Shown: positions 1 through 39,968 of the stretch, one piece after another
How the letters are laid out: each line of letters starts with the position of its first letter
Numbering within the stretch: position 1 is the first letter of the stretch
Sequence record: OQ680138.1
Reading direction: 5' to 3' (one strand)
DNA: 39,968 nt
DNA from: Escherichia phage PH1061
Translations under genes and position numbers: made by a program
The notes under the pieces: model-generated
Databases searched by the model: none
Told to the model about the DNA's origin: nothing
What the model saw: the letters and a program-made list of their open reading frames with translations, nothing else

Positions 1-111
1 ACTCATGGTGACTTCAGTCATCTTCACGCTAACCCACTGATATGCAAGTAATTCTGACTTAACTATCACTATAGGACTCAAGGTCTAAGACTCCAAGTGA
101 AAGACCAAAGA
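1..111. repeat. Window-end overlap: 1..111 is identical to 39858..39968 (circular-permutation or assembly wrap); includes the 3' end of the last early ORF (1..51) and a phage promoter
   Basis: Direct comparison of the first and last lines of the window: actcatggtgacttcag...caagtgaaagaccaaaga is present at both ends. Confidence 0.95.
57..79 (+). promoter_or_regulatory. Phage RNAP promoter, consensus TTAACTATCACTATAGGA, +1 G near 74, upstream of the RNAP gene
   Basis: Matches the 11-copy consensus in the unique genome; duplicate of 39914..39936. Confidence 0.7.
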
Positions 112-148
112 GACTTTAAGTGAAAGACTAATAACAAGGACTTTAAGT

Positions 149-2830
149 ATGAGCGTCATCTCCATTGACAAACACGACTTCTCCGATGTGTCGAACGCCA
201 TTGAGCCGTTTAACCTGCTGGCTGACCACTACGGGCAGGACCTTGCAGTCAAACAGCTTCAGCTTGAGCATGAGGCATACACTGAAGGCGAGCGACGTTT
301 CATCAAGAACCTTGAGCGCCAGACTGAGCGCGGGGAACTGGCAGACAATCAGGTCGCCAAGCCTTTGATGCAGACTCTGGTTCCTAAGATTGCACAAGCC
401 GTCAAGGAGTGGCACGAAGGCCAAGACGGGAAGCTGTCAACCTCTCGTCCGAGCGTAGCGTTCACCATGTTGAGCACTGAAGAGAAGGCCGTAAAGGACC
501 GCTCTCTGCGCATCTCCTGTGAGTCTGCTGCGGTTATCATACTGAAGGTCATCCTCTCCAAGCTGGTCAAGCCTGAAGGGATACCGATTACACCGATGGC
601 CTCAGCGATAGGCCGCACACTTGAGGATGAAATACGCTTCGGTCGCATCCGTGACAAGGAGCAGGAGCACTTCAAGAAGGCGATAGCTGAGAACCTGAAC
701 AAGCGAGCTGGTGCATCCTATAAGAAAGCCTACATGCAAGCGGTCGAGACCTCCATGCTGGAGCAAGGACAATTGGAAGACGCGTGGGGTACTTGGAGTC
801 CGACAGAGGCTGTCCACGTTGGCATCAAGATGCTCGAGATTGTCATCCAGTCAACACAACTGGTCGAGCTTAAGCGGTACGGTGCTGGTAATGCAGCGGC
901 TGACGTAGAGATGGTCCACCTGTCAGACTTCTGGGTCAAGAAGATGGCACAACGTGGATTCAGCCTTGCGGGTATCGCACCAGTTTATCAGCCTTGCGTC
1001 GTTCCTCCTAAGCCGTGGATGGGTGTCGTAGGTGGTGGGTACTGGGCCAAAGGTCGCAGACCGTTACCAATGATTCGCTTAGGGTCCAAGTCTGCGTTGG
1101 CACGTTATGAAGACGTGTACATGCCTGAAGTCTATGACGCTGTTAACATCATCCAGAATACACCTTGGAAAGTGAACAAGAAGGTACTGGACGTGGTGAA
1201 CATGGTCGAGAAGCTGAACAACACGCCTATTGATGACATCCCTCAAATGGAACCACTGAAGCCTGAGGACTATGCAGGTGAGACCGAGGAGGAACTCAAG
1301 GCATGGAAGAAGGCTGCGGCTGGTATCTATCGCCGCGAGAAGGCCAGACAGTCACGCAGGTTGTCACTGAGCTTTATCGTTAACCAAGCGAACAAGTTCT
1401 CTCAGTTCAAGGCCATCTGGTTCCCGTACAACATGGACTGGCGAGGTCGTGTCTACGCTGTACCGATGTTCAACCCTCAGGGTAACGACATGCAGAAGGG
1501 TCTCCTGACTCTGGCAGTCGGCAAGCCCATTGGTGCTGATGGTTTCAAATGGCTGAAGGTCCACGGTGCAAACTGTGCGGGTGTCGATAAAGTCACCTTC
1601 GAGGAGCGCATCAAGTGGGTGGAAGACCACCACGACAACATCATGGCTACTGCTAAGGCACCGATGGACAGCATTGAGTGGTGGGGAAAGTTAGACTCTC
1701 CGTTCTGCTTCCTTGCGTTCTGCTTCGAGTATGCTGGAGTAATGCATCACGGCCTGTCTTACTCATGCTCGCTACCGATAGCGTTCGATGGGTCCTGCTC
1801 TGGGATTCAGCACTTCAGCGCGATGCTGAGGGACCACGTAGGCGGACATGCAGTGAACTTAACGCCGTCTGGTCAGGTGCAGGACATCTACCGTATAGTC
1901 TCAGACCGTGTGTCAGACCAGTTGAAAGAGTTATTACTGAGCGGTACGGACGACGAGCTGGTGACCGTAGAGGACAAGAAGACTGGGGAAATCAGCGAAC
2001 GCCTGAAGCTTGGGACCAAGAGTCTTGCGCGTCAGTGGCTGGCCTACGGTATGTCACGCAAGGTCACTAAGCGTTCTGTCATGACTCTGGCCTATGGGTC
2101 GAAAGAGTACGGCTTCGCAGACCAAGTATACGAGGATATCGTGATGCCAGCGATTGACTCAGGGTCTGGCGCTATGTTCACTGAACCAAGCCAAGCGTCT
2201 CGCTTCATGGCTAAGATGATTTGGGAAGCTGTGAGTGTGACAGTAGTTGCTGCGGTTGACGCGATGAAGTGGCTTCAAGGTGCTGCCAAGTTGCTGGCTG
2301 CTGAAGTGAAGGACAAGAAGACTGGTGAAATCCTGAAGCCTTGCCTTCCGGTACACTGGGTAACACCTGATGGTTTCCCGGTCTGGCAGGAATACCGCAA
2401 GAAGGATACCACACGTTTGAACCTGATGTTCTTAGGGTCATTCAACCTTCAGCCTACAGTCAACAAAGGCACGAAGAAAGAGCTGGACAAGCACAAGCAG
2501 GAGTCAGGAATTAGCCCGAACTTCGTCCACTCACAAGATGGTAGCCACCTCCGCAAGACTGTAGTTCACACGCATCGCAAGTATGGCGTGATGTCATTCG
2601 CAGTGATTCACGATAGCTTCGGGACCATCCCGGCTGACGCTGAGTATCTGTTCCGTGGTGTCCGTGAGACGATGGTAGAGACCTACCGCGACAACGATGT
2701 GCTGCTTGACTTCTACGAGCAGTTTGAATACCAGCTTCACGAGAGCCAGCGCGACAAGTTGCCTGAGCTTCCGAAGAAAGGTAAACTGAATATTGAAGAC
2801 ATCTTGTCTTCAGACTTTGCATTCGCTTAA
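149..2830 (+). CDS. 1: Single-subunit DNA-directed RNA polymerase (T7 gene 1 homolog), 893 aa
   Basis: Near-colinear with T7 RNAP from memory; motifs DGSCSGIQHFSAMLRD, HDSFGT and C-terminal FAFA present. Confidence 0.97.
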   Translation: MSVISIDKHDFSDVSNAIEPFNLLADHYGQDLAVKQLQLEHEAYTEGERRFIKNLERQTERGELADNQVAKPLMQTLVPKIAQAVKEWHEGQDGKLSTSRPSVAFTMLSTEEKAVKDRSLRISCESAAVIILKVILSKLVKPEGIPITPMASAIGRTLEDEIRFGRIRDKEQEHFKKAIAENLNKRAGASYKKAYMQAVETSMLEQGQLEDAWGTWSPTEAVHVGIKMLEIVIQSTQLVELKRYGAGNAAADVEMVHLSDFWVKKMAQRGFSLAGIAPVYQPCVVPPKPWMGVVGGGYWAKGRRPLPMIRLGSKSALARYEDVYMPEVYDAVNIIQNTPWKVNKKVLDVVNMVEKLNNTPIDDIPQMEPLKPEDYAGETEEELKAWKKAAAGIYRREKARQSRRLSLSFIVNQANKFSQFKAIWFPYNMDWRGRVYAVPMFNPQGNDMQKGLLTLAVGKPIGADGFKWLKVHGANCAGVDKVTFEERIKWVEDHHDNIMATAKAPMDSIEWWGKLDSPFCFLAFCFEYAGVMHHGLSYSCSLPIAFDGSCSGIQHFSAMLRDHVGGHAVNLTPSGQVQDIYRIVSDRVSDQLKELLLSGTDDELVTVEDKKTGEISERLKLGTKSLARQWLAYGMSRKVTKRSVMTLAYGSKEYGFADQVYEDIVMPAIDSGSGAMFTEPSQASRFMAKMIWEAVSVTVVAAVDAMKWLQGAAKLLAAEVKDKKTGEILKPCLPVHWVTPDGFPVWQEYRKKDTTRLNLMFLGSFNLQPTVNKGTKKELDKHKQESGISPNFVHSQDGSHLRKTVVHTHRKYGVMSFAVIHDSFGTIPADAEYLFRGVRETMVETYRDNDVLLDFYEQFEYQLHESQRDKLPELPKKGKLNIEDILSSDFAFA

Positions 2831-2845
2831 CAGGAGAAGAAGTAT

Positions 2846-3076
2846 ATGTCAATGAAACTTGTAGCACACAATAGAGTATTCAACGATGGGTCGGGAACTT
2901 GCCATGTAGAGCTGACTTATAAGGATTTAGTCATTCTCCGAGACAGATTACAAGCTGGTGTGACCGGGTGGATTCAACCTAACGAGTACAGCCTTATAGC
3001 CTCGATTGATGAAGTGCTTAAAGCGTGGATGGAAGACGAGCGCACTCAATATCCGTCATTCCCTATTATTAGATAA
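2846..3076 (+). CDS. Hypothetical protein, 76 aa, between gene 1 and gene 1.1 (no T7 counterpart recalled)
   Basis: ORF with RBS AGGAGAAGAAGTAT before ATG; tightly packed after RNAP. Confidence 0.6.
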   Translation: MSMKLVAHNRVFNDGSGTCHVELTYKDLVILRDRLQAGVTGWIQPNEYSLIASIDEVLKAWMEDERTQYPSFPIIR

Positions 3077-3086
3077 GGAGAGAGTT

Positions 3087-3302
3087 ATGAAATTTGCACA
3101 CAAGCAGGCTGGCGTTAAGGGCGGGACTCAGATCGTGACCGTAACAGAACACAACGGAAAGGGTCTGGTGAAGACCACGGTCATTCCTACCGAAATGTCA
3201 AAGCAGCTTAACGTCCCATTCAAGACCCTCGTCTATCTTGTGGAATCCAGCCACGAGAAATACCTGAAAGACGTAGTGTCAAAGCTGGAGCAGACCAAAT
3301 GA
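3087..3302 (+). CDS. Hypothetical protein, 71 aa
   Basis: Internal ATG of track ORF 3006..3302 preceded by RBS AAGGAGAGAGTT; the upstream part of the track ORF overlaps the previous gene. Confidence 0.55.
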   Translation: MKFAHKQAGVKGGTQIVTVTEHNGKGLVKTTVIPTEMSKQLNVPFKTLVYLVESSHEKYLKDVVSKLEQTK

Positions 3303-3376
3303 CAGACCTCCAGTTACTGGCCTTGTGGCTGGGAGCACTCGCAGTATTCACTTTAATCCAACGCAGAAGAGGTTAA
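3299..3376 (+). CDS. Possible small hydrophobic peptide (25 aa, MTDLQLLALWLGALAVFTLIQRRRG)
   Basis: ATGA start-stop overlap with the preceding ORF; single predicted TM helix; below the track size cutoff. Confidence 0.3.
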   Translation: MTDLQLLALWLGALAVFTLIQRRRG

Positions 3377-3399
3377 CCTAAACTATCACTATAGGATTA
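3377..3399 (+). promoter_or_regulatory. Phage RNAP promoter (phi1.1-like), CTAAACTATCACTATAGGA, +1 near 3394
   Basis: Consensus match. Confidence 0.8.
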
Positions 3400-3404
3400 G
3401 ACTC

Positions 3405-3431
3405 AAGGTCATGACTCAAAGTCGTGGCCTT
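3405..3431 (+). promoter_or_regulatory. RNase III-type processing hairpin (R1.1-like): 11-bp stem AAGGUCAUGAC / GUCGUGGCCUU, 5-nt loop
   Basis: Stem-loop read from sequence; paralogous to hairpins at 11404 and 34622 with compensatory changes; position matches T7 R1.1. Confidence 0.65.
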
Positions 3432-3473
3432 CATGATTAACCCTATAACCTAAACAACTGGAGATTTAACCAC

Positions 3474-3653
3474 ATGTATCAGAACACTATCAACTTAGAG
3501 CGCATCCGTGAACGTCAGCAGACTGAAGATTACATTCCTAAGGGCCGAAAGCTGAACAAGACCAAGCGTGGCGGTGGTGTCAAGGGTGCTTTCCGTAATG
3601 CTGAAGGCAAAGACTCTATGGTCAACCAAGAGAAATACTTCGTAGGAGCATAA
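3474..3653 (+). CDS. 1.1: Gene 1.1-like small basic protein, 59 aa
   Basis: KGRKLNKTKR motif matches T7 gp1.1 as recalled; RBS GGAG upstream; below track cutoff. Confidence 0.7.
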   Translation: MYQNTINLERIRERQQTEDYIPKGRKLNKTKRGGGVKGAFRNAEGKDSMVNQEKYFVGA

Positions 3654-3657
3654 CGCT

Positions 3658-3915
3658 ATGGGCCGACTTTATAGTGGCAACCTAAACGCTTTCAAAGCAG
3701 CGTGGAACAGGCTCTATCAGTTAGACTTCTGCGTGATACAGCAGGATTGGTACGATGCGCATCTTCGGAAAGAGTGCATGAGACTTCAAGTCGAGGACCG
3801 AGCTGGTAACATCTTCGCGCTTAAGACCTTCGCACACCGCGATGAAGACGTACTGTACAACACTGCAACAGGCTTCCTTAACTGTCTCGCTAACCAACTA
3901 GACACATGGAGATAA
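3658..3915 (+). CDS. 1.2: Gene 1.2 protein (inhibitor of host dGTP triphosphohydrolase), 85 aa
   Basis: N-terminus MGRLYSGNLNAFKAA matches T7 gp1.2; same length as T7 (85 aa). Confidence 0.85.
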   Translation: MGRLYSGNLNAFKAAWNRLYQLDFCVIQQDWYDAHLRKECMRLQVEDRAGNIFALKTFAHRDEDVLYNTATGFLNCLANQLDTWR

Positions 3916-3919
3916 CACA

Positions 3920-4942
3920 ATGACAACTATTAAAACTAACCCGCACCGCGCTGTAGATTACTCTGAGTCTGGTATTAAGAAGGCTCTGGAAGCTGCCGGG
4001 TCTCTAGAAGCTGAAGTGAAGTACGATGGTGTACGGTTGAACCTCCCGGTGCTTCGAGAGGGTGAGACCTATTGGTTAAGCCGTGAGTCTAAACCACTGC
4101 CAGCACTTGAGTGGATGAACTCTGAGTTAGGCAATGCGTGGACTCAGGCTGACTGGAGGTGGTTCCTTCGTCAAGCTGGCTATGAAGGTATCGGCCTTAT
4201 GATTGACGGCGAGGTCATGGTCAAAGGTGTTGACTTTAATACGTCCTCAGGTCTCATCCGAACGAAGTGGCTCAAGCCTAACAACGAGGAGTTCGCTGAA
4301 TGCTATCCGGGCCGTGGCAAGAAGGTCCCGTTCTGGGTAGCCAGGTCACGACTTCAGGTTGTGGTATATGGCGTTGTCGATATGACAACCATAGCAGACC
4401 CGAAAGCCGAAGGTCCTATCCATAGCGTCACACGCCTGAAGGCCGAAGCTATCGTCCCTCTCCTCCAGAAATACTTCCCGGAAATCGACTGGGTATTATC
4501 TGAGAGTCATACAGTGTTTAGCTTAGACGAGCTTACTGACTTGTATGAGAAGAAGAGAGAAGAGGGCCATGAGGGTCTGGTGGTTAAAGACCCACTTGGA
4601 CGCTGGAAGCGTGGCAAGAAGTCAGGTATGTTCAAGATGAAACCAAGCGAAGAGGCGGACGGTCACGTTGTGCGCCCTGTGTGGGGTACGGATGGCCTAG
4701 CCAACGAAGGCATGGTCATCGGATTTGACGTGATGCTCGAGAACGGGATGGAGGTCTCCGCAACTAACATTAGTCGCGCCCTTATGTCTGAGTTCACCGA
4801 AAACGTTAAGTCCGACCCTGATTATTATAAAGGCTGGGCCTGCCAGATTACCTACATGGAGGAGACACCAAGTGGCTTACTACGGCATCCCTCGTTCGAC
4901 CGGTGGCGTGGAACTGAGGACGACCCTACGGTCAAGATTTAA
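3920..4942 (+). CDS. 1.3: ATP-dependent DNA ligase, 340 aa
   Basis: Adenylation motif KYDGVR (EVKYDGVRLN); position after gene 1.2 as in T7. Confidence 0.9.
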   Translation: MTTIKTNPHRAVDYSESGIKKALEAAGSLEAEVKYDGVRLNLPVLREGETYWLSRESKPLPALEWMNSELGNAWTQADWRWFLRQAGYEGIGLMIDGEVMVKGVDFNTSSGLIRTKWLKPNNEEFAECYPGRGKKVPFWVARSRLQVVVYGVVDMTTIADPKAEGPIHSVTRLKAEAIVPLLQKYFPEIDWVLSESHTVFSLDELTDLYEKKREEGHEGLVVKDPLGRWKRGKKSGMFKMKPSEEADGHVVRPVWGTDGLANEGMVIGFDVMLENGMEVSATNISRALMSEFTENVKSDPDYYKGWACQITYMEETPSGLLRHPSFDRWRGTEDDPTVKI

Positions 4943-4952
4943 AGCAGACAGG

Positions 4953-5333
4953 ATGGCTCCCTCTGGAGTCTCCAACCTAAACGGTAGACATCTTGGTTAT
5001 AGACGAAAGGATGGGTACTGGATTCTAAGTACGACAAAGGGCCAACTGCTGGCCCACCGAGTAGTCTGGGAACTAACCCACGGCCAGATACCAGAAGGGA
5101 TGGTGATTGATCATATCAACCGGGACCCTTCGGATAACAGGATTGAGAACCTCAGGTGTGTGACTCAGGCGGTGAACCTCACTAACGTTCCAACCCGTAG
5201 TCACTGCCAATCTGGAGAGAAATACGTTCAATACCAGAAATCAACTGGTCGCTGGCAACTGAGGATAAAGCGTAAGTCATACGGTACGTTCGATACCATA
5301 GCCGAGGCGGTAGCCTTAAGAGATTCATTATAA
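4953..5333 (+). CDS. HNH homing endonuclease with C-terminal AP2-type DNA-binding domain
   Basis: Motif DHINRDPSDNRIENLR followed by an AP2-like segment GEKYVQYQKSTGRWQLRIKRKSYGTFDTIAEAVALRD; start set at the first ATG after the ligase stop (track ORF begins inside ligase). Confidence 0.8.
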   Translation: MAPSGVSNLNGRHLGYRRKDGYWILSTTKGQLLAHRVVWELTHGQIPEGMVIDHINRDPSDNRIENLRCVTQAVNLTNVPTRSHCQSGEKYVQYQKSTGRWQLRIKRKSYGTFDTIAEAVALRDSL

Positions 5334-5339
5334 CGTCAA

Positions 5340-5378
5340 CCCAGTGGTCTCATGACTGCTGGGTTTCTCTGCTTTGTG
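5340..5378 (+). terminator. Rho-independent terminator (early terminator TE analog): 10-bp stem CCCAGUGGUC / GACUGCUGGG, loop UCAU, then U-rich tail
   Basis: Read from sequence; located after ligase/HNH as T7 TE follows gene 1.3. Confidence 0.65.
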
Positions 5379-5411
5379 CTATCAATCTATCATCTGGGCC
5401 ACCAGGCTGAC

Positions 5412-5434
5412 CCTAAGCTATCACTATAGGACAA
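5412..5434 (+). promoter_or_regulatory. Phage RNAP promoter variant, TAAGCTATCACTATAGGA, +1 near 5429
   Basis: One mismatch to consensus at about -13. Confidence 0.7.
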
Positions 5435-5462
5435 CCATAACTTCGACCTAAGGAGGCCGACC

Positions 5463-5723
5463 ATGTTTAAGAACTTAATGTTCAATCGTTATACCAGTAC
5501 ATTCCACCTGTCTCACAACCCGTTCGCTTGCATTAAGCGCAACGAGAAGCTGGGCTACTTCGGGAAGGCCGTTAAGCTGTCACCTACAGTCTTCGCTCTG
5601 ATTACTCCGGGTAAAGCTGAAGAGGCTAGCCAGAAGCGTGAGACCAACGTACCTGTGGTCTACACCAAGTGGCCTCGTGTTCGCCTGTTCATTGAGTTCG
5701 TGAAGGAGGTGGTCAATGCTTAA
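5463..5723 (+). CDS. Hypothetical protein, 86 aa (gene 1.6 position)
   Basis: ORF with RBS AAGGAGG; positional analogy only. Confidence 0.6.
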   Translation: MFKNLMFNRYTSTFHLSHNPFACIKRNEKLGYFGKAVKLSPTVFALITPGKAEEASQKRETNVPVVYTKWPRVRLFIEFVKEVVNA

Positions 5724-6159
5724 GGTTGGGGATACAGTTGAATATGTTGGACCTGTTAAAGCCTACATGGGACTCTCCTGTGGCAAGGTGATTATGGTTA
5801 GAATGGGGCACATAGTTGTTGTTAAGTGGCCCTGTTCACCTGAACCAGTCATTCACTCCTCTAGTGCCTTAAGTATTACCAATCAGGAGCAGGCTGAGAC
5901 GCCAACCATAGGTCAGGAAGACAGCGTCCGTAAGCCGTCACACTATCAGGTCTTTGACGGTGTGGAATCCATTGGGATTATCGCTCGGTCCATGACTGTC
6001 AGTGAGTTCCGTGGTTTCTGCATGGGTAACGTCCTGAAGTATCGACTCCGAGCTGGTAAGAAGTCAGAGCTGGCGACTATGGAGAAGGACCTGAACAAAG
6101 CAGCCTTCTATCAGGAGCTGTTCGACCTGCATAAAGGTAAGTGCTATGACTCCAAGTAG
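5716..6159 (+). CDS. 1.7: Gene 1.7-like protein (T7 gp1.7 nucleotide kinase family), 147 aa, with a divergent N-terminal part
   Basis: C-terminal KPSHYQVFDGVESIGIIARSMTVSEFRGFCMGNVLKYRLRAGKKSELATMEKDLNKAAFYQELF matches the T7 gp1.7 C-terminus as recalled. Confidence 0.75.
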   Translation: MLKVGDTVEYVGPVKAYMGLSCGKVIMVRMGHIVVVKWPCSPEPVIHSSSALSITNQEQAETPTIGQEDSVRKPSHYQVFDGVESIGIIARSMTVSEFRGFCMGNVLKYRLRAGKKSELATMEKDLNKAAFYQELFDLHKGKCYDSK

Positions 6160-6237
6160 CTGGTGCTTTAGACAGTGGGTCTCAACCGGGAATGTGGACT
6201 ACCTGTCCATGTACCATATGTGGAAGGAGAAAGGACT

Positions 6238-6396
6238 ATGAGCCTTGAAGAGAAGAAATACATCGTGGAGCTTGAGGGTCGCGTTCAGTCCTTCGAGGTT
6301 CCGGTGTACGCAAAGTCTCTTGAAGAGGCTACCCTGAAGTCCCAAGAGTATGAGGACGCTGGGTTTGTGGTCGGACGAATCCGTCCTGAGACCTAA
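6238..6396 (+). CDS. 2: Gp2-like inhibitor of host RNA polymerase, 52 aa
   Basis: [14 protein letters not shown] matches T7 gp2 SFEVPIYAETLDEA; strong RBS GGAAGGAGAAAGGACT; the track ORF's GTG start at 6175 is less likely. Confidence 0.8.
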
Positions 6397-6414
6397 ACTA
6401 TCACTGTAGGACAG
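6392..6414 (+). promoter_or_regulatory. Phage RNAP promoter variant (phi2.5-like), CTAAACTATCACTGTAGGA, +1 near 6409
   Basis: One mismatch (-3 A to G); overlaps the gp2 stop codon. Confidence 0.65.
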
Positions 6415-6453
6415 ACGTCCAGTTCGTAACTTTAAATTAGGAGATTTACACCA

Positions 6454-7152
6454 ATGGCTAAAGAGCAACTGAAGACTTTCACCACCCCGGTAGCTGGTAC
6501 CGTTGAGCCTTACGCATGGCTGAACAAAGCAGATACCAAGTTTAACGAGCGTGGTGAGCATAAGGTTAACCTGACTTTCAGTCTGGGTGACCCGAAGGTC
6601 CGTAAGATGATTGATGTCTTACAGAAGATTCACGACGATGCGTATGCGAAAGCACTCGCAGACCACGAGAAGAACCCACCTAAGGTTCAGCGTGGCAAGA
6701 AGCCTATTGAACCACGAGAAGGCGACATGCCGTGGATTGAGAATGGTGACGGTACTGTTACCCTGAAGTTTAAATGCTTCGCGTCTTACCTGAAGGATGG
6801 TAAGTCAGAGCCTATCGTATTACGGTTCTACGACACCGATGCTAAGTTAATCAGTGACGTCCCGAATATTGGCGCTGGCTCAAAGCTGAAGGTCAAGTTT
6901 AAAGTCGTGCCGTTCAAGTGGAACGCTGCGACTGGTGCAAGCGTTAAGCTCCAGCTTGAGTCCTGCCTTCTGGTAGAACTGAAGGAATGGAAAGGTGATG
7001 GTGCTGGTGGAGATGGTGGCTGGGGCGATGATGAAGACCTCGGTACTGGCTACAAAGCGTCAACCGATGGTGACTTCGGGTCTGGTGACTTCGGTGACGA
7101 TGGTTCCGAAGGTGGTGATGGCTCTAACTCTGGTGGCGATTACGACTTCTAA
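6454..7152 (+). CDS. 2.5: Single-stranded DNA-binding protein, 232 aa, acidic C-terminus ending DF
   Basis: Same length as T7 gp2.5; conserved blocks PKVQRGKKPIEPREGDMPW and GASVKLQLES; acidic tail with terminal Phe. Confidence 0.93.
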   Translation: MAKEQLKTFTTPVAGTVEPYAWLNKADTKFNERGEHKVNLTFSLGDPKVRKMIDVLQKIHDDAYAKALADHEKNPPKVQRGKKPIEPREGDMPWIENGDGTVTLKFKCFASYLKDGKSEPIVLRFYDTDAKLISDVPNIGAGSKLKVKFKVVPFKWNAATGASVKLQLESCLLVELKEWKGDGAGGDGGWGDDEDLGTGYKASTDGDFGSGDFGDDGSEGGDGSNSGGDYDF

Positions 7153-7604
7153 TGGCCCAATGGTCTGCAAAACGGGGGCACTCTGTGGGTGCCTACCGCT
7201 CTGGACTTGAAGCCAAGAACCAGCAGTGGCTGGAACAGAACGGCGTCAAAGCGGAGTACGAAAGCCATTATATCAACTATGTGATTCCGGCTTCCGACCA
7301 CAAGTACACACCAGATTTTATCCTTCCTAACGGTATCATCGTAGAGACCAAAGGTATCTTCGATAGTGATGACCGTAAGAAGCACCTTCTGATACGAGAA
7401 CAGCACCCAGAGTTAGACATCCGGTTCGTGTTCTCAAGTTCCCGCTCAAAGTTATACAAAGGGTCTCCGACCACGTATGGCGCATGGTGCGAAAAGAACG
7501 GCTATAAGTATGCCGATAAGTTCATCCCGGTTGAGTGGCTGCGAGAGGCGACTGTACGTCTGCCTTCAGGCCTACTCATTCCCAAGAAGAAAGGAGTTAA
7601 GTAA
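7152..7604 (+). CDS. 3: Endonuclease I (Holliday junction resolvase), 150 aa
   Basis: Colinear with T7 gp3 (149 aa) from memory; YTPDFILPNGIIVETKG block. Confidence 0.88.
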   Translation: MAQWSAKRGHSVGAYRSGLEAKNQQWLEQNGVKAEYESHYINYVIPASDHKYTPDFILPNGIIVETKGIFDSDDRKKHLLIREQHPELDIRFVFSSSRSKLYKGSPTTYGAWCEKNGYKYADKFIPVEWLREATVRLPSGLLIPKKKGVK

Positions 7605-8059
7605 TGACTACCTGTAAAGACCTTGAAGTTGGAACACGTTACAGATTCTCAAAGAACACCCTGCTGAATAATCCCCAATTCACTGATGCTGTTTTCGAAA
7701 AGCGAGAAGACCATAGCGTAATTGTGGAGAAGGGGTGGCATCCTGAGGATTACATCGGTGAGACTACCAGCTGGAATGGTCACGAGACCTACAGTGTAGA
7801 AGTTGTTGAACAGCCTCAGGTCCTTCCAGCTTCAAGTGTCCCTCCTGTCACCGTTAAACGTGAAGTCCTGACCATCAACAAGATTGGTGTAGGTCAGACG
7901 TTCATCGTCCACGGTAAGCCTGACGAAGTGTACGTGAAGATTAGCAACTCTCACGTCTTCAACCACAAGCGACTCCAGATGCACACGACTGACGCACAGC
8001 GCTTCCAGTCACATCTGAATCTGGTGGTAGTAGAACTAGTTGTTTATAATGGAAAGTGA
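7604..8059 (+). CDS. Hypothetical protein, 151 aa, between endonuclease I and lysozyme (no T7 counterpart)
   Basis: ORF with ATGA-type coupling to gene 3 and RBS AAAGGAG; no recognisable motif. Confidence 0.6.
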   Translation: MTTCKDLEVGTRYRFSKNTLLNNPQFTDAVFEKREDHSVIVEKGWHPEDYIGETTSWNGHETYSVEVVEQPQVLPASSVPPVTVKREVLTINKIGVGQTFIVHGKPDEVYVKISNSHVFNHKRLQMHTTDAQRFQSHLNLVVVELVVYNGK

Positions 8060-8420
8060 CTGCATCGAGTGGGCTAAGAGTCGCAATAAGGATGGCTATG
8101 GTAGACGTAAATTCCGTGGTCAATCTATGGGTGCTCATAGAGCAGCTTGGATAGAGACCAATGGTGCTATACCGGGAGGTCTTGTCGTAAGACACAAGTG
8201 TGATAACCGTGCATGCGTAAACATTGAGCACCTTGAGTTGGGGACTCAGGCAGAAAACATGATGGACTGCTCAGTACGCAGGACATTTAATTCAAAACTA
8301 ACTGAAGATGACGTTGAGGATATTCGCACCTCAAGCGAGACCCTTAAGTTTATGGCTGAAAAATACTCAGTAAGTGAGACAACCATAAGTCGAATCAGGA
8401 ACCACAAGAGGTGGAAATAA
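8049..8420 (+). CDS. HNH homing endonuclease (family B), about 123 aa
   Basis: Motif RHKCDNRACVNIEHLELGTQAEN; lower GC than surroundings; paralog of 26877..27326. Confidence 0.8.
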   Translation: MESDCIEWAKSRNKDGYGRRKFRGQSMGAHRAAWIETNGAIPGGLVVRHKCDNRACVNIEHLELGTQAENMMDCSVRRTFNSKLTEDDVEDIRTSSETLKFMAEKYSVSETTISRIRNHKRWK

Positions 8421-8422
8421 TA

Positions 8423-8887
8423 ATGGGAAGTAAAGTACAATTCATGCCACGCAAGTCAACTGACGCTATCTTCGTTCACTGTTCGGCTACCAAGCCAGAT
8501 ATGGACATCGGGGTAGAGACCATCCGTATGTGGCATAAACAGCAAGGCTGGCTGGACGTAGGCTACCACTTTATCATCAAGCGCGATGGCACTGTGGAAG
8601 AGGGTCGCCCGGTCAATGTCGTAGGGTCACACGTTAAGGACTGGAACTCCAAGTCCGTAGGCGTCTGCCTTGTAGGTGGAATTGACGCTAAGGGCAAGTT
8701 TGAAGCTAACTTCACTCCGGCCCAGATGAACTCCCTGCGCAACAAGCTGGAGGAGCTTATGAGTAAGTACCCTAATGCAGAGCTAATGGCCCATCATTCA
8801 GTAGCAGCCAAGGCCTGTCCGAGTTTCGACGTGAAGCGATGGTGGACCAAGAATGAACTGGTTACATCTGACCGCGAATCAGTTTAG
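8423..8887 (+). CDS. 3.5: Lysozyme / N-acetylmuramoyl-L-alanine amidase (T7 gp3.5 homolog)
   Basis: DAIFVHCSATKP, WLDVGYHFIIKRDGTVEEGR and CPSFD match T7 lysozyme; start set at ATG with RBS rather than the track's upstream start. Confidence 0.93.
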   Translation: MGSKVQFMPRKSTDAIFVHCSATKPDMDIGVETIRMWHKQQGWLDVGYHFIIKRDGTVEEGRPVNVVGSHVKDWNSKSVGVCLVGGIDAKGKFEANFTPAQMNSLRNKLEELMSKYPNAELMAHHSVAAKACPSFDVKRWWTKNELVTSDRESV

Positions 8888-9209
8888 TATCGACCCATCT
8901 AGTCCCTCAGGTCTATCCAGAAATGGTAAGCCTACTGGATGGGACGCTGGTAGATATTGGAGGACTAAGGTTAAAGGGAGGCCAGTAATGTGCCACGTCA
9001 TAATCATGATGCTCAAAACTGGAGGTCCTCTACCCGATGGAATGGAAGTTGACCATATTGACCGTGACGGCCATAACAACAGGATTGACAACCTCAGGAT
9101 TGTGACTAGGCAAGTCAACGTATGCAACACCAGCGTTAGGAAGGACTCAAAGTCTTTCAAAACATCTAATGGAGCCATCGAATGGCTAGGGGAGCAACTC
9201 AATGATTAA
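8853..9209 (+). CDS. HNH homing endonuclease (family A), about 118 aa
   Basis: Motif VDHIDRDGHNNRIDNLRIVTRQVN; overlaps the 3' end of the lysozyme gene; lower GC; paralog of 4953..5333. Confidence 0.75.
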   Translation: MNWLHLTANQFSIDPSSPSGLSRNGKPTGWDAGRYWRTKVKGRPVMCHVIIMMLKTGGPLPDGMEVDHIDRDGHNNRIDNLRIVTRQVNVCNTSVRKDSKSFKTSNGAIEWLGEQLND

Positions 9210-9417
9210 ACTTATCGAATTTCTTGGTCGCCTGGTGGTGCGTGGTTATCGTCGTGCTGCGGTACTGGAACGAAAGGTAGAAAAGAAGACTGCTGACGGT
9301 GCGGCTGAGGCTGCTGCTTTGGCTGACAAGCTGACCATCGCGTCACTGGAAGCTGGCATGAAGGCACGTCAAGCTGACACCAAAGCTGACCAGTTGGCTC
9401 AGTTCTTCAAAGACTAA
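9202..9417 (+). CDS. Hypothetical protein, 71 aa
   Basis: ORF with RBS; Ala/Lys-rich predicted helical protein. Confidence 0.55.
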   Translation: MIKLIEFLGRLVVRGYRRAAVLERKVEKKTADGAAEAAALADKLTIASLEAGMKARQADTKADQLAQFFKD

Positions 9418-9435
9418 ACTATCACCTTAGGGATG
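9413..9435 (+). promoter_or_regulatory. Phage RNAP promoter variant (phi4-like), CTAAACTATCACCTTAGGGA
   Basis: Two mismatches at -4/-3 relative to consensus; located upstream of primase-helicase. Confidence 0.5.
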
Positions 9436-9482
9436 GGACCACGAGTCCTGTCCCTCTGTTCGCATTTGTGATTAAGGAGTGA

Positions 9483-11186
<1,704 letters not shown>

Positions 11187-11228
11187 GCGTGATATAGCTG
11201 ATTATAAGAATTTTATGGAGGACCGTTA

Positions 11229-11393
11229 GTGTTAAATAAACTTAAAGCTCGCTACCATCGGTTCATGTACAAATGGTGGAGCGATGAAGCAACCTTCCTG
11301 TCCAACATTCTAGGAGACCAGAGGTTCGACTCTAAGGCGTGGAAGAGAGCTAACCGGAAGTTTATGTATCACTTCTTGCGTACAGACTTCTAG
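11229..11393 (+). CDS. Possible small protein, 54 aa, GTG start (gene 4.x position)
   Basis: RBS GGAGGA 8 nt upstream of GTG; below track cutoff. Confidence 0.3.
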   Translation: MLNKLKARYHRFMYKWWSDEATFLSNILGDQRFDSKAWKRANRKFMYHFLRTDF

Positions 11394-11403
11394 GTCTAGA
11401 CTC

Positions 11404-11428
11404 AAGGTCATTCACATCGAGTGGCCTT
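11404..11428 (+). promoter_or_regulatory. RNase III-type processing hairpin (R4.7-like): 10-bp stem AAGGUCAUUC / GAGUGGCCUU
   Basis: Paralog of 3405 and 34622 hairpins with conserved flanks TAGACTCAAGG and ATGATTA. Confidence 0.65.
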
Positions 11429-11456
11429 TATGATTAGACTAAACGGAGGATTAACC

Positions 11457-13643
11457 ATGTTTGACCTTAAGAGTATCTGGGGTTCTGACATCGAGACCAA
11501 CGGTCTCCTTGATACAGTCTCCCAGTTCCACTGTGGGGTCCTGATTAACGCCGAGTCGAATGAGACCCTTAAGTATGGGGTAGCTCCGATGGTCGGTATC
11601 GTCGGTGGCTTCAAAGAGTATGTTCATAAAGTGGAAGAGATTGCCGCATCACCTGATGGTATGCTGGTATTCCACAACGGTATCAACTACGACGTCCCGG
11701 CTATTGATAAGCTGAAGCGTCTGTACTTTGGGAAACGCTTTAACTTCCCGAAACACAAGATGATTGATACCTTGGTGCTGGGTCGCTTGATGTATCCCAA
11801 CATTAAGTTCTCAGACATGGGAGCGGTGAAATCGGGCCGTCTGCCACCTAATATGATGGGACGTCAGTCTCTTGAGGCTTGGGGTTATCGTCTCGGTGAG
11901 ATGAAAGGTGAGTACAAACACGATTACGTTGCCAAGTGCAAGGCTGAAGGTATCGAATATAAGGCTGGGGACGAGTGGTTGTTCCCGTCTCAGGAGATGC
12001 TGGACTATAACGTTCAAGACGTTGTGGTCACACTGGCGTTGTTCAAGAAGTTCCTGACTGACAAGTATTACTTCCAGTCTGAACAGTTCGCTTTCGACCA
12101 GATTTATGCGTTGCGTCTGGAACATGATGCTGCGTGGACCTGTGCGAAGATGGAACGTAACGGCTATCCGATGAACACCGAGATGGTCGAAGGCTTATAT
12201 CGTGAACTCACCGTCAAACGTGCAGAGTTGTTGGACAAGCTGCGTTCGACTTTCGGTAGCTGGTATGCACCAAAGGGAGGCAAGGAGTTCTTCAGGCATC
12301 CACGGACAGGTAAGGACCTTCCGAAGTATCCGCGAGTCGTGTATCCTAAGGTAGGGTCAGTATTCAAGAAGCCGAAGAACAAAGCTCAACGCTTAGGTCT
12401 GGAACCTTGCGAGTTCGACTCACGAGACACGATGGAGGGAGCACCGTTCACACCTATCACTTACGTTGAGTTTAATCCGGGAAGCGGAGACCACTTAGCG
12501 AAAGTCCTGATGGAGCGTGGCTGGGAGCCTGTGGACTTCACTGACACCGGGAAACCTGTAGTCGATGACGAGACGTTAGAACACGTTAAGTTGCCAGACG
12601 CAGAGGCTCAGGCTTGTGTAGAGCTGGTCCGTGAGTATCTGGTAGTCCAGAAGCGCATCGGTCAGGCTGCTGAAGGTAAGAACGCATGGTTGAAACTTGT
12701 AGGTCCAGACGGACGTATGCACGGTTCAATCAACCCATGCGGGGCAGTAACCGGACGTGCGACTCATAGTGCACCAAACATGGCTCAGGTCCCGGCTAAC
12801 GGTGCTCCGTATGGTGAGATTTGCCGTAGTGCTTTCGGTGCAGCGTGGAACAAGCTGACATTCCCGGACGGACGGCAGTTACCGGACCCTTGGATTCAAG
12901 TTGGTGTGGACGCTTCAGGTCTTGAGCTTCGTTGTCTGGGGAACCGAGCAGCTCCGTTTGATGGTGGTGCCTATGCGAAGACTGTGGTCGAAGGTGACAT
13001 CCACTGGGCCAACGCAGTAAACGCTGGTTTAGCACCTAACGTCCCACGCGATAAGTCGAACCACGACCATGATGCTTTCCGTAACAACGCTAAGACGTTC
13101 ATCTATGCGTTCCTGTATGGTGCAGGGGCCGCTAAGATTGGACTTATAGTAGGCGGTGGGAAGAAGGAAGGTTCAGCTCTCATGAAGAAATTCATTGAGG
13201 GTACACCAGCCATCAAGGACCTCAGGGAAGCTGTGAGTAATACGTTAATCTCAGACTCTAAGTGGGTGGACGGAGAGAACATCGTCAAGTGGAGACGCCG
13301 TTGGTTGCGCGGACTTGACGGTCGCCGTATCCACATCCGGTCGCCACACTCAGCACTGAACGCCTTACTTCAAGGTGATGGTGCGGTAGTCTGTAAGCAC
13401 TGGATTGTCGAGACCGAGCGTATGCTCGAAGAGGCCGGGTATGTCCACGGCTGGGAAGGAGACTTCGCGTACATGGCTTGGGTTCACGATGAGCTACAGA
13501 TTGCTTGTCGTACTCAGGAGATTGCCGAAGAAGTCGTCAAGATTGCTCAACTTGCTATGCGTAAGGTGGGTGAGTTCTATAACTTTAAATGCGTCCTTGA
13601 TACCGAAGGTAAGATTGGACCAACGTGGAAGGAGTGTCACTAA
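11457..13643 (+). CDS. 5: DNA polymerase (family A) with 3'-5' exonuclease and thioredoxin-binding insert, 728 aa
   Basis: DIETNGL exo motif; KKPKNKAQRLGLEPCEFDSRD matches the T7 thioredoxin-binding segment; C-terminal ...KIGPTWKECH; start at ATG 11457 with RBS (track ORF starts upstream at GTG). Confidence 0.96.
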   Translation: MFDLKSIWGSDIETNGLLDTVSQFHCGVLINAESNETLKYGVAPMVGIVGGFKEYVHKVEEIAASPDGMLVFHNGINYDVPAIDKLKRLYFGKRFNFPKHKMIDTLVLGRLMYPNIKFSDMGAVKSGRLPPNMMGRQSLEAWGYRLGEMKGEYKHDYVAKCKAEGIEYKAGDEWLFPSQEMLDYNVQDVVVTLALFKKFLTDKYYFQSEQFAFDQIYALRLEHDAAWTCAKMERNGYPMNTEMVEGLYRELTVKRAELLDKLRSTFGSWYAPKGGKEFFRHPRTGKDLPKYPRVVYPKVGSVFKKPKNKAQRLGLEPCEFDSRDTMEGAPFTPITYVEFNPGSGDHLAKVLMERGWEPVDFTDTGKPVVDDETLEHVKLPDAEAQACVELVREYLVVQKRIGQAAEGKNAWLKLVGPDGRMHGSINPCGAVTGRATHSAPNMAQVPANGAPYGEICRSAFGAAWNKLTFPDGRQLPDPWIQVGVDASGLELRCLGNRAAPFDGGAYAKTVVEGDIHWANAVNAGLAPNVPRDKSNHDHDAFRNNAKTFIYAFLYGAGAAKIGLIVGGGKKEGSALMKKFIEGTPAIKDLREAVSNTLISDSKWVDGENIVKWRRRWLRGLDGRRIHIRSPHSALNALLQGDGAVVCKHWIVETERMLEEAGYVHGWEGDFAYMAWVHDELQIACRTQEIAEEVVKIAQLAMRKVGEFYNFKCVLDTEGKIGPTWKECH

Positions 13644-13933
13644 TGGCTATGACCAAACGTATGCGAGTTTCGTTCTCGCTGGGTACTGTATTATCAACTG
13701 AAGACATCGAGGGACTCAAGGAGACTCTCTGCAAGCTGAGTCGTAAGGTTCTGAACGGAGAGAAGCCCACTGGCTTCGAGCGTAAGATGGTAGAGGTAGG
13801 TGCTACAGAGGGTCTGGAAGCTGTGGTAGAGCTTGTCTTAAAGAAAGGCATTGTTGACGGGCTGAAAGAAGATATTAAGTACTACTCCGATAAGACCAGC
13901 TTCGGAGACTTCCGAGTGGAGTTCAAGCAATGA
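13643..13933 (+). CDS. 5.5: Gene 5.5-like protein (T7 gp5.5 binds host H-NS)
   Basis: N-terminus MAMTKRMRVSF matches T7 gp5.5 MAMTKRFKVSF; TAATG overlap with the polymerase stop. Confidence 0.75.
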   Translation: MAMTKRMRVSFSLGTVLSTEDIEGLKETLCKLSRKVLNGEKPTGFERKMVEVGATEGLEAVVELVLKKGIVDGLKEDIKYYSDKTSFGDFRVEFKQ

Positions 13934-14139
13934 GTGAATACTTACGGGTCCTAGCGGCCCTTAAGTCCTGCCCGAAGACCTTCCAGTCCAACTATGTGCG
14001 CAACAACGCTGCACTTGTGGCTGAGGCTGCGAGTCGTGGACATCTCAGCTGCCTGTCTATGGATGGGCGTAACAACGGTGCGTGGGAGATTACCGCTGCT
14101 GGCACCAAGTTCCTGAACCAACACGGAGGCTGTCTGTGA
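13930..14139 (+). CDS. 5.7: Gene 5.7-like protein, 69 aa
   Basis: Same length and position as T7 gp5.7; sequence match is by recollection only. Confidence 0.6.
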   Translation: MSEYLRVLAALKSCPKTFQSNYVRNNAALVAEAASRGHLSCLSMDGRNNGAWEITAAGTKFLNQHGGCL

Positions 14140-15002
14140 GTGAAAAGAAAATAGCTCTTGTGTTAGATGGTGACTATCTAGTCTTCTCTTCTATGGCTGC
14201 TGCCGAGGACGAGACAGACTGGGGTGATGACATCTGGACCCTTATCTGCGACCATGAGAAGGCTCGTCGTATCCTTGAGAACACCATCGCTGAAATCGTT
14301 AAGAAGCGCAAGGCGTGGAAAGACGCTAAGATTGTGATGTGCTTTACTGACGATAACAACTGGCGTAAGGACGTTCTGCCTACCTATAAGGCCAACCGTA
14401 AAGGTTCTCGCAAGCCTGTAGGTTACAAGAAGTTCGTAGCCGAAGTGATGGCTGACCCACGGTTCAACAGCTTCCTGCGTCCTACGCTTGAGGGTGATGA
14501 CTGTATGGGTATCATCGGGACCAGACCTCAGATTGTCGGATGCGACCATGCGGTGCTGGTGTCCTGTGATAAGGACTTCAAGACCATCCCGAACTGTGAG
14601 TTCTTCTGGTTAACCACTGGTGAAATCCTGAGTCATACGACTGCCGAGGCAGACTACTGGCACATGGAGCAGACCATCAGGGGTGACACTACAGATGGCT
14701 ACGGCGGTATTCCGGGGATGGGTGAGGACACCACTCGTGCGTTCCTTGACGAGCCGTACTACTTCGTGCAGGAGAGCCGTGAGCTTAAGACTGGCAAGAA
14801 CAAAGGCCAGATTAAGACTGAGTGGAAGAAGTATCCGAAGCGTGAAGACATGACGCTGTGGGACTGCATGGTGACTCTGGCTGCTAAAGCTGGGATGACC
14901 GAGGAGGAACTTCTGGTCCAAGCTCAGGTCGCTCGTATTTGTCGAGCCTCCGACTACGACCCTAAGTCCAAGGAGGTCATCCTGTGGACACCATCCATGT
15001 AA
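14136..15002 (+). CDS. 6: 5'-3' exonuclease (T7 gp6 homolog), GTG start
   Basis: Blocks YKANRKGSRKPVGY, CDKDFKTIPNCEFFW and LWDCMVTLAAKAGMTEEEL match T7 gp6; RBS ACGGAGG before GTG overlapping the 5.7 stop. Confidence 0.9.
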   Translation: MSEKKIALVLDGDYLVFSSMAAAEDETDWGDDIWTLICDHEKARRILENTIAEIVKKRKAWKDAKIVMCFTDDNNWRKDVLPTYKANRKGSRKPVGYKKFVAEVMADPRFNSFLRPTLEGDDCMGIIGTRPQIVGCDHAVLVSCDKDFKTIPNCEFFWLTTGEILSHTTAEADYWHMEQTIRGDTTDGYGGIPGMGEDTTRAFLDEPYYFVQESRELKTGKNKGQIKTEWKKYPKREDMTLWDCMVTLAAKAGMTEEELLVQAQVARICRASDYDPKSKEVILWTPSM

Positions 15003-15008
15003 TCTACT

Positions 15009-15029
15009 GGGCCGGACTTCTGGCCCTTT
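15009..15029 (+). terminator. Candidate hairpin after the exonuclease gene (GGGCCG/UGGCCC stem, weak U tail)
   Basis: Read from sequence; short stem and weak T-tract. Confidence 0.25.
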
Positions 15030-15128
15030 ACTGCATGTACAAGTGGTTCGGGTCGAACAACCGCCCTAAACACTGAGTCTAGCCGATAGTCATATCCTAT
15101 CAATCCAACAGTCATCCATAGGTGAAAC

Positions 15129-15151
15129 ACTAAACTATCACTATAGGGACT
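15129..15151 (+). promoter_or_regulatory. Phage RNAP promoter (phi6.5-like), CTAAACTATCACTATAGGGA
   Basis: Consensus match. Confidence 0.85.
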
Positions 15152-15212
15152 TTAGGACCTAAGATATGACTATAAGATAGACTTTAGTCTTAACTTAAAG
15201 AGGAGATTCAAG

Positions 15213-15485
15213 ATGGCGATTAATGCTATTGAAAACGTTGTTAAGCAGTTACAGGAAGAAAGACTTGATGTCCCGAACATCTCCCAGTCTGCTATCCAGT
15301 TCCTGCACGTATTGTTTAACGCAAGCTACGCTGAGAAGACGGGAGCTATCAGTCTCCTCAAGCAGCAGGGCTACAGCGATGCGTTCATTGCCGGGTTCAT
15401 CAAGGGTCTCCAGTATTGCTCTGACACTCTCGACTCTGCGATTGCTATGCGTCGTGAGCTGAAAGATACCGTTCAGTTTGATTAA
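15213..15485 (+). CDS. Hypothetical protein, 90 aa (gene 6.5 position)
   Basis: ORF with RBS AAAGAGGAG; positional analogy. Confidence 0.65.
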   Translation: MAINAIENVVKQLQEERLDVPNISQSAIQFLHVLFNASYAEKTGAISLLKQQGYSDAFIAGFIKGLQYCSDTLDSAIAMRRELKDTVQFD

Positions 15486-15499
15486 CTGTAGGAGGGACT

Positions 15500-15724
15500 A
15501 TGTGTTTCAGTCCAAAGATTAGCACTCCGAAGCCTTCTGTCCAAGCACCTGAACCAGCACCTCTTAGTGAGGAAGTTGCGTCAGTTGACATCGGGGCTGA
15601 ATCGGATGTGGACACCAACGAGACCAAAGGTATCAAAGACCTGAAGGTCAAGAAGGAGTCTGCACCTAAAGATAAATCATCAGTAAGTCGCGCTATGCGT
15701 AACTCTGGCGTCAACATGGGGTAA
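15500..15724 (+). CDS. 6.7: Gene 6.7-like virion protein, 74 aa
   Basis: N-terminus MCFSPKISTPK matches T7 gp6.7 MCFSPKIKTPK. Confidence 0.8.
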   Translation: MCFSPKISTPKPSVQAPEPAPLSEEVASVDIGAESDVDTNETKGIKDLKVKKESAPKDKSSVSRAMRNSGVNMG

Positions 15725-15728
15725 GACA

Positions 15729-16133
15729 ATGCTACCATATCTCAACTCACGCGAAGGTCGCCACATGTGCGCTTGTCGCCTCTGGGAAGACGGGCAGTCT
15801 AACTTCAAGTCATTCGAGGACTTCAAGGCTCATACTTACCGTATGGCTGACGGGTTCGGTGGTGAAGAGTACACAATCTACGATGTCTCAGGTCAACCAG
15901 TAGCGTATCTCTACATGCTGGCTACCGCATCTTGGCACCGACCGACTCCCGGTCTTGACCTTTCAATCGTCGCTATTCGTCGTGACTCGCAGTCCTCCCG
16001 CAAGGTTCTTGAGACTGTCAGACACATCATCGACGAAGAGTGCAAGCGTTGGGGTCTTGGCTGGTATTCTCGTGTCAAGCATGTTTCCGGGTCGGTAGAC
16101 ATCGTAACAACTAAGGAGATTAATCGTGGGTAA
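15729..16133 (+). CDS. 7: Gene 7-like virion/host-range protein, 134 aa
   Basis: Size and position match T7 gp7 (133 aa). Confidence 0.65.
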   Translation: MLPYLNSREGRHMCACRLWEDGQSNFKSFEDFKAHTYRMADGFGGEEYTIYDVSGQPVAYLYMLATASWHRPTPGLDLSIVAIRRDSQSSRKVLETVRHIIDEECKRWGLGWYSRVKHVSGSVDIVTTKEINRG

Positions 16134-16377
16134 ATCAATCAGTAAGGCATTCAAGAAAGTGGTGAAAGGTACGTTAGGGGCAGTGGGTCTAGGCGCTGAC
16201 GATGCACCTAAGGTTGTTGAGGCTCCGACCCCAGCAGCAGTACCAGTGGAAGTACCGAACGACAAAGTGGAGGATGTGGATACTGAAGCAACCGCATCTG
16301 ACGAGAAGAAAGTGAAGCGTTCCGGTAAGCGTAGCCTTCAGGTCTCTCGTACCTCTGGTGGCGGTATTTCTTTATAA
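16126..16377 (+). CDS. 7.3: Gene 7.3-like tail-associated protein, 83 aa, GTG start
   Basis: N-terminus MGKSISKAFKK and C-terminus KRSLQVSRTSGGGISL resemble T7 gp7.3; RBS AAGGAG. Confidence 0.75.
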   Translation: MGKSISKAFKKVVKGTLGAVGLGADDAPKVVEAPTPAAVPVEVPNDKVEDVDTEATASDEKKVKRSGKRSLQVSRTSGGGISL

Positions 16378-16389
16378 GGAGGAACGTAG

Positions 16390-17958
16390 ATGGCTGAACG
16401 TGAAGGATTTGCTGCTGAAGGCGCGAAGGCAGTTTATGATAGATTGAAGAACGGACGACAGCCTTACGAGACCCGCGCACAGAACTGTGCTGCCGTGACT
16501 ATCCCATCGCTATTTCCTAAGGAGTCCGACAACTCGTCTACTGAGTACACAACTCCGTGGCAAGCTGTAGGTGCTCGCTGTTTGAATAACTTGGCTGCAA
16601 AGCTTATGCTGGCATTATTCCCTCAGTCACCGTGGATGCGACTAACAGTCTCAGAATACGAGGCCAAGACCTTGAGTCAGGACTCAGAGGCTGCTGCTCG
16701 TGTCGACGAAGGGCTGGCTATGGTCGAGCGTGTGTTGATGGCCTACATGGAGACAAACAGTTTCCGTGTGCCGTTGTTCGAAGCTCTGAAGCAGCTTATC
16801 GTCTCCGGTAACTGTTTGCTCTACATTCCAGAGCCTGAACAGGGAACCTACAGTCCTATGCGAATGTACCGCTTAGTGTCCTACGTTGTTCAACGTGATG
16901 CTTTCGGTAATATCTTGCAGATTGTGACTCTCGACAAGGTAGCGTTCAGTGCTCTACCGGAAGACGTGAAGTCTCAACTAAACGCAGACGACTATGAGCC
17001 TGACACCGAGCTTGAAGTGTATACGCACATCTATCGTCAGGACGACGAGTATCTACGCTATGAGGAAGTGGAAGGCATTGAGGTAGCAGGGACCGAGGGT
17101 TCCTACCCACTGACTGCATGTCCGTACATCCCGGTACGAATGGTTCGACTGGATGGTGAAGACTATGGTCGTTCTTACTGCGAGGAGTATCTGGGAGACC
17201 TGAACTCGCTGGAGACGATTACAGAAGCTATCACCAAAATGGCTAAGGTAGCCTCCAAGGTGGTGGGCCTCGTTAACCCGAACGGTATCACGCAACCTCG
17301 TCGTCTGAACAAGGCGGCTACAGGTGAGTTCGTGGCTGGTCGCGTCGAGGACATCAACTTCCTGCAACTGACGAAAGGTCAGGACTTTACGATTGCCAAG
17401 TCGGTGGCTGATGCTATCGAGCAACGTTTAGGCTGGGCCTTCCTTCTTAATAGTGCTGTTCAGCGTAATGCCGAGCGAGTCACTGCTGAAGAGATTCGTT
17501 ATGTTGCTGGCGAACTGGAGGCGACCTTAGGTGGCGTGTACTCAGTACAGTCACAAGAGCTTCAGCTGCCTATCGTCCGTGTGCTGATGAACCAACTTCA
17601 GTCTGCTGGCATGATTCCTGACCTTCCGAAAGAAGCGGTAGAGCCTACGGTCTCCACTGGTCTTGAAGCGTTAGGTCGTGGTCAGGACTTGGAGAAGCTG
17701 ACTCAGGCAGTCAACATGATGACCGGGCTGCAGCCTCTGCAACAGGACCCAGACATTAACTTGCCGACCCTGAAGCTGCGACTGCTGAATGCCTTAGGCA
17801 TTGACACCGCTGGCCTACTCCTGACGCAAGACGAGAAGATGCAACGTATTGCTGAACAATCCGCTCAAGGAGCTGTGATCAACGGTGCGTCTGCTGCTGG
17901 TGCTAACATGGGTGCTGCTGTAGGTCAGGGAGCTGGTGAGGACATGGCTCAAGCCTAA
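16390..17958 (+). CDS. 8: Head-tail connector (portal) protein, 522 aa
   Basis: Size and position of T7 gp8; strong RBS TAAGGAGG; precedes scaffold and capsid. Confidence 0.9.
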   Translation: MAEREGFAAEGAKAVYDRLKNGRQPYETRAQNCAAVTIPSLFPKESDNSSTEYTTPWQAVGARCLNNLAAKLMLALFPQSPWMRLTVSEYEAKTLSQDSEAAARVDEGLAMVERVLMAYMETNSFRVPLFEALKQLIVSGNCLLYIPEPEQGTYSPMRMYRLVSYVVQRDAFGNILQIVTLDKVAFSALPEDVKSQLNADDYEPDTELEVYTHIYRQDDEYLRYEEVEGIEVAGTEGSYPLTACPYIPVRMVRLDGEDYGRSYCEEYLGDLNSLETITEAITKMAKVASKVVGLVNPNGITQPRRLNKAATGEFVAGRVEDINFLQLTKGQDFTIAKSVADAIEQRLGWAFLLNSAVQRNAERVTAEEIRYVAGELEATLGGVYSVQSQELQLPIVRVLMNQLQSAGMIPDLPKEAVEPTVSTGLEALGRGQDLEKLTQAVNMMTGLQPLQQDPDINLPTLKLRLLNALGIDTAGLLLTQDEKMQRIAEQSAQGAVINGASAAGANMGAAVGQGAGEDMAQA

Positions 17959-17976
17959 ACTATCACTATAGGAACT
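17954..17976 (+). promoter_or_regulatory. Phage RNAP promoter (phi9-like), CTAAACTATCACTATAGGAA
   Basis: Consensus match; overlaps the portal stop codon. Confidence 0.85.
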
Positions 17977-18055
17977 TAGACAAGATTCACAAAGCATTAG
18001 GCCGGGTGAGACTCCCGGTCGGTTCCTACCATTTCAATCAAAGGAGAATGACTCA

Positions 18056-18940
18056 ATGTCTCAATCAGTTTATGCCGAGTTCGGCGTTAGCTCTAATGCA
18101 ATCACTGGTTCCGTTGAGGACCTGAACGAACACCAGAAGTCTATGCTTGAACAGGACGTAGCTGTTCGTGATGGCGATGACGCTATTACCTTCAAGCAAC
18201 TGGAAGCCGAAAACGAAGAGGCGACCGAAGAAGACGAGAACGTCGAAGAGACTGAAGGTGAAGAAGACCACGAGTCAGATGACGAAGAGTCTGAGACCGA
18301 TGGTGAGCAGCCTGAGTTCATCGAACTGGGTGATGCACCAAAAGAGCTGACCGAAAGTGTCACCGCTCTGGATGAAAACGAAGCTGCATTCGACGACATG
18401 GTGTCTTCTGCTGTAGAAGCTGGCAAGGTAACTGCTGATGAAATTACCGCTATCAAGGCTGAATACGCCAAGGACGGTAAGCTGTCTGACGCATCCTACG
18501 CTAAGTTGCAGGAAGCAGGTTACACCAAGCGTTTCGTAGATTCGTTTGTCCGTGGTCAGGAAGCTCTAGCTGAACAGTATGCTGCTGGTGTGGTTCGCTA
18601 CGCTGGTGGTGCTGAACAGTTTAATCGCATCCTGTCACACCTTGAGTCAACCGACCCATCAACTCGTGAAGCACTGGAAGCTGCTATCGTTCGTAAGGAC
18701 ATTGCGACTACCAAAGCTCTTCTGAATCTGGCTGGCAAGACTCTGGGCAAAGCTGTAGGCGTTAAACCTCAGCGTACCATCACCAATCAGGCTAAACCTG
18801 TGGTCGCACCAAAGGCTCCTCAGACCGAAGCATTCAGCTCAAAGGCTGACATGATTAAGGCTATGAGTGACCCACGATACCTGCGTGACGCTAAGTACAC
18901 TATGGAAGTTCGCGCTAAGGTAGCTGCCTCAAGCCTGTAG
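18056..18940 (+). CDS. 9: Capsid assembly (scaffolding) protein, 294 aa, highly acidic
   Basis: Acidic low-complexity composition and position before the capsid gene. Confidence 0.88.
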   Translation: MSQSVYAEFGVSSNAITGSVEDLNEHQKSMLEQDVAVRDGDDAITFKQLEAENEEATEEDENVEETEGEEDHESDDEESETDGEQPEFIELGDAPKELTESVTALDENEAAFDDMVSSAVEAGKVTADEITAIKAEYAKDGKLSDASYAKLQEAGYTKRFVDSFVRGQEALAEQYAAGVVRYAGGAEQFNRILSHLESTDPSTREALEAAIVRKDIATTKALLNLAGKTLGKAVGVKPQRTITNQAKPVVAPKAPQTEAFSSKADMIKAMSDPRYLRDAKYTMEVRAKVAASSL

Positions 18941-18941
18941 G

Positions 18942-18964
18942 ACTAAACTATCACTATAGGGAGA
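18942..18964 (+). promoter_or_regulatory. Phage RNAP promoter (phi10-like, strongest consensus), CTAAACTATCACTATAGGGAGA, followed by a 5' leader stem-loop
   Basis: Full consensus including GGGAGA start; leader GGGAGACC...GGUUUCCC stem-loop resembles the T7 phi10 leader. Confidence 0.9.
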
Positions 18965-19059
18965 CCAAGATCGAGGTTTCCCTATTACTTCAGTCCATAC
19001 GGATTGGGCGTACAGTAAGTAATAAACTTTATCTTTCAATTGAATAGGAGAATTATCAT

Positions 19060-20103
19060 ATGGCAAACGTTCCGGGTCAGAAAATTGGTACAGACCAAGG
19101 TAAAGGCAAATCCAGTTCCGACGCTCTGGCGTTGTTCCTGAAGGTATTTGCTGGTGAAGTCCTGACCGCATTCACTCGCCGCTCTGTAACTGCTGACAAG
19201 CATATTGTCCGTACCATTCAGAACGGTAAGTCTGCTCAGTTCCCGGTCATGGGTCGCACCTCTGGTGTGTATCTGGCTCCGGGTGAGCGACTGTCCGATA
19301 AACGTAAAGGTATCAAACATACTGAGAAAGTGATTACCATTGATGGTCTGCTGACTGCCGATGTGATGATTTTTGACATTGAAGACGCGATGAACCACTA
19401 TGACGTGGCTGGTGAGTATTCCAACCAGTTGGGTGAAGCGCTGGCTATCGCTGCCGATGGTGCGGTTCTGGCTGAAATGGCTATCCTGTGTAACCTCCCG
19501 GCCGCATCCAACGAGAACATCGCTGGTCTGGGTACTGCGTCCGTACTGGAAGTTGGTAAGAAAGCTGACCTCGACACACCGGCTAAACTTGGTGAAGCAA
19601 TCATTGGTCAACTGACCATTGCTCGTGCGAAGTTGACCTCCAACTACGTTCCTGCTGGCGACCGTTACTTCTACACCACGCCGGACAACTACTCCGCAAT
19701 CCTCGCGGCTCTGATGCCGAACGCTGCTAACTATGCTGCGCTGATTGACCCGGAGACTGGTAACATCCGTAACGTTATGGGCTTCGTTGTTGTTGAAGTT
19801 CCGCATCTGGTACAGGGTGGTGCTGGTGAGACCCGTGGTGACGATGGTATCTCTATCGCTTCCGGTCAGAAACACGCATTCCCGGCAACTGCTACTGGCG
19901 ACGTTAAAGTTGCTATGGACAACGTTGTGGGTCTGTTCTCTCACCGTTCTGCTGTGGGTACTGTGAAGCTGCGTGACTTGGCGCTGGAACGTGACCGTGA
20001 CGTCGATGCTCAGGGCGACCTGATTGTTGGTAAATACGCTATGGGTCACGGTGGTCTGCGACCAGAAGCGGCAGGCGCACTGGTTTTCAGCCCAGCGGCG
20101 TAA
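19060..20103 (+). CDS. 10A: Major capsid protein 10A, 347 aa
   Basis: Size and position of T7 gp10A (345 aa); strong RBS TAGGAGA; followed by a Tphi-like terminator. Confidence 0.95.
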   Translation: MANVPGQKIGTDQGKGKSSSDALALFLKVFAGEVLTAFTRRSVTADKHIVRTIQNGKSAQFPVMGRTSGVYLAPGERLSDKRKGIKHTEKVITIDGLLTADVMIFDIEDAMNHYDVAGEYSNQLGEALAIAADGAVLAEMAILCNLPAASNENIAGLGTASVLEVGKKADLDTPAKLGEAIIGQLTIARAKLTSNYVPAGDRYFYTTPDNYSAILAALMPNAANYAALIDPETGNIRNVMGFVVVEVPHLVQGGAGETRGDDGISIASGQKHAFPATATGDVKVAMDNVVGLFSHRSAVGTVKLRDLALERDRDVDAQGDLIVGKYAMGHGGLRPEAAGALVFSPAA

Positions 20104-20234
20104 GCACCTTTAGCCAACCTAACGTCGCTACAGTAGCGGCTGCACCTGAAGAGGAGACTCTAACTCCTCAACAGAAAGCTGCGCGTACTCGTGCTGCGAA
20201 CAGGGCCGCTAAACTGGCTGAGTCCAACAACTAA
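19060..20234 (+). CDS. 10B: Putative minor capsid protein 10B produced by a -1 ribosomal frameshift near 20082..20088 (GGTTTTC)
   Basis: The -1 frame is open from the slippery site to TAA at 20232..20234, adding about 50 aa (...VSTFSQPNVATVAAAPEEETLTPQQKAARTRAANRAAKLAESNN); arrangement mirrors T7 10A/10B. Confidence 0.55.
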
Positions 20235-20240
20235 TTGAAA

Positions 20241-20277
20241 CCCCTTGGGTGCCTTCGGGTGCTTGAGGGGTTTTTTT
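20241..20277 (+). terminator. Tphi-like late terminator: CCCCUUGGGUGCCUUCGGGUGCUUGAGGGG followed by UUUUUUU
   Basis: Close resemblance to T7 Tphi (AACCCCTTGGGGCCTCTAAACGGGTCTTGAGGGGTTTTTTG) and same position after gene 10. Confidence 0.9.
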
Positions 20278-20298
20278 GCTTAAAGTGAGAGGAGACTT

Positions 20299-20865
20299 AT
20301 GGCTCAATACATTCCACTGAATACTAACGATGACTTAGACGCCATCAACGATATGTTAGCAGCTATCGGTGAACCAGCAGTCCTACAGCTTGATGAAGGC
20401 AACGCTGATGTTTCGAACGCACAACGTATCCTGCATCGTGTCAATCGTCAGGTCCAAGCTAAAGGCTGGAACTTTAATATCAACGAAGCTGCTGTCCTGA
20501 CACCTGATGTCCAAGACAAGAGGATTCGATTCTTGCCGTCATACCTTCGTGTAATGACCGCTGGGGCCACCAGCTACTACAGCAACATGGGTGGATACCT
20601 GTATGACCTATCCACTCAGTCAACCACTTTCACCGACCCTATCACGGTAGAGCTTGTGGAGATGAAGCCATTCTCCGAGATGCCTGTGGTCTTCAGGGAC
20701 TACATCGTCACTAAAGCTAGCCGTGAGTTCAACGCTAAGTTCTTCGGTAGCCCAGAGTCAGAGCTATACCTTCGTGAGCAGGAAGCAGAACTCTATCAGC
20801 AGGTTATGGAGTACGAGATGGACACTGGTCGCTACAACATGATGTCTGACATCGGGAGGGACTAA
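20299..20865 (+). CDS. 11: Tail tubular protein A, 188 aa
   Basis: Size and position of T7 gp11; RBS GAGAGGAG. Confidence 0.88.
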   Translation: MAQYIPLNTNDDLDAINDMLAAIGEPAVLQLDEGNADVSNAQRILHRVNRQVQAKGWNFNINEAAVLTPDVQDKRIRFLPSYLRVMTAGATSYYSNMGGYLYDLSTQSTTFTDPITVELVEMKPFSEMPVVFRDYIVTKASREFNAKFFGSPESELYLREQEAELYQQVMEYEMDTGRYNMMSDIGRD

Positions 20866-21092
20866 TGGCTAGTCACAACCTGAAGATTCACCGCCGGCAC
20901 TTTGGTCCGGTACAGCTAGGTATAAAGACAGCAGAGCTGAGACTTAACGACCGGGACTTTAAGGTTGGCGATTGGCTTATCCTGAATGAGTGGGACAACG
21001 GGTATACTGGACAACAGGTAGCGCGTAAGGTTATCCACATTGCTGACGTTGGTGACATCGCTGAAGGATACGTCCTAATGAGTATGATTTAA
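20865..21092 (+). CDS. Small ASCH/PUA-like (DUF3850-type) protein, 75 aa, inserted between tail tubular genes 11 and 12
   Basis: Pattern HNLKIH..HFGPVQLGIKTAELRLNDRDFKVGDWLILNEWD...EGYVLMSM fits DUF3850 as recalled; ATGA-type overlap with the gene 11 stop. Confidence 0.6.
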   Translation: MASHNLKIHRRHFGPVQLGIKTAELRLNDRDFKVGDWLILNEWDNGYTGQQVARKVIHIADVGDIAEGYVLMSMI

Positions 21093-21101
21093 GGAGGGCC
21101 T

Positions 21102-23459
21102 ATGCCACTAATTACTCAATCAATCAAGAACCTTAAAGGTGGCATTAGCCAGCAGCCTGATATACTGAGGTTCTCAGACCAAGGCGAGGCACAGGTTAAC
21201 TGCTGGTCATCCGAGAGTGATGGCCTCCAGAAGCGCCCACCTACAGTCTTCAAGCGACGTCTTAACATCGACGTTGGTAGCAACCCTAAGTTCCACCTGA
21301 TTAACCGTGACGAGCATGAGCAGTATTACATCGTGTTCAATGGGTCCAACATTCAGGTAGTTGACTTGAGTGGTAATCAATACTCAGTGTCCGGTGCGGT
21401 AGACTACGTTAAGTCCTCCAACCCGCGAGATGACATCCGTGTCGTTACCGTGGCAGACTATACGTTCGTCGTTAACCGTAAGGTTGTCGTCAAAGGTGGA
21501 AGCGAGAAGTCACACTCTGGTTATAACCGCAAAGCACGAGCTTTAATTAACCTGCGTGGTGGACAGTATGGTCGAACCCTTAAGGTGGGAATCAACGGTG
21601 GCGTTAAGGTATCGCATAAGCTACCAGCAGGTAATGATGCCGAGAATGACCCGCCTAAGGTGGACGCTCAAGCCATTGGTGCAGCTCTGAGAGACCTTCT
21701 TGTTCAGGCCTATCCTGACTTCACGTTCGACCTTGGGTCTGGCTTCCTGCTAATCACAGCTCCTTCAGGGACCGACATTAACTCAGTGGAGACGGAGGAT
21801 GGCTACGCTAACCAGCTAATAAGCCCAGTCCTAGACACTGTGCAGACAATCTCTAAACTACCTCTTGCCGCTCCTAATGGGTATATCATTAAGATTCAAG
21901 GTGAGACAAACAGTAGCGCCGATGAATACTACGTGATATATGACTCCAACACTAAGACGTGGAAGGAGACAGTGGAGCCTGGAGTTGTCACTGGGTTCGA
22001 TGTCACCACAATGCCACATGCTCTGGTCAGACAGTCTGATGGCTCCTTTGAGTTCAAGACTCTGGATTGGTCCAAGCGTGGTGCTGGTAACGATGACACA
22101 AACCCTATGCCTAGCTTCGTGGATGCTACGATTAACGATGTGTTCTTCTACAGGAACAGACTTGGGTTCTTGTCGGGTGAGAACGTAATCATGAGCCGTT
22201 CAGCCAGCTACTTTGCGTTCTTCCCTAAGAGTGTGGCGACACTGAGTGATGATGACCCTATTGATGTAGCTGTAAGTAACCCTCGAATCTCAATCCTTAA
22301 GTATGCCGTTCCGTTTAGCGAGCAGCTACTACTTTGGTCGGATGAGGTTCAGTTCGTGATGACAAGCTCTGGGGTACTTACCTCGAAGTCTATCCAGCTT
22401 GATGTGGGCTCAGAGTTTGCCCTAGGTGACAATGCCAGACCGTTCGCTGTAGGACGCTCAGTCTTCTTCTCAGCTCCTCGTGGGTCATTCACCAGTATTA
22501 AGCGATACTTCGCTGTAGCTGATGTGTCTGATGTGAAGGATGCAGATGATACAACTGGTCACGTACTGTCCTACATCCCTAACGGGGTGTTTGATATTCA
22601 AGGTACAGGGACTGAGAACTACATCTGCGTCAACTCTACAGGTGCATACAACCATATCTACATCTACAAGTTCTTGTTTAAGGACGGCGTACAGCTTCAA
22701 GCCTCTTGGTCACACTGGGAGTTCCCTAAAGATGATAAGATTCTGGCGTCTGCTTCTATTGGCTCTACCATGTTCATCGTTCGTCAGCACCAAGGAGGGG
22801 TAGACATTGAGCACCTTAAGTTCATCAAGGAGGCAACTGACTTCCCGTCAGAGCCATATAGACTACACATTGACTCCAAGGTGTCTATGGTAATTCCAAT
22901 TGGCTCATATAATGATGACACCTATAAGACTACGGTTGACATTGGTGCTGCTTATGGCGGCAACGCTCCGTCTCCCGGTCGGTACTATCTGATTGACAGT
23001 CAGGGTGCTTATGTGGACCTTGGGTACTTGACCAGTATCTCTACTGTGGTTAGCCTCAACGGCGATTGGTCAGGACGCACAGTGTTCATCGGACGCTCCT
23101 ATCTGATGTCCTACAAGTTCTCACGGTTCCTGATTAAGATTGAAGATGATAGTGGAGCTAAGTCTGAAGACACTGGTCGTCTACAGCTTCGTCGGGCTTG
23201 GGTAAACTACAAAGACACTGGCGCTCTGAGGCTCATTGTCAGAAACGGTGAGCGGGAGTTCGTGAACACCTTCAACGGGTACACCCTTGGTCAGCAGGCA
23301 ATTGGGACTACAAACATTGGGGATGGACAGTATCGCTTCGCTATGAACGGTAACGCATTAACCACGAGTCTAACCTTAGAGTCCGACTATCCTACCCCAG
23401 TGTCAATCGTTGGGTGTGGCTGGGAGGCGTCATACGCTAAGAAAGCTCGTTCCGTCTAA
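21102..23459 (+). CDS. 12: Tail tubular protein B, 785 aa
   Basis: Size and position of T7 gp12 (794 aa); RBS AAGGAGGG. Confidence 0.92.
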   Translation: MPLITQSIKNLKGGISQQPDILRFSDQGEAQVNCWSSESDGLQKRPPTVFKRRLNIDVGSNPKFHLINRDEHEQYYIVFNGSNIQVVDLSGNQYSVSGAVDYVKSSNPRDDIRVVTVADYTFVVNRKVVVKGGSEKSHSGYNRKARALINLRGGQYGRTLKVGINGGVKVSHKLPAGNDAENDPPKVDAQAIGAALRDLLVQAYPDFTFDLGSGFLLITAPSGTDINSVETEDGYANQLISPVLDTVQTISKLPLAAPNGYIIKIQGETNSSADEYYVIYDSNTKTWKETVEPGVVTGFDVTTMPHALVRQSDGSFEFKTLDWSKRGAGNDDTNPMPSFVDATINDVFFYRNRLGFLSGENVIMSRSASYFAFFPKSVATLSDDDPIDVAVSNPRISILKYAVPFSEQLLLWSDEVQFVMTSSGVLTSKSIQLDVGSEFALGDNARPFAVGRSVFFSAPRGSFTSIKRYFAVADVSDVKDADDTTGHVLSYIPNGVFDIQGTGTENYICVNSTGAYNHIYIYKFLFKDGVQLQASWSHWEFPKDDKILASASIGSTMFIVRQHQGGVDIEHLKFIKEATDFPSEPYRLHIDSKVSMVIPIGSYNDDTYKTTVDIGAAYGGNAPSPGRYYLIDSQGAYVDLGYLTSISTVVSLNGDWSGRTVFIGRSYLMSYKFSRFLIKIEDDSGAKSEDTGRLQLRRAWVNYKDTGALRLIVRNGEREFVNTFNGYTLGQQAIGTTNIGDGQYRFAMNGNALTTSLTLESDYPTPVSIVGCGWEASYAKKARSV

Positions 23460-23483
23460 CTTATTGAAGGGCCTATAGATTTA

Positions 23484-23506
23484 CCTTAACTATCACTATA
23501 GGGACT
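23484..23506 (+). promoter_or_regulatory. Phage RNAP promoter (phi13-like), CCTTAACTATCACTATAGGGA
   Basis: Consensus match. Confidence 0.85.
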
Positions 23507-23535
23507 ATAGGCCCTTAAGGTTATAAGGAGACTTT

Positions 23536-24006
23536 ATGTATATTCGCAAGGCTACGGAACAGGATGTCCACTATTTTCTGGGGCATCTTTCAGCAGATGA
23601 TGTTAATGAATGCAAAGCAAACTACGGGTCAACCGTGGGTCTCTCTGAAAGACTGCTTAAGCACCTATCTCCGTCATCTGTGGTTTTAACGAACGGTGTA
23701 GGAGAAGTGTTTGCCTATGGTGGAAACCAAGGGGATAACGTATGGTTCTTGACTTCCGGTCTGGTCCACAAGCTGAGACCTAAAGAGAAGCGAGAGTTCA
23801 TAAAGCGTATCTCTGAGTACAGGGACTTAATGTTAGACCAATACGGGACCATCTGGAACTACGTGTGGTCAGGCAATAAGTCTCACATTAAATTCTTGAA
23901 GTTGCTTGGGGCTAAGTTCCATGATGATTGGACTATCAGCCCGGTAACTGGTGAGCGTTTTCAATTATTCACTATCTCTAAGGAGGACGTATGTGTGAAC
24001 CCGTAA
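23536..24006 (+). CDS. 13: Internal virion protein A (gp13-like), 156 aa
   Basis: Position and size; RBS AAGGAGA. Confidence 0.75.
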   Translation: MYIRKATEQDVHYFLGHLSADDVNECKANYGSTVGLSERLLKHLSPSSVVLTNGVGEVFAYGGNQGDNVWFLTSGLVHKLRPKEKREFIKRISEYRDLMLDQYGTIWNYVWSGNKSHIKFLKLLGAKFHDDWTISPVTGERFQLFTISKEDVCVNP

Positions 24007-24578
24007 GTATCGGCATGGGTATCATGGCTGTAGCAGGGGCCACTATGTCCGCATCACAACAGGCCAAGGCCGAAGGTGCAGCAATTGACGCTCAGAACCG
24101 ACAGGCTCAGGAAATGGTTAAGCAGATGAACTACTCTGACGCCAACCTGAGGATGCAGGAGCGAGACCTGAAGGAGCAGCAGATGGCTGAACTGACAGAG
24201 ACCACGCTAAACGGTATCCGCAATCAGGGTATGGTACGAGCTGCGGTGGCTGAGTCAGGTCTGGAAGGTAACTCTATGGACAGGATTGAACGTCAGGTCG
24301 AAGGAGATACAGTCAAGGAGCGAGCAGGGATTACCGAAAGTTACAACCGCGACTATGCGGCTATCTTCGGGAACCGTATCACCAACATTGAGAACACCAA
24401 GTCTGCTATCCGTGGTCAGGGTAAAATCATCAGGACCAGCCCACTGGCTCATGCACTTAATGTTGCTAGCGCCGGGATGCAGGGATATGCTGCTGGTAAG
24501 TCAATATCCGGGGCAACAAGCTCTGGTGATGCTGCACCTATTAGTGCTGCTAAAGGCACACCTACAGGCCATAGCTAA
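23991..24578 (+). CDS. 14: Internal virion protein B (gp14-like), 195 aa
   Basis: N-terminus begins MC... as in T7 gp14; near-identical length to T7 gp14 (196 aa). Confidence 0.85.
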   Translation: MCEPVSIGMGIMAVAGATMSASQQAKAEGAAIDAQNRQAQEMVKQMNYSDANLRMQERDLKEQQMAELTETTLNGIRNQGMVRAAVAESGLEGNSMDRIERQVEGDTVKERAGITESYNRDYAAIFGNRITNIENTKSAIRGQGKIIRTSPLAHALNVASAGMQGYAAGKSISGATSSGDAAPISAAKGTPTGHS

Positions 24579-24589
24579 GAGGAGGACTA

Positions 24590-26872
24590 ATGGCTAGTAA
24601 TATTGAATCAGCTCTGGCTAATCGGACTATGGGTCGCGGCAGAGCGCCGGGTAAAACTATCGCTGTCAACTATCAAGCAGCCAGCATTCAGGCTCCGACT
24701 GGTGACTCCGGTCTGGCTCGTGCATTAACCAACTTCGTTGAGTCTGGGACTGGATTATACAAGCAGTTCAAAGACGAGGAGAAGACACGGGCCGACGAGC
24801 GGTCTAACGAGATTATCCGTAAGTTGACACCTCAGCAGAGACGTGAGGCTATCCAGAACGGCACATTGCTGTATCAGGATGACCCTTACGCTATGGAAGC
24901 ACTTCGAGTCAAGACTGGTCGTAATGCTGCCTTTGCTGTAGACGACGAGATTAACGTTAAGATTCAGAACGGTGAGTTCCGCACACGTCAGGAAATGGAA
25001 GAATATCGCCACCAGCGACTTCAGGATGCCGCTAAGTCCTATGCTGAAGAGGCGGGTATTAACCCTACCGATGAGTTCTTCCAGCGCGGGTTCAACGATA
25101 ACATCACTGACCGCAACATCGCTATCTATGGGTCCTTCAATAAGTATTTCAGTAAGCAGTCTGAAGAGACAGCAATGTTGAATACTCGTATTGAGATGAA
25201 CTCATTCCTGAACGATGGCGACCTGATGCGCTCACCTGAGTCCGGTAAGACCTTCATGGCCTACCTTCGTGATGGACTGACTACTGCTGCTATTCCTTCG
25301 GACCAGCGAGCACGGGAGGTCATTACCCAGACGGTCCGTGACGCAATCCAGAAGTCCGGCGGCTCAAACTTCCTACAGCAAGTACGAGGTGAGCGAATCA
25401 CCCTTAACGGTGTGGATGCTACAGTCGAAGAGATTGTAGGACCGGATGTCTTCAACGCTGCCATTGTTGAGGCACAAGGCACTGAGTACAAGCTGGTGGC
25501 TAAGTATCAGGAAGACTTGGCGTTAGGCGTTCAGTCTGCGATTCTTCAGGATGACCCGACCATAGGGCTGGCCCAGATTCAGAAACTCAAGGAGCAGAAC
25601 AACCTGCTTCAGCCGGGTGAAGAACTCACGCCTCAGCGTCAGATGCTTATTAATGCCGAAGCCAGCTTACTGGAAGCGGTCAAGCGGAAGTCTGCTGAAC
25701 AGGCGAAGGAGAACACTAAGTTAATCCAGACTCAGAACAAGCAACTGGTCATTGACCAAGTGTATCAGCGACGTCTGGCTGGGGATAACGTGTCCACCAA
25801 CTATGAGGACCTTCCGGTCTCAGATGCTACAGGCGAGTTCAAGCGTTCTGACATGAACAACTATGCGTCTGCCAAGCTACAGCAGATTGACCAGATGGAC
25901 ATTCCTGAGGCTGCTAAAGACGCTCAGAAGGTGGCATTGTTAAGAGCTGACACTAACAACGGTCCGTTCCGTAATGCCTTCCAGACGCTGACTCAGGACG
26001 CTGCTGGTGAGTGGCAATCTGCGGTAATCCGTGGACAGTACGACCCAGACAAGATGCAACGCTTCGAATCTCTTCGTCGGGCCTACACTCAGGACCCTTC
26101 AAGTTTTGCTGCTCTGTATCCTGACCAAGCCCAGTTGTTCTCTACGTTCGACCAGATGGACAAGATGGGTCTGGACCCTCAGACGATGATTGAAGCTGAT
26201 AAACAAGCTGCAAGTCAAAGCCGTGAGATGCGCATGGAGTCAGACAAGGCGTGGCAGGAGTTGAAGAACGACTCTCGGAATAAGGACCTTTCGCGTCTTC
26301 CTACGTCTCTGGACTCAAGTGCTCGTAAGGTCTGGGACTCATGGTACTATCGTACAGGTAACGCTGACGCTGCCACTCAGCAGACTCAACGCTGGCTGAA
26401 TGAGAACACCGTAACGTTCCAGTCTGAAGGTTCTGACGGTAAGTCCATCGGCATGGTGTCCAAGCACCAGCTTATGGTCGGGGATAACCCAGAGTCGTGG
26501 CAGGTTGGTCGAGACATTATCGACACCGCTCGTAAGCAGCTCATTAAGGCCAACCCTTGGGTAGTGAACTCTCAGTTGTCCGTTGTTGAACAGAACGGCT
26601 CTATCTTCCTCCAAGACGCTACAGGGACTATTCGTATTCGCTACGATAAAGAACTTGTAGGTAAACTCTACCGCGAACAACAGCAGAAGGCACAAGATGC
26701 CGCATACGCTCAGGCAGAACGTGACGCTAACAAGAGAGCGCGTATCGTCGGGACTAAAGCTGCTGGTGACAAACGTCGAGCTGACCGAGAGGCCAACATC
26801 GAGAAGCGCGGAGGGATGTACAATGACGTCTCATTGGAGGGTATCGCAAACGTACTAATCGGTAAGGAGTAA
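24590..26872 (+). CDS. 15: Internal virion protein C (gp15-like), 760 aa
   Basis: Size and position of T7 gp15 (747 aa); RBS GAGGAGG. Confidence 0.88.
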   Translation: MASNIESALANRTMGRGRAPGKTIAVNYQAASIQAPTGDSGLARALTNFVESGTGLYKQFKDEEKTRADERSNEIIRKLTPQQRREAIQNGTLLYQDDPYAMEALRVKTGRNAAFAVDDEINVKIQNGEFRTRQEMEEYRHQRLQDAAKSYAEEAGINPTDEFFQRGFNDNITDRNIAIYGSFNKYFSKQSEETAMLNTRIEMNSFLNDGDLMRSPESGKTFMAYLRDGLTTAAIPSDQRAREVITQTVRDAIQKSGGSNFLQQVRGERITLNGVDATVEEIVGPDVFNAAIVEAQGTEYKLVAKYQEDLALGVQSAILQDDPTIGLAQIQKLKEQNNLLQPGEELTPQRQMLINAEASLLEAVKRKSAEQAKENTKLIQTQNKQLVIDQVYQRRLAGDNVSTNYEDLPVSDATGEFKRSDMNNYASAKLQQIDQMDIPEAAKDAQKVALLRADTNNGPFRNAFQTLTQDAAGEWQSAVIRGQYDPDKMQRFESLRRAYTQDPSSFAALYPDQAQLFSTFDQMDKMGLDPQTMIEADKQAASQSREMRMESDKAWQELKNDSRNKDLSRLPTSLDSSARKVWDSWYYRTGNADAATQQTQRWLNENTVTFQSEGSDGKSIGMVSKHQLMVGDNPESWQVGRDIIDTARKQLIKANPWVVNSQLSVVEQNGSIFLQDATGTIRIRYDKELVGKLYREQQQKAQDAAYAQAERDANKRARIVGTKAAGDKRRADREANIEKRGGMYNDVSLEGIANVLIGKE

Positions 26873-26876
26873 CATA

Positions 26877-27326
26877 ATGAAGAACGGGACAGCCAGTGAG
26901 AGACTGGCAGAACTGTCAGTAACCGAAGAGTCTGGCTGTATCCGCTTCACCGGAAGCATTGAGAAGTCCGGTTATGGAAGGATAATGATTAATAGGGTAA
27001 AATATGGAGCGCATAGACTTGCTTACGAGCTTGCTAATGGTCCTATACCCGATGGGTACGTTGTTCGCCATAAATGCGACAACCCGTCCTGTATAAACCC
27101 AAGCCACCTTGAAGTTGGCACACAAGCTGACAACATAAAGGATAAGGTGACTAGAGGTCGCCAAGCATCAGGATGCTCCATAGGAGTATCTAAGCTCACT
27201 GAGGAAATTGTGAGAGACATAAGGTCCAGCGACCTAAAGGTTTCACTCTTGGCGGAACGATATGGAGTGAGTACGGTTTCTATTAGAAATATATTGAGGA
27301 GAAAGACATGGCAACACGTGGTGTAA
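26877..27326 (+). CDS. HNH homing endonuclease (family B), 149 aa, inserted between genes 15 and 16
   Basis: Motif RHKCDNPSCINPSHLEVGTQADN; paralog of 8049..8420; lower GC. Confidence 0.8.
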   Translation: MKNGTASERLAELSVTEESGCIRFTGSIEKSGYGRIMINRVKYGAHRLAYELANGPIPDGYVVRHKCDNPSCINPSHLEVGTQADNIKDKVTRGRQASGCSIGVSKLTEEIVRDIRSSDLKVSLLAERYGVSTVSIRNILRRKTWQHVV

Positions 27327-30300
27327 GGAACGCAAATCCGGGCAATATCCGTAAGTCAAAAGACCAGTGGGAAGGTGCTATAGGCGATGATGGTGCATTC
27401 GTTATCTTCGACAGTCCTGAATCTGGGGTCCGAGCATTAGCGAAAAACCTTCAAAGCTACGGTCGCCAAGGTTATGACTCCATCGAGAAGATTATCAACC
27501 GTTGGGCACCTCCGAACGAGAACGACACTCAGTCCTACATCGACTCGGTTGTATCTGCGACTGGTATTCCTGCAACTCAAAGTCTCGACCTATCGGACCC
27601 TGACACCCTGTCTTCTCTGGCTCAAGCTATCAGCTTCCATGAGACAGGCTCCCGGTACGACCCTGAAGTCTATCAGAAGGGAGTCGCACGAGCACTCAAT
27701 GGCATTAGCCCAAAGACTCCACCAGTAAGCGCTAACGTATTTGACGCACTCACGGAAGGACTCAAGGCTAAACCTAAAGTAGCTCTGGGCGAGAACCTTC
27801 CGACCGCTGCTGGTCTAAACATTGAGGGTCAAACACCTGAAGCTCCCAACGAATCGTTCGGGGAGATGTTCTATAAAGCTACTGGGGAGACCATGCAGGA
27901 ACGAGAGGACCGCTCTACGTGGTTCGGTTTTGGTGCTGCTACAGAAGCTGAAGTGAAGAACTCTATGGTCGGCGTGGCTATCCGCGCTGGTCAGACCGAG
28001 GACTCACTTGATGTCATTGGCGATGTGTTTAACCCTACCAGATGGAACAACCATAAGTGGACTCGCGAGGAGCTGGACCAGATTCGTAACGCGGGGGTTC
28101 TGCCTCAGTATTACGGAGTCATTACTGGTGGCTCTCCTCAGAACCTGACCGAGCTTATTAACTTGGCGCTTGAGAACCAGAAGTTGGACCAAGAGAAGGC
28201 CAAGGCTGGGACTGGCGCTCAGTTAGCTGCTGGTGTTATTGGTGCTGGTGTAGACCCTCTGACATACGTTCCTATTGCTGGACAGGTTGGTAAGGGCGCT
28301 AAGCTGGTTAATAAGATGTTCACCGTGGCTGCTCAATCTGGGGCACTGGTTGGTGTGTCTGAGATGGCCCGTACATCAGTGGCTGGTGGTGATGCTCATG
28401 TGGCTGAGGCTATCCTTGGTGGTGCTCTCTTCGGTGGTGGTATGACTGCTATCGCTGATGGCTTAGGCAGAGCCTTAGGTCGTAACACTAACGAGTTCGC
28501 TGGCCCAGCTACACGTCTGGAAGCCCGTGAGACTGCACGTAATGTTGATGGTCAGGACCTGTCTCGTCTACCTATTCAGGAAGGTGAGCAGACCTTTAGT
28601 CATCAAGGTGTTAAGTTCGCAGACGTTCCGAACGAGCCGGGTAGTGTACGACTGGAAGATGGTTCAATCCTGATTGGTGAGAACCCTCTGAACCCTAAGA
28701 CACGTCAAGTCTTTGACGAAGTGATTGAGCCAGAACGTGCCGCTGCTGGTGTGAACCTTGGTGGACTTACCGAGATTGGCCTGAAGCTGCTTCGGTCTGA
28801 GAACCCTGAGATTCGTGGAGTAGCTGCTGACTTAGTGCGTTCACCGACTGGTATGCAGTCTGGGGCCTCAGGTAAAATCGGGACCACTGCATCTGACGTA
28901 TTCGAGAGACTTCGTGCTGTAGACCATCGGTTCTACAACGACATCGACGATGCTGTTACTGAGGCACTCAAGGACCCTTACTTCCAGACAGCATTCTGGC
29001 GAGATAACTCAGCTCTGCGTGAGGATGTTTATAAGCGTTCGGCTTTGGCTATTGAGGATGGTAGCGGGAACCTGAAGGCTGAACTTACTCCGGGGGAACT
29101 GAAAGTCTATGACCTGCTGAAGAACCAGTTTGATGCAAAGCGCGAGATGATGGAGAACCCAGCGATGTTCGGTCGTACAGACGCTCAGTCTATCTTTCCT
29201 GGTAGTAGATTCAAGGGGACCTACGTTCCTGTAGTCTATAGTTCTCAGATGAAGCAGCTTTATATCAAGGAGCTTGGAAGCCCAGAGTCATTACAGGAGG
29301 CAATCAAGAAGTCATGGCTGACAAGCTATGTGTCAAGACCTGAAGTCAAGGCGCGAGTGGACGAGATGTTAGCAGAGCAGTTACGGGCGTCTCAGCCAGC
29401 AGCAGGTAAGACTGTGGGTACTACACCTAATCATCGTTCTTCTGTAGAAGCAGCCCGTGACCAGATGAAACTAGATGATGCCGCTACACAGGCAAGTGAT
29501 AAGGTAGCGGAACTAAAAGATGTCCTGACCAACGCTGAGAAGAGAGTTGCAGACCGTGAAAAGAAACTCCAGAACTCCAAGGACAGACTGGCTTCGCATG
29601 AAGCTAAGCTGAAGGAGTTGGAAGAAAAACTAGCTGCTAAACCTAAGAGCAAGACCATTCCTGTTAAGATTGAGAGTCGGAAGCAGATGATTGAGACCCA
29701 GAAGTCTCACGTCCGTATTAACACCGAGCGTCTCGACTACATGAAAGGACAGGCTGATAAGGTTCGAGATAGAATCACCAAAGCAACAACTGAAGCTGAA
29801 GCTGCTGTGGCATCTGCCAAAGGGCAGAAGTCTTCTGTAGATGGTCAGGCCACTACTGCTGGTGAAACTACATCTGGTAACGCATCTCAAGCAGCACCAG
29901 AGGTGACTATGGATATGGTAGAGAAGTATGCTAATGATAAGGCTTATGGTGTCTCCCATACAGAGCAGTTTGAGCGTTCATCCGTAATGGAAGAAAACAT
30001 CAACGGTCTGGTTGGTCTGGAGAACAATAACTTCCTTGAGGCTCGAAACCTGTTCGATAACGACATGGAAATCACCTTGCCAAATGGTAAGCCGTTCAGC
30101 GTAAATAGTCTACGTGAGTGGGATATGGACAAGATTGTCCCGGCCTACAACCGTCGAGTTAATGGTGACATTGCTATCATGGCTGGTACAGGAAAGACCA
30201 CGAAGGACATGAAGTACTTGGTTGAGACCATGATGAACAAGGCTGGTGATGACGGCAAGTTGAAAGGTGAGGTCTCGACCTTACGTGACACCTTGAAGAT

Positions 30301-31696
30301 TCTCACTGGTCGTGCTCGACGTGATGGTGCTGACGATGCTGCCTTCGCTACCGTGATGCGTACAATGACAGACCTATCGTTCTTCTCTAAGAATGCCTAC
30401 ATGGGTGTTCAGAACTTAACGGAGATTGGTGGTATGCTATCTCGTGGTAACGTTCGTGCATTGCTACATGGAGTCCCTATATTCCGTGACCTAGCCTTCC
30501 GTAACAAGAAGGTAGGGGCCTCAGAGATTAAGGACCTGCACAACGTTATCTTCGGTAAGGAACTGGATGACTCAATCCGTCCGTCTAAACAGGATGTCAT
30601 TGACCGTCTTCGAGCGTACAGTGCCTTGAGTAAACCATCGGCTACAGCTCTTGGGACTGCCAAGTATTACACTGGTGAACTTGCAGTACGCTCTCCGTTC
30701 ACTAAAGTCCTCAACGGTACGACCAACTACCTGTTAGACGCTGGACGTCAAGGCTTCCTGTCTGACATCGTGGAGCATAGTCTGACTGGTAGTAAGCGTA
30801 AGTTCGATGACCGCTGGCTGAAGACCTCTGGTATCTCTGACGAGCAGTGGAAGGGTATTAAGTCCCTAATCCGTGAGTCAGTGACTCGTGGTCCAGACGG
30901 GAAGTATACCATCAAGGATAAGAAGGCGTTCAGTCAGGACCCAAGGGCTATGGACCTGTGGCGTATGGGTGACACCATCGCTGACGAAACGTTACTCCGG
31001 CCCCACAAGCTGTCAAACATGGACGCCAAGGCTTATGGTCCTCTCGCTAAGACTGTCCTTCAGTTTAAGAACTTCGTCATCAAGTCCATCAATGGGCGTA
31101 CCATGCGAACCTTTTATAACGCCACGAAGAACAACCGAGCGATGGATGCTGCTCTGTCCACTGTGATGTCTATGGGTCTTGCTGGTATATACTACATGGC
31201 GCAGGCACACATCAAGGCTTACGCTATGCAGGATGGTCGTGACCGTGACTACCTCAAGCAAGCTCTGGACCCGACGATGATCGGATATGCGGCTCTGTCC
31301 CGTAGTTCACATCTCGGTGGACCACTTGGGGTAGCTAACATTCTGGGTGGTATCGCTGGGTACGAGGACACTAAGATGCTCCGTTCGTCTATCCTACCTC
31401 GGTCGCCTACAGAGAAGCCTGAACGTGCCATCGCGTATGGTGCAGCTACAAGTGACCCTGTGATGAATATTGTTGGCAACTTCTTGGAGCAGGTTCCAGC
31501 TTTCGGATATGCTGCTAACGTCGGCGCTTCGGCTTACAACTTGGCTGGTTACCTCAAGGCTGATACTCGTGTCAACGAGCGTGACTACATGACCGGGATG
31601 TATAATACGTTCCGTGAACTGGTTCCGAACGACCCCATTACCCAGAAGCTGTTGCTTGGAACGTTTGAGGAGCAAGGTATCCACATCAAGGACTAA
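27308..31696 (+). CDS. 16: Internal virion protein D (gp16-like), 1462 aa, with divergent N-terminal domain and an internal coiled-coil insertion
   Basis: Long colinear blocks with T7 gp16 from STWFGFGAATEAE... to the C-terminus (for example RSPTGMQSGASGKIG, NGDIAIMAGTGKTTK, LLDAGRQG). Confidence 0.93.
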   Translation: MATRGVRNANPGNIRKSKDQWEGAIGDDGAFVIFDSPESGVRALAKNLQSYGRQGYDSIEKIINRWAPPNENDTQSYIDSVVSATGIPATQSLDLSDPDTLSSLAQAISFHETGSRYDPEVYQKGVARALNGISPKTPPVSANVFDALTEGLKAKPKVALGENLPTAAGLNIEGQTPEAPNESFGEMFYKATGETMQEREDRSTWFGFGAATEAEVKNSMVGVAIRAGQTEDSLDVIGDVFNPTRWNNHKWTREELDQIRNAGVLPQYYGVITGGSPQNLTELINLALENQKLDQEKAKAGTGAQLAAGVIGAGVDPLTYVPIAGQVGKGAKLVNKMFTVAAQSGALVGVSEMARTSVAGGDAHVAEAILGGALFGGGMTAIADGLGRALGRNTNEFAGPATRLEARETARNVDGQDLSRLPIQEGEQTFSHQGVKFADVPNEPGSVRLEDGSILIGENPLNPKTRQVFDEVIEPERAAAGVNLGGLTEIGLKLLRSENPEIRGVAADLVRSPTGMQSGASGKIGTTASDVFERLRAVDHRFYNDIDDAVTEALKDPYFQTAFWRDNSALREDVYKRSALAIEDGSGNLKAELTPGELKVYDLLKNQFDAKREMMENPAMFGRTDAQSIFPGSRFKGTYVPVVYSSQMKQLYIKELGSPESLQEAIKKSWLTSYVSRPEVKARVDEMLAEQLRASQPAAGKTVGTTPNHRSSVEAARDQMKLDDAATQASDKVAELKDVLTNAEKRVADREKKLQNSKDRLASHEAKLKELEEKLAAKPKSKTIPVKIESRKQMIETQKSHVRINTERLDYMKGQADKVRDRITKATTEAEAAVASAKGQKSSVDGQATTAGETTSGNASQAAPEVTMDMVEKYANDKAYGVSHTEQFERSSVMEENINGLVGLENNNFLEARNLFDNDMEITLPNGKPFSVNSLREWDMDKIVPAYNRRVNGDIAIMAGTGKTTKDMKYLVETMMNKAGDDGKLKGEVSTLRDTLKILTGRARRDGADDAAFATVMRTMTDLSFFSKNAYMGVQNLTEIGGMLSRGNVRALLHGVPIFRDLAFRNKKVGASEIKDLHNVIFGKELDDSIRPSKQDVIDRLRAYSALSKPSATALGTAKYYTGELAVRSPFTKVLNGTTNYLLDAGRQGFLSDIVEHSLTGSKRKFDDRWLKTSGISDEQWKGIKSLIRESVTRGPDGKYTIKDKKAFSQDPRAMDLWRMGDTIADETLLRPHKLSNMDAKAYGPLAKTVLQFKNFVIKSINGRTMRTFYNATKNNRAMDAALSTVMSMGLAGIYYMAQAHIKAYAMQDGRDRDYLKQALDPTMIGYAALSRSSHLGGPLGVANILGGIAGYEDTKMLRSSILPRSPTEKPERAIAYGAATSDPVMNIVGNFLEQVPAFGYAANVGASAYNLAGYLKADTRVNERDYMTGMYNTFRELVPNDPITQKLLLGTFEEQGIHIKD

Positions 31697-31714
31697 ACTA
31701 TCACTATAGGAAAC
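31692..31714 (+). promoter_or_regulatory. Phage RNAP promoter (phi17-like), CTAAACTATCACTATAGGAA
   Basis: Consensus match; overlaps the gp16 stop. Confidence 0.85.
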
Positions 31715-31760
31715 GGGAGGCGCTACCATAGGTCTCCCTTTAAATCACAAAGGAGGCATA

Positions 31761-33881
31761 ATGTCCACTATTACACAATTCCCTTCAGGCAACACTCAGT
31801 ACAGGATTGAGTTCGACTACCTAGCCAGAACGTTTGTTGTTGTTACGCTGGTGAATAGCTCTAACCCTACCCTGAACCGTGTACTGGAAGTTGGTCGAGA
31901 TTACCGATTCCTTAATCCAACGATGATTGAGATGTTGGTTGACCAATCAGGTTTCGACATCGTTCGTATTCACCGTCAGACTGGAACTGACTTAGTAGTA
32001 GACTTCAGGAATGGCTCAGTGTTGACAGCTAGTGACCTGACCAATGCAGAGCTTCAGGCTATCCATATTGCAGAAGAAGGTCGAGACCAAACTGTTGACT
32101 TAGCGAAGGAATATGCCGATGCTGCTGGTAGCTCTGCTGGCAACGCTAAGGATAGCGAGGACGAAGCACGACGAATCGCTGCGACTATCAAGGCAGCTAG
32201 TCTAGTTGGTTATATTACCCGTCGCTCCTTCGAGAAAGGCTTCAACGTTACAACATGGAACGAGGCCCTGCTATGGGAAGAGGATGGCGATTATTACCGC
32301 TGGGATGGTACGCTTCCAAAGAACGTTCCTGCTGGCTCAACTCCTGAAACGTCTGGTGGCATTGGGTTAGGAGCGTGGGTTAGTGTCGGCGATGCTACAT
32401 TGCGCAATCAAATATCTGACCCTGACGGTGCCACTAAGTACCCAGCGTTACAAATTGCGCGTTGGCGTGATGAAGGAGATGTGCGCGGTTGGGGTACTGG
32501 CGAAGAAGGTTTTAACGCCGCGATGTCTGAGTTGTCAGCTAATGGGGGTGGCACACTATTCGTTAATGAGGATATACTCTTTACATCCCTTCCTATTATG
32601 CACAAAGAGCATGTAACTGTGCGATGGAACGCTGTAGCTAAAGTTAAGTCAGGCTTGACTGCTGAATATGCTTATATAATGGATGGTGGAGCAGATACTC
32701 CTGCATACAACAGTTCCCATCACTTTACTAAAGCTAACAAAACAAATTGCTATAACCTCTTCTTAGTAGCAGAGGATTATACAACAGGTATTTCTGCTAA
32801 AGGTGTTTGTGTGCGCCATTGCTACGAATGGACTTACGAAGGGGGGGCAATTATCGGGTTTAATAATGGAGGTTTCTACGAGACTAACAACTACGAAGGA
32901 AAAGCCAGCAAATTCACGATGGTTGTAGCTAATACAAGACTTGATAATTCTGTAGGATTTGAAAGTAATTCAACTGACAGTTGGTTTAGTGAACTTTCTC
33001 CAGTTGGTTATTCAATTGGTCTAAAGTTTAATAAGAGCGCAAATGTGGTTGATAAGGCACACCCCTGGGGTAATACAGTTAACAATCTTGTAGGCGCAAT
33101 GGGGCAGATGAATGTTGGTATTGTAATTACAGAGAACGCAGGTTTTTCTACATATTCAAATATTATTCTTGATACTCCGGTAAGGAAGAACACCAATAAG
33201 ACACCATCTAGAAGCAATGGTGGGGTTGGTGTAATTTGTGATGCATGGGACTGCGTTCTTGATGGTATTCTTGTATTACCGTCCAGACATGACACAGTAG
33301 CAAAAAGTACCTTACCAATGATCACCACTATGCAAAGATCAACAATAAAAGATTTTCAGGTTTCGGGGGAGCAGTATGTAACAGACATATGGATTTCATT
33401 TGAAAACAATTCAGGGATAGCCAGGAATCACGTTTCAGGTTATGGGTATGCTGAAAAAATGCGTACAGGAATGACCTTTGGACCCAATTCAGGGGCTGTT
33501 CTTGCAAGTGCTGATGGTGTAACGATGTCGAGCCAAACTCTGACCTCTGGAATATGGTATAACACATTAAGTTTTTCCATAGCTACAACAATAACAGCTA
33601 TACCGTCAGCAACAGGTGATGTAATTGTTAATATAACTCCTGCTTATGGCGTTAAATCTGGATTCGGTGGTACAGTTAAGGGTGGCATGTACGCATTTTA
33701 CTACGCCACAGCAAACTCAGCCAAACAATTATATGATGTTTCCTTAGAGGTAGTGTCAGATAATACCGCTAAGTTCTTATTGACATTCATAGATGGAACT
33801 ACTCGGTACGCACACTGGACAGATGTATCTAACGGTTCAGCAAGAGCCATAAGTATATCAGGAGTCATTAATATAAAATAA
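31761..33881 (+). CDS. 17: Tail fiber/tailspike, 706 aa: T7 gp17-like N-terminal adaptor domain fused to a non-T7, AT-rich C-terminal receptor-binding module
   Basis: N-terminal FDYLARTFVVVTLVN...DYRF...LQAIHIAEEGRD matches the T7 gp17 N-terminus; downstream part has no T7 similarity and a clear GC drop from about 32560. Confidence 0.9.
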   Translation: MSTITQFPSGNTQYRIEFDYLARTFVVVTLVNSSNPTLNRVLEVGRDYRFLNPTMIEMLVDQSGFDIVRIHRQTGTDLVVDFRNGSVLTASDLTNAELQAIHIAEEGRDQTVDLAKEYADAAGSSAGNAKDSEDEARRIAATIKAASLVGYITRRSFEKGFNVTTWNEALLWEEDGDYYRWDGTLPKNVPAGSTPETSGGIGLGAWVSVGDATLRNQISDPDGATKYPALQIARWRDEGDVRGWGTGEEGFNAAMSELSANGGGTLFVNEDILFTSLPIMHKEHVTVRWNAVAKVKSGLTAEYAYIMDGGADTPAYNSSHHFTKANKTNCYNLFLVAEDYTTGISAKGVCVRHCYEWTYEGGAIIGFNNGGFYETNNYEGKASKFTMVVANTRLDNSVGFESNSTDSWFSELSPVGYSIGLKFNKSANVVDKAHPWGNTVNNLVGAMGQMNVGIVITENAGFSTYSNIILDTPVRKNTNKTPSRSNGGVGVICDAWDCVLDGILVLPSRHDTVAKSTLPMITTMQRSTIKDFQVSGEQYVTDIWISFENNSGIARNHVSGYGYAEKMRTGMTFGPNSGAVLASADGVTMSSQTLTSGIWYNTLSFSIATTITAIPSATGDVIVNITPAYGVKSGFGGTVKGGMYAFYYATANSAKQLYDVSLEVVSDNTAKFLLTFIDGTTRYAHWTDVSNGSARAISISGVINIK

Positions 33882-33915
33882 CCCAGCCTTGAGGTTGTTG
33901 GCCTGATTTCTGGCG

Positions 33916-34143
33916 TTGGTGCTAAAACCCATCAAATATCAAGGCTCTGATGGTTCCCATCTCTTTATGCTGACTACTGATGACGGAACTGTTAAAGATG
34001 TTAACGTGGTTACGACCTTACTGCTCCCTCTGGTACATTGGATTCCTGAACCGGGTAGAGGACCGAAGGTTGTGGAGGTAGAGGCTAACTACACGTTGAC
34101 TAACGTATGGCAACAACTTTGGGTCACGGACGACCCGATTTAA
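33916..34143 (+). CDS. Possible hypothetical protein, 75 aa, between tail fiber and holin
   Basis: Open frame with GTG start and no convincing RBS; fills a 275-bp gap that is short in T7. Confidence 0.3.
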   Translation: MVLKPIKYQGSDGSHLFMLTTDDGTVKDVNVVTTLLLPLVHWIPEPGRGPKVVEVEANYTLTNVWQQLWVTDDPI

Positions 34144-34155
34144 ACTGGAGGTTTT

Positions 34156-34350
34156 ATGATTGAGTTAGACTTCAAGAATGAGGCCCTTAAAGCCTCTCCT
34201 ATCGTCGGGACCGCTGCGGCTGATGGTGCCAGTCGGTTCTTCTTCGGACTTACACTGAACGAATGGTTCTACGTTGCAGCTATCGCGTACACCGTTGTCC
34301 AGATTGGTGTGCTAGTCTACAAAACGATTAAAGGAGGTGGTAAAACATGA
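34156..34350 (+). CDS. 17.5: Holin (T7 gp17.5-like), 64 aa
   Basis: SPIVGTAAADGASRFFFGLTLNEWFYVAAIAYTVVQIG matches the T7 holin; one TM segment. Confidence 0.92.
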   Translation: MIELDFKNEALKASPIVGTAAADGASRFFFGLTLNEWFYVAAIAYTVVQIGVLVYKTIKGGGKT

Positions 34351-34610
34351 CTCAGATGGACTTAGAGAAGTTCCTCTTAATGCTAGATACTGAACGTGCT
34401 CGACTCATGCTGCAAGACCTGCGGGATGACTCTAAGCGTTCACCTCAGCTTTACAACGCCATTGAGAAGCTACTGGCTCGTCACAACTTCGTGTTAAGTA
34501 AGGTGTCTGTGGACGAGAAGACGCTGGCTGATATGGAGGCCCTGAACGCAGAGTACGATAAGGTGCTTTCAGCGACTGAGGATAATGACACCGGGTATGG
34601 CGTTCAATAA
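34347..34610 (+). CDS. 18: Terminase small subunit (gp18-like), 87 aa
   Basis: RSPQLYNAIEKLLARHNF matches T7 gp18 RSPQLYNAINKLLDRHKF. Confidence 0.9.
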   Translation: MTQMDLEKFLLMLDTERARLMLQDLRDDSKRSPQLYNAIEKLLARHNFVLSKVSVDEKTLADMEALNAEYDKVLSATEDNDTGYGVQ

Positions 34611-34621
34611 GTGTTAGACTC

Positions 34622-34648
34622 AAGGTCATTACTATATGTAGTGGCCTT
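34622..34648 (+). promoter_or_regulatory. RNase III-type processing hairpin (R18.5-like): 11-bp stem AAGGUCAUUAC / GUAGUGGCCUU
   Basis: Third paralog of the conserved hairpin family; position matches T7 R18.5. Confidence 0.65.
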
Positions 34649-34711
34649 TATGGTTAACACTAACTAGTGGAGTAGACTCTACGTGAAATCTGATAAACCG
34701 GGAGGGCAACT

Positions 34712-35161
34712 ATGCTCGAATTTTTAAAGAGAGCGGCTCCGTGGTTACTTGCAGCAGTGATGTTTGCTGGTGGCTACCACACCGCTAACAATAAGTGGGA
34801 GGCTAAGGTCAATGCAGAATACACCTCGAATCTTAAGGCATCGGAAGATACAAGGCTTGCTGTCCAAGCTGAAGTCAACAAAGTGTCCAAGCGGTTTCAG
34901 GACGAAATGTCCTCGCTGGAAGGCAGCACTGATAGGATTATTGCTGACCTTCAGTCTGACAATAAGCGGCTGCTCATCCGAGTCAAACCTACGAGTGGAA
35001 CCACGCAAAGTGACGGTCGATGCGTCATTGATGGTTACGCCGAACTTGACGAACGAGATGCTAAACGTCTTATCGCCATCGGAGTGAAAGGGGACAAGTG
35101 GATTAAGGCACTTCAGGACACTGTGAGGGCCTTGCAGCAAGATAAGGAGGTGACGCATTGA
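34712..35161 (+). CDS. 18.5: Inner-membrane spanin (Rz-like, gp18.5), 149 aa
   Basis: N-terminal TM segment then coiled-coil periplasmic region; position after gene 18. Confidence 0.85.
34812..35087 (+). CDS. 18.7: Outer-membrane lipoprotein spanin (Rz1-like, gp18.7) embedded in the +1 frame of gene 18.5
   Basis: Lipobox LTISGC; [12 protein letters not shown] and [18 protein letters not shown] match T7 gp18.7. Confidence 0.85.
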   Translation: MQNTPRILRHRKIQGLLSKLKSTKCPSGFRTKCPRWKAALIGLLLTFSLTISGCSSESNLRVEPRKVTVDASLMVTPNLTNEMLNVLSPSE

Positions 35162-36921
35162 GTAAAGACTTAGTGGCGCGTCAGGCGCTAATGACTGCCC
35201 GTATGAAGGCAGACTTCGTGTTCTTCCTGTTCGTTCTATGGAAAGCTCTGTCACTCCCAGTCCCGACTCGCTGTCAGATTGACATGGCGAAGAAACTATC
35301 GGCTGGGGACAACAGGCGCTTCATCCTTCAGGCGTTCCGTGGTATCGGGAAGTCATTCATTACGTGTGCCTTCGTGGTCTGGAAGCTATGGAACAACCCA
35401 GACTTGAAGTTCATGATTGTGTCGGCCTCAAAGGAACGAGCCGATGCGAACTCCATCTTCATCAAGCGAATCATCGACCTCATGCCTCAGCTTCAGGAAC
35501 TCAAGCCTAAGCAGGGACAGCGAGATGCGGTTATCAGCTTCGACGTTGGGCCAGCCAAGCCAGACCACTCACCTTCGGTTAAGTCCGTGGGCATCACTGG
35601 TCAGTTGACTGGTAGTCGTGCTGACATCCTGATTGCCGACGACGTGGAGGTTCCGAACAACTCAGCGACTCAGGCTGCACGAGACCGTCTGTCAGAGCTT
35701 GTGAAAGAGTTCGATGCTATCCTGAAGCCGGGAGGTACAATCATTTATCTGGGCACTCCTCAGAACGAGATGACCCTGTACCGTGAGTTGGAAGGACGTG
35801 GATACACCACTACTATCTGGCCTGCTCGTTATCCACGTGATAAGAAGGACTGGCAGTCTTACGGCGACCGTCTGGCACCGATGCTTCAGGCAGAGCTGGA
35901 AGAGGACCCTGAGTCCTTCTACTGGCGTCCGACTGATGAAGTACGCTTCGATGATACGGACCTGAAGGAGCGTGAGCTGTCATATGGTAAAGCTGGCTTC
36001 GCTCTACAGTTCATGCTTAACCCGAACCTGAGTGATGCCGAGAAGTACCCTCTGAAGCTCCGTGACCTTATCGTAGCCGACTTGGACCCAGCGTCCAGTC
36101 CAATGGTCTACCAATGGTTGCCGAACCCTCAGAACAAGCGTGAGGACGTTCCTAACGTTGGACTCATGGGTGACTCATACCACACGTATCAGACTGTAGG
36201 TTCTGCCTTCAGCTCGTACACCCAGAAGATTCTGGTCATTGACCCTAGTGGTCGTGGTAAGGATGAAACTGGCTATGCGGTACTGTATCAGCTCAACGGC
36301 TATATCTTCGCTATGGAAGTTGGTGGTATGCGTGGTGGCTATGAAGACTCTACGCTGGAAGCCTTGGCTAAGATTGGTCGTAAGTGGAAGGTCAACGAAT
36401 ACGTCATTGAGGGTAACTTCGGTGATGGTATGTACCTTGAGTTATTCAAGCCTGTAGCGGCCCGTGTCCATCCTGCTGCTGTAACTGAAGTGAAGAGCAA
36501 GGGTCAGAAGGAACTCCGCATCTGTGACGTTCTGGAGCCTATCATGGGGTCTCACCGACTTATCGTCAACGCTGCTGCTATCGTCCAAGACTACCAGACA
36601 GCCTCTGACAAGGATGGTGTGCGTAACCCTATCTACTCTCTCTTCTATCAGATGACCCGTATCTCTCGCGAACGTGGAGCCTTGGCACACGATGACCGAC
36701 TTGATGCGCTGGCTATCGGTGTACAGTTCTTCGTTGAGTCGATGGCTAAGGATGCCAACAAAGGCGAACGTGAAGTCACTGAGGAGTGGCTGGAGGAACA
36801 GATGGAGAACCCACGGAAAGGCTTCGAGTCCATCCACACTGAGTTCTGGGACAATGGGGTCCGGGTAACTCACAATACGGACGACGAGCTGGGACTAGGG
36901 TCCTACGTTACGTTCCACTAA
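35158..36921 (+). CDS. 19: Terminase large subunit, 587 aa, apparent TTG start
   Basis: Size of T7 gp19 (586 aa); RBS AAGGAGGT 6 nt before TTG; no in-frame ATG near the start. Confidence 0.93.
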
Positions 36922-36930
36922 CTGAGTGAA

Positions 36931-36979
36931 TAACTATAGGTGAAAGCTGCATGAATACGCAGTTAGTAACCTATAGTTA
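36931..36979. repeat. Perfect 11-bp inverted repeat TAACTATAGGT / ACCTATAGTTA with 27-nt spacer, immediately after the terminase gene
   Basis: Read from sequence; arms contain the promoter-core-like TATAGG on both strands. Confidence 0.8.
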
Positions 36980-37015
36980 CTACCAGTCTAACCTACTGTT
37001 TTACAAAGAGTTTGG

Positions 37016-37038
37016 ACTTAACTATCACTATAGGGAAG
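37016..37038 (+). promoter_or_regulatory. Phage RNAP promoter (phiOR-like), CTTAACTATCACTATAGGGAAGA
   Basis: Consensus match; lies between genes 19 and 19.5 as phiOR does in T7. Confidence 0.85.
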
Positions 37039-37217
37039 ACCCCCGGTTACTTATAGTATTACTGTAGTGAATATACATATGCAGACTTTATGCAAGACCT
37101 TAGGAGGCAGACTCCGAGTTCTTACCTAAGGCTTGCACCGATGGAAGGAGGTGATATTAATCATAATACCTCCAATACAGATAGTCACCGACCATAGATA
37201 CAGGAGGTATGTAGCAT

Positions 37218-37376
37218 ATGGCAAAGACCAAAGCTGTACTTAAAGCTCTGGCGACCAATCGAGCTACATACAGGTTTCTTGCTGCTGTTCTACTTGCTGC
37301 TGGCGTTACTGCTGGAAGTCAGTGGGTCGGGTGGGTCGAGACTCTCGTATGTTCTCTGGTCTCTCAGTGTAATTAA
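37218..37376 (+). CDS. Small hydrophobic protein, 52 aa (gene 19.5 position)
   Basis: Strong RBS AGGAGGT before ATG; predicted TM segment; below track cutoff. Confidence 0.6.
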   Translation: MAKTKAVLKALATNRATYRFLAAVLLAAGVTAGSQWVGWVETLVCSLVSQCN

Positions 37377-37437
37377 CGCAATCATGGTAACGATTCATGA
37401 AAGGAGGTAGTATGATCGGTTATGGCGAAGGCTGAAG

Positions 37438-37581
37438 ACCTAAGGTCAGTTCATAGCTGACGCTACTCTACTGACCTTAGCTACTGTAGTCAAGGACCTA
37501 AAGTAACACTATAGCAGTCCATGGTCTATCCCAAGGTCTCTGACCTACGGTATTGCCTACAGTAGCAGGGACTCCTAAGGA
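37438..37581. repeat. Array of degenerate heptamers (CCTAAGG, CCTAAAG, CCTACGG, CCTACAG) preceding the predicted right terminal repeat
   Basis: Read from sequence; analogous to T7 CCTAAAG short-repeat arrays flanking the terminal repeat. Confidence 0.6.
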
Positions 37582-37618
37582 GGGACGATGAGTTTTGGAC
37601 CAAAAGTTTGAGACCACA

Positions 37619-37825
37619 TCTCACAGTTCAAGAACCTCAAGTCTCCCCATAGGCCCTCTTTAAGTCCAGACCAAAGGCCCTACCCCAGTCTATCATAAGG
37701 TTAGACCGATGGTCAAGACTTCAGGTCAACGATAGGTCTAGGCTATGGCTGGAGGTCAGGACGATAGGTTGGGACTATGGGTCTTCTTTGAGTCTCTATC
37801 TGTATAGTGTTATAGTATAACATTA
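37619..37825. repeat. Predicted genome left end and terminal-repeat region (collapsed to one copy); begins TCTCACAGTT...
   Basis: TCTCACAG...CCCCATAGG... resembles the T7 left terminus (TCTCACAGTGTACGG...CCCCCATAGGGGG); exact repeat length not determinable from a single copy. Confidence 0.55.
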
Positions 37826-37828
37826 CGT

Positions 37829-37930
37829 CCTACAGCCTACAGTCTCACTAACCTACAGTATCAACCATAAGACACCAACACCTACAGTCATAGACCTACA
37901 GTTAATAGACACAAGGCTATAGACTTACGG
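37829..37930. repeat. Array of at least 5 CCTACAG heptamers plus a CTTACGG variant following the predicted terminal repeat
   Basis: Read from sequence. Confidence 0.7.
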
Positions 37931-38013
37931 TCAAAGACATGTTAGTCAAAGACTATATCCTCTTACACCATGAGGCCGACGATAGCTTAATCAATATTAT
38001 TTAAGATTACCTA

Positions 38014-38043
38014 TTGACTACAGGTCTAGACTATGGCTTAATA
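38014..38043 (+). promoter_or_regulatory. Host sigma70-type early promoter (A1-like): -35 TTGACT, about 17-18 bp spacer, -10 CTTAAT/TTAATA
   Basis: Read from sequence; position as T7 A1. Confidence 0.5.
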
Positions 38044-38154
38044 GCTTCCGTCAACACGACACGGCACCAACCGGATAGTGAAGACGCCGGGTCATCCCGG
38101 TTAAGTAGACAGCCTGATAAGTCATACGAACAACAGGCAGATGACAGAAAGTAG

Positions 38155-38184
38155 TTGACAAGCAGTAACGACTTAACGTAGTAT
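38155..38184 (+). promoter_or_regulatory. Host sigma70-type early promoter (A2-like): -35 TTGACA, 18-bp spacer, -10 TAGTAT
   Basis: Upstream block GGATAGTGAAGACGCCGGG...AGTAGACAGCCTGATAAGTC resembles the T7 A1-A2 region (CAACCGGATAAGTAGACAGCCTGATAAGTCG). Confidence 0.6.
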
Positions 38185-38205
38185 GCACCACATCAAGTCG
38201 TTACG

Positions 38206-38232
38206 ATTGATAAGCAGACAGAAAGTGTTAGC
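38206..38232 (+). promoter_or_regulatory. Possible third early promoter (A3-like), -35 TTGATA with suboptimal -10
   Basis: TTGATAAGCAGACAGAAAG resembles the T7 A3 -35 context; -10 unclear. Confidence 0.3.
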
Positions 38233-38333
38233 TTCCGGAGTTTGAAGTATAAGCGCCCGGGTGTTGTAACGGGTCTGCGCCGCTCTTTAACAATCTGGAT
38301 AAACTCTTAATGTGCGCCGATAGCGACTAACTA

Positions 38334-38365
38334 CAGGGTCTTTGAGTCTACATCTGAAGGCCCTG
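38334..38365 (+). promoter_or_regulatory. R0.3-like RNase III hairpin (9-bp stem CAGGGUCUU / AAGGCCCUG) downstream of the conserved CTCTTTAACAATCTGG box
   Basis: CTCTTTAACAATCTGGATAAA matches T7 CTCTTTAACAATCTGGTAAATAG upstream of gene 0.3. Confidence 0.55.
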
Positions 38366-38413
38366 ACTGATAGTCACTAACACACACACAAACAACTTTG
38401 AGAGGATATAACT

Positions 38414-38923
38414 ATGGAACGTAACGCTAACGCGTACTATGAGCTGCTGGCTGCAACTGTTGAAGCATTTAACGAGTGCATTCAGTACGACAAAATAGCT
38501 GAAGGTGATGACTACCATGATGTGCTGCATGAAGTCGTAGATAGTCATGTTCCGCACTATTACCACGAGATTTTCACGGTGATGGCTGCTGATGGTATAG
38601 ACATTGAGTTTGAGGACACTGGGCTGATGCCTGAGACCAAGGACGTAACGCGTATACTGCAGGCTCGCATCTATGAGGCATTGTATAACGACGTGTCTAA
38701 TAGCTCGGATGTGGTCTGGTTTGAGGCTGAAGAGAGCGACGAGGATGACGAATATTGGGTGGTTGACGCTACGACAGGTGTAATCATTGAGCAAGCTGTA
38801 TCACTTGATGTCGCTACTGCATGTGCCAAAGATCACTATGCGCTAGGTCGCCACCTGAAGGTCGAGGACATCAACGATAACGTAGTGTTCGACCCTGCGG
38901 CTGCTGAAGAGGACTGCGAGTAA
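38414..38923 (+). CDS. 0.3: Ocr-like DNA-mimic anti-restriction protein (gene 0.3) with a roughly 50 aa C-terminal extension, 169 aa
   Basis: [45 protein letters not shown] matches T7 Ocr [45 protein letters not shown]; T7 Ocr is 117 aa. Confidence 0.9.
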
Positions 38924-39078
38924 TGGTAACTTATGGTCTCTGCCAGCACCACGTCACCAACGCCCGGATTATAGTAAAGATCGGGCGGTTAAACCACGAT
39001 GAGGCTATGCGTCTACTTAAAGTGGTCTACAGGAGACGCAAGCGTATACACGACAGTTTGCACTCTGAGGACAAGTAA
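38923..39078 (+). CDS. Small early protein, 51 aa, translationally coupled to gene 0.3 (TAATG)
   Basis: Start overlaps the Ocr stop; basic protein; below track cutoff. Confidence 0.45.
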   Translation: MVTYGLCQHHVTNARIIVKIGRLNHDEAMRLLKVVYRRRKRIHDSLHSEDK

Positions 39079-39080
39079 AC

Positions 39081-39206
39081 ATGTGCCAGATAACTTATAG
39101 CAGTGAACAGGCGTTCTACGATGGGTGCTACGAGATGATGAAGCGAGGGGCTTGCTACGTGGCTAATCACCATAGCTTGACCATAACGCTGACTGGTGGG
39201 TACTGA
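39081..39206 (+). CDS. Possible small early protein, 41 aa
   Basis: ATG 3 nt after the previous stop with GAGGA upstream. Confidence 0.3.
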   Translation: MCQITYSSEQAFYDGCYEMMKRGACYVANHHSLTITLTGGY

Positions 39207-39277
39207 GTGATAAACGAGAGGTCATCTGACTGATAGGTGGCCTCAAAGATTATCACTTAAATTGATAGGAGTTAACT

Positions 39278-39382
39278 ATGAGTACTGCAATCATCTGGAC
39301 CATCTCAGGCTTCGTAGCGTGGGGAATGTTTACTCTGGTCAGCAAGCTTCCGGTCATGACTCAACTCTTCTGGGGTTTATGA
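39278..39382 (+). CDS. Small hydrophobic early peptide, 34 aa (MSTAIIWTISGFVAWGMFTLVSKLPVMTQLFWGL)
   Basis: Strong RBS TAGGAG 7 nt before ATG; single predicted TM helix. Confidence 0.5.
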   Translation: MSTAIIWTISGFVAWGMFTLVSKLPVMTQLFWGL

Positions 39383-39582
39383 CTATGAGTCTTGCACTAT
39401 TGATAGCCATATGCTATGGACTTATCGCCTACGTGCTGGGGAGAGACATCAACAAAGCGCGTAAGGTCTACAAATTCAACTATGTACGTCTGGGTCGCTG
39501 GACTGTACGTCAACCTAACGGGCGATTCATGCGCAACTTAGCGAACGTCTGGGATATAGCAACTCTTGGGAGCAAACTGTAA
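39379..39582 (+). CDS. Small early membrane protein, 67 aa
   Basis: ATGA overlap with the preceding peptide; hydrophobic N-terminus SLALLIAICYGLIAYVLG; the track's TTG start at 39262 is less likely. Confidence 0.5.
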   Translation: MTMSLALLIAICYGLIAYVLGRDINKARKVYKFNYVRLGRWTVRQPNGRFMRNLANVWDIATLGSKL

Positions 39583-39908
39583 TGAGTAAATCTTATGGCA
39601 TCAACTTGGTCCATGCATTTGACGCAGACCTTAATCTGCTTTCAGCACTAGCTACAGGCTACCGTCACGGGACCTCAAGTCACACCATTCGTCAACAGCA
39701 GGAGCGTGACCGTGTACTACAGGCACGACTACGGGCCGAGGGACATAAGGCCGAGCTGATGTGTCTGGCGTATGGTGGACGACCAATCACCGACGATGGT
39801 AAACTTCTGGTCTCAGGCTGGAAGGCGATAGACCAACGGTCAACCATCAAGCACACGACTCATGGTGACTTCAGTCATCTTCACGCTAACCCACTGATAT
39901 GCAAGTAA
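39582..39908 (+). CDS. Hypothetical early protein, 108 aa, at the position of T7 gene 0.7; no protein-kinase motifs
   Basis: TAATG coupling with the previous ORF; the 3' end is duplicated at window positions 1..51. Confidence 0.6.
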   Translation: MSKSYGINLVHAFDADLNLLSALATGYRHGTSSHTIRQQQERDRVLQARLRAEGHKAELMCLAYGGRPITDDGKLLVSGWKAIDQRSTIKHTTHGDFSHLHANPLICK

Positions 39909-39913
39909 TTCTG

Positions 39914-39936
39914 ACTTAACTATCACTATAGGACTC
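39914..39936 (+). promoter_or_regulatory. Phage RNAP promoter upstream of the RNAP gene (same element as 57..79)
   Basis: TTAACTATCACTATAGGA. Confidence 0.7.
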
Positions 39937-39968
39937 AAGGTCTAAGACTCCAAGTGAAAGACCAAAGA

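Follow-up and report, generated by a model that had tools for sequence, protein, structure and literature searches.

Position of the physical ends and origin of the 111-bp end overlap in the genome record of the K1F-like Escherichia phage PH1061

The genome record of Escherichia phage PH1061 (OQ680138.1) begins and ends with the same short sequence, and the question is whether this repeat marks the physical ends of the virion DNA or the point at which a circular sequence was cut. The record was analyzed over its full length of 39,968 nucleotides, referred to here as the window. A preliminary description made from the letters alone had regarded it as a complete, T7-like genome that was rotated or assembled as a circle, with a 111-bp overlap of its ends. 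Comparison of the two ends bears out the overlap: bases 1-111 are exactly identical to bases 39858-39968, and no longer or approximate match of prefix and suffix was found. An exact match of 111 nt cannot have arisen by chance. When one copy is dropped, 39,857 bp of unique sequence remain. In the self-comparison of the whole window, the check that the preliminary description had proposed, the sole long direct repeat is this end pair with a spacing of 39,857. The remaining repeat families are all 49 nt or shorter and consist of promoter copies and two hairpin sites.

Copy 1 of the overlap (1..111, + strand) contains the last 51 nt of a 108-aa open reading frame, a predicted K1F-type promoter (59-76) and the first part of the gene 1 leader. 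Copy 2 (39858..39968, + strand) is identical, and one of the two copies is redundant. Position 1 of the window falls in the 108-aa ORF at 39582-39908, 51 nt ahead of its stop codon, and this ORF is the gene directly upstream of the RNA polymerase (RNAP) gene. The 3' end of a gene is indeed cut here, as had been described. This gene is the last one before gene 1, but by the T7 definition the early genes do not end with it, because the T7 early class extends through gene 1.3.

The 111-bp sequence was located in the genomes of three relatives and is present in one copy in each, at positions 2418-2528 of K1F, 2690-2797 of EPr2 and 3206-3310 of EFA-1. When the junction is closed with a single copy, the alignments with EPr2, EFA-1 and K1F contain 0 gaps over 523-611 nt. 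Two sequence features of a circular-assembly overlap are therefore present, namely exact identity of prefix and suffix for a sequence that is single-copy in relatives, and collinearity that is restored on trimming. In K1F, EPr2 and EFA-1 the homologous site is internal and holds the only copy, and the overlap is therefore not the terminal repeat. We infer that it is a redundancy of the record without biological meaning, probably produced by an assembler, although 111 is, to our knowledge, not a default k-mer size attributable to a particular assembler; the rotation itself may be due to an assembler or a depositor. The opposite reading takes the 111 bp as a genuine direct terminal repeat (DTR) and the window as written as the linear DNA of the virion, whose ends would lie shortly before the RNAP gene. 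Real DTRs do appear as short exact repeats at contig ends, and 111 bp falls inside the size range of short DTRs. However, the records of K1F, EPr2 and EFA-1 end elsewhere, and a genome end at this position would fall within the coding sequence of the ORF at 39582-39908. These observations, together with the location of the K1F-type repeat described below, make a genuine 111-bp DTR extremely improbable.

The sequence homologous to the DTRs of K1F, EPr2 and SH3 is located inside the window as a single (collapsed) copy at 37619..37797 on the + strand. The K1F record opens, at its left end, with the same 60 nt as bases 37619-37678, and the starts of the SH3 and EPr2 records are nearly the same. 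The region as a whole is 93% identical to the K1F DTR and 91% identical to the EPr2 DTR, an internal match that further contradicts ends at the 111-bp overlap. Exact terminal repeats of 178, 179 and 184 nt are found in the records of K1F, EPr2 and SH3, respectively, and because these lengths differ the right boundary in the window is only bracketed, at 37796-37802. EPr2 was used cautiously for the ends since its record contains four copies of the repeat in an unusual layout. For the segment 37560-37860, alignment with the junction reconstructed for K1F and SH3 shows the order right unique end, DTR and left unique end, and the 34 nt just left of 37619 match the bases that precede the right-hand repeat of K1F and SH3.

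The ends of SH3, SH4 and SH5 were previously fixed by run-off sequencing of virion DNA, which gave repeats of 183-190 bp (PMC4925675). The terminal repeat of K1F is cited there as 179 bp (PMC4925675), and the K1F record itself contains an exact repeat of 178 nt. Exact matches to two published run-off primers are present in the window, that for SH3 (GCCCTACCCCAGTCTATCAT) at 37677-37696 (PMC4925675) and that for SH4/SH5 (CTGCTGTTCTACTTGCTGCT) at 37282-37301 (PMC4925675). From this homology we infer that the physical left end, and the site of cutting, is at window position 37619 (TCTCACAGTTCAAG...). With a DTR length taken from the relatives, the virion DNA should be approximately 40,035-40,041 bp, about 180 bp more than the 39,857 unique bases, because the record carries one copy of the terminal repeat.

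The packaging enzymes support this position. The small terminase gp18 is 100% identical to that of K1F (87/87) and 52% identical to that of T7; the large terminase gp19 is 99% identical to that of K1F and 65% identical to that of T7. A cutting site different from that of K1F is thus not expected, which again opposes a DTR at the 111-bp overlap. The same terminases bear on headful packaging, in which the virion DNA would be circularly permuted and terminally redundant without fixed ends. An assembly that closes to a circle is what headful phages give, but it is also produced by a short DTR that has collapsed. The phage encodes a T7-type gp18/gp19 terminase that hardly differs from the K1F enzyme, and the ends of close relatives are fixed according to run-off sequencing (PMC4925675). 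The terminal sequence TCTCACAG... is common to K1F, SH3, EPr2 and T7, and T3 is one base off in the first eight. Headful packaging is therefore very unlikely.

The DTR copy is flanked by a unique region on each side. The right-end region (36922..37618, + strand) contains a predicted phiOR-like promoter at 37018-37035 and a gene 19.5-like ORF of 52 aa at 37218-37376, which differs from SH3 gp46 by one residue and matches phrog_2193. The left-end leader (37798..38413, + strand) is non-coding, with no + strand ORF of at least 60 aa, and aligns with the left end of K1F. It is where the host-RNAP early promoters would be expected. The best sigma-70 match in this leader is found at 38155-38184 (TTGACA-18-TAGTAT, 10/12). 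The scan of the terminal and early region returned 6 such sites versus 4.2 expected, which is the chance level, and no intrinsic terminator was found in the same region.

The geometry of the record may be explained as follows. The virion DNA would be linear with a short DTR of approximately 180 bp at both ends. The gp18/gp19 terminase would cut concatemers at the 37619 junction and double the repeat there. Being identical, the two DTR copies would merge into one during read assembly, and a sequence with one copy would close into a circle of 39,857 bp. The record would be this circle opened at an arbitrary base, 148 nt ahead of the RNAP start codon, and closed with a second copy of its first 111 bp, an effect of printing a circular path from an assembly graph. 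What was observed directly is the end overlap, the occurrence of the 111-mer only once in each relative, the location of the DTR homologue in one copy, and the collinearity of the genes. With these in hand, the window very probably holds the whole genome of a lytic podovirus of the K1F-like kind, obtained as a circular assembly that was cut arbitrarily and with its true ends internal near 37619.

T7-type replication proceeds through concatemers with one DTR between genome units. Replicative concatemers would yield the identical sequence, and the circle may thus reflect concatemeric DNA sequenced from within cells, for example those of an infected culture or a metagenome, and not collapse of the virion DTR. 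The window has the exact layout of such a junction, with the right unique end, one DTR and the left unique end. The contig is the same in both cases and the two are indistinguishable by sequence, but the positions of the ends are unaffected. We consider a concatemer source unlikely and retain the collapse of the virion DTR as the preferred explanation.

Rotation of the window to a start at 37619 gives 15 collinear + strand matches to K1F that extend from 1->1 through 40035->39704. The re-rotation that had been called for is thus needed, and after it the gene order is collinear with T3 and T7 as well as with K1F, as the proposed gene-order check required. Prior to comparison, annotation or deposition, the 111 bp should be trimmed and the sequence restarted at 37619; to represent virion DNA, one extra copy of the approximately 180-bp repeat is needed at the right end. 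If the overlap is misread as the terminal repeat, both the ends and the genome length are wrong (39,968 versus approximately 40,036). The record of phage ZH4 (OM355495) has the same kind of geometry, being likewise rotated and also reverse-complemented. A query from terminase to ocr was covered to at least 80% by a single match in 57 phage records. The match is internal among the matches listed, and therefore many deposited relatives are rotated like this record.

All identified homologues (blastp against K1F and T7) are on the + strand in T7 order, every essential T7 gene class is present, and the cumulative GC skew rises monotonically along the genome. The early region comprises an ocr-like gene 0.3 (38414-38923), a 51-aa ORF (38923-39078), a 0.6-like ORF whose true start is probably internal (39262-39582) and the 108-aa ORF (39582-39908), and the genes of this stretch upstream of RNAP belong to PHROG families 2568, 5058, 2385 and 7066. 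Gene 1 (149..2830) encodes a full-length single-subunit RNA polymerase with 96.9% amino acid identity to K1F gp1 and 62.8% to T7 gp1. The DNA metabolism block (3658..15002) contains homologues of 1.2, ligase 1.3, 1.6, 1.7, 1.8, gp2, SSB 2.5, endonuclease I, amidase 3.5, primase/helicase (9486-11186), DNA polymerase (11421-13643), 5.5, 5.7 and exonuclease 6, together with three free-standing HNH genes at 4872, 8040 and 8853. The virion block (15213..33881) contains 6.5, 6.7, a 7-like gene, 7.3, portal (16390-17958), scaffold, capsid (19060-20103), tail tubular A and B, a DUF3850 ORF, gp13, gp14, gp15, an HNH gene (26877-27326), gp16 (27308-31696) and the tailspike gp17 (31761-33881). Holin 17.5, gp18 (34347-34610), Rz/Rz1 and gp19 (35158-36921) form the lysis and packaging block (34156..36921). 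The run from RNAP through replication, structural and terminase genes and the terminal region to the early genes is as previously claimed. The genome can be called complete in its gene content, although only one copy of the terminal repeat is present in the record.

The gp16 protein contains a 173-aa insert, a charged, K/E/A-rich segment, that is absent from K1F. The long form is found in 19 other phage records, including ZH4 and ST31. An intein or homing element was considered for this insert and rejected: no nuclease or Hint match was obtained, and the Pfam search was empty across gp16.

A location in a bacterial chromosome, as a prophage, plasmid or genomic island, has next to no probability. 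The entire window is collinear with K1F and carries no flanking non-phage DNA, as the view of a whole phage rather than an island had held. No tRNA was found in the window and no integrase among the identified genes, and the genes are laid out on a single strand with phage-specific promoters. Moreover, 749 phage records match the first 25 kb; among the matches listed these are of the T7-family type and approximately 38-41 kb in length. A search of Rfam at gathering thresholds gave no match.

The K1F-type promoter consensus TAAACTATCACTATAGGA has 11 matches in the window versus 0.01 expected by chance, corresponding to 10 unique sites. All of the predicted promoters are on the + strand upstream of genes. 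Nine are found at 3379, 5414, 6394, 15131, 17956, 18944, 23486, 31694 and 37018, just upstream of genes, and parallel T7/T3 phi1.1, 1.5/1.6, 2.5, 6.5, 9, 10, 13, 17 and OR. The tenth, at 59-76 in the gene 1 leader, is 86 nt upstream of the RNAP gene. K1F has the same promoter consensus and the same count of 10. In T7 and T3 the promoter sequence differs, and no cognate promoter is found directly upstream of gene 1. A cognate promoter ahead of the gene for its own RNAP is common to the genus and could provide positive feedback on polymerase synthesis. In the stretch from the 59-76 promoter to gene 1, a candidate RNase III-type hairpin was rejected, as its fold was no better than that of shuffled sequences (z = -0.51).

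The single-subunit RNAP, the conserved one-strand gene order and the phage-specific promoter set are traits of the Autographiviridae and Studiervirinae. Phages of these groups also have linear virion DNA with fixed ends and a short DTR, whose homologue the window carries once. The product of identity and aligned fraction is 0.847 for ZH4, 0.832 for EFA-1, 0.824 for EPr2, 0.812 for K1F and 0.775 for SH3, and 0.28 for T7/T3. By ICTV conventions, a genus corresponds to at least approximately 70% nucleotide similarity over the genome length and a species to at least 95%. The similarity to Kayfunavirus exceeds the genus value, and by sequence the phage is a member of the family Autographiviridae, subfamily Studiervirinae, genus Kayfunavirus. 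The label T7-like holds for the gene order and is narrowed to this genus, with K1F at approximately 93% over 88% and T7/T3 at approximately 70% over 40%. Of the genomes that were compared over their full length, ZH4 comes closest (identity 0.937 over 0.904); EFA-1, EPr2, PE3-1 and ST31 are other unclassified Kayfunaviruses alongside it. No described member of the genus in the phage collection of August 2025 has a similarity of at least 95%, and for the records ranked highest by coverage x identity the values are 94% x 93.8% (bases 1-25000) and 84% x 91.6% (rest of the window). Because the best whole-genome product is 0.85 (ZH4), the phage is probably a new Kayfunavirus species.

Residues 261-706 of gp17 are encoded by low-GC DNA and are 95% identical in amino acid sequence to Phapecoctavirus ECO340P1. 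Among Kayfunavirus records this C-terminal module is found in pO91 only (87% aa), whereas ZH4 and the other unclassified Kayfunaviruses have different tailspike C-terminal modules. There is about an even chance that the phage is a new species whose receptor-binding module (gp17 261-706) was recently exchanged with a Phapecoctavirus, a lineage unrelated to its own, and which also has a cognate promoter 86 nt before the RNAP gene. In its biology the phage conforms to a well-known group, which this genome extends by a probable further species carrying a swapped tailspike.

In comparison with K1F (NC_007456), the type species of Kayfunavirus, 34,965 nt align in the 15 collinear blocks, with an identity of 0.926 over 0.877. 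Gene order agrees over the whole length, and the RNAP, TerL and TerS are 97%, 99% and 100% identical, respectively. The endosialidase C-terminus of K1F is not present in gp17 of the window, and the common part is limited to residues 1-260. The DNA polymerase of the K1F record is a joined CDS with an interruption of approximately 600 bp that contains an HNH ORF, whereas the gene in the window is uninterrupted. The 1.2 homologue, the four HNH genes and the DUF3850 ORF have no match among the K1F proteins, and the left leader of K1F is approximately 300 bp longer. T7 (Teseptimavirus) and T3 (Teetrevirus) have the same plan of early genes, RNAP, DNA metabolism, virion and packaging on one strand, but only about 40% of the window genome aligns with theirs, at approximately 70% identity, and their gene 0.7 kinase is absent from the window. 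The DTR of T7 begins TCTCACAG and that of T3 begins TCTCATAG, with lengths of 160 and 231 nt, respectively, versus approximately 180 in the window.

The window begins and ends with the same 111 bases (1-111 and 39858-39968), leaving a unique length of 39,857 bp. No longer or approximate prefix/suffix match was found in the window. When the whole window was compared with itself, this pair, spaced by 39,857 nt, was the sole long direct repeat; no other repeat family exceeds 49 nt, and these families consist of promoter copies and two hairpin sites. The identity of the two ends, noted in the preliminary description, is real and chance is excluded. The window opens within a 108-aa ORF (39582-39908), with 51 nt left to its stop codon; this ORF lies directly upstream of the RNAP gene (149-2830). 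The cut gene had been called the last early gene; it immediately precedes gene 1 but does not end the early class as defined in T7. Its product belongs to phrog_7066, a family of unknown function. An unnamed counterpart of the same length lies at 2411-2737 in EPr2, and none of the annotated K1F or T7 proteins is homologous to it.

The 111-mer was located in three related genomes, where it occurs as a single copy at the homologous internal site upstream of gene 1: at 2418-2528 in K1F (97% identity), 2690-2797 in EPr2 (99%), and 3206-3310 in EFA-1 (93%). Elsewhere in these genomes only a promoter core of 16-21 nt recurs. When the window ends were joined with one 111-bp copy, alignments of 523-611 nt to the same three genomes were obtained with no gaps. 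A genome end at window position 1 would cut a coding sequence. Because the 111-mer is internal and single-copy in relatives, the joined junction is gapless, and the end falls within a coding sequence, the overlap is interpreted from these comparisons as redundancy from printing a circular assembly. Comparison with relatives speaks strongly against placing a terminal repeat at the window ends, in agreement with the earlier view of the overlap.

The physical ends were sought by comparison with the records of relatives. The first 60 nt of the K1F record recur unchanged at positions 37619-37678, and the starts of the SH3 and EPr2 records are nearly identical to the window from 37619 onward. The T7 and T3 records open with the related TCTCACAG and TCTCATAG, respectively. 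The exact terminal repeats in the K1F, SH3, EPr2, T7, and T3 records are 178, 184, 179, 160, and 231 nt in length, and window 37619-37797 matches the K1F repeat at 93% identity and the EPr2 repeat at 91%. The ends of SH3, SH4, and SH5 were fixed by primer run-off sequencing on virion DNA (183-190 bp), and the K1F repeat is quoted as 179 bp (PMC4925675). The concatemer junctions of K1F and SH3 were rebuilt as right unique end, repeat, and left unique end; window 37560-37860 aligns along each of these parts, and the 34 nt that precede the repeat match as well. From the terminase stop (36921) to the ocr-like gene (38414), no plus-strand ORF reaches 60 aa. From these alignments, the left physical end is placed at 37619, and the repeat is taken to extend rightward to 37796-37802. 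Only one copy of the repeat sequence is present, so the window appears to carry a collapsed single copy. The virion DNA is predicted to be 40,035-40,041 bp in length (39,857 plus 178 to 184). In the EPr2 record (Providencia phage, OM256482), the 179-bp repeat is annotated four times (1-179, 501-679, 40583-40761, and 41083-41261) and positions 180-500 correspond to DNA of the right end (37291-37618 in the window); the phage may have a tandemly duplicated junction, or else the record is misassembled.

A rotated sequence of 40,036 nt was constructed by starting at 37619 and adding one copy of the repeat. It aligns with K1F in 15 blocks, all on the plus strand and strictly ordered from 1 (K1F 1) to 40035 (K1F 39704), and it is also collinear with T3 (16 blocks) and T7 (18 blocks), as the proposed T7-like gene order predicted. 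Rotation moves the window start to coordinate 2240, the ocr-like gene to 796, and the RNAP gene to 2388. The description of the genome as complete holds for its content, but the second copy of the repeat is missing. The terminase-to-ocr region (36800-38500) was covered to at least 80% by a single match in 57 phage records, and the match is internal in the ones listed; many deposited relatives are therefore rotated likewise. The ZH4 record is both rotated and reverse-complemented.

TerS (34347-34610) is identical to its K1F homologue at 87 of 87 residues and TerL (35158-36921) is 99% identical. By analogy with T7 and from this near-identity, the genome would replicate via head-to-tail concatemers with one repeat per junction, and terminase would cut the junction with duplication of the repeat, leaving a copy at both ends of the virion DNA. 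Identical ends cause read assemblies to close into a circle; here the source of the circle may be either collapsed virion ends or concatemer reads.

All plus-strand ORFs were compared with the annotated T7 and K1F proteins using blastp, and all homologues lie on the plus strand in T7 order. The early and transcription genes are ocr-like 0.3, gene 1 (RNAP), 1.2, ligase 1.3, 1.6, 1.7, 1.8, and gp2; those of DNA metabolism are SSB 2.5, endonuclease I, amidase 3.5, primase/helicase, DNA polymerase, 5.5, 5.7, and exonuclease. The virion genes comprise 6.5, 6.7, 7.3, portal, scaffold, capsid, tail tubular A/B, gp13-16, and gp17, and the lysis and packaging genes are holin, TerS, Rz/Rz1, and TerL. 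A gene 19.5-like ORF of 52 aa is found at 37218-37376. Like K1F, the window lacks the gene 0.7 kinase; it has no tRNAs, and the genes identified include no integrase.

The genome was compared with 50,697 phage records using megablast, and hundreds of podovirus genomes of 38-41 kb were matched. The best matches to the first 25 kb are E. coli Kayfunavirus phages (93-95% identity over ~90%); for the last 15 kb the values are 91-95% over 72-84%. The products of whole-genome identity and aligned fraction are 0.847 for ZH4, 0.832 for EFA-1, 0.824 for EPr2, 0.812 for K1F, and 0.775 for SH3, versus 0.28 for T3 and T7. On these values phage PH1061 is assigned to the genus Kayfunavirus, a refinement of the initial T7-like label, which is correct for gene order although T7 itself is distant. 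Phage species are conventionally set at the 95% level (ICTV practice), and PH1061 falls below it against the genomes compared. It is probably a new species with a swapped tailspike, its novelty limited to that. Overall, this is an ordinary, well-understood case, in which the complete genome of a phage from a known genus is given as a rotated record that carries redundancy from assembly. EFA-1 (MT350292, "Enterococcus phage", flagged UNVERIFIED_ORG) and PV615262 ("Acinetobacter phage vB_Aba_01KA") are Kayfunaviruses ~93-94% identical to the window, and their host labels look doubtful.

Ten unique copies of TAAACTATCACTATAGGA were found versus 0.01 expected by chance, upstream of genes at sites parallel to T7/T3 promoters. 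A variant promoter-like site, AAACTATCACCTTAGGGA (9409-9433), lies ~55 nt upstream of the primase/helicase gene and has CCTTAGG where the others have CTATAGG. One K1F-type promoter (59-76, equivalent to 39916-39933) is inside the overlap, 86 nt upstream of the RNAP start codon, and is kept at the same offset in K1F, EPr2, EFA-1, and SH3. In contrast, T7 and T3 have no cognate promoter from phiOL to the end of gene 1. A promoter upstream of its own RNAP gene could permit positive feedback on RNAP synthesis. Two 49-nt sequences, 3397-3445 (just after the promoter at 3379) and 34614-34662 (just after gene 18), are 84% identical and form strong hairpins (z = -4.2 and -5.1); at the corresponding places, the T3 annotation has RNase III sites R1.1 and R18.5.

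Several features differ from K1F. Gp16 (27308-31696) is 1462 aa in length versus 1295 aa in K1F, and residues 691-863 (29375-29900) form a 173-aa insert in place of six K1F residues. The insert is charged, K/E/A-rich, and coiled-coil-like by eye, and recurs in 19 other phage records with hosts of several genera, among them ST31, ZH4, NC-A, and phages of Klebsiella, Enterobacter, and Kosakonia. The tailspike gp17 (31761-33881) begins with a T7-type adaptor and a TSP1/Gp66-type N-terminal domain, but residues 261-706 (32541-33881) are unrelated to the K1F endosialidase. At the amino acid level this segment matches ORF 00114 of Phapecoctavirus ECO340P1 (151 kb) at 95% identity, Kayfunavirus pO91 at 87%, and one phage each of Salmonella and Hafnia at 68-70%. 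It falls in no Pfam or PHROG family, and its DNA has the lowest GC of the genome (0.434). The receptor-binding C-terminal module looks like a tailspike exchange between unrelated phage lineages. Four free-standing HNH_3 endonuclease genes (4872-5333, 8040-8420, 8853-9209, and 26877-27326) are related to T7 genes 3.8 and 7.7 and match no K1F protein, and the DNA polymerase gene is without the ~600-bp HNH-containing interruption of the K1F record.

Follow-up and report, generated by a model that had tools for sequence, protein, structure and literature searches.

The window analysed here is the whole 39,968-nucleotide stretch of the Escherichia phage PH1061 record (OQ680138.1). It comprises a complete Kayfunavirus genome, with approximately 93% nucleotide identity to many Kayfunavirus records across approximately 90-91% of the first 20 kb, the part of the window from which this figure was taken. 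Gene-by-gene comparison recovered 39 of the 41 K1F proteins in the same order, and by its sequence PH1061 is a K1F-like coliphage of the genus Kayfunavirus (Autographiviridae, Studiervirinae) whose genome was assembled in circular form. The window ends with an exact repeat of its first 111 bases, corresponding to the overlap of the circular assembly. The physical genome's direct terminal repeat is present as one collapsed copy: the K1F left end aligns from position 37619 of the window and the K1F right end up to position 37796. K1F has a terminal repeat of equal length and place, of exactly 178 bp when its genome ends are compared; the published length is 179 bp (PMC4925675). The two phages differ in their tail spikes, where only the first 260 aa of the PH1061 protein match the K1F endosialidase and the C-terminal part differs, in gp16, which carries a 173-aa insertion in PH1061, and in their sets of HNH endonuclease ORFs, the PH1061 DNA polymerase gene being uninterrupted. 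An Rfam scan at gathering thresholds and a tRNA scan of the entire window gave no matches.

Gene 1 encodes a single-subunit T7-type DNA-dependent RNA polymerase (RNAP). Its product matches the Pfam families RNA_pol (PF00940, E=1.2e-106) and RPOL_N (PF14700, E=3.5e-13) and the T7 RNAP chains 1aro and 1cez across residues 1-893 (phmmer, E=0), 1qln being also a full-length match. It is 96.9% identical to the RNAP of K1F, 93.4% to that of Ro45lw, 64.0% to that of T3 and 63.9% to that of T7, and RNAPs 95-99% identical to it are found in 168 phage records. Alignment with the T7, T3, K1F and Ro45lw enzymes showed that the catalytic residues D537, K631, Y639 and D812 (T7 numbering, used throughout) are all kept, and T7 RNAP has the same fold. 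The specificity-loop region (residues 730-780) is 100% identical to that of K1F, and that of Ro45lw has two conservative substitutions (M750L and T765S); residues 746/748/756/758 are R/N/N/Q in PH1061, K1F and Ro45lw. None of the 28 substitutions relative to K1F RNAP lies in the specificity loop or in the intercalating hairpin, and one of them (P92Q) adjoins the AT-rich recognition loop. Compared with T7, 13 residues of the specificity loop differ, including the contact residue R756, which is N in PH1061, and Q754, which is S, and the AT-rich recognition loop is likewise divergent and carries an insertion of 2 residues. The peptide FLGSFNLQPTVNKGTKKELDKHKQESG, which the earlier note had picked out as the divergent loop, is indeed present and aligns to T7 FLGQFRLQPTINTNKDSEIDAHKQESG. 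On this sequence basis, the gene 1 product is the predicted reader of the promoter set described below. A PDB sequence search turned up no structure in which a K1F-type RNAP is bound to its promoter.

A search of the window for TAAACTATCACTATAGG allowing up to 3 mismatches gave 13 matches, every one on the plus strand, whereas 0.08 matches are expected in shuffled sequence and none of 100 shuffles reached 13. The 20-base motif CT(A/T)AACTATCACTATAGG(G/A)A occurs in 11 unique copies, or 12 including the assembly overlap, all on the plus strand (Table 1; +1 is the first G of TATAGG). This agrees exactly with the number and +1 positions proposed in the earlier note. The site with +1 at 39931 is a duplicate of that at 74, because the first 111 bases recur at the window end. 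Positions -16, -15, -13, -11 to -5, -2, -1, +1 and +2 are invariant in the 11 sites, and the information content summed from -17 to +3 is approximately 35 bits. The block from -11 to -8 reads CTAT at all 11 sites, as had been claimed, versus GACT in T7 and CCCT in T3. Position -12 is A in 10 of the 11, and the set shows the K1F-type pattern of ACTATC (-12 to -7) followed by ACTATAGG, which our promoter scan found likewise in K1F, Ro45lw, SP7, PE3-1 and EFA-1. All sites lie on the coding strand, either between genes or at gene 3' ends, and 34-101 nt before the start in 9 of the 11 gene blocks. The match with +1 at 37514, which is absent from the list in the earlier note, was rejected as a twelfth promoter. 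It carries 3 mismatches (-11, -8 and +2), the first two inside the specificity block, has no above-threshold counterpart in the same five relatives, and from its sequence is probably non-functional.

Table 1. Features of the PH1061 window, with the +1 of each promoter, the +1 of its K1F counterpart and promoter labels in the deposited records of relatives.
Feature	Coordinates	Strand	+1	K1F +1	Label in records	Remarks
Promoter phi1	57..79	+	74	2491		75 nt upstream of RNAP start codon
Gene 1, RNAP	149..2830	+				893 aa
Promoter	3377..3399	+	3394	5569		upstream of gene 1.1/1.2/1.3 (ligase) block
Putative early TE-like intrinsic terminator	5338..5375	+				after ligase/HNH block, just before phi1.6
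Promoter phi1.6	5412..5434	+	5429	7200	Ro45lw (phi1.6, 7195)	variant TAAGCTATC
Promoter phi2.5	6392..6414	+	6409	8516	Ro45lw (phi2.5, 8035)	variant ACTGTAGG; upstream of ssDNA-binding protein gene
Promoter phi4	9413..9435	+	9430	10883		variant CACCTTAGG; upstream of primase/helicase
Promoter phi6.5	15129..15151	+	15146	17194	Ro45lw, PE3-1 (phi6.5)	
Promoter phi9	17954..17976	+	17971	20015	PE3-1 (phi9)	overlaps portal gene 3' end, upstream of scaffold gene
Promoter phi10	18942..18964	+	18959	21014	Ro45lw, PE3-1 (promoter)	upstream of major capsid gene
Tphi-like terminator	20237..20284	+				after capsid gene; 17-bp G+C-rich stem, then T-run
Promoter phi13	23484..23506	+	23501	25338		upstream of internal virion protein genes 13-16
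Promoter phi17	31692..31714	+	31709	32614	Ro45lw (phi17)	overlaps gene 16 stop codon, upstream of tail spike gene
phiOR-like promoter	37016..37038	+	37033	38869		last of set; approximately 590 nt left of terminal repeat
Direct terminal repeat, one collapsed copy	37619..37796	.				from K1F end alignments
phi1 duplicate from assembly overlap	39914-39936	+	39931			

The set is conserved site by site among relatives. K1F (NC_007456) has 11 promoters that are colinear with those of PH1061 and agree with them in the core and in the variants particular to each site, and SP7, PE3-1, EFA-1 and Ro45lw have counterparts at the PH1061 promoter positions, mostly with the same variants. When flanking sequences were matched, every site of K1F, SP7 and EFA-1 and 10 of the 11 PE3-1 sites paired with one PH1061 site. 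K1F, PE3-1 and EFA-1 share all three variants listed in Table 1, together with Ro45lw in the case of phi1.6, with Ro45lw and SP7 in that of phi2.5, and with SP7 in that of phi4. The depositor annotations of the Ro45lw and PE3-1 records cover phi1.6, phi2.5, phi6.5, phi9 and phi17. The weakest match of the set is phi4, where CACCTTAGG departs from the consensus at -4 and -3, and to judge from its sequence it may be weak as a promoter; phi10 alone has a complete GGGAGA start of the T7 kind. Ro45lw, which belongs to the same genus, carries one additional site, its 12th, before the DNA polymerase gene, and its phi1 and phi4 variants are weaker. More widely, over 120 viral contig stretches, mostly from genomes of approximately 40 kb, contain an exact 15-mer of the promoter.

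Two hairpins accompany the promoters. The Tphi-like hairpin folds as RNA with -25.2 kcal/mol (z = -3.9), and a terminator is annotated at this position in Ro45lw, SP7 and PE3-1. The hairpin before phi1.6 folds with -19.4 kcal/mol (z = -4.4) and, from its position and by analogy with T7 TE, would act as the early terminator. There is no enrichment of ATCTGTT, the class II pause signal of T7, with 3 matches versus 6.1 expected. For the leaders that follow phi1 and phi6.5, folding was no better than in shuffled sequences (z = -0.3 for phi1, -0.1 for phi6.5), and we claim no RNase III-like site in them.

The general organisation is that of T7. The T7 promoters have a -7 to +2 core (CACTATAGG) identical to that of PH1061 and share its architecture, the specificity block occupying -12 to -8 and a block rich in A/T lying further upstream. 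The T7 promoter map, with phi1.6, 2.5, 6.5, 9, 10, 13, 17 and OR, matches that of PH1061, and gene 10 is followed by a Tphi-like terminator as in T7; T7 promoters number 17. At -12 to -8 PH1061 reads ACTAT and T7 CGACT, and at -16/-15 CT versus AA. The T3 promoter, in the consensus used for our scan, shares with PH1061 the architecture, the A at -12 and the C at -11. T3 reads CCCT at -11 to -8 with D748, whereas PH1061 keeps N748 and has N756, and -3 to +2 is AAAGG in T3 versus ATAGG in PH1061. Specificity would come mostly from the beta-hairpin specificity loop, which reads the major groove from -12 to -7. Of the contact residues, R746 and Q758 are kept, as are the bases presumed to face them, C (-7) and T (-8). 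In T7 the G:C pair at -9 is read by R756; PH1061 has N756 and, at -9, an A. Likewise, the change in the AT-rich loop would go in step with the invariant bases at -16 (C) and -15 (T). These residue-to-base assignments are our proposal.

The K1F-type promoter and polymerase have reportedly been recognised since the K1F genome paper of Scholl and Merril in 2005. For activity, +1 position and orthogonality we relied on published experiments. According to the 2012 study by Temme, the K1F loop grafted into T7 RNAP gave a 17-fold induction from a T7 promoter with the K1F-subfamily sequence at -12 to -7, and this graft was reported to be orthogonal to the T7, T3 and N4 variants (PMC3458549). From our scan of the K1F genome, we infer that the sequence used at -12 to -7 was ACTATC. 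A later paper describes loop-graft variants as limited in orthogonality, with residual crosstalk, and treats 748, 756 and 758 as covarying specificity residues and K1F as one of nine specificity clusters (PMC11880802). Full-length K1F RNAP with PK1F had little crosstalk with two other phage RNAPs (MmP1, VP4), the effect being approximately 46,000-fold for the cognate pair versus 6- to 27-fold for non-cognate ones (PMC12218169, 2025). Purified Ro45lw RNAP uses the minimal promoter ACTTAACTATCACTATAGGGA, and sequencing placed +1 at G (PMC12272871, Takatsuki et al. 2025), the base assumed in the earlier note; this promoter sequence equals the PH1061 phiOR site across -17 to +4 and elsewhere fits the consensus. 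The consensus CTWAACTATCACTATAGG has been reported for another Kayfunavirus (PMC13298934). Altogether, published work on the identical loop and promoter type supports by analogy that the PH1061 pair is orthogonal to T7 and T3. The accessible literature yielded no experiment in which a native Kayfunavirus RNAP was tried directly on T7 or T3 promoters.

T7-type promoters also act in replication priming and packaging, and a second role of the PH1061 repeats is thus possible. That the repeats are instead dispersed elements of some other sort, for example signals for replication, packaging or recombination, or targets of a DNA-binding regulator, is nevertheless very improbable. They keep to the coding strand and to the placement before gene blocks described above and carry the T7-family promoter core, and a purified RNAP of 93% identity transcribes from an almost identical sequence with a mapped +1 (PMC12272871). 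On these grounds we rejected a non-promoter role.

The earlier note had gone further and proposed that the phage has a specificity signature of its own, with an RNAP/promoter pair that may be orthogonal to T7 and T3. This implies a new promoter specificity class, an undescribed pair orthogonal to all characterised phage polymerases. The CTAT block is unlike the corresponding block of T7, T3, SP6 and K11, whose consensus promoters are all absent from the window when up to 3 mismatches are allowed, and the 13 loop differences from T7 fit such a new class too. However, the loop is that of K1F without a single change, each promoter has a K1F counterpart, and the consensus and the polymerase have already been published and tested (PMC3458549, PMC12272871, PMC13298934, PMC12218169). 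Identity of the consensus to characterised phage promoters, which the note itself had named as grounds for refutation, was found in two of them (PMC12272871, PMC13298934). We thus regard a new class as having next to no chance of being correct. What stands of the claim is that these are promoters of a phage RNAP with a divergent loop; the signature is not the phage's own, since it is of the K1F type and common to the genus Kayfunavirus. We are highly confident that the 11 repeats are K1F-type middle and late promoters read by the T7-type RNAP of PH1061 itself, and we found no evidence that contradicts this reading. The promoter set is real, ordinary and already known. As a discovery it carries little weight, synthetic biologists having had the pair at their disposal since 2012 and its biochemical characterisation dating from 2025; K1F-type polymerase and promoter already serve as a tool alongside T7.

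By analogy with T7, we infer the following transcription programme. The direct terminal repeat would set the left-to-right order of entry and transcription, and host RNA polymerase would act first, starting at sigma-70 promoters to the right of the repeat and reading across ocr into gene 1. The phage RNAP would then initiate at the G of TATAGG at the 11 sites, all rightward, with phi1.1 to phi6.5 serving the DNA-metabolism genes and phi6.5 to phiOR the virion, lysis and packaging genes, and transcription would partially terminate at the Tphi-like hairpin after the capsid gene. Since phi1 lies immediately before gene 1, we propose that the phage polymerase would sustain its own synthesis. To our knowledge, the T7 map has no phage promoter directly upstream of gene 1, whereas PH1061 has one. 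This promoter is conserved in the genus, with orthologues upstream of gene 1 in K1F, Ro45lw, SP7, PE3-1 and EFA-1. We consider it rather unlikely that phi1 forms a self-amplifying RNAP loop that alters the early-to-middle switch compared with T7 or, separately, that the 28 non-loop substitutions or the AT-rich loop reading C at -16 and T at -15 confer properties missed by loop-graft experiments. For annotation, the window can be described as a Kayfunavirus genome with 11 phage promoters, TE-like and Tphi-like terminators and a collapsed terminal repeat. One deposited record calls the promoter before the RNAP gene a 'host RNAP promoter'; we recommend annotating it as a phage promoter instead.

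Searching the window for TAAACTATCACTATAGG at up to 3 mismatches returned 13 matches, all on the + strand, where 0.08 were expected by chance and none of 100 dinucleotide-preserving shuffles reached 13. Twelve of these are strong sites (see the table), and because the opening 111 bases of the window recur exactly at its end, the site at 39931 is the site at 74 over again, which leaves 11 unique promoters. This count and the site positions agree exactly with those put forward in the earlier note. A position-weight scan of both strands recovered the identical 11 sites at 33 to 40 bits, with the runner-up at 12 bits. Positions -16, -15, -13, -11 to -5, -2, -1, +1, and +2 (+1 being the first G of TATAGG) were invariant in all 11 sites, and the information summed from -17 to +3 amounted to approximately 35 bits. 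The sites are either intergenic or overlap the final codons of the preceding gene, and 9 of the 11 are 34 to 101 nt ahead of the start of a gene block. Consensus promoters of T7, T3, SP6, and K11 were not found in the window at up to 3 mismatches.

The enzyme that reads these sites is the RNA polymerase (RNAP) encoded by gene 1, which showed full-length alignment to 1cez and 1qln, both structures of T7 RNAP, and conserves the catalytic residues D537, K631, Y639, and D812. Its identity is 96.9% to K1F RNAP, 93.4% to that of Ro45lw, 64.0% to T3, and 63.9% to T7, and proteins 95% to 99% identical to it are encoded by 168 phage records. Over the equivalent of T7 residues 730–780, including the specificity loop, identity with K1F RNAP is 100%, and none of the 28 differences between the 2 proteins falls in this loop or in the intercalating hairpin. 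Relative to T7, in contrast, the loop carries 13 substitutions, among them R756N and Q754S, whereas R746, N748, and Q758 are kept, and the AT-rich recognition loop has a two-residue insertion compared with both T7 and T3. From these differences, retention of R746 and Q758 may go together with C at -7 and T at -8, R756N with the change from C to A at -9, and the altered AT-rich loop with the change of -16/-15 to CT.

Positions of promoters and other features (window coordinates, except for the K1F sites)
Feature	Position	Size	Remarks
Strong sites (+1), + strand	74, 3394, 5429, 6409, 9430, 15146, 17971, 18959, 23501, 31709, 37033, 39931		motif search
K1F strong sites (+1)	2491, 5569, 7200, 8516, 10883, 17194, 20015, 21014, 25338, 32614, 38869		NC_007456 scan
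phi1	57-79		+1 = 74
RNAP (gene 1)	149-2830	893 aa	Pfam RNA_pol (E = 1e-106) and RPOL_N
Free-standing HNH_3 homing-endonuclease ORF	4872-5333		after ligase gene
TE-like hairpin	5338-5365		-19.4 kcal/mol, z = -4.4
Free-standing HNH_3 homing-endonuclease ORF	8040-8420		between genes 3 and 3.5
Weak match	15153-15184		cctaagatatgactataAG, +1 = 15175
Tphi-like hairpin	20237-20274		after capsid gene; -25.2 kcal/mol, z = -3.9
DUF3850/ASCH-domain ORF	20865-21092	75 aa	between tail genes 11 and 12
Free-standing HNH_3 homing-endonuclease ORF	26877-27326		between genes 15 and 16
Gene 16	27308-31696	1462 aa	173-aa insertion at 29378-29896
Tail spike	31761-33881	706 aa	Phage_T7_tail and Tail_spike_N domains
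Thirteenth match	37497-37519		cctaaagtaacactataGC, +1 = 37514
Octamer	37796-37803		TATCTGTA
Candidate sigma-70 promoter	38155-38184		TTGACA-18-TAGTAT

The same scan of K1F (NC_007456) detected 11 strong sites, and matching of flanking sequences paired every one of them with one site of the window. The K1F orthologues keep even site-specific variants, namely TAAGCTATC at phi1.6, ACTGTAGG at phi2.5, CACCTTAGG at phi4, and CTTAAC at phi1, phi13, and phiOR. This promoter map is common to SP7, PE3-1, EFA-1, and Ro45lw, the last with 1 extra site, and several of the relatives' sites (phi1.6, phi2.5, phi6.5, phi9, and phi17) had already been annotated by depositors. Exact copies of the 15-mer AACTATCACTATAGG were found in over 120 viral contig stretches, the majority from genomes of approximately 40 kb. 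The earlier note was right in describing the feature, which is real, and in reading it as promoters for the phage RNAP, but the novelty that it implied did not hold up: the window carries the usual K1F-type set, which is found across the genus, already known, and characterised by experiment. Such identity with a phage promoter characterised before is the result that the note itself had named as refuting.

Promoter activity of the sites and initiation at the G are taken from the literature. The purified Ro45lw RNAP uses the minimal promoter ACTTAACTATCACTATAGGGA, with the +1 placed at G by sequencing (Takatsuki et al. 2025, PMC12272871), and this promoter equals the window site at 37033 over -17 to +4. 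When the K1F loop was put into T7 RNAP and the -12 to -7 region of the T7 promoter was swapped for the K1F-subfamily consensus, induction was 17-fold and the pair was reported to be orthogonal to T7, T3, and N4 variants (Temme et al. 2012, PMC3458549); the pair was used again by Segall-Shapiro et al. 2014 (PMC4299498). Full-length K1F RNAP gave approximately 46,000-fold on its cognate PK1F versus 6- to 27-fold on MmP1/VP4 promoters (2025, PMC12218169). Zhu et al. 2025 (PMC11880802) identified 748, 756, and 758 as covarying specificity residues, placed K1F as 1 of 9 specificity clusters, and described the earlier loop grafts as just partly orthogonal. For another Kayfunavirus, the consensus CTWAACTATCACTATAGG was given in a genome note of 2026 (PMC13298934).

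The genome itself is K1F-like. Megablast with the opening 20 kb of the window retrieved 173 phage records at a coverage of 80% or more, the best at approximately 93% identity. Almost all of them belong to Escherichia phages in the genus Kayfunavirus, the K1F-like phages. With tblastn, 39 of 41 K1F proteins were found in conserved order: ocr, RNAP, ligase, 1.6, gp2, SSB, endonuclease, amidase, primase/helicase, exonuclease, portal, scaffold, capsid, tail tube, internal proteins, tail spike, holin, and terminases. The top match, MT350292.1, was deposited as 'Enterococcus phage EFA-1' with an UNVERIFIED_ORG flag and E. faecalis as host; it is a Kayfunavirus 93% identical to this coliphage-type genome, and its host assignment is doubtful.

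The left end of K1F, whose terminal repeat is 178 bp, aligns from 37619 and its right end up to 37796. The window is therefore a complete genome that was assembled in circular form, and a circular assembly is also indicated by the 111-base identity between 1-111 and 39858-39968. The circle is opened just ahead of gene 1, with the direct terminal repeat reduced to a single copy at 37619-37796, so that the physical genome begins at 37619 and measures approximately 40.0 kb. The octamer on the right edge of this repeat resembles the T7 CJ pause signal ATCTGTT, and an identical octamer is annotated as 'concatemeric junction' in the PE3-1 record. The exact T7 heptamer was not enriched in the window.

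The promoter phi1 lies 75 nt upstream of the RNAP start codon and is conserved in all 5 relatives examined. On the T7 map, no phage promoter is known ahead of gene 1. The location of phi1 in front of the RNAP gene implies that the polymerase would be able to sustain its own synthesis by positive feedback. The RefSeq record of PE3-1 labels the phi1 orthologue (2874-2896) 'host RNAP promoter', which is probably an annotation error.

Two weaker promoter-like sites were also observed. The thirteenth match, approximately 105 nt to the left of the terminal repeat, is mismatched at -11, -8, and +2, so that the specificity block is hit, and has no above-threshold counterpart in K1F, Ro45lw, SP7, PE3-1, or EFA-1. 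Such a site may be the relic of a promoter that has decayed or that had a foreign specificity. The second, a weak position-weight match (12 bits) 29 nt downstream of phi6.5, is kept in K1F and Ro45lw, and its leader folded no better than shuffles.

By analogy with T7, host RNAP would initiate to the right of the terminal repeat, at sigma-70 promoters such as the candidate at 38155-38184, pass through ocr into gene 1, and halt at the TE-like hairpin. The phage RNAP would next transcribe rightward from all 11 promoters, with readthrough past the capsid gene presumably attenuated at the Tphi-like hairpin.

Gene content differs from K1F in several places. HNH ORFs are positioned differently; the K1F DNA polymerase gene is interrupted by an HNH ORF, whereas that of the window (11421-13643) is uninterrupted. 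K1F gp16 (1295 aa) does not have the 173-aa insertion, which is charged and coiled-coil-like in appearance. Few phages (ST31, ZH4, and NC-A) carry this insertion at 83% to 98% identity, and certain phages of Klebsiella, Enterobacter, and Kosakonia have it at approximately 80%. The tail spike matches the K1F endosialidase over its N-terminal 260 aa only and differs in the C-terminal receptor-binding part; the phage is probably not specific for the K1 capsule. The small DUF3850/ASCH-domain ORF is not annotated in K1F but is present in SP7, PE3-1, and EFA-1.

Follow-up and report, generated by a model that had tools for sequence, protein, structure and literature searches.

In 1991, Dubendorff and Studier are said to have engineered a T7 “autogene,” in which the gene for T7 RNA polymerase (RNAP) was placed under a T7 promoter. 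Like the locus described here, that construct set a polymerase gene under its cognate promoter, but it was synthetic and reportedly clonable only with tight repression, whereas the present arrangement is natural and belongs to a lytic programme of about 20 minutes. The idea of a polymerase feeding back on its own gene has already been published for other phages. In Pseudomonas phage LUZ100, the phi1 promoter lies directly upstream of the RNAP gene, its start site has been mapped, and positive feedback has been proposed (PMC10134795). There, read-through by the host RNAP would prime the system and self-amplification would follow, which is also how we read the present locus; the LUZ100 loop is however thought to be gated by the MarR-type repressor of a lysogeny module, and the phage studied here has no such module. 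In Vibrio phage phiA318, sequence data led to a proposal of autoregulation through a phage promoter that lies ahead of the RNAP gene (PMC4099482), although that promoter precedes a kinase gene as well as the RNAP gene, and the phage belongs to a different genus.

The nearest precedents are found in database records. A promoter before gene 1, the polymerase gene, is a standard annotated feature of K1F-like coliphages, and as such it is already known and not new. The record of phage EcoDS1 carries a “promoter phi” at this place, and predicted promoters are annotated before gene 1 in the Citrobacter phages CR8 and CR44b, with CR8 displaying the same architecture but another specificity. Compared with these three, our phage is a different isolate in which otherwise nothing of substance differs. 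As to the specificity itself, T7 RNAP with a grafted K1F specificity loop was active in vivo on a promoter with the K1F -12 to -7 consensus (PMC3458549). A 2026 Kayfunavirus genome paper notes a copy of the repeat CTWAACTATCACTATAGG at the 3′-end of the gene preceding the RNAP gene (PMC13298934), while the papers on Kvp1, Citrobacter SH and Hafnia phage Ca contain nothing on the gene-1 promoter, and a literature search found no start-site or transcript map for any Kayfunavirus. This article compares the polymerase locus of Escherichia phage PH1061 (OQ680138.1) with these systems and with that of T7. The whole stretch of 39,968 nucleotides analyzed is called “the window” throughout. Its sequence suggests, with good confidence, that positions 57–79 work as a promoter for the single-subunit RNAP encoded by the phage, the leftmost one in a K1F-like genome, and that positive feedback primed by the host is its most likely consequence.

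The window covers the whole genome of a phage from the K1F group (genus Kayfunavirus), a T7-like podovirus. Its closest database matches, Escherichia phages SHAK9454 and LI10P1, share 94.3% identity with it over 3.4 kb. Positions 1–111 are identical to 39858–39968, an exact assembly overlap of 111 bp, so that about 39,857 bp remain as the true genome length. The assembly was circularised and the contig cut arbitrarily inside the gp0.38-like gene, and the start of the window is not a genome end. Alignment to the left end of EcoDS1 places the physical left end near position 37619. Just inside the terminal repeat lie arrays of short repeats (ACCTACAGT, AACCATAAG), seen both at about 37840–37900 in the window and at the left ends of four related loci (L001, L003, L004 and L016); such arrays are typical of T7-group left ends. 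The hexamer ATCTGT is depleted over the whole window, with 12 copies on both strands vs. 26.9 expected. One copy (37798–37803) falls at the concatemer-junction position annotated in EcoDS1, and the longer ATCTGTT is found at 2646–2652, within the 3′ part of gene 1. The motif resembles the class II pause and termination signal of T7.

The early region is located at the 3′-end of the window and directly upstream of gene 1, and it consists, in order, of sigma-70-like promoters, ocr (38414–38923), small open reading frames (ORFs), and a gp0.38-like ORF (39582–39908, + strand) whose stop codon corresponds to window positions 49–51. The best of the sigma-70-like early promoters, TTGACA-18-TAGTAT (38155–38184, + strand), is in a stretch that aligns with EcoDS1 1–639, where the EcoDS1 record annotates host RNAP promoters, and the first gene-1 transcripts presumably come from it. 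Gene 1 (149–2830, + strand) encodes a single-subunit RNAP of 893 amino acids (Pfam RNA_pol PF00940, E 1e-106; RPOL_N) with the specificity loop TRLNLMFLGSFNLQ. The early unit of the host RNAP ends at a TE-like intrinsic terminator (5338–5365, + strand), whose position matches TE in the EcoDS1 annotation. Further downstream are genes for a gp2-type inhibitor of the host RNAP (6175–6396, + strand; Pfam PF16857, E 5e-20) and a gp3.5-type amidase/lysozyme (8411–8887, + strand; Pfam Amidase_2, E 9e-17). The latter is flanked by two HNH endonuclease ORFs (8040–8420 and 8853–9209; Pfam HNH_3, E 1e-16 and 3e-15), which are probably mobile homing endonuclease insertions. The gp3.5 protein of T7 is an inhibitor of the phage RNAP, and by analogy the product of 8411–8887 may play the same role here.

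The promoter before gene 1 is a 23-bp element (ACTTAACTATCACTATAGGACTC; 57–79, + strand) that extends from -17 to +6 and belongs to the K1F specificity class. It starts 5 nt past the gp0.38-like stop codon and ends 70 nt before the ATG of gene 1, on the same strand as all genes. Its +1 position is G74, the first G of GGA, where we infer transcription to start, as we also infer the size of any feedback; with the ATG at 149, this gives a leader of 75 nt. The 23 bp are identical to promoter phi of EcoDS1 (GenBank EU734172, 2244–2266), which has the same spacing and the same place between gp0.38 and gene 1. The element is repeated many times in the genome: the 15-mer ACTATCACTATAGGA has 14 matches at three mismatches or fewer against 0.93 expected, a count that none of 100 shuffles reached, and there are 10 distinct CACT[A/G]TAGG sites, all on the + strand. 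Scored with a matrix built from the genome's other nine promoters, the gene-1 site reaches 30.1 bits, while those nine, scored leave-one-out, range from 28.3 to 34.0 bits, and the best sequence from outside the family does not exceed 17.6 bits. A gap of more than 5 bits separates the gene-1 promoter from any non-family sequence and from a probable eleventh phage promoter at 9414–9436 (ACTAAACTATCACCTTAGGGATG, 24.8 bits), which has a degenerate melting region and an ORF start (9486) just downstream. The first-pass annotation had described a full-consensus phage promoter about 75 bp upstream of gene 1. Both the promoter and the 75-nt distance are borne out, but the consensus is not full: 18 of 19 positions agree, the sole departure being a T for A at -14, a variant common to the promoters at 23501 and 37033.

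With its family match, its orientation and intergenic position, and a cognate RNAP whose specificity loop tracks the promoter, the site takes its place among the K1F-class promoters of the T7 group (Studiervirinae). The sequence also appears at 39914–39936 (+ strand), and because positions 1–111 are identical to 39858–39968, this is the 57–79 site seen twice and not a separate element; the overlap rules out two promoters, one at each end of the window. A matrix scan between the left end (~37619) and gene 1 found no second promoter of the phiOL type above 11 bits, so the gene-1 promoter is the leftmost phage promoter in K1F-like phages.

How does this compare with T7 itself? For the T7 elements we use the names phiOL (the left-end class II promoter) and R1 (the RNase III site). 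At some 50 loci of the T7, T3 and K11 types, the best match that the 250 nt next to gene 1 offer to the phage's own consensus covers 10–13 of 19 positions, which is chance level. The interval before gene 1 has an RNase III-type hairpin, and the nearest own-type promoter mostly stands at the left-end (phiOL) position, 2–3.4 kb before gene 1. The phiOL of T7 resembles the 57–79 promoter in that no phage promoter lies further left and that its transcripts would likewise head for gene 1, but it lies about 2.7 kb upstream of that gene instead of 75 nt. R1 of T7 sits immediately upstream of gene 1, in the position held by the promoter in the window, and the window's leader is without the hairpin that the T7, T3 and K11 types have in place of a promoter within 250 nt. 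The earlier claim that T7 has no phage promoter before gene 1 is thus correct for the nearest 250 nt in the T7, T3 and K11 types, but it fails further upstream, where the phiOL-position promoter is found. The contrast between K1F-like and T7-type phages is one of distance, and not of presence vs. absence: the gene-1 promoter takes the place of both T7's R1 hairpin and its phiOL-position promoter.

Signs of selection on the site come from its relatives. Eighty loci encoding relatives of the polymerase were fetched, and for each phage its own consensus was derived from its other promoters. Each of the 24 usable Kayfunavirus- and CR8-type relatives has an own-type promoter between -75 and -87 relative to the ATG of gene 1, which matches the respective consensus at 16–19 of 19 positions. 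In Kayfunavirus-type loci (at least 88% RNAP identity to the window) it lies 75–81 nt upstream of the ATG, and in Citrobacter phage CR8 (genus Caroctavirus, 78% RNAP identity) at -87. The specificity of the site is not constant: GW1-type phages have TTAAACCCTCACTATAGG at all promoters including the gene-1 site, together with an RNAP loop, TRLDLMFLGTFRLQ, that carries T3-like D and R residues where the window has TRLNLMFLGSFNLQ, and CR8 has AAGGAAGGTACACTATAGG at all its promoters, the gene-1 site again included. Promoter specificity and RNAP specificity loop therefore change together in the K1F-, GW1- and CR8-type lineages. The two loci of the Cronobacter phage GW1 type (L018 and L040) also stand as a compact natural example of polymerase-promoter co-evolution: they use a T3-like AACCCTCAC core at all promoters despite an RNAP 88% identical to the window's, the switch comprising N to D and N to R changes in the loop as well as changes in the N-terminal A+T-recognition region.

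Among the 24 aligned relatives, mean identity to the window is 0.96 over the promoter (57–79), as compared with 0.965–0.97 at codon positions 1 and 2 of gene 1, 0.81 at its third positions, and 0.68 at the third positions of the upstream ORF. Conservation of the promoter equals that of non-synonymous codon positions. A 131-nt query that includes the site matched 220 phage records, of which 168 showed at least 95% identity. Four search hits (H13, H40, H73 and H157) are labelled as Acinetobacter, Enterococcus and Staphylococcus phages, yet are near-identical to coliphage-type Kayfunavirus, which probably reflects host mislabelling or database contamination. In L012, L013, L014, L020 and L021 (promoter at -81) and in L002 (ASO2B, at -75), a base of the melting (TATA) region is non-consensus at the gene-1 promoter only: the L012 group has CACTAAAGG and ASO2B has CACTTTAGG, while the other promoters there have CACTATAGG. 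The deviation, confined to this site, tells against the preferred reading, since the gene-1 promoter of these phages may be weak, or may be a tuned-down feedback promoter. Outside the group, L083, a relative of Pseudomonas phages 3MF5 and phTUNS with 58% RNAP identity, has TTAAAAACCCTCACT, the core of its own promoters, at about 99 nt before gene 1, and a gene-1-proximal promoter may thus occur in further genera.

The rest of the gene-1 leader (80–148, + strand) is A-rich, with 63% A+T vs. 50% in the genome, and is unstructured. It folds no better than its shuffles, with a z-score of -0.03 in the window and of about 0 in Kayfunavirus relatives. Its mean identity among the 24 relatives is 0.91, vs. 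0.81 at the third codon positions of gene 1. The short direct repeats noticed in the first-pass annotation do exist, both exact and found nowhere else in the genome: AAGTGAAAGAC at 95–105 and 118–128 (period 23) and GACTTTAAGT at 112–121 and 139–148 (period 27), all on the + strand. Their conservation as repeats is only partial, the upstream copies being lost or mutated in L012-, L018- and ASO2B-type lineages. The first copy of AAGTGAAAGAC varies in the GW1-type and L012-type lineages, and the first copy of GACTTTAAGT, which contains the near-palindrome ACTTTAAGT, reads GACTCTAAGT in several relatives, whereas the second copy of GACTTTAAGT, which abuts the ATG, is invariant in 24 of 24. When the A-rich leader was shuffled 2000 times with its dinucleotides preserved, 30 shuffles (1.5%) contained an exact repeat of at least 10 nt. 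Tandem Repeats Finder (minimum score 30) returned no rows, and a tandem array was set aside in favor of just two dispersed exact repeats. Two copies of ACTTTAAGT, an otherwise rare element, stand 27–28 nt from each other in the gene-1 leader of both Kayfunavirus and CR8. A hairpin between the two copies, although part of the minimum-energy fold, was rejected because the 5′ copy mutates without compensation in relatives.

The final 17 nt of the leader (AAGGACTTTAAGT and the ATG) are invariant among the 24 aligned relatives. The Shine-Dalgarno sequence, AAGGA (136–140, + strand), is likewise invariant and lies 8 nt before the ATG. It is weak, as had been claimed: its pairing with the anti-Shine-Dalgarno is worth -5.1 kcal/mol and ranks 34th among 45 candidate ORFs, several of those ranked below being probably mis-called starts. 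The stretch ACUUUAAG partly matches the T7 gene 10 leader, a resemblance that might suggest a translational enhancer but carries no weight in our reading. At its 5′ side, the leader carries GACTCAAGGTC (75–85, + strand), the 5′ half-motif of an RNase III-type site without the 3′ half. The same 11-mer opens hairpins at 3400, 11399 and 34617, but 74–115 folds into a weak hairpin of -9 kcal/mol, vs. -18 to -25 kcal/mol at those three true RNase III-type sites. With the half-motif alone and a leader z-score near 0, an RNase III site at the R1 position, or any structured leader, was rejected. The three hairpins form a family, TAGACTCAAGGTCAT...GTGGCCTTTATGATTA (3398–3445, 11397–11440 and 34615–34665; z from -3.4 to -4.4), that resembles the RNase III processing sites of T7, and two further RNase III-type hairpins are located in the early region (~38334–38366 and ~39218–39245). 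A gathering-threshold scan of the whole window for Rfam families gave no hits.

How might such a locus work? A terminator scan of the interval from the early promoters to gene 1 found nothing terminator-like. Because sigma-70-like promoters are located upstream with no terminator in between, gene 1 remains within reach of host transcription, and the host RNAP must prime the loop. Between the 57–79 promoter and the polymerase ORF, the same scan and the leader z-score revealed neither a terminator nor a stable structure, and a promoter of the family directly upstream of an open path makes self-transcription of gene 1 a natural consequence. The locus thus combines an unblocked leader with an independent source of the first polymerase, the upstream sigma-70-like promoters. 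In the sequence of events that we propose, the host RNAP would start at the sigma-70-type promoters (~38,000–38,200) and transcribe the small early genes, then gene 1, as far as the terminator at 5338–5365. The first polymerase molecules would then bind 57–79, start at G74 and re-transcribe gene 1 on the unstructured 75-nt leader, yielding more polymerase mRNA. This supply would outlast the silencing of the host RNAP by gp2, and the transcripts would run on into the downstream class II genes. The loop would be limited by the weak Shine-Dalgarno sequence and later, by analogy with T7, by the lysozyme-type RNAP inhibitor. The same weak Shine-Dalgarno may limit the extra protein obtained from extra gene-1 mRNA, which counts against feedback.

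Could the site be a non-functional look-alike, a decaying relic, or an artefact of the duplicated end? It does score lowest when the ten promoters are compared with the nine-site matrix, and its second appearance stems solely from the 111-bp overlap. One real copy is left, however, once the overlap is removed, and the covariation with RNAP specificity in three lineages, the conservation on a par with non-synonymous positions and the 220 matching records speak against a relic or a chance look-alike, making this reading extremely unlikely. A more serious question is what a real promoter is selected for. Its position would also suit a role that is not autoregulatory: as the leftmost phage promoter and a substitute for phiOL, it could serve genome entry or the handover of middle genes to the fast phage RNAP, or prime replication, with self-transcription of gene 1 as a by-product. 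The phiOL position of the nearest promoter in T7-, T3- and K11-type phages fits this idea, as do the lack of any other promoter from the left end to the gene-1 site in Kayfunavirus and the A+T-rich leader. Yet the 75–87 nt spacing to the ATG is fixed in three lineages of differing specificity, the site lies 2.3 kb inside the genome and not at its end, and nothing like the very A+T-rich T7 origin follows the promoter. We consider it rather unlikely that this role is the main one, and it does not in any case exclude feedback, since the two are not mutually exclusive.

The leader invites another explanation, in which the repeats (AAGTGAAAGAC twice, and GACTTTAAGT twice with its ACTTTAAGT) would serve as the operator of some protein or RNA that controls gene 1 translation or promoter clearance, thereby adding negative control. 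The excess of leader identity over synonymous sites, the invariance of the last 17 nt, and the paired ACTTTAAGT shared by Kayfunavirus and CR8 leaders all agree with it. But the upstream copies are lost or mutated in three types of lineage, the leader is of low complexity and repeats of this length turn up among its shuffles, folding of the leader and its relatives gave no conserved structure, and no candidate binding factor came to light, so that an operator appears very improbable. Broader, and quite improbable too, is the proposal that the early-to-middle switch of K1F- and CR8-like phages is unlike that of T7: the leftmost promoter would have moved to the polymerase gene and R1 been dropped, polymerase synthesis would be self-sustaining and independent of the host RNAP, and the conserved leader, with its paired ACTTTAAGT and invariant weak ribosome site, would act as a brake or operator.

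Host-primed positive feedback thus stays the preferred reading, with indirect experimental support from the grafted K1F loop and the mapped LUZ100 start site, and autoregulation is a reasonable interpretation of the Kayfunavirus gene-1 promoter as deduced from the DNA. To the existing annotations, the present comparison makes two small additions: the covariation argument for selection on the site, and the replacement of the R1 hairpin and the phiOL-position promoter by a single element. It follows that the textbook rule drawn from T7, by which the polymerase gene is an early gene transcribed strictly by the host, fails across close relatives: throughout a whole genus, with 220 database records containing the region, the polymerase gene is linked to a promoter of the polymerase itself. 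This is useful for modelling T7-like gene-expression programmes, for engineering K1F-type phages, and for the use of K1F-type orthogonal polymerases.

Follow-up and report, generated by a model that had tools for sequence, protein, structure and literature searches.

The window, a 39,968-nt stretch (OQ680138.1), is the circularly permuted genome of Escherichia phage PH1061, a Kayfunavirus and K1F-like relative of T7. Three intergenic hairpins recur in it, and tblastn with T7 proteins shows the synteny that the initial annotation had claimed with T7 R1.1, R4.7 and R18.5: copy 1 lies between gene 1 and genes 1.1/1.2/1.3, copy 2 downstream of gene 4/4.2 and directly in front of gene 5, and copy 3 between genes 18 and 18.5, while the same search found no gene 4.7 in PH1061. 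These copies (sites 1 to 3), their neighbours and two further sites are as follows; predicted cuts at sites 1 to 3 are placed by analogy with T7 sites and their biochemistry.

3379-3397, + strand: phage RNA-polymerase promoter TAAACTATCACTATAGGAT, +1 at about G3394, directly abutting site 1
3390-3447, + strand: site 1, R1.1-like (68.6 bits, E 4e-14), aligning with T7 R1.1; lower stem 3390-3395 + 3397-3400 paired with 3437-3440 + 3442-3447; ACUC 3401-3404; upper stem-loop 3405-3431; CAUGA 3432-3436; predicted single cut 3434^3435
11387-11391 with 11445-11449: optional outer helix of site 2, CUUCU with the gene 5 Shine-Dalgarno GGAGG
11393-11440, + strand: site 2, R4.7-like (68.7 bits), directly 5' of gene 5; lower stem 11393-11399 paired with 11434-11440; ACUC 11400-11403; upper stem-loop 11404-11428; UAUGA 11429-11433; predicted cut 11431^11432
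11457: ATG of gene 5 (DNA polymerase)
34608-34610: stop codon TAA of gene 18, upstream of site 3
34610-34661, + strand: site 3, R18.5-like (67.5 bits); lower stem 34611-34617 paired with 34654-34660; ACUC 34618-34621; upper stem-loop 34622-34648; UAUGG 34649-34653; predicted cut 34651^34652
34712: ATG of gene 18.5, downstream of site 3
38321-38379, + strand: site 5, candidate R0.3-like hairpin (-26.1 kcal/mol, z -4.1)
39204-39259, + strand: site 4, an R0.5-like copy that has diverged, within the early region (33.8 bits; E 1e-5, filters off); lower stem UGAGUGAUAA paired with UUAUCACUUA, upper stem GAGGUCAUC... with ...GGUGGCCUC; predicted cut 39247^39248

Extent of the repeated elements

A search of the window for TAGACTCAAGGTCA-N(10-25)-TGGCCTT gave exactly three matches, always on the + strand (3398-3431, 11397-11428 and 34615-34648) and at the places first reported, and 100 dinucleotide-preserving shuffles gave none; the core AAGGTCA...TGGCCTT alone returns the same three sites, where 0.01 would be expected. 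In copies 2 and 3 the common motif begins one base after the start originally given. On the 3' side the copies read CATGATTA, TATGATTA and TATGGTTA respectively, and all three carry (C/T)ATG(A/G)TTA as described. The sequences that had been called flanks are present but are structural parts, namely the lower stem and the internal loop, and for this reason the full elements run from about 3390 to 3447, 11393 to 11440 and 34610 to 34661. Rfam at gathering thresholds gave no match anywhere in the window, and hence none for these elements.

The phage promoter pattern has 12 matches, 11 of them unique and all on the + strand, against an expectation of 0. Transcripts from the promoter that abuts site 1 carry the inner part of the lower stem only; in T7, phi1.1A followed by R1.1 has the same arrangement.

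Secondary structure and covariation

Folding of the three upper stems gave the 10-11 bp and 5-nt loops that were anticipated: copy 1 forms 12 bp around a 3-nt loop (an equivalent reading is 11 bp and 5 nt), copy 2 forms 10 bp and copy 3 forms 11 bp, the latter two with 5-nt loops. The differences within the inner stem are indeed compensatory, since pairs 9 (G-C, U-A and U-A in copies 1, 2 and 3) and 10 (A-U, C-G and A-U) stay paired throughout. Below the upper stem, UAG and UUA open a covarying lower stem of 7-10 bp, and between the two lies an asymmetric internal loop, ACUC on the 5' side and YAUGR on the 3' side, which in T7 sites receives a single cut (CCUUYAU^G). Shuffled sequence folds less stably (z -5.5, -3.7 and -4.2 for copies 1, 2 and 3, with none of 200 shuffles equally stable). 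When the three elements were compared with T7 R1.1, R4.7 and R18.5 using RNAfold, all six adopted the same bipartite topology, with z from -3.3 to -5.5. The sense strand folds at -22.8, -22.0 and -23.4 kcal/mol in copies 1 to 3 and the antisense strand at -20.4, -10.8 and -14.3 kcal/mol; the antisense fold is weaker, by 2-12 kcal/mol, because of G-U pairs.

A covariance model (R1) was trained on the three elements and five T7 sites, scoring the former at 67.5-68.8 bits and the latter at 55-74 bits. It recovers the T7 sites R6.5 and R0.3, on which it was not trained, and weakly R1, and it finds five sites in K1F. Across 80 relatives, whose RNA polymerases are 58-97% identical to that of the window, the model made 273 matches, all on the sense strand. 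Matches in a set of 23 genomes lie upstream of homologues of 0.3, 1, 1.1, 1.3, 4.7, 5, 6.5 and 18.5, and each of 23 close relatives has site 3 immediately behind gene 18. Among the 86 distinct sequences of the 23-genome set, both sides had changed in compensation at 17 of the 20 modelled pairs, and 88% of cells were paired, compared with 27-48% when partners were slid; these covariation values were reached by none of 500 shuffles. MAFFT-only alignments concur, and in them the outer stem, invariant elsewhere, has U-A in place of C-G at locus L105. Conservation within the family is highest in the internal-loop sequence that holds the predicted scissile bond (C in 87, U in 83 and G in 80 of 89 sequences), and ACUC, AAGGUC...GGCCUU and YAUGA hardly vary, either between paralogs or between genera with RNA polymerases of only 58% identity.

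Additional sites in the window

The three copies first recognized are real, but they are not the whole family, and five sites of this architecture were found in the window. Site 4 folds at -26.6 kcal/mol (z -4.6) and has an ortholog in K1F at 1759-1829, matched by the covariance model. Site 5 precedes the gene 0.3 homologue (ATG 38414) by 35 nt and has the lower stem, internal loop and upper stem of the other sites in a different sequence. Its fold is that of K1F 1023-1093 and T7 845-911, both of which the covariance model matched; as a search of the window with the model returned nothing at 38321-38379, the case for this candidate rests on position, a by-eye alignment with K1F and the fold. 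Upstream of gene 1, a half-motif (ACTCAAGGTC) directly after a promoter was rejected as a site and left uncounted because its fold is weak (z -1.9) and the model did not match it. A genome-wide scan of minimum free energy in sliding 70-nt windows told little, as similar values occur within coding regions; folding the intergenic gaps alone proved useful.

Predicted processing by host RNase III

From the homology, fold, covariation, strand specificity and synteny, all observed directly, we consider it highly probable that the elements are host RNase III processing signals in polycistronic sense-strand transcripts, orthologous to T7 R1.1, R4.7 and R18.5 and paralogous to one another, at which cleavage is predicted. 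This agrees with the T7 RNase III reading of the initial annotation, which had overlooked the lower stem, the internal loop and the R0.5-like and R0.3-like copies. Processing signals of this T7 type have been in textbooks since the 1970s and 1980s, and the earlier reading was a correct recognition of a familiar element rather than a new finding.

Cleavage, the exact cut position and any effect on mRNA stability are predicted from T7 biochemistry. Each RNA would form about two helical turns, with a lower stem of 7-10 bp, an upper stem of 10-12 bp and the internal loop between them, and E. coli RNase III would bind this quasi-continuous helix. With the duplex partner strand missing at the internal loop, the enzyme would cleave only one phosphodiester, on the loop's 3' side (CCUUYAU^G). 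The upstream mRNA would consequently end in an intact upper hairpin, protected from 3'-to-5' exonucleases, and the downstream mRNA would start 22-60 nt before the start codon of the following gene (1.1, 5 or 18.5). Internal loops are known to confine cleavage to one strand and to leave a protective 3' hairpin (PMC1540722). The same source requires at least 11 bp between cut and loop; the window sites have 10-12 bp plus 3 loop nucleotides, and the rule comes from a minimal substrate without a lower stem. Our search of the literature on RNase III processing in K1F or Kayfunavirus found nothing pertinent.

The hairpins might instead bind RNase III or another dsRNA-binding factor without being cut, or act simply as a 3' or 5' stabilising structure. 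Some R1.1 variants are bound by RNase III without cleavage, and distal-box substitutions reduced binding in a minimal substrate (PMC1540722); at site 1 the distal box is non-canonical (U-G/G-C against the optimal U-G/U-A), although sites 2 and 3 have U-G/U-A as in R1.1. RNase III is, moreover, dispensable for T7 growth under standard conditions (PMC4858673). Against this, the upper stem of copy 2 is identical to the 10-bp upper stem of T7 R1.1 (AAGGUCAUUC/GAGUGGCCUU), which is cleaved efficiently, and a plain stabiliser would not need the sequence of the internal loop to be the part most conserved. We therefore regard uncut, static hairpins as very unlikely.

The sequence requirements of E. 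coli RNase III are generally regarded as slight, and the loop and proximal stem are conserved beyond them. The extra constraint may reflect a second function, such as enforcing strict single-strand cutting, recognition by a further phage factor, or cleavage at site 2 that unmasks the gene 5 Shine-Dalgarno, but we would give this only a small chance; in the last case, processing at site 2 would be needed for translation of the DNA polymerase. Pairing of the gene 5 Shine-Dalgarno with the 5' flank occurs in the window, K1F and L003 and takes a different form in L011, L012, L017 and L019, and sequestration by site 2 is kept purely as speculation. Both the conservation and this pairing could also be invoked for operators at which a phage RNA-binding protein governs translation of the downstream gene. 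That is extremely improbable: the downstream genes (1.1, 5, 18.5 and 0.5-like) are mutually unrelated, L015, L079 and L035 lack the Shine-Dalgarno pairing, and to our knowledge no such protein has emerged in T7 despite decades of study.

As dispersed repeats the copies could conceivably act as DNA, in the form of a replication origin, recombination hotspot, cruciform or short mobile repeat, and the primary origin of T7 overlaps the phi1.1A/R1.1/phi1.1B region. This was rejected on strand asymmetry, and we accord it next to no probability: the model matches are confined to the sense strand, on the opposite strand, which folds weakly, the conserved G-U pairs are A-C mismatches, covariation preserves RNA pairing with G-U intermediates included, and neither target-site duplications nor terminal repeats surround the three copies. 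Transcription terminators or pause signals for host or phage RNA polymerase, suggested by stable, G+C-containing intergenic hairpins, were likewise rejected and seem scarcely credible, given that no U-run follows the hairpins (the tails are CAUGAUUAAC, UAUGAUUAGA and UAUGGUUAAC), that a terminator scan called none of the three yet called the TE-like 5338-5365 and Tphi-like 20237-20274, and that site 1 directly follows a promoter and precedes genes needing expression.

Taking the elements as RNase III signals, no new biology follows, and the practical value lies in annotation. The GenBank records of K1F and EcoDS1 annotate no RNase III sites, and the model and coordinates could be used to mark processing sites in these and related Kayfunavirus genomes. 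The predicted mature mRNA ends may also be useful for phage engineering, for example of K1F-based therapeutic phages.

Comparison with known processing sites

The closest counterparts are the T7 sites, among which R1.1 RNA has served as the Nicholson laboratory's model substrate. The three copies align base for base with T7 R0.5, R1.1, R1.3, R4.7 and R18.5, with an invariant core of CU-AAGG-C...GUGG-CUU. The feature tables retrieved for T7 NC_001604 and V01146 omit RNase III site coordinates. Five T7 cleavage coordinates attributed to Dunn & Studier 1983, among them 5887, 13892 and 36856, share one offset from the motif, each lying 3 nt beyond CCUU/UCUU. PH1061 shares with T7 the conserved core (A)CUCAAGGUC...GGCCUU(Y)AUG(R)UU, the lower stem, asymmetric 4/5-nt internal loop and upper stem, the strand, the intergenic places by genes 1/1.1, 4/5 and 18/18.5, and the promoter abutting the R1.1-type site. 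It differs in the apical upper-stem and lower-stem sequences, which have changed with compensation, and in site 2, which abuts gene 5 directly because PH1061 is without genes 4.3-4.7. Gene 0.7 kinase, which stimulates RNase III in T7, is absent from PH1061 by tblastn, and T7 has ten sites compared with the five of this architecture found here.

Within Kayfunavirus, the K1F (NC_007456) orthologues at 5559-5630, 12846-12915, 36439-36510 and 1759-1829 have scores similar to those of the window sites. Orthologues differ by small, compensated changes in the apical stem, such as the longer 14-bp variant of L097-L099 and L102. Cellular RNase III substrates, such as the stems of the 30S rRNA precursor and the lambda N leader, have no sequence homology to T7-type sites. 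They resemble the sites described here in presenting about two helical turns of dsRNA to the same host enzyme, with recognition through proximal-box and distal-box contacts (PMC1540722). Cellular substrates are mostly cut on both strands, giving 2-nt 3' overhangs, whereas the T7-type internal loop directs a single phosphodiester cut and leaves a 3' hairpin.

A three-copy hairpin with a conserved two-part fold

The motif TAGACTCAAGGTCA-N(10-25)-TGGCCTT occurs three times in the window, at 3398, 11397 and 34615, always on the + strand, and has no match in 100 shuffles. The elements built around it are:

3390..3447, +, site 1 (copy 1)
11393..11440, +, site 2 (copy 2)
34610..34661, +, site 3 (copy 3)

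Their 3' flanks read CATGATTA, TATGATTA and TATGGTTA. When 70-nt windows around the elements were folded, each gave a two-part hairpin, with an upper stem of 10-12 bp and a loop of 3-5 nt standing on a lower stem of 7-10 bp, which is opened by the UAG of 'TAGACTC' pairing with the UUA of 'ATGATTA' and leaves an asymmetric internal loop unpaired (5' strand ACUC, 3' strand YAUGR; Y, C/U; R, A/G). The lower stems vary in sequence with their pairing kept (GGAUUAG/UUAACCC, GGUCUAG/UUAGACU, GUGUUAG/UUAACAC), and inner positions of the upper stem are compensated between copies (G-C vs U-A, A-U vs C-G), which bears out the initial annotation in its claim of three hairpins with compensatory changes. 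Shuffling the sequence gives far less stable folds (z = -5.5, -3.7 and -4.2 for copies 1, 2 and 3), and the antisense strands of all three fold poorly.

Genome setting and synteny

The first 25 kb of the window is matched over 91-94% of its length by Escherichia phages of the genus Kayfunavirus (K1F-like, Studiervirinae), the best-covering records being 93-94% identical to it. Searches with T7 proteins (tblastn) recovered the standard T7 gene order, from gene 1 (RNA polymerase, 149-2830) through to the early region, where the gene 0.3 homologue lies at 38414-38923; the contig is therefore circularly permuted. Bases 1-111 are identical to bases 39858-39968, apparently an overlap left by circularising or permuting the assembly, so that 39,857 bp are unique. 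The contig opens shortly before gene 1 and not at the physical end of the phage.

Site 1 lies downstream of gene 1 and of a phage promoter (3379-3397) and upstream of homologues of genes 1.1, 1.2 and 1.3, matching the T7 order of phi1.1A followed by R1.1. Site 2 is placed 3' of genes 4 and 4.2 and 5' of gene 5 (ATG 11457); the same tblastn searches found no homologue of genes 4.3-4.7 in the window, and in relatives that retain gene 4.7 the site 2 orthologue precedes it. Site 3 starts at the gene 18 stop codon, upstream of gene 18.5, and directly follows gene 18 in 23 of 23 close relatives.

The T7 gene 0.7 kinase phosphorylates and stimulates RNase III. No homologue of this protein kinase was found by tblastn in the window, including the early region at 37377-39908, so that RNase III would act unstimulated in PH1061.

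Elsewhere, HNH homing-endonuclease-like ORFs (cf. T7 3.8, 2.8 and 7.7) occur at 4872-5333, 8040-8420 and 26877-27326, one of them between genes 15 and 16. The product of gene 16 (27308-31696) is longer than its T7 counterpart (1462 versus 1318 aa), with a central stretch (about 29377-29900) lacking T7 similarity. In that of gene 17 (31761-33881, 706 aa), similarity to the T7 tail fibre is confined to the first ~110 residues, and the protein falls far short of the K1F endosialidase tailspike in length; its size and divergence from T7 suggest a different receptor-binding module.

Covariation across the family

A covariance model of 20 pairs, trained on five T7 sites together with the three of the window, recovered T7 sites outside its training set (R6.5, 47 bits; R0.3, 26 bits; R1 weakly), five sites in K1F, and 273 matches, all sense-strand, in 80 viral contigs encoding an RNA polymerase with 58-97% identity to that of the window. 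In a set of 86 distinct sequences drawn from 23 genomes, paired cells make up 88%, compared with 27-48% when partners are slid, and 17 of the 20 pairs vary on both sides; none of 500 shuffles reaches these values. Since this alignment was fitted to the model, MAFFT-only alignments served as a second check, and they agree: a C-G to U-A swap occurs in the otherwise invariant outer stem of one relative's locus (L105), and a U-A to C-G change at pair 9 of the upper stem in another group (L099).

Further hairpins and promoters

Other features of the window are as follows:

39204..39259, site 4, a fourth, diverged copy resembling R0.5
38321..38379, site 5, candidate R0.3-like hairpin just upstream of gene 0.3
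23466-23520, hairpin before gene 13, possible R13 counterpart
76-112, possible degenerate R1-like site upstream of gene 1
59, 3379, 5414, 6394, 9415, 15131, 17956, 18944, 23486, 31694, 37018, +, phage promoters, consensus TAAACTATCACTATAGGRA (39916 duplicates 59)
5338-5365, strong hairpin with T-run, called a TE-like terminator from its position 3' of the ligase gene and of an HNH-like ORF
20237-20274, strong hairpin with T-run, called a Tphi-like terminator because it follows the major capsid gene

With filters off, site 4 scores 33.8 bits in the model (E about 1e-5; match at 39197-39268); its core folds at -26.6 kcal/mol (z = -4.6) and is orthologous to K1F 1759-1829. Site 5 shares its architecture with K1F 1023-1093 and T7 R0.3, and is too diverged in sequence for the covariance model to match it.

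The 11 unique copies of the 19-nt phage RNA-polymerase promoter, none expected by chance, are intergenic and match T7 phi promoters in position. Other intergenic hairpins adjoin such promoters and may be counterparts of T7 R13, R3.8 or R6.5. That at 23466-23520 (-22.9 kcal/mol, z = -2.8; no match to the covariance model) may correspond to R13, which is sited at the phi13 promoter; a perfect 12-bp inverted repeat (AAGGGCCTATAG ... CTATAGGCCCTT) surrounds the promoter here. At 76-112 the 5' half-motif ACTCAAGGTC directly follows a promoter, and the fold is weak (stem of only 5 bp, z -1.9).

Processing and alternative roles

RNase III processes the early, middle and late precursors of T7, and is dispensable under standard conditions (PMC4858673). 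Cleavage is limited to one strand by internal loops, the remaining 3' hairpin guarding against 3'-to-5' exonucleases; about 11 bp are needed between cut and loop, and the optimal distal box is U-A/U-G (PMC1540722). By homology, we infer single cuts at 3434^3435, 11431^11432, 34651^34652 and 39247^39248 (sites 1-4; ^, predicted cut bond).

Column conservation is highest in the internal loop and proximal stem, and the most conserved columns coincide with the T7 scissile-bond region. Strong conservation of the loop sequence is also the sole support for elements that are bound and left uncut, which we consider very improbable, and for protein operators, which we rate lower still. Terminators are excluded, as the three sites have no U-tail and go uncalled by a scan that calls the TE-like and Tphi-like terminators; strand specificity and G-U pairs exclude a role at the DNA level.

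Within the conserved loop motif lies an AUG (3433-3435, 11430-11432 and 34650-34652), in frame with gene 5 at site 2; because the predicted cut falls between its U and G, processing would destroy it. The gene 5 Shine-Dalgarno GGAGG (11445-11449) can pair with CUUCU (11387-11391) in the 5' flank of site 2, a pairing kept in close relatives and not in more distant ones, and the predicted cut would part the two strands.

Comparison with T7

Processing sites of this type have been known for decades, and the value of the present result is one of annotation, not discovery: the K1F and EcoDS1 records carry no annotation of these copies, and a literature search returned no mention of them for Kayfunavirus. 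RNase III sites are likewise absent from the T7 feature tables examined. The same core occurs in the T7 genome at 1441-1465, 5861-5884, 6421-6445 and 13867-13889, with a close variant at about 36826-36856; we take these to be R0.5, R1.1, R1.3, R4.7 and R18.5 respectively. Dunn and Studier in 1983 reportedly placed the corresponding cleavages at 1468, 5887, 6448, 13892 and 36856, all five of which fall 3 nt after CCUU/UCUU (CCUUYAU^G), and this constant offset supports the coordinates.

Homology, fold and synteny thus support the three elements as T7-type RNase III processing sites, and with them the initial reading as counterparts of R1.1, R4.7 and R18.5, which was incomplete in missing the lower stem, the internal loop and the further copies. 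The window elements align column for column with the T7 sites and share their fold topology. Site 1 has G-C in place of the distal-box U-A of R1.1, and might therefore be a weaker substrate; the upper stem of copy 2 is exactly that of T7 R1.1.

Follow-up and report, generated by a model that had tools for sequence, protein, structure and literature searches.

The 39,968-nucleotide window from Escherichia phage PH1061 (OQ680138.1) is most probably a Kayfunavirus genome (T7-like, K1F group) that carries four free-standing homing-endonuclease genes (HEGs). By sequence, all four appear to be of the HNH homing-endonuclease type, a supported assignment, with two families set between conserved genes. 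That they home is suggested by their distribution, their boundaries, their co-varying flanks and their decay products. Both families are already known from phage T7, and the four-gene finding is real but ordinary. The genes are as follows.

4872..5333, + strand: A1, family A (T7 gp3.8-like) HNH and AP2 endonuclease gene, with its probable start (HNH_3, I-HmuI and AP2/ERF matches)
8049..8420, + strand: B1, family B (T7 gp7.7-like) endonuclease gene, HNH and C-terminal helix-turn-helix (HTH) (HNH_3; T7 gp7.7 match)
8853..9209, + strand: A2, family A HNH gene with a truncated AP2 (HNH_3, 56.1 bits; comparison with pO2 and Esher2)
26877..27326, + strand: B2, family B HNH and HTH endonuclease gene between gp15 and gp16 (HNH_3; T7 gp7.7 match)

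The earlier note had described four open reading frames (ORFs) on the + strand as HNH genes (4953-5333, 8049-8420, 8853-9209 and 26877-27326), and all four are present. In the search that it had proposed as a check, with the Pfam HNH_3 model (PF13392; gathering cutoff, 24.8 bits), every ORF exceeds the cutoff, at 78.3 bits for A1, 56.1 for A2, 60.2 for B1 and 63.1 for B2; no NCBIfam model matches any of them. The division into two families also holds, with A1 and A2 assigned to phrog_99 and B1 and B2 to phrog_59: B1 and B2 are 45% identical over their full length and A1 and A2 are 39% identical over the core, and matches between the families are weak. No fifth copy was detected with the family HMMs among six-frame ORFs of 30 aa or more (next hit, E ~1), and HMM, blastn and tblastn searches found no HNH copies or scars in the window at the remaining sites known to take HEGs in Kayfunavirus (pre-DNAP, post-DNAP, 7.3/8, 18.5/19, post-19 and 2.5/3). 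The small size of the ORFs and the absence of annotation for their homologues in several GenBank records would fit chance open frames or misannotation, but this reading, to which we assign practically no probability, is refuted by the Pfam scores (56-78 bits), the hundreds of homologues found for these ORFs and the dN/dS values given below; the frames are also conserved across diverged copies.

The start of A1 had been placed at ATG 4953, and GTG 4872 is the more likely one. Similarity to CR44b gp3.8A already sets in at 4926, before this first ATG; the reading frame runs without a stop from GTG 4872, a codon preceded by the Shine-Dalgarno sequence GGAGGA; and gene finders called the same N-terminal extension in eight homologues (P0001 to P0008); the gene therefore probably spans 4872-5333 and encodes 153 aa, overlapping ligase by the last 71 nt of the latter. 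Among solved structures, the one that family A most resembles in both sequence and fold is I-HmuI, the HNH nicking enzyme of Bacillus phage SPO1 (PDB 1u3e; E 5e-4 with A1 alone and 2e-10 with the family profile), which shares the catalytic D, H, N and N: the D-H...N...N residues of A1 align to D74, H75, N87 and N96. An AlphaFold2 model of A1 (pLDDT 92) contains a strand-strand-helix unit at residues 50-78 and a tail of three strands and one helix, and a Foldseek search with this model also returned I-HmuI as the best match (probability 1.00, TM 0.50 over 85 columns).

The tail of A1 is predicted to be an AP2 domain. A profile built from A1 and 33 homologues matches the plant AP2/ERF proteins WRI1 (1.6e-7), TEM1 (5e-5) and ERF096, and PF00847 is found in some A1 homologues. 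Compared with typical members, A1 has a hairpin ∼4 residues shorter, and its AP2 is not detected by Pfam, whose AP2 model matches neither the isolated tails nor the single A1 sequence. The AP2 assignment thus depends on the family-level profile and on the AlphaFold2 prediction. When the complete A1 model was searched with Foldseek, AP2 entries came low in the ranking (7wq5, E 0.58; 3igm, E 3.6); the HNH half dominates, so that the fold support for AP2 is topological only. On these grounds, A1 appears to have the HNH-AP2 architecture, with a C-terminal AP2 after the HNH, which is a recognized HEG family (Magnani 2004, as cited in PMC10448857, where the related IPA-HNH enzymes are treated).

An AP2-like tail had been attributed to one copy only. 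This stands for A1, given the profile, the homologues and the model, but A2 once had an AP2 domain as well. The A2 product is 118 aa long compared with 147 aa in pO2 and Esher2; relative to pO2, it has an in-frame deletion of 87 nt (29 codons) between short AAGTCT repeats.

9143..9155, + strand: A2 deletion junction (pairwise alignment with pO2; overlapping BLAST pieces 8422-9155 and 9142-9586)

The catalytic D-H...N...N residues are kept, and the AP2 strands seen in pO2 and Esher2 are missing, so that the HNH-AP2 architecture is incomplete in A2. With most of its DNA-binding domain lost, A2 is probably a decaying copy and not a working site-specific homing enzyme. The other three genes look intact, with full-length ORFs and all catalytic residues kept.

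Family B shares its architecture, an HNH core of the form RHKCDN...C...HLE...N followed by a C-terminal HTH, with T7 gp7.7, the gene 2.8 protein and CR44b 7.7, 7.7B and 7.7C. B1 (123 aa) aligns with T7 gp7.7 along its whole length at 42% identity (126 aa, E 2e-34) and is 99% identical to the copy in SD6. For B2, identity is 50% with T7 gp7.7 (128 aa, E 2e-40), 90% with CR44b 7.7C and 98% with EFA-1, and the B2 tail is the same peptide as the HTH annotated in 7.7C. A PDB sequence search with B2 alone returned no match; with the family B profile, I-HmuI was matched only weakly (E 0.035), and there were HTH-like matches. The family keeps the catalytic His and the final Asn and has a conserved Cys cluster, with R in place of D before the catalytic His and H in place of the structural Asn (H-L), and these two replacements, together with the Cys cluster, make its chemistry less certain. 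No measured cleavage site for family B, T7 gp7.7 included, was found in the literature searched.

The insertion of all four genes between conserved genes, as the earlier note had it, is borne out by the domain searches and the genome comparisons, although two sets of neighbors needed refining: B1 is flanked by a gp3.01-like gene (7604-8059) and lysozyme, and A2 by lysozyme and a small gp3.7-like gene (9202-9417), the latter upstream of primase. Nucleotide-level comparison with 10 to 17 relatives, including those without each insert, showed that the empty sites are gene precise: the insert boundaries are sharp and the translation signals of the neighbors are kept. The landmarks at these sites are as follows.

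5338..5365, + strand: TE-like intrinsic terminator hairpin directly 3′ of A1, the right edge of the insertion site (12-bp stem, then a T run)
8047..8059, + strand: left copy of a 13-nt imperfect direct repeat, TAATGGRAAGTRA, flanking B1 (sequence compared with empty sites)
8421..8433, + strand: right copy of the 13-nt repeat flanking B1, containing the actual lysozyme start ATG 8423 (sequence compared with empty sites)
27296..27301, + strand: GAGGAG Shine-Dalgarno sequence within the 3′ end of B2, serving the displaced gp16 ATG 27308 (compared with the ZG49 empty site)

The hairpin beside A1 is kept at the empty sites of ZG49, SD6, pO2 and CR44b, and terminator TE of T7 likewise lies 3′ of ligase; phiYeO3-12 also has an HNH gene (gene 1.45) after ligase. 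The B1 insert (8058-8421) is missing from CR44b, EFA-1 and pO2. Its left repeat is the former lysozyme start region, in which B1 now starts and the upstream gene stops, and the lysozyme N terminus read from ATG 8423 (MGSKVQF) agrees with that of relatives. The B2 insert (26880-27307) is missing in ZG49 and ST31; compared with the empty site of ZG49, B2 uses the old gp16 Shine-Dalgarno sequence and ATG position, and it overlaps the present gp16 start by 19 nt.

Presence of all four genes at the same loci in every relative, which the earlier note had set against its own reading, is not what is seen: each gene is missing from 90-99% of the about 226 related Kayfunavirus records surveyed, none of which has more than two of the four. 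Full-length homologues were found in 11 of ∼226 records at the ligase/terminator site of A1 and in 2 of ∼226 each for A2 and B1; the gp15/gp16 site holds a full-length homologue in 16 of ∼225 records and a divergent one in ∼6 more. The gp15/gp16 location had been called unusual, a view that does not survive this survey: about 10% of relatives have an HNH gene there, and the one in CR44b is annotated as "predicted homing endonuclease 7.7C." For each window gene, a copy at the same locus of some deposited phage genome matches it at 97% identity or more across the sequence that both have; the relatives of A2 hold the 87 nt that are missing from the window copy. Several stages of decay are also represented, namely, a 10+28-nt scar in CR44b at the site of A1, a frameshifted B1 homologue in ZH4, the AP2 deletion of A2 in the window and a smaller A2 remnant in Zappy.

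At the A1, A2 and B2 sites, blocks of flanking sequence track the presence of the HEG (BLAST identity per 100-nt window at A1 and A2; 10 to 11 genomes per site).

4450..5333, strand not applicable: block co-inherited with A1, a putative co-conversion tract comprising the last ∼490 nt of ligase and A1 (per-window identity)
8700..8887, strand not applicable: 3′ end of lysozyme, co-inherited with A2 (100-nt window BLAST)
27308..27390, + strand: 5′ end of gp16, where differences between HEG-bearing and HEG-less genomes are clustered, a candidate B2 target or immunity region (11 genomes compared at nucleotide and protein level)

At A1, the windows from 4500 to 5299 are 89-100% identical to the A1-bearing phages EFA-1 and Zappy; the 4400 window, at 90-94% identity to every relative compared, is not discriminating, and 4000-4399 shows 37-83% identity or no match to EFA-1 and Zappy, compared with 88-98% to PE3-1 and 86-94% to SD6 and Vec13. 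Beside A2, positions 8700-8887 are 97-100% identical to pO2, which has A2, and to Zappy, which has the remnant, compared with 55-79% in eight other relatives. The 5′ end of gp16 is 59-78% identical to HEG-less genomes, compared with 94-99% further out, a pattern that may mark the target or immunity region of B2. HEGs are known to mark recombination boundaries in phages (PMC10448857). Ordinary mosaic recombination, and not conversion induced by a break, could nonetheless account for these co-varying flanks. In a rival reading of the genes themselves, they would be inactive relics spread passively by homologous recombination among mosaic genomes. Mosaicism is indeed genome wide in Kayfunavirus (e.g., 5700-5900, 7600-7800 and 29366-29916), and the loss of the AP2 strands from A2 and the scars and frameshifts in relatives would suit such relics. 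We consider such a relic status improbable, given the full-length ORFs and complete catalytic residues of A1, B1 and B2, recombination breakpoints that fall at gene edges, and dN/dS ratios far under 1 even where dS exceeds 1.

The dN/dS ratios are 0.06-0.26 for the A1 and B2 lineages, with dS of up to 1.6, a value reached by B2 as its flanking virion genes stay ∼95% identical. Such clear purifying selection, together with the intactness of all eight gp15/gp16-site copies examined (59-98% aa identity), would also be expected of accessory nucleases kept for the benefit of the phage and not as self-propagating homing elements; possible roles include degradation of competitor or host DNA (interference competition) and help in replication or packaging. 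In Hafnia phage Ca, in which HEG presence/absence polymorphism is documented for a Kayfunavirus, small plaques were dominated by genomes that had lost a family A HEG, from which its authors infer a fitness effect (PMC8861465). This alternative appears unlikely, since the many close relatives that lack each gene grow well, copies decay through deletion and frameshift, and benefit and homing can coexist. Moreover, none of the four genes adjoins terminase in the window, and T7-like phages are not known to need an HNH partner for packaging. An assignment to the terminase-associated HNH proteins that are required for cos cleavage was likewise rejected, as none of the genes adjoins gp18 or gp19 and the 18.5/19 junction is empty; HK97 gp74 is the case of this type mentioned in PMC8861465.

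Homing elements thus remain the preferred reading, within which a more speculative variant, rather doubtful at present, is that gp15/gp16 holds long-lived, diversifying family B alleles that repeatedly replace one another, each cutting null or different-allele genomes. The spread of identities, the dS values and the intact copies noted above would fit such replacement. If true, the alleles at this junction would represent interference competition between co-infecting Kayfunaviruses and not simple one-off homing. In the same speculative vein, the AP2-deleted A2 may survive as a defunct gene that a neighboring HEG mobilizes in trans, in the way that mobE acts on I-TevIII.

Base composition adds little. 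The lower GC content ascribed to the four genes holds for their mean (0.466 versus 0.496 for other genes; permutation p about 0.02-0.04), a weak effect, and not for A1, which lies at the genome mean (A1, 0.491; B1, 0.449; A2, 0.462; B2, 0.462; genome, 0.497). GC content was accordingly rejected as a strong sign of foreign origin; the GC/codon deviation is weak across the set and absent for A1.

The closest known systems lie in T7 and its relatives. The T7 reference record already annotates both families, as genes 3.8 and 7.7, and five HNH genes are annotated in CR44b. A1 is 35% identical to T7 gp3.8 over the core and 41% identical to CR44b 3.8A over 128 aa; these proteins and CR44b 3.8B carry an HNH followed by AP2, as does A1, whereas the AP2 of A2 is largely deleted. 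T7 gene 3.8 occupies the same lysozyme-to-primase interval as A2, and CR44b 7.7C lies at the same gp15/gp16 junction as B2. The B1 site, unlike those of the T7 7.7 kin, is filled in only two other records, in which the gene is labelled "hypothetical." Among more distant systems, I-HmuI resembles family B in its C-terminal HTH, where family A has AP2, but it is intron encoded with NUMOD-type modules, whereas the window genes are free-standing. The mobE and seg genes of T4 are, like them, free-standing between conserved genes and sporadic, and they mobilize flanking DNA (PMC2790892, PMC2330249), mobE being a free-standing HNH HEG (PMC2790892). They belong to another phage lineage and to other sequence families, and their mobility is established experimentally, in contrast to the inferred mobility of the genes described here.

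Each gene encodes a small two-module protein, with an N-terminal HNH (beta-beta-alpha-metal) nuclease and a C-terminal DNA-binding module, AP2 in family A (A1 and A2) and helix-turn-helix in family B (B1 and B2). The mechanism that we propose is modelled on I-HmuI and on the mob and seg genes of T4. During co-infection with a HEG-less relative, the enzyme would nick or cut the genome of that relative close to its empty site, phage recombination would mend the break using the HEG-bearing genome as the source, and repair would copy the HEG and some flanking sequence into the relative. Each HEG is placed exactly at a gene junction and leaves its neighbors translatable: A1 and A2 begin within the 3′ end of the upstream gene, B1 duplicates the lysozyme start region, and B2 takes the former start of gp16 and gives gp16 a new ribosome-binding site.

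Beyond annotation, the significance of these findings is slight, the protein families and Kayfunavirus genomes with multiple HNH genes being already known. By-products of the analysis are the corrected start of A1 and the recognition of A2 as a deletion derivative. A small set of intermediates, from gain through decay to loss, would also make homing in T7-like phages convenient to test at these loci.

The earlier note described four HNH ORFs in two families, and both points are borne out. All four are present and score well above the Pfam HNH_3 cutoff of 24.8 bits; next to these matches, the reading of the four as chance ORFs is less well supported. Pairwise BLASTP yields 45% identity over 132 aa between B1 and B2 (family B) and 39% over 87 aa between A1 and A2 (family A), with matches between the families limited to the HNH core, and PHROGs splits them likewise, into phrog_59 (B1 and B2) and phrog_99 (A1 and A2). 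Residues C21, H46, R64-H65, C67-D68-N69, C72, N74, H77, and N86 are invariant among 10 family B sequences. No fifth HNH copy was detected in the window when six-frame ORFs of at least 30 aa were scanned, with filters off, with an HMM built from the four genes and their CR44b paralogues (next match, E ~1), and blastn and tblastn searches with HNH genes from other Kayfunavirus sites found no further copies or scars there.

Table. The four HNH genes, their HNH_3 scores, their insertion sites from alignment with empty sites, and records with full-length copies
A1, 4872 (GTG) or 4953 to 5333, + strand: 78 bits; after the ligase stop and before a TE-like terminator hairpin (5338-5365); 11 records, 4 at ≥96% identity and 7 at 80-84%
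B1, 8049-8420, + strand: 60 bits; insert 8058-8421, with the imperfect 13-nt repeat TAATGGRAAGTRA on both sides; 2 records, SD6 and ZH4 (ZH4 copy frameshifted)
A2, 8853-9209, + strand: 56 bits; insert ~8877-9187, in place of ~15 nt in the interval from lysozyme to a gp3.7-like gene; 2 records, pO2 and Esher2
B2, 26877-27326, + strand: 63 bits; insert 26877-27307, exactly at the position of the gp16 ATG in ZG49; 16 records, in classes that range from 97% to 71% nucleotide identity

On its own, A1 matches I-HmuI, a solved HNH homing endonuclease (E = 5e-4), with I-HmuI residues D74, H75, N87, and N96 aligned to the D-H...N...N of A1; a profile of 34 sequences, A1 plus homologues, matches I-HmuI at 2e-10, and Foldseek returns it as the best PDB match of the whole A1 AlphaFold2 model (mean pLDDT, 91.9). 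The AP2-like tail claimed earlier stands in part. The tail of the profile matches plant AP2/ERF proteins (WRI1, 1.6e-7; TEM1, 5e-5; ERF096, 0.008) and is modeled as three strands and a helix; because a Pfam AP2 search of the single A1 tail detected no domain, the likeness is supported at the level of profile and topology only. The gene probably spans 4872-5333 (153 aa), overlapping 71 nt of the ligase gene, because homology to CR44b 3.8A begins at 4926, upstream of the ATG at 4953, the frame is open from the GTG at 4872, which is preceded by GGAGGA, and eight homologues (60 to 89% identity) are all called with an equivalent N-terminal extension. Intact A1 homologues lack annotation in several deposited genomes, including EFA-1, Zappy, and phiHAO1-1, where they occupy the equivalent of 4872-5333 in a single frame at 88 to 98% aa identity.

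The window, 39,968 nt long, is a T7-like genome in circularly permuted form, with every gene on the + strand. Megablast of two subregions retrieved ~226 records of related phages, almost all of which belong to Kayfunavirus (K1F group, Studiervirinae) and come from Escherichia, Salmonella, Enterobacter, and Citrobacter; no single record covers more than 80% of 3900-9500. GenBank lists the Kayfunavirus-like or T7-like genomes MT350292.1, PV615262.1, and OR786095.1 as phages of Enterococcus, Acinetobacter, and Staphylococcus; these host labels look doubtful, and the EFA-1 record carries an UNVERIFIED_ORG flag. Two mosaic patches lie apart from the HNH genes: the N-terminal half of a gp3.01-like gene (7604-7813) matches SD6 and Vec13 only, and the N-terminal part of a gp1.7-like gene (5725-5916) matches Zappy and phiHAO1-1 only; the 1.7 gene annotated in CR44b is without its N-terminal region. 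The 3' two-thirds (32400-33900) of the gp17 tail fiber gene (31761-33881) has a GC content of 0.39 to 0.41, versus 0.50 for the genome, and CR44b, EFA-1, and ZG49 have nothing that matches it, a pattern expected of an exchanged receptor-binding module. Past the large terminase gene, ~1.5 kb of lower GC without a long ORF (36922-38400) probably corresponds, in this permuted assembly, to the early promoter region together with the terminal repeat or genome ends.

Alignment of the window with relatives lacking each gene, the comparison proposed earlier for defining insertion points, revealed gene-precise empty sites at all four loci. The empty A1 site of ZG49, SD6, and pO2 is clean and reads TAA-CTAAAY-GTCAACCC. 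CR44b (6487-6530, equivalent to 4943-5333) seems to have lost an A1-type gene in the past: a ~38-nt scar remains at this site, in which ~10 nt match the 5' edge of the A1 insert and 28 nt its 3' end. The repeat around B1 is the old overlap of the gp3.01 stop with the lysozyme start: the old lysozyme ATG now starts B1, and the lysozyme start has moved to the repeat copy, at ATG 8423 rather than GTG 8411 by comparison with relatives. The ZH4 copy of B1 (5580-5952) is split by its frameshift into two annotated ORFs, and in ZG49 the gene is reduced to its last ~100 nt (35 codons). These 35 codons occur twice in ZG49 (10406-10510 and 10792-10896), within what looks like a local duplication, which takes in some of the endonuclease I and lysozyme region as well.

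The start ATG of A2 lies inside the lysozyme 3' end, and its copies in pO2 and Esher2 measure 401 nt, versus 314 in the window. A2 is a deletion derivative: alignment shows a single in-frame deletion of 87 nt, bounded by short AAGTCT repeats, that takes out SGIKGVAYRAGRTKPYVAHKQRFGERTSK, the AP2 beta-strands, and leaves the HNH core intact. Zappy (5879-6055) retains a still shorter remnant of ~136 to 177 nt at the lysozyme/gp3.7 site, and the alleles form a series from full length (pO2) through AP2-deleted (window) and remnant (Zappy) to empty.

With B2 comes a new GAGGAG that precedes the displaced start of gp16, and the B2 product is 98% identical to those of EFA-1 and NW-B1 and 97% identical to that of LNA5. 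The gp15/gp16 site, called unusual in the earlier note, is not: besides the 16 full-length copies, ~6 more records carry a more divergent HNH gene at this junction, and CR44b, with five annotated HNH genes, has 7.7C between genes 15 and 16. The adjacent gp16 gene (27308-31696) encodes 1,462 aa, versus 1,295 in CR44b, EFA-1, and ZG49, with residues 691-863 (29366-29916), rich in coiled-coil-like sequence, standing in for 6 residues; ST31 and ZH4 also have the long form (4,389-nt genes).

Far from occurring together in all relatives, the genes are sporadic: blastn with the gene sequences alone, run against 50,697 phage records, found full-length copies in 11 (A1), 2 (B1), 2 (A2), and 16 (B2), and no record holds more than two of the four (A1 and B2 in EFA-1; B1 and B2 in SD6 and ZH4). 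Beside this distribution, the view of the genes as accessory nucleases beneficial to the phage is less well supported. By the Nei-Gojobori method, dN/dS is 0.06 to 0.26 for B2 compared with eight copies at the same site and 0.07 to 0.20 for A1 compared with four copies, which argues that the proteins are maintained by selection; the reading of the genes as passive relics is less well supported. Because dS reaches 1.6 while the surrounding virion genes are ~95% identical, the gp15/gp16 alleles appear far older than their flanks. The low GC noted earlier is seen in the four-gene mean (permutation P of ~0.02 relative to all genes and ~0.04 relative to small ones) and does not extend to A1 (A1, 0.491; B1, 0.449; A2, 0.462; B2, 0.462; genome, 0.497); as evidence, this deviation is weak.

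Per-100-nt identity profiles reveal flanking blocks that go along with the genes. Positions 4500-5299 are 89 to 100% identical to the A1-carrying phages EFA-1 and Zappy, and 4000-4399 are just 37 to 83% identical to them or unmatched, with 88 to 98% identity to PE3-1 and 86 to 94% to SD6 and Vec13. The lysozyme 3' end (8700-8899) is 97 to 100% identical to pO2 and Zappy, versus 55 to 79% for other relatives. The gp15 3' end just upstream of B2 is closer to ZG49 and ST31, which lack the gene (97 to 98% versus 71 to 87%), and over the first ~80 nt of gp16, genomes with and without it differ in clusters. Such patterns, from 10 to 11 genomes per site and of a kind that ordinary mosaicism could also produce, fit both co-conversion and the reported association of nuclease genes with recombination boundaries (PMC10448857).

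The phenomenon itself is not new. In the T7 reference record, HNH endonuclease genes are listed at 3.8 (the lysozyme-primase interval) and 7.7, the product of 2.8 is labeled "endonuclease," and the terminator TE follows ligase. Family A corresponds to the T7 gp3.8 family (identity of A1, 41% to CR44b 3.8A and 35% to T7 gp3.8) and family B to the gp7.7/gp2.8 family (full-length identity to gp7.7, 50% for B2 and 42% for B1); CR44b 7.7C is 90% identical to B2 and has the same tail peptide, annotated in CR44b as a predicted helix-turn-helix. Each gene has a same-locus counterpart in a deposited genome, at least 97% identical over shared sequence, and three of these four are labeled HNH endonuclease. 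In Hafnia phage Ca, also a Kayfunavirus, HEG (homing-endonuclease gene) presence/absence is polymorphic within one stock (PMC8861465).

With HNH_3 matches, empty sites, and sporadic distribution, the interpretation of the four as free-standing homing-type HNH genes was essentially right: judged from sequence, HEGs are the best explanation, given an architecture of nuclease plus DNA-binding module and a comparative pattern that fits mobility. A1, B1, and B2 look functional, and A2 is probably nonfunctional. By analogy with T4 mobE and segB, for which cutting and copying by recombinational repair have been demonstrated (PMC2790892, PMC2330249), a HEG product would cut a co-infecting HEG-less relative near the empty site, and recombinational repair would then copy the HEG into the cut genome.

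Follow-up and report, generated by a model that had tools for sequence, protein, structure and literature searches.

A T7-type −1 frameshift near the end of capsid gene 10 is predicted to yield a 10B protein in Escherichia phage PH1061

RESULTS

The gene 10 locus

We analyzed a 39,968-nucleotide stretch of DNA from Escherichia phage PH1061 (OQ680138.1), whose full length is referred to below as the window. The features at its capsid locus are listed here in window coordinates.

18947..18964, plus strand: phage-RNA-polymerase promoter consensus ACTATCACTATAGGGAGA upstream of gene 10, predicted to be the equivalent of phi10
19060..20103, plus strand: gene 10A, major capsid protein, from the list of open reading frames (347 aa, 36.3 kDa; stop codon TAA at 20101..20103)
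20082..20088, plus strand: slippery heptamer G GUU UUC (Val342-Phe343), proposed as a tandem −1 slip site from its sequence, its phase and its identity with T7
20088..20234, plus strand: predicted 10B tail, read in the −1 frame for 48 codons (QPSGVSTFSQPNVATVAAAPEEETLTPQQKAARTRAANRAAKLAESNN) up to the stop codon TAA at 20232..20234
20240..20277, plus strand: Tphi-like terminator, hairpin ACCCCTTGGGTGCC-TTCG-GGTGCTTGAGGGGT followed by seven T, with CCCC at 20241..20244

The 10A reading frame matched the Gp10A-like family of Pfam (E = 2e-105) and, among capsid chains in the PDB, 9vvq (E = 3.5e-217) and T7 10A (E = 2.9e-146). The gene 10 region shared 96 to 98% nucleotide identity with Hafnia phage yong1, ST31, SH3, K1F and many others. 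Over its first 25 kb, the window was ~94% identical to the nearest deposited genomes, and the alignments covered 92 to 94% of this segment. These matches indicate that the window phage is a T7-like phage (Autographiviridae) of the genus Kayfunavirus, K1F-like, and the ~94% genome-wide identity to its nearest deposited relatives makes it another strain or species of that genus.

The sequence at 18947..18964 was the sole perfect copy among seven plus-strand promoter matches with at most three mismatches (chance expectation 0.03), and the EcoDS1 record annotates a promoter at the corresponding place. The promoter core ACTATCACTATAGG occurs in seven plus-strand copies in the window, at 3382, 15134, 17959, 18947, 23489, 31697 and 37021. 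The full consensus ending in GGGAGA was present only in the copy ahead of gene 10, which fits a role for this copy as the strongest late promoter.

A slippery heptamer and an open −1 frame at the capsid stop codon

An initial annotation of this DNA had placed GGTTTTC just ahead of the capsid stop codon, with a −1 frame open for about 50 codons. Indeed, the motif lies in the phase G GTT TTC, 12 nt or four codons before the 10A stop, and translation of the −1 frame from 20082 gave 50 sense codons (GFQPSGVSTFSQPNVATVAAAPEEETLTPQQKAARTRAANRAAKLAESNN) before TAA. The open stretch of the −1 frame reaches back to 20034 and overlaps the 10A frame by 67 nt. Because it holds no ATG, GTG or TTG across 20034..20234, the tail is reachable only from gene 10. 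Canonical −1 programmed frameshifting combines a strict X XXY YYZ heptamer with a stem-loop or pseudoknot 5-9 nt downstream. The heptamer here departs from that form: its X_XX is G_GU, a relaxed variant documented for T7 gene 10 (PMC5009743).

The predicted 10B is join(19060..20088, 20088..20234), a protein of 391 aa and 40.9 kDa that ends in ...ALVF-QPSGVSTFSQPNVATVAAAPEEETLTPQQKAARTRAANRAAKLAESNN and exceeds 10A by 44 residues (391 − 347). Its tail is rich in Ala and Arg. Two details of the initial annotation needed correction. The junction had been read as ...GFQ; since Val and Phe would be decoded in frame 0 ahead of the slip, the real product would read ...ALVF-QPSG... Likewise, the peptide QPNVATVAAAPEEETLTPQQK, suggested for detection by mass spectrometry (MS), is not tryptic, because the predicted tryptic junction peptide comprises 48 residues (4.9 kDa). 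The other tryptic peptides of the tail would be 2 to 6 aa long; Glu-C or chymotrypsin is predicted to yield the junction peptide AAGALVFQPSGVSTFSQPNVATVAAAPE and the tail peptide TLTPQQKAARTRAANRAAKLAE.

Other classical heptamers occur in phase elsewhere in the window and may be due to chance: A AAA AAT at 10889-10895 in the plus-strand ORF 9486..11186, and T TTA AAG at 34723-34729, four codons into the plus-strand ORF 34712..35161.

We then asked how readily such a pattern arises by chance. GGTTTTC occurs once on the plus strand of the window, with ~2.4 copies expected from length alone. An open frame of 48 codons at the composition of the tail appeared in ~18% of shuffles (P ~0.18). Moreover, extensions of 44 or more codons in the −1 frame are common: 13 of 31 long window ORFs carry one, in most cases because that frame is occupied by the following gene. 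The heptamer and the open frame by themselves are statistically unremarkable. As the raw pattern is not significant alone, the weight of the case comes from homology and from comparative data.

The −1 tail is related to that of T7 10B

BLASTP aligned the window tail with the T7 10B tail at 60% identity (E = 1e-11). When the three frames of the window were paired with those of T7, only the −1/−1 pairing matched (E = 2e-13), and the eight remaining pairings showed no significant similarity in local BLASTP. Synonymous sites were saturated between the two tails (pS 0.84, NG86), with pN at 0.22. Within the core block ETLTPQQKAARTRAANRA (consensus with T7, ETLTPxQxAARTRAANxA), 15 of 18 residues are identical despite 17 nucleotide differences, and 12 of those 17 fall at third codon positions. 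Compared with two relatives that carry T7-type tails, the tail gave dN/dS values (NG86) of 0.24 (L011) and 0.38 (L034).

We estimated selection from these divergent pairs (T7, L011 and L034) because counting substitutions by codon position in the 11 closest relatives was uninformative: substitutions were few, and the C-terminus of L030 is rearranged. Collectively, the alignments indicate that the 10B tail is homologous to that of T7 and that purifying selection has acted on it in the −1 frame. The window tail had no Pfam match at E ≤ 0.1, and the solved structures in the PDB are without the tail.

Slippery motif and −1 tail occur together across relatives

To place the locus in a wider context, we surveyed 66 capsid loci: 60 from IMG/VR, four from GenBank relatives, and those of T7 and the window. 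A locus was scored as having a motif when NGTTTTY or A_AAG was in phase, and the gap was measured from the 10A stop to the terminator. Among the 43 loci with a gap of at least 100 nt, 42 carry a motif (NGTTTTY in 32, A_AAG in 10), and in 41 the gap is occupied by a −1 ORF whose stop lies 0 to 15 nt ahead of the hairpin. In contrast, the 23 loci in which 7 to 52 nt separate the 10A stop from the terminator all lack a motif (Fisher's exact p = 7e-17); their Val codon is the synonymous GTC, GTA or GTG, as in GGTCTTC or GGTATTC. The long-gap exceptions are L009, which has a frame-breaking 1-nt deletion, and L050. GGTTTTC is invariant in all 31 relatives whose tail begins at that site, and all 31 sequences have a −1 tail of 42 to 89 codons, bar one with a 1-nt deletion. 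Across these relatives, the slippery motif and the gap-filling −1 ORF go together or are both absent.

The tails themselves vary. In a group of Kayfunavirus loci (L013, L015-L023, L070, L074 and L075), 10A is ~95% identical to that of the window, yet the tail is an unrelated one of 88 residues (...SYSRRTNSLYFKA...) with no Pfam match, located between an identical GGTTTTC and an identical terminator. This 88-residue tail is disrupted half-way in L014. Other tails contain a Big_2 domain (Pfam E = 1e-8 in L028 and 5e-15 in L033). The lysyl-codon site A_AAG was found in ten relatives, mostly with Big_2 tails; in one of them, L051 (IMGVR_UViG_651703078_000001), an in-phase A_AAG leads into a −1 tail of 177 codons with two Big_2 domains. 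Such comparisons suggest that the 10B tail is exchanged as a module, with the heptamer and the terminator as its fixed anchors.

An extreme case was observed at L043 (positions 1248-2685 of IMGVR_UViG_3300034349_000001) and L059, where the capsid gene ends in CTG GTT TTT ACT CCG GCA GCG TAA. G GTT TTT is in phase there, and the −1 frame is open for 471 codons. Its first part encodes a Big_2 domain (Pfam E = 5e-11); the ~390 aa after it gave no Pfam match, and GDSL/SGNH-like motifs (FEGDSLT, DGTHSN) were seen there by eye. If frameshifting does produce it, this extension would rank as an exceptionally large decoration of the capsid, perhaps with enzymatic activity.

At the opposite extreme, L009 (~2540-2545 of IMGVR_UViG_2974615076_000001) has lost one nucleotide at the 10A stop (GCGTAAGCACC to GCGTAGCACC), which shifts an otherwise intact T7-type tail to the +1 frame. 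Either L009 is a phage that naturally lacks 10B, or the deletion is an error of sequencing. As the tail of this close relative is out of frame, 10B may be dispensable.

Comparison with known 10A/10B systems

Condron, Atkins and Gesteland reportedly described the −1 programmed frameshift of T7 gene 10A/10B in 1991. The T7 record (NC_001604) contains a joined 10B CDS. The initial annotation had likened the window to this arrangement, and the likeness held: the G GUU UUC heptamer is identical, in the same phase and on homologous Val-Phe codons, frame 0 reaches its stop a few codons later, the tails share the ETLTPxQxAARTRAAN core and are related in the −1/−1 pairing only, and a Tphi-type terminator with CCCC lies directly past the 10B stop. 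The two systems differ in several respects. The post-slip tail has 56 residues in T7 and 48 in the window, which is without the EEASVTST insert; 10A ends in KVE in T7 and in SPAA in the window; the distance from heptamer to terminator is ~180 nt in T7 and ~150 nt here; a G-run of T7 is absent here; and the capsid cores have diverged.

The resemblance to K1F, EcoDS1 and Penshu1 is much closer. These phages belong to the same genus and have the same heptamer and terminator; 383 to 388 of the 391 residues of the predicted 10B are identical, including the entire 48-residue tail, and the difference amounts to a few substitutions in 10A. In K1F, a −1 frameshift in gene 10 was reported to add 44 triplets, and fusion of GFP to the 3′ end of g10b produced stable fluorescent phage (Moller-Olsen et al. 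2018, PMC6277420). The 44 triplets agree with the difference of 44 residues between the two predicted products of the window. In the Penshu1 record (MK903281), a joined CDS that ends at the homologous TAA is labelled 'minor capsid protein ... produced by -1 frameshift'; the EcoDS1 record (EU734172) marks a 'region of similarity to gp10B' and adds the remark 'may be translated via slippery sequence'.

Frameshifting at capsid gene ends is also documented outside this genus. In Kluyvera phage Kvp1, MS proved 10B in a 43.6-kDa band and placed a −1 shift at TTTTCA (PMC2579914). Kvp1 belongs to another genus and resembles the window at the level of the slip site, a −1 shift on a poly-U/Phe site near the capsid C-terminus. 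In phages of the T3/phiYeO3-12 type, a −1 frameshift close to the capsid gene's end gives a minor protein with a C-terminal extension (PMC5009743, PMC2579914). That type slips on a lysyl codon and adds an Ig-like extension, in contrast to the short non-Ig tail of T7 type in the window, which has no Pfam domain. We found no MS report of a Kayfunavirus 10B tail in the literature, the SH3 and Hafnia phage papers included. This is expected, given the 4.9-kDa tryptic junction peptide and the otherwise very short tryptic peptides of the tail.

The tail DNA is widespread in sequence databases. A nucleotide search with 129 nt of it found 100% identity in no fewer than 42 GenBank phages; in 67 the identity was 99% or higher. 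Nearly all of these records leave the tail region unannotated, and a joined 10B CDS is missing from most deposited Kayfunavirus records or replaced by a 'minor capsid protein' label on 10A. Separately, the unshifted 347-aa protein is named 'minor capsid protein' or '10B' in PQ133619, OM867676, ~20 Salmonella phage records and PDB 9vvq. Such a label on the 347-aa 10A is a systematic mis-annotation by name transfer.

Candidate stimulators of the frameshift

In T7, ~10% of translations yield 10B, and the bare GGTTTTC of T7-derived constructs gave less than 1% frameshifting in a heterologous context (PMC1635266). Because the bare heptamer was so inefficient there, the efficiency in the window phage is expected to depend on a further element.

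We searched for such an element on both sides of the heptamer. The 60 nt that follow it folded no better than shuffles (z = −0.37), which provides no sign of a local stimulatory hairpin. A global fold contained an 8-bp stem at 20094..20129, the 5′ arm of which is weakened in close relatives with no compensating changes. The full 204-nt region folded better than shuffles (z = −3.95), with the terminator hairpin contributing most. An Rfam scan of 19900..20400 returned sub-threshold chance matches on the terminator only. Inspection by eye for an SD-like stimulator upstream revealed nothing convincing, only GGCAGGCG. Elsewhere in the survey, strong hairpins follow the heptamer in L011, L034, L028 and L010; they are mutually non-homologous.

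The initial annotation had put a Tphi-like terminator immediately behind the −1 stop codon, and this was confirmed: the hairpin comprises 17 pairs at 20237..20274 (core 20240..20271, −21.9 kcal/mol), its core begins 5 nt past the 10B stop, and a T run follows. Its arms are nearly those of T7 Tphi, and the terminator is annotated in EcoDS1, Penshu1 and SP7. The terminator, including CCCC, is conserved in all relatives with every type of tail. Among unrelated tail modules, which range from 44 to 177 codons, the heptamer and the terminator are the only common cis elements, and the terminator invariably begins 4 to 14 nt past the 10B stop. In T7, the CCCC within the terminator was reported to be involved in frameshifting (PMC5009743). 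Given this report and the conservation of the CCCC-bearing terminator, a distal contribution is plausible here, and we infer that a 3′ element such as the terminator may boost frameshifting. A G-run is found 15 to 30 nt past the heptamer in T7, L011 and L034 and is absent from the window and the K1F type, so a long-range CCCC:GGGG pairing, if T7 uses one, is not obviously conserved. The stronger proposal, that K1F-type frameshifting runs without a local stimulator and relies on the terminator hairpin instead, is speculative and, in our judgment, rather unlikely.

These observations bear on whether the tail is expressed at all. The signal and tail might be an inherited relic, unexpressed or negligibly expressed in the window phage, with an inefficient heptamer and an absent stimulator. 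The low activity of the bare heptamer in T7-derived constructs, the lack of a significant local hairpin after it, the missing G-run of T7, L011 and L034 and the frame-breaking deletion in L009 would all suit such decay. However, the heptamer, the ORF and the terminator have each stayed intact, 99% identity or more is seen for the tail DNA in the 67 deposited phages, and selection on the frame is evident at between-genera distance. Furthermore, a GFP fusion to the tail makes virions of K1F, whose tail and terminator are identical, fluorescent (PMC6277420). We consider loss of expression very unlikely.

The tail region is probably protein-coding rather than untranslated RNA

Conservation of the region could instead reflect a non-coding 3′ UTR, an RNA or DNA element in which the open −1 frame is incidental. 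Open frames of comparable length are not rare in composition-matched shuffles, as noted above, and most GenBank records annotate nothing in the tail region. The favorable fold of the 204-nt region would also agree with a structured element, though it stems mostly from the terminator hairpin. Against this, amino acids are conserved relative to T7 while synonymous sites are saturated, third positions take most of the changes in the core block, and the similarity is confined to one frame pairing. In relatives, moreover, the same gap holds unrelated domains such as Big_2 (Pfam E = 1e-8 to 5e-15); without exception they are encoded in the −1 frame and finish 0 to 15 nt ahead of the terminator, a pattern that leaves a non-coding role highly improbable.

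It is scarcely credible that the longer protein arises by transcriptional slippage of the phage RNA polymerase on the T run or at another shift site within 20034..20100: although the −1 frame is open from 20034, such that products of nearly equal size would result from a shift at any point in those 67 nt, the T run is only four long and the homopolymers known to cause polymerase slippage are far longer, GGTTTTC is the sole slippery motif within the frame overlap, the Val codon is GTT wherever the tail begins there and a synonymous non-slippery codon in all tailless relatives, and G_GU is itself a documented variant in T7 gene 10.

DISCUSSION

Our analysis predicts, with a probability of roughly 90%, that the window phage makes 10B by T7-type programmed −1 frameshifting at 20082..20088. 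According to this model, most ribosomes would read ...Leu-Val-Phe-Ser-Pro-Ala-Ala and stop at 20101..20103, producing the 347-aa 10A. A minority would slip one base backward at the heptamer, where the P-site tRNA-Val on GUU and the A-site tRNA-Phe on UUC would re-pair on GGU and UUU. CAG at 20088 would then be the next codon, and 48 residues would be added before termination at TAA 20232..20234. The resulting 10B is expected to co-assemble into the capsid, with its tail probably exposed at the surface. That the slippage is ribosomal and tandem is likely by homology with T7, and the efficiency may be close to the T7 figure of ~10%.

The feature has already been described for near-identical phages and does not extend the T7 10A/10B paradigm. 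For the record of this genome, the annotation should include the joined 10B CDS at the coordinates given above. The precedent of K1F marks the 10B tail as a natural site for capsid display or tagging.

The comparative data sharpen an old question, namely what stimulates the T7-type gene 10 frameshift. On the speculative reading in which the terminator hairpin drives frameshifting, a ribosome terminating on 10B would cover the hairpin's 5′ arm, and frameshifting could therefore be coupled mechanistically to the structure or stability of the mRNA 3′ end. On that reading, the heptamer and the terminator could also anchor the exchange of capsid-decoration modules among these phages.

Follow-up and report, generated by a model that had tools for sequence, protein, structure and literature searches.

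In the window, by which we mean the whole 39,968-nucleotide stretch of Escherichia phage PH1061 DNA that was analysed (OQ680138.1), an open reading frame at positions 20865..21092 of the plus strand lies between two tail genes: gene 11 (20299..20865, +), which encodes tail tubular protein A (Pfam Tube/T7 gp11, E=4.4e-46), and gene 12 (21102..23459, +), which encodes tail tubular protein B, or nozzle (Pfam Phage_nozzle/T7 gp12, E=0). Gene 13 (gp13) was located downstream of gene 12 by Pfam search. The intervening frame starts with ATG and, according to the ORF listing, specifies a protein of 75 aa and 8.6 kDa, with a pI of 6.9 and a net charge of 0; it is the orthologue of gene 11.05 of Citrobacter phage CR44b and encodes a minimal stand-alone ASCH (PUA-like) beta-barrel of the DUF3850 type. 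The original prediction, which was made from the sequence of this DNA, had placed a 75-aa frame at this site, between two genes that adjoin each other in T7. Both statements were confirmed: the coordinates, start and length agree with the ORF listing, and T7 genes 11 and 12 (24228-24818 and 24842-27226) are separated by only a 23-nt spacer. The phage itself is a K1F-like podovirus of the T7 group; the best match to its gene 11-12 segment was found in Escherichia phage pO91 (98.8% identity), and its relatives are Kayfunavirus phages.

The frame is preceded by a Shine-Dalgarno sequence, GGGAGGG, at 20854-20860 (+), so placed that the RBS and ATG together occupy 20854..20867, and its ATG shares one base with the TAA stop codon of gene 11 (TAATG, 20863-20867), an overlap which implies that the frame would be translationally coupled to gene 11. 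At the opposite end, the Shine-Dalgarno sequence of gene 12, AAGGAGGG, and the gene 12 ATG (together 21091..21104, +) overlap the stop codon of the frame. Each of the two RBS and ATG elements contains one copy of an imperfect direct repeat, GGAGGGACTAATG at 20855-20867 (+) for the upstream copy and GGAGGGCCTATG at 21093-21104 (+) for the downstream one.

A Tphi-like intrinsic terminator with a 17-bp stem and a T run (20237..20274, +) is situated between genes 10 and 11, and gene 11, the frame and gene 12 are all downstream of it. T7 has the same layout, with Tphi on one side of its genes 11 and 12 and the phi13 promoter on the other. Upstream of the frame, the closest phage promoter from which it could be transcribed, by read-through of Tphi, is the phi10 equivalent at 18942..18964 (+), which has the perfect consensus and matches the phi10 annotated in CR44b; the next phage-RNAP promoter, the phi13 equivalent, lies downstream of gene 12 (23484..23506, +), and a promoter-site scan found no phage promoter between Tphi and the frame. 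From this arrangement we infer that the frame would be transcribed late, together with genes 11 and 12. In the window as a whole, there are twelve phage-RNAP promoter-like 23-mers on the plus strand, at positions 57, 3377, 5412, 6392, 9413, 15129, 17954, 18942, 23484, 31692, 37016 and 39914, which match the promoters annotated in CR44b and have the consensus ACTAAACTATCACTATAGGGAGA; of these, the one at 18942, ahead of gene 10, matches perfectly.

The frame is a genuine gene and goes beyond a chance reading frame, because it is carried intact in the same slot by about 160 phage records, shows dN/dS values of 0.14-0.23 against distant orthologues and has a strong Pfam match. Two antisense frames at 20888-21058 and 20916-21038 were considered and found to be without support. 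Rfam and tRNA scans of the window found nothing, which argues that no RNA element is hidden in the gene, and a search for foreign base composition gave no signal (GC of 0.482 vs 0.49 in the flanks, with similar GC3).

Domain family, fold and conserved site

The protein had been said to fit a DUF3850/ASCH-like pattern, and an HMM search agreed with this reading, both Pfam models scoring above threshold: DUF3850 (PF12961) scored 69.1 bits where 22.9 are required (E=3.8e-19), the match running from position 2 to position 76 of the 77-position model, and ASCH (PF04266, a member of the PUA clan) scored 28.4 bits where 21.2 are required (E=2.8e-6). Also, PHROG 986, which is named "RNA-binding protein", matched the protein at 3.8e-35; NCBIfam gave nothing useful for it. 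By sequence, the sole relative with a solved structure is 3IUW (E=2.2e-10; a profile search gave 6.6e-21), the 'activating signal cointegrator' NP_814290.1 of Enterococcus faecalis V583, which is an unpublished JCSG structural-genomics entry assigned to Pfam DUF3850. The 3IUW gene is bacterial, from a chromosome or a prophage, whereas the gene described here lies in the tail operon of a lytic phage.

Structure prediction, which had been proposed as a further check, led to the same family. Of two AlphaFold models, the first, from 18 sequences, had a pLDDT of 84.5, and the second, from 62 sequences, reached a pLDDT of 97.4 and a pTM of 0.82; the predicted protein has the 3IUW fold by which DUF3850 membership can be judged. 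Its elements are arranged in the order beta1 (residues 3-9), alpha1 (10-18), beta2 (23-27), beta3 (37-43), a long beta4/5 hairpin (47-61) and beta6 (69-74). In structure comparisons ASCH-family structures outscored every tail protein, and the BFVD model of CR44b 11.05 gave a TM of 0.92. Family and fold membership are shown by these results, and the stand-alone DUF3850 domain represents the smallest version of the ASCH/PUA-like beta-barrel.

In an exhaustive profile search at E<=1e-3, we observed that the DUF3850 family comprises 16,961 clusters at 50% identity and is thus very large. Among 156 diverse family representatives, clustered at 50% identity, 11 positions were conserved in at least 94% (H4, K7, K21, E24, R26, N28, D29, R30, D36, E42 and G49), and the window protein retains every one of them. 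In its beta2 region, the segment G19-I-K21-T-A-E24-L-R26 fits GxKxxExR, the ASCH signature reportedly described by Iyer and colleagues in 2006. The same motif has been termed a conserved octapeptide (PMC9599836), and hhalign aligned it to G19-R-K21-T-I-T24-I-R26 of Escherichia coli YqfB. YqfB and ZmASCH of Zymomonas, the prokaryotic ASCH proteins that have been characterized biochemically, have the beta-barrel fold and the conserved Lys/Arg of the beta2 motif in common with the phage protein. Catalysis by YqfB, an ac4C amidohydrolase, involves Thr24 as nucleophile and Glu74 as acid, along with Lys21 and Arg26 (PMC9599836); ZmASCH, a Mg-dependent ssRNA nuclease, has a continuous positively charged cleft and the residues Tyr47, Lys53 and Ser128 (PMC5615036). 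The basic cleft of ZmASCH is formed partly by surrounding helices, but the phage protein lacks those helices, is half the size and has no net positive charge. The family as a whole is a neutral to acidic domain, with a median pI of 6.1 vs 6.9 here. This neutral charge slightly favours a small-ligand pocket or an enzyme over a binder of bulk polyanions, and nucleic-acid binding is still compatible with it. Among 39 longer family members, the fusion partners were sporadic matches to LexA, HTH, ParB_N and zinc-ribbon domains, which offer a weak functional clue.

There was one feature of the locus, the presence of such a domain inside a tail-gene operon, that had been described as unexpected, and the surroundings of the family elsewhere bear this out. 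In 80 loci from IMG/VR, the order Tube - DUF3850 - nozzle was found only in those of Kayfunavirus type. When the nearest large neighbours were tallied for about 60 non-redundant loci of other phages, they included the P2-type gpA nickase (7), several helicase and primase families, DnaC-like loaders, D12 (Dam) and N6_N4 DNA methyltransferases, NinB, endonuclease VII (EndoVII) and an Erf/Rad52-type annealing protein, and no structural families appeared among the top neighbour lists of these loci. Position in a tail operon is atypical for DUF3850, which other phage loci place beside replication, recombination or methylase genes. For example, P2 Orf91 (L003, 3486-3815), long left unassigned, is a DUF3850 protein that is 41% identical to the window protein, and its gene follows replication gene A directly and adjoins the tin/old defence hotspot. 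Erwinia phage Midgardsormr38 carries a DUF3850 gene in its nin region. ParB-CTPase-DUF3850 fusions were found in a 2025 survey to be enriched in prophages and to adjoin parA consistently, and one such fusion binds CTP; TnSmu1 smu_194c is another example beside these fusions. Orf91, the DUF3850 proteins of lambdoid, T1-like and Webervirus siphophages and the prophage fusions all have the same domain, at 41-63% identity, yet they are found beside replication genes (P2 gpA), in nin regions or, as ParB fusions, adjoining parA, which is an early or middle DNA-metabolism context and not a late structural operon as here. Judging by such surroundings, a role in DNA or nucleotide transactions is at least as likely as one involving RNA.

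The gene has already been deposited and annotated many times, as CR44b gene 11.05, as "DUF3850 domain-containing protein", as "activating signal cointegrator" and as "RNA-binding protein". The last of these labels, which has spread widely, stems from a superfamily prediction of 2006 and is without experimental basis for DUF3850, and the literature on DUF3850, phage ASCH proteins, anti-defence, and Kayfunavirus proteomics and RNA-seq contained no functional or expression data for the gene. What is added here is the atypical position, the boundaries of a cassette together with its natural knock-outs, the exclusion of a YqfB-type mechanism and the finding that the functional label is unsupported; the annotation is thus tidied to a genuine DUF3850/ASCH protein that is not a tail part.

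The optional cassette and its divergence

Alignment of the window with K1F and CR44b defined a 237-bp segment, 20868..21104 (equivalently 20865-21101), that is cleanly absent from K1F and from other Kayfunavirus genomes. The segment is bounded by the two copies of the imperfect direct repeat, each corresponding to an RBS and ATG, and in K1F, the type phage, the stop codon of gene 11 and the start codon of gene 12 are found at the same TAATG. Where the cassette is present, as in CR44b (HG818823) and about 160 Kayfunavirus-type CDSs, the gene 11 - X - gene 12 slot is identical. The pO91 product is 100% identical to the window protein; the CR44b product shares only 47% of its residues and no longer has K7 and N28-D29-R30, and the other slot orthologues are 64-100% identical with the motif intact.

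A query with the K1F junction returned 40 records at 80% or more query coverage. Among the matches listed, most consisted of one uninterrupted match, the cassette being absent, and a minority were in two pieces spanning 398 bp, the cassette being present. The uninterrupted junctions were those of K1F, 216Ecol046PP, PhiNW-B1, LNA3, YZ1, ZG49, IME177, vB_EcoP-R1, BUCT788, Zappy, Salmonella ST0223 and others, and from this sampled list of junction matches we estimate that roughly 30 records are without the gene. Examination of all six reading frames of K1F and YZ1 found no DUF3850 elsewhere in either genome. The gene is dispensable, as viable plaque-forming phages with the same gp11 and gp12 exist without it, and the viability of K1F, YZ1 and the like argues that the protein is not needed for tail building. 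The cassette is therefore an optional accessory insert at the gene 11/gene 12 junction in most Kayfunavirus phages. Among the genomes that lack it, those with junction flanks 93-97% identical to the flanks of genomes that bear it would most likely be cases of secondary loss. A third junction state was observed in Enterobacter phage EcL30g (H112) and Escherichia phage RDN8.1 (H113), in which the match to the K1F-type junction (77-79% identity) extends over 173 bp in place of 161 bp and contains some 12 additional bases.

Kayfunavirus phages with and without the clean 237-bp cassette amount to natural isogenic-like pairs in a lytic coliphage that is easily engineered, and are a convenient system for learning the function of DUF3850. 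Members of the family occur in phages, prophages and ICEs; one structure has been solved, and the polar site is strikingly conserved.

Orthologues in the same slot were 83% (L016), 67% (P0027) and 47% (CR44b) identical to the window protein. In the comparison with L016, the gene showed a dN of 0.13 and a dS of 0.92 (dN/dS 0.14), gp11 a dS of 0.83 (dN/dS 0.03) and gp12 a dS of 1.62 (dN/dS 0.13). In the comparison with CR44b, the gene showed a dN of 0.49 and a dN/dS of 0.23, and the dN/dS values of gp11 and gp12 were 0.10 and 0.13. By these estimates the gene is under purifying selection, looser than that on gp11, and has co-diverged with its flanks. Since its dS against L016 is close to that of gp11, the gene must have persisted for a long time. 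Yet a dN/dS above that of gp11 (0.03-0.10), taken together with repeated loss or exchange, suggests that any benefit to the phage is conditional at best.

In several pairs of close relatives the dS of the gene was far below that of gp11 and gp12, and we considered nucleotide-level constraint within the frame. This was rejected, because mosaic divergent patches in genes 11 and 12, which were recognized in a sliding-window identity profile, explain the contrast, and the frame itself is not unusually conserved. One patch of gene 11, at 20524-20748, has 79-88% nucleotide identity to L009 and L013, compared with 93-99% for the adjacent frame and the start of gene 12, a contrast which points to recombination breakpoints within the tail genes.

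The 11.05 gene of CR44b (L002, 3001-3225) is a singleton allele in which, besides the loss of K7 and N28-D29-R30, E24 is replaced by D, and the frame is intact. Such an allele may have begun to decay, or it may have been repurposed. That the frame has stayed open despite these losses suggests that the pocket is perhaps dispensable at times in this slot.

Proposed role and alternatives

We regard it as probable, with some reserve, that the gene encodes a late-expressed, cytoplasmic and dispensable accessory protein, whose polar pocket binds a base or nucleotide, much as PUA-like readers do, and possibly hydrolyses it. As the sequence layout suggests, late transcription of the cassette, along with genes 11 and 12, would come from Tphi read-through, and the frame would be translated in coupling with gene 11. 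The protein would then act outside the tail, as a small binder or hydrolase in the infected cytoplasm. Its pocket, composed of H4, K7, K21, E24, R26, N28-D29-R30, D36 and E42, would hold the base or nucleotide, either on its own or as part of a nucleic acid from which it has been flipped out, as happens in other PUA-like domains. Between DNA or a nucleotide and RNA as the substrate, the genomic surroundings of the family in other phages favour the former.

Two other readings are unlikely but are the best of the alternatives. One of them, which we consider rather doubtful, is counter-defence, in which the protein would bind, sequester or hydrolyse a modified nucleotide or base (e.g., m6-dAMP set free as the phage breaks down Dam-methylated host DNA) and so blunt host sensors of the PUA/ASCH clan; in a variant that we judge just as doubtful, it would do so by masking a modified site on nucleic acid. 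Metis and PUA-Cal-HAD use PUA/ASCH-clan domains to detect the m6-dAMP that phage-driven degradation of the genome produces, and Metis restricts T7, which is without the gene described here. Polymorphism for presence and the divergence of alleles at a single slot are what arms-race accessory genes typically show, the small, neutral domain and its conserved polar pocket would suit such a role, and DUF3850 sometimes adjoins DNA methyltransferases in other phages. However, expression with the late genes would be late relative to a signal made during class II host-DNA breakdown. PADLOC gave no significant match, the literature contained no link between DUF3850 and anti-defence, and the antagonists so far known for PUA-Cal-HAD act as DNA mimics. 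The abundance of DUF3850 in temperate elements weakens this reading further. If the role did prove to be modified-nucleotide sensing or counter-defence, the gene would be tied to the recently described PUA-based immune sensors.

The other, to which we attach a similarly low likelihood, is that the gene is a functionless passenger, a decaying or selfish remnant that is kept solely for carrying the RBS of gene 12. It is dispensable and often absent, its dN/dS exceeds those of its neighbours, and the motif is degraded in the CR44b allele. Against this, the gene is intact in about 160 records and keeps all 11 family-invariant residues, its dN/dS of 0.14-0.23 at saturating dS indicates purifying selection, and its orthologues have co-diverged with their flanks (dS of 0.92 vs 0.83 for gp11 in L016).

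A broader proposal appears very improbable to us, namely that stand-alone DUF3850 proteins form a widespread and unrecognised class of phage proteins that read or erase modified nucleotides, and that here such a protein decoys Metis or PUA-Cal-HAD by means of the same fold. If this were true, a protein of 8.6 kDa would capture or hydrolyse a modified mononucleotide or base, such as the m6-dAMP left by breakdown of Dam-methylated host DNA, and would thereby silence the host sensors.

Position in the tail operon suggests a tail or virion-associated protein, or a chaperone for gp11/gp12 assembly, a reading to which we give scarcely any credence. It was rejected on presence and absence, given that the gene is missing from K1F, YZ1, roughly 30 more records of Kayfunavirus and T7, all of which make the same tail from gp11 and gp12; moreover, the family is otherwise found in replication modules, and ASCH-family structures rank above any tail protein. 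The CR44b record flags gp8, 9, 10A, 11, 12 and 14 as detected by virion mass spectrometry and does not flag 11.05, a weak argument, as gp13 is also unflagged, and the study of phage B1 detected neither gp11 nor gp12. The gene product is not a tail component. Least credible of all is a YqfB/EOLA1-type N4-acetylcytidine amidohydrolase acting in pyrimidine salvage, which was rejected on its catalytic residues: K21 and R26 are present, but the nucleophile Thr24 is replaced by Glu24 (Glu in 96% of the family), the helical segment with the catalytic acid Glu74 is missing from the 75-aa protein, and the DUF3850-specific N-D-R, H4 and E42 are absent from YqfB.

Other features of the genome

The window begins just upstream of the RNA polymerase gene, and its positions 1-111 are 100% identical, over 111 bp, to positions 39858-39968. 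It represents one circularly permuted genome unit of 39,857 bp, so the 111-bp overlap is an assembly overlap and not a physical terminal repeat. Also, we observed a 49-nt direct repeat (84% identity) at 3397-3445 and 34614-34662. Both copies form long hairpins with an internal loop (z of -5.4 and -4.7, respectively), with compensatory changes in the upper stem, and these hairpins resemble RNase III processing sites of the T7 type.

Follow-up and report, generated by a model that had tools for sequence, protein, structure and literature searches.

T7 and most Studiervirinae carry an SLT (GH23) domain at the N-terminus of gp16, and an earlier note on the DNA studied here (Escherichia phage PH1061, OQ680138.1; the whole stretch of 39,968 nucleotides is called the window) raised the question of whether the gp16 of this T7-like phage, a member of the genus Kayfunavirus, begins with a different domain.

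Gene 16 and its T7-like body

The gene 16 homologue lies at 27308..31696 (+ strand) and encodes a product of 1462 aa beginning MATRGVRNANPGNIRKSKDQWEG...; a GAGGAG Shine-Dalgarno sequence is found 5' of the start codon, and the start agrees with that of the solved homologue 9vvp_L. When compared with PHROGs the full protein matched phrog_342, 'internal virion protein with endolysin domain' (E=0), and phmmer against the PDB returned the T7 gp16 chains 7eyb_I and 6yt5_G as well as the Gp29 chain 9vvp_L (E=0). The gene order, gp13-gp14-gp15-(HNH)-gp16-gp17, is that of T7 and CR44b, the neighbours being recognized by Pfam Phage_T7_Gp13 and T7_gp14 and, for the ORF after gp16, by Phage_T7_tail; the gene 15 homologue (24590..26872, +), assigned by phrog_1339 (E=0) and synteny with CR44b and T7, encodes internal virion protein C, the ejectosome partner of gp16. 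As judged by body homology and synteny, the window gp16 is the T7-group internal virion protein D, an ejectosome protein, and the annotation of CR44b gp16 records 'matches in mass spectrometry analysis', which would place that homologue in the virion.

The protein had been described in the earlier note as colinear with T7 gp16 from about residue 200 onward. A T7-like body was indeed recovered by phmmer in two domains, residues 126-690 aligning with T7 residues 153-715 and residues 863-1461 with 719-1314, which correspond to body part 1 (residues 200-691, 27905..29380, +) and body part 2 (residues 863-1462 plus the stop codon, 29894..31696, +). Nevertheless, the shared backbone begins earlier than proposed, at the junction motif G-I-[ST]-P-K (G132-K136), common to the window, CR44b, MP2, T7 and AP5, and the colinearity past residue 200 is interrupted by an insertion of 171 aa. 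From this motif on, as in its gene position, the protein is like T7 gp16 (PDB 7eyb, 7k5c, 6yt5), although identities of 40-68% per 50-aa block are reached only from about residue 200; the preceding stretch (residues 132-199, 27701..27904, +) is a weakly T7-like linker predicted to be flexible, with pLDDT values of 54-70 for residues 131-160. BLASTP of residues 1-220 of the window protein against residues 1-220 of T7 gp16 aligned only 125-198 of the former with 152-220 of the latter, at 31% identity. An apparent 36% identity to T7 within residues 1-50, given by a MAFFT global alignment, proved on inspection to be a gap-ridden artefact and was therefore set aside.

The insertion is in frame and rich in coiled coil; it spans residues 692-862 (29381..29893, +), where T7 gp16 has residues 716-718, and is absent from both T7 gp16 and 9vvp Gp29. 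It gave weak SMC/Rad50/filament-like coiled-coil matches and nothing else, so that an intein or an enzyme finds no support, and its GC content (~47%) is below that of the surroundings. Its occurrence is sporadic, in 19 phage records only and always within gene 16.

A gene for an HNH homing endonuclease of the T7 gp7.7 family (26877..27326, +; Pfam HNH_3, E 1.9e-17; phrog_59) is inserted between genes 15 and 16, overlapping the start of the latter by 19 nt. Its product is 50% identical to T7 gp7.7 and is annotated in CR44b as '7.7C homing endonuclease'; its GC content is ~46% versus ~52% in the flanks, and its presence varies among Kayfunaviruses. Promoter and terminator sites scanned around the junction were no more numerous than in shuffled sequence. 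It is possible that the endonuclease promotes exchange of the adjacent gp16 N-terminal module by co-conversion.

The N-terminal domain of gp16

The SLT-type motif block had been reported missing from the first 150 or so residues, and this was borne out by every comparison made. Pfam SLT (PF01464) had no match at E≤1 in residues 1-220 or in the full-length protein, whereas T7 gp16 1-200, used as positive control, scored 107 bits (E 5e-31). The blocks that are invariant in SLT-type gp16 of six genera (the N-terminal catalytic Glu-Ser, then G-x-M-Q and A-Y-N-x-G; alignment A2) were not found in the N-terminus of the window protein, nor was a structural match of this domain to GH23 structures. A canonical SLT on sensitive profile search, the outcome that would have spoken against a different domain, did not appear either: hhalign between the profile of the window-type domain (A1) and that of the SLT N-termini (A2) gave a probability of 0.9%. 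The SLT domain has not moved elsewhere in the genome, since tblastn with T7 gp16 1-150 against the whole window detected no SLT-like sequence (best E 2.5). By all these comparisons, residues 1-131 are unrelated in sequence to the T7 SLT domain.

Scans of the N-terminus against Pfam and NCBIfam returned nothing, and its naming came from PHROGs and PDB sequence searches only. By phmmer, residues 3-123 match the Enc34 endolysin's catalytic domain (7q47_A, E 2.1e-13), and the domain shares the all-helical fold of 7q47. It thus belongs with the Enc34-endolysin / PM2-P5 (PHA02564) type of muralytic domains, a family of 11,807 clusters at 50% identity (E≤1e-3, library of 1.84 billion proteins), and occupies residues 1-131 (27308..27700, +) in place of the T7 SLT.

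The proposed catalytic signature of Enc34 is present as well. The counterpart of its Glu131 is Glu112 (codon GAG, 27641..27643, +; motif fHETGs), a position occupied by E in 261 of 266 family members and invariant in alignment A1; Trp79 corresponds to Trp66 (TGG, 27503..27505, +; motif RWAPP), where 269 of 271 members have W, Y or F, and Tyr95 to Tyr77 (TAC, 27536..27538, +), Y in 267 of 271. Nearly all family-invariant positions are kept (R4, N10, N13, W21, G23, D28, F31, F34, G40, R42, A43, P68, N72, Y77, E112 and G114). Deviations from the family consensus are a single substitution in the N-terminal loop, RNANPGNI for RNNNPGNI, and HETG instead of HENG by the Glu. In Enc34 the catalytic roles of Trp79, Tyr95 and Glu131 are themselves proposals, made from structural superposition and not mutagenesis (PMC8943055).

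Taking this evidence together, residues 1-131 very probably are an Enc34/PM2-P5 (PHA02564) peptidoglycan-cleaving domain fused at GI[ST]PK to a T7-like body, where it stands in for the SLT (GH23) domain without being its orthologue; the suggestion that the cell-wall-penetrating module had been exchanged for a different domain is thereby supported and the domain given a family. Homology, fold, conservation of the proposed signature, gene position and distribution were computed here, and for the window gp16 we infer catalytic activity, bond specificity and a role at entry. The enzyme probably works by hydrolysis, as a glycosidase, and not as a lytic transglycosylase, that of Enc34 having been proposed as a GH73-like N-acetylglucosaminidase. 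Muralytic activity was shown experimentally for ORF39deltaC of Enc34 on E. coli, P. aeruginosa and H. alvei cells with permeabilised outer membranes (PMC8943055), and the related M4Lys reportedly yields glucosaminidase and endopeptidase products, as cited in PMC8943055.

Probable role of the domain in infection

T7 gp16 and the window gp16 presumably share one role, that of an ejected, channel-forming protein with a wall-cutting module at the N-terminus. By analogy with T7, gp16 would sit in the core stack of the capsid and leave it via the tail at infection, and its N-terminal domain would then locally cut murein glycan strands in the periplasm, with Glu112 acting as the putative general acid and Trp66 and Tyr77 positioning the substrate. 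The cut in the wall would allow a gp14-gp15-gp16 channel to span it, and DNA to enter. Since the replacement is itself of a muralytic type, peptidoglycan cleavage at entry was most likely retained by means of a non-orthologous module and not lost. The lytic domain of T7 gp16 was reportedly found by Moak & Molineux in 2000 to be dispensable under standard conditions, so that the entry role may be conditional here too.

The conditional dispensability of the lytic activity in T7 would also suit a domain that is catalytically dead and is kept for structure, murein binding or core assembly alone, a reading to which the deviations from consensus beside the Glu and in the N-terminal loop could be added, together with a Foldseek match of the N-terminal domain to 9vvp_W, by which the domain is apparently modelled, at least partly, in the 9vvp core structure. 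We consider such a loss of activity unlikely, because the three signature residues and nearly all the invariant positions are kept, and the E and Y are retained also in CR44b gp16 and in the gp16 of Morganella phage MP2, which is 47% identical; this conservation argues for purifying selection on an active site.

That the main task of the domain lies at lysis, as a further endolysin, is less probable still. Chi-like phages do have homologues that are true endolysins, and one Kayfunavirus paper puts the 'peptidoglycan transglycosylase' among the lysis genes; however, the domain is fused to a core/ejection protein of 1462 aa whose gene stands between those of gp15 and gp17, it has neither a signal, a SAR nor a transmembrane partner such as the C-terminal TMD of Enc34, and near homologues of the whole protein (CR44b, E1004) are virion components. 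Moreover, the phage encodes its own amidase (Amidase_2, 8411..8887), holin (34156..34350) and Rz spanin (34712..35161), a separate lysis cassette that leaves no need for gp16 as an endolysin.

Scarcely credible, given the comparisons above, is an orthologous SLT/GH23 lytic transglycosylase diverged past recognition without any replacement of the module, even though Enc34-type and SLT domains are both helical, lysozyme-like alpha-lobe folds, ancient common ancestry with GH23/GH73 is favoured in the Enc34 paper (PMC8943055), and the sole stretch aligned by hhalign, a non-significant one, pairs the helices F-sPEyGIRA-A and r-nPE-aIdA-A.

Relatives of the domain and meaning of the replacement

The preferred reading, an Enc34-type muralytic head on a T7-like body, applies well beyond this phage. 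An N-terminus of this type was found on the gp16 of ~230 T7-like phage records, from K1F-like Kayfunavirus and from Morganella and Providencia phages; with so many sequenced relatives sharing it, the module swap is real but ordinary, a genus-wide trait. The closest solved relative is Gp29 of phage E1004 (PDB 9vvp, 'Core proteins of the bacteriophage E1004', released 2025-11-12), a cryo-EM structure in which Gp29 is modelled among the 'core proteins'; it is near-identical to residues 1-691 and 863-1462, N-terminal domain included, and differs in lacking the 171-aa insertion (1295 aa versus 1462 aa). In the literature searched we found no paper on 9VVP/E1004 and none tying Enc34 to T7-group gp16, most candidates having been judged by title.

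The gp16 of MmP1, MP2 (= Minipunavirus) and PSTRCR_128 has the same architecture and junction motif, although the domain is just 44-48% identical to that of the window and has Y at the Trp66 position; the Morganella/Providencia and Kayfunavirus versions could stem from an old shared acquisition or from independent ones. The GC content of the domain (~50-52%) matches its surroundings, and thus gives no sign of recent transfer.

Outside gp16 the family is put to different uses. In Hafnia phage Enc34 the domain, which is all-helical and related in permuted form to the alpha-lobe of lysozyme, belongs to the ORF39 endolysin (PDB 7q47, PHA02564 family, PMC8943055), whereas in the window it stands N-terminally on a core protein that is ejected, with a presumed function at entry. 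A virion-associated lysin use is known for the PM2 P5 / Vinavirales P5-like structural proteins and for NO16 GP11, and many GenBank homologues carry the label 'structural protein P5'; the PM2 P5-like proteins, however, are small, stand-alone products of membrane-containing tailless phages and are not fused to an ejectosome protein. The domain also occurs in tape-measure and Mu-like virion proteins, in addition to the virion protein GP11 of NO16. Its nearest relatives outside gp16 (53-55% identity) are in the 837-aa 'head protein' of epsilon15/phiV10 (phiV10 gp18), likewise a large protein of an enterobacterial podophage whose gene adjoins those of internal virion proteins, but one unrelated to gp16 and in which the domain is internal (~residues 250-370).

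The replacement might also be read as adaptive chemistry and not neutral shuffling, the gp16 of Kayfunavirus and of the Morganella/Providencia phages entering with a hydrolytic GH73-like glycosidase, a proposal we regard as doubtful. If it were true, the gp16 enzyme would have no need of a free C6-OH on MurNAc, on which lytic transglycosylases depend, and O-acetylated or otherwise modified murein could thus be tolerated; the enzyme would, in addition, be insensitive to host inhibitors directed at GH23 enzymes, and its muropeptide products would be non-anhydro. Among the records recovered, the T7-like Morganella/Providencia phages with the domain are MmP1, MP2, Lilpapawes, phiA020 and PSTRCR_128; other T7-like phages of Morganella, Providencia or Proteus may have a gp16 of the SLT type. 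Morganella and Providencia hosts O-acetylate their peptidoglycan, and these O-acetylating hosts are the only hint for an adaptive swap; the idea does not suit E. coli and Salmonella, the hosts of Kayfunavirus.

For annotation the consequences are direct. In many GenBank records, and in some papers as well, this gp16 goes under the name of 'peptidoglycan lytic exotransglycosylase', 'transglycosylase' or 'MltF', transferred from T7; the domain is not an SLT, and its chemistry is probably hydrolytic. As the Pfam and NCBIfam copies searched hold no model of the Enc34/PM2-P5 family, it is left unnamed in routine annotation. That virion-associated lysins are exchanged as modules is amply documented (review PMC5380687), and our understanding of T7-like infection is unchanged by the swap in gp16. 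What the T7-like phages offer is a natural experiment, one and the same ejectosome body joined to either of two wall-cutting heads that are not orthologous, and a comparison of the two could test what the entry lysin contributes with respect to temperature or growth-phase dependence, murein modifications and the muropeptide signals released.

Gene 16 and its N-terminal region

The genome of PH1061 is that of a T7-like phage of the genus Kayfunavirus (K1F-like). Its gene 16 homologue (27308..31696, + strand) is an ORF of 1462 aa with the N-terminus MATRGVRNANPGNIRKSKDQWEG, located 3' of the gp13, gp14 and gp15 homologues and 5' of the tail-fibre gene, the same order found in T7 and in Citrobacter phage CR44b. 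Its product belongs to PHROG 342 ("internal virion protein with endolysin domain") and aligned to the T7 gp16 chains of known structure, in both cases with E=0. Over the 453-nt region under study (27308-27760), identity was 97% to Escherichia phage vB_EcoP-22664UKE3-2 and 93.6% to CR44b.

The window is circularly permuted with respect to the T7 map, with the RNA polymerase gene starting at 149 (149-2830) and the ocr (gene 0.3) homologue near the right end (38414-38923). The ORF that follows endonuclease I (7604-8059, 151 aa), at the place of T7 gene 3.5, is not the amidase; its matches are limited to two PHROGs of unknown function, phrog_16385 and phrog_15211. In the gp17 homologue (31761-33881), an N-terminal adaptor of T7 tail-fibre type precedes a Tail_spike_N (TSP1/Gp66) domain, and the long C-terminal part has no Pfam match; the protein is a receptor-binding protein of tailspike type, not a T7-like fibre.

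The earlier note had claimed that the gp16 N-terminus differs from the SLT (GH23 lytic transglycosylase) domain of T7 gp16. Pfam detected no lytic domain in PH1061 gp16, either in the N-terminus or at full length, while the same library matched SLT in T7 gp16 residues 1-200 (E 5e-31); an NCBIfam scan of the N-terminus gave no match, and the T7 SLT domain used as tblastn query had no match anywhere in the window. The alignment with T7 gp16 begins only at residue 126 (T7 residue 153), and by BLASTP of the first 220 residues only 125-198 aligned, to T7 152-220. The difference is therefore confirmed. The profile search for a canonical SLT domain, set beforehand as the refuting test, agreed: the PH1061-type head compared with an SLT profile built on six genera of Studiervirinae gave a probability of 0.9%. 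SLT/GH23 structures were also missing among the matches listed in either search with the N-terminal domain.

In the multiple alignment, head and body are joined at a conserved G-I-[ST]-P-K motif (G132-K136), downstream of which identity to T7 rises, with 50-residue blocks reaching 40-68% once past residue ~200. The backbone shared with T7 gp16 starts near residue 132 rather than 200 as noted earlier, and its colinearity is broken by a 171-residue insertion (692-862).

An Enc34-type, probably muralytic head

Domain search, which the earlier note had advised together with structure prediction, identified the head where Pfam and NCBIfam were silent. By phmmer against PDB sequences, residues 3-123 are homologous to 7q47, the catalytic domain of the Hafnia phage Enc34 endolysin (E 2e-13), and the AlphaFold2 model (22 homologues, mean pLDDT 88.8) is confident over the fold, blocks within 1-130 scoring 88-98. 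This domain of Enc34 (PHA02564) is muralytic on permeabilised Gram-negative cells; its authors proposed Trp79, Tyr95 and Glu131 as catalytic signature and argued for a GH73-like N-acetylglucosaminidase mechanism (PMC8943055). The counterparts in PH1061 gp16 are W66, Y77 and E112, and across 272 collected family domains the signature is conserved: 261/266 have the Glu, 267/271 the Tyr and 269/271 an aromatic residue.

A merely diverged SLT domain is disfavoured: the Glu proposed as catalytic is close to the C-terminal end of the domain (E112), but SLT-type heads have their conserved Glu-Ser motif close to the N-terminus (E37); profile similarity is nil; and the T7-like body sets in abruptly. 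A head that is inactive or only structural is likewise disfavoured, given that essentially all family-invariant positions are kept, also in a 47%-identical Morganella phage version. A role as lysis enzyme is unlikely because the phage encodes its own T7-lysozyme-type amidase (8411..8887), holin (34156..34350) and spanin (34712..35161). The best-supported reading agrees with the suspected replacement of the wall-penetrating module: a conserved ejectosome protein has had its wall-cutting head exchanged for a non-orthologous one.

Distribution of heads, insertion and HNH genes

The Enc34-type family comprises 11,807 clusters (50% identity, E<=1e-3), and the Pfam and NCBIfam versions scanned contain no model of it. 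Its architectures include small stand-alone "structural proteins" of PM2 P5 type, endolysins of chi-like phages, and domains within tape-measure and Mu-like virion proteins; the closest non-gp16 relative (53-55% identity) lies in the 837-aa ejection or "head" protein of epsilon15/phiV10. As gp16 N-terminus it occurs in ~230 T7-like phage records, from Kayfunavirus and kin (>=80% identity) to the Morganella/Providencia phages MmP1, MP2 and PSTRCR_128, with heads 44-48% identical and the same junction. The PDB already holds a near-identical protein, Gp29, among the "core proteins" of phage E1004 (9vvp, released November 2025). The T7-type SLT N-terminus matched 1,139 phage records by tblastn, mostly T7-like phages, the weakest matches being other ~77-kb phages; alignment confirmed SLT-type gp16 in Teseptimavirus, Teetrevirus, Przondovirus, Ghunavirus, Unyawovirus and Warsawvirus, and Berlinvirus A7 has an SLT head too.

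The in-frame insertion (29381-29893) is rich in coiled coil and is absent from T7 gp16, from Gp29 and from most Kayfunaviruses, among them the phage most similar over the N-terminal region. It was found in only 19 phage records, always within gene 16 and spread over several T7-like genera, in phages of Escherichia, Shigella, Klebsiella, Enterobacter, Kosakonia and Yersinia; at least one carrier, Berlinvirus A7, has an SLT head. It has the look of a cargo or spacer module, exchanged sporadically at a site where the ejected protein tolerates insertions. At the same site, gp16 of Berlinvirus A7 (Shigella phage VB_Ship_A7; 790-5724, 1644 aa) has a larger insert (~residues 870-1100), in which the coiled-coil module is joined by a further segment bearing a GNAT motif (…VSEKYRRKGIATEMY…); this segment matches Pfam Acetyltransf_1 just above cutoff (23.1 versus 20.7 bits, E 9e-5). 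An internal virion protein that is ejected may here carry an acetyltransferase domain.

An HNH_3 homing endonuclease gene (26877-27326) of the T7 gp7.7 family (50% identity), with ~46% GC against ~52% in its flanks, occupies the junction of genes 15 and 16 and extends 19 nt into gene 16. Some Kayfunaviruses have it and others do not, and in the Klebsiella Przondoviruses NK20 and phi1_146039 an HNH gene abuts the start of an SLT-type gene 16; homing at this junction, next to the swapped module, therefore appears to recur. With two further HNH_3 ORFs flanking the amidase gene (8040-8420 and 8853-9209), the phage has at least three HNH genes.

Annotation and proposed role

That the internal proteins of podophages swap virion-associated lysins as modules is already known (PMC5380687); the Enc34-type head is found throughout the genus, and a close homologue has a solved structure. 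We found no paper explicitly naming the Kayfunavirus gp16 head as Enc34/P5-type in the literature searched; records and papers still label this gp16 as lytic transglycosylase. Many GenBank records matching 27308-27760 (e.g. OL362275, OQ860980, OM256482, PQ821641) read "peptidoglycan lytic exotransglycosylase" or "transglycosylase", and that of JSS1 "endo-type membrane-bound chitopentaose". The transglycosylase labels are annotation transfer from T7, unsupported by domain evidence.

Homology, fold, conserved signature residues and gene context are established for the head, while its activity, bond specificity and entry role are inferred from the T7 gp16 analogy and the biochemistry of Enc34. 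Ejection of the core proteins would bring the head into the periplasm, where it would cut glycan strands locally and so may allow the gp14-gp15-gp16 conduit to cross the murein. The main practical value of these results is a corrected annotation and a natural comparison of SLT and Enc34-type heads.
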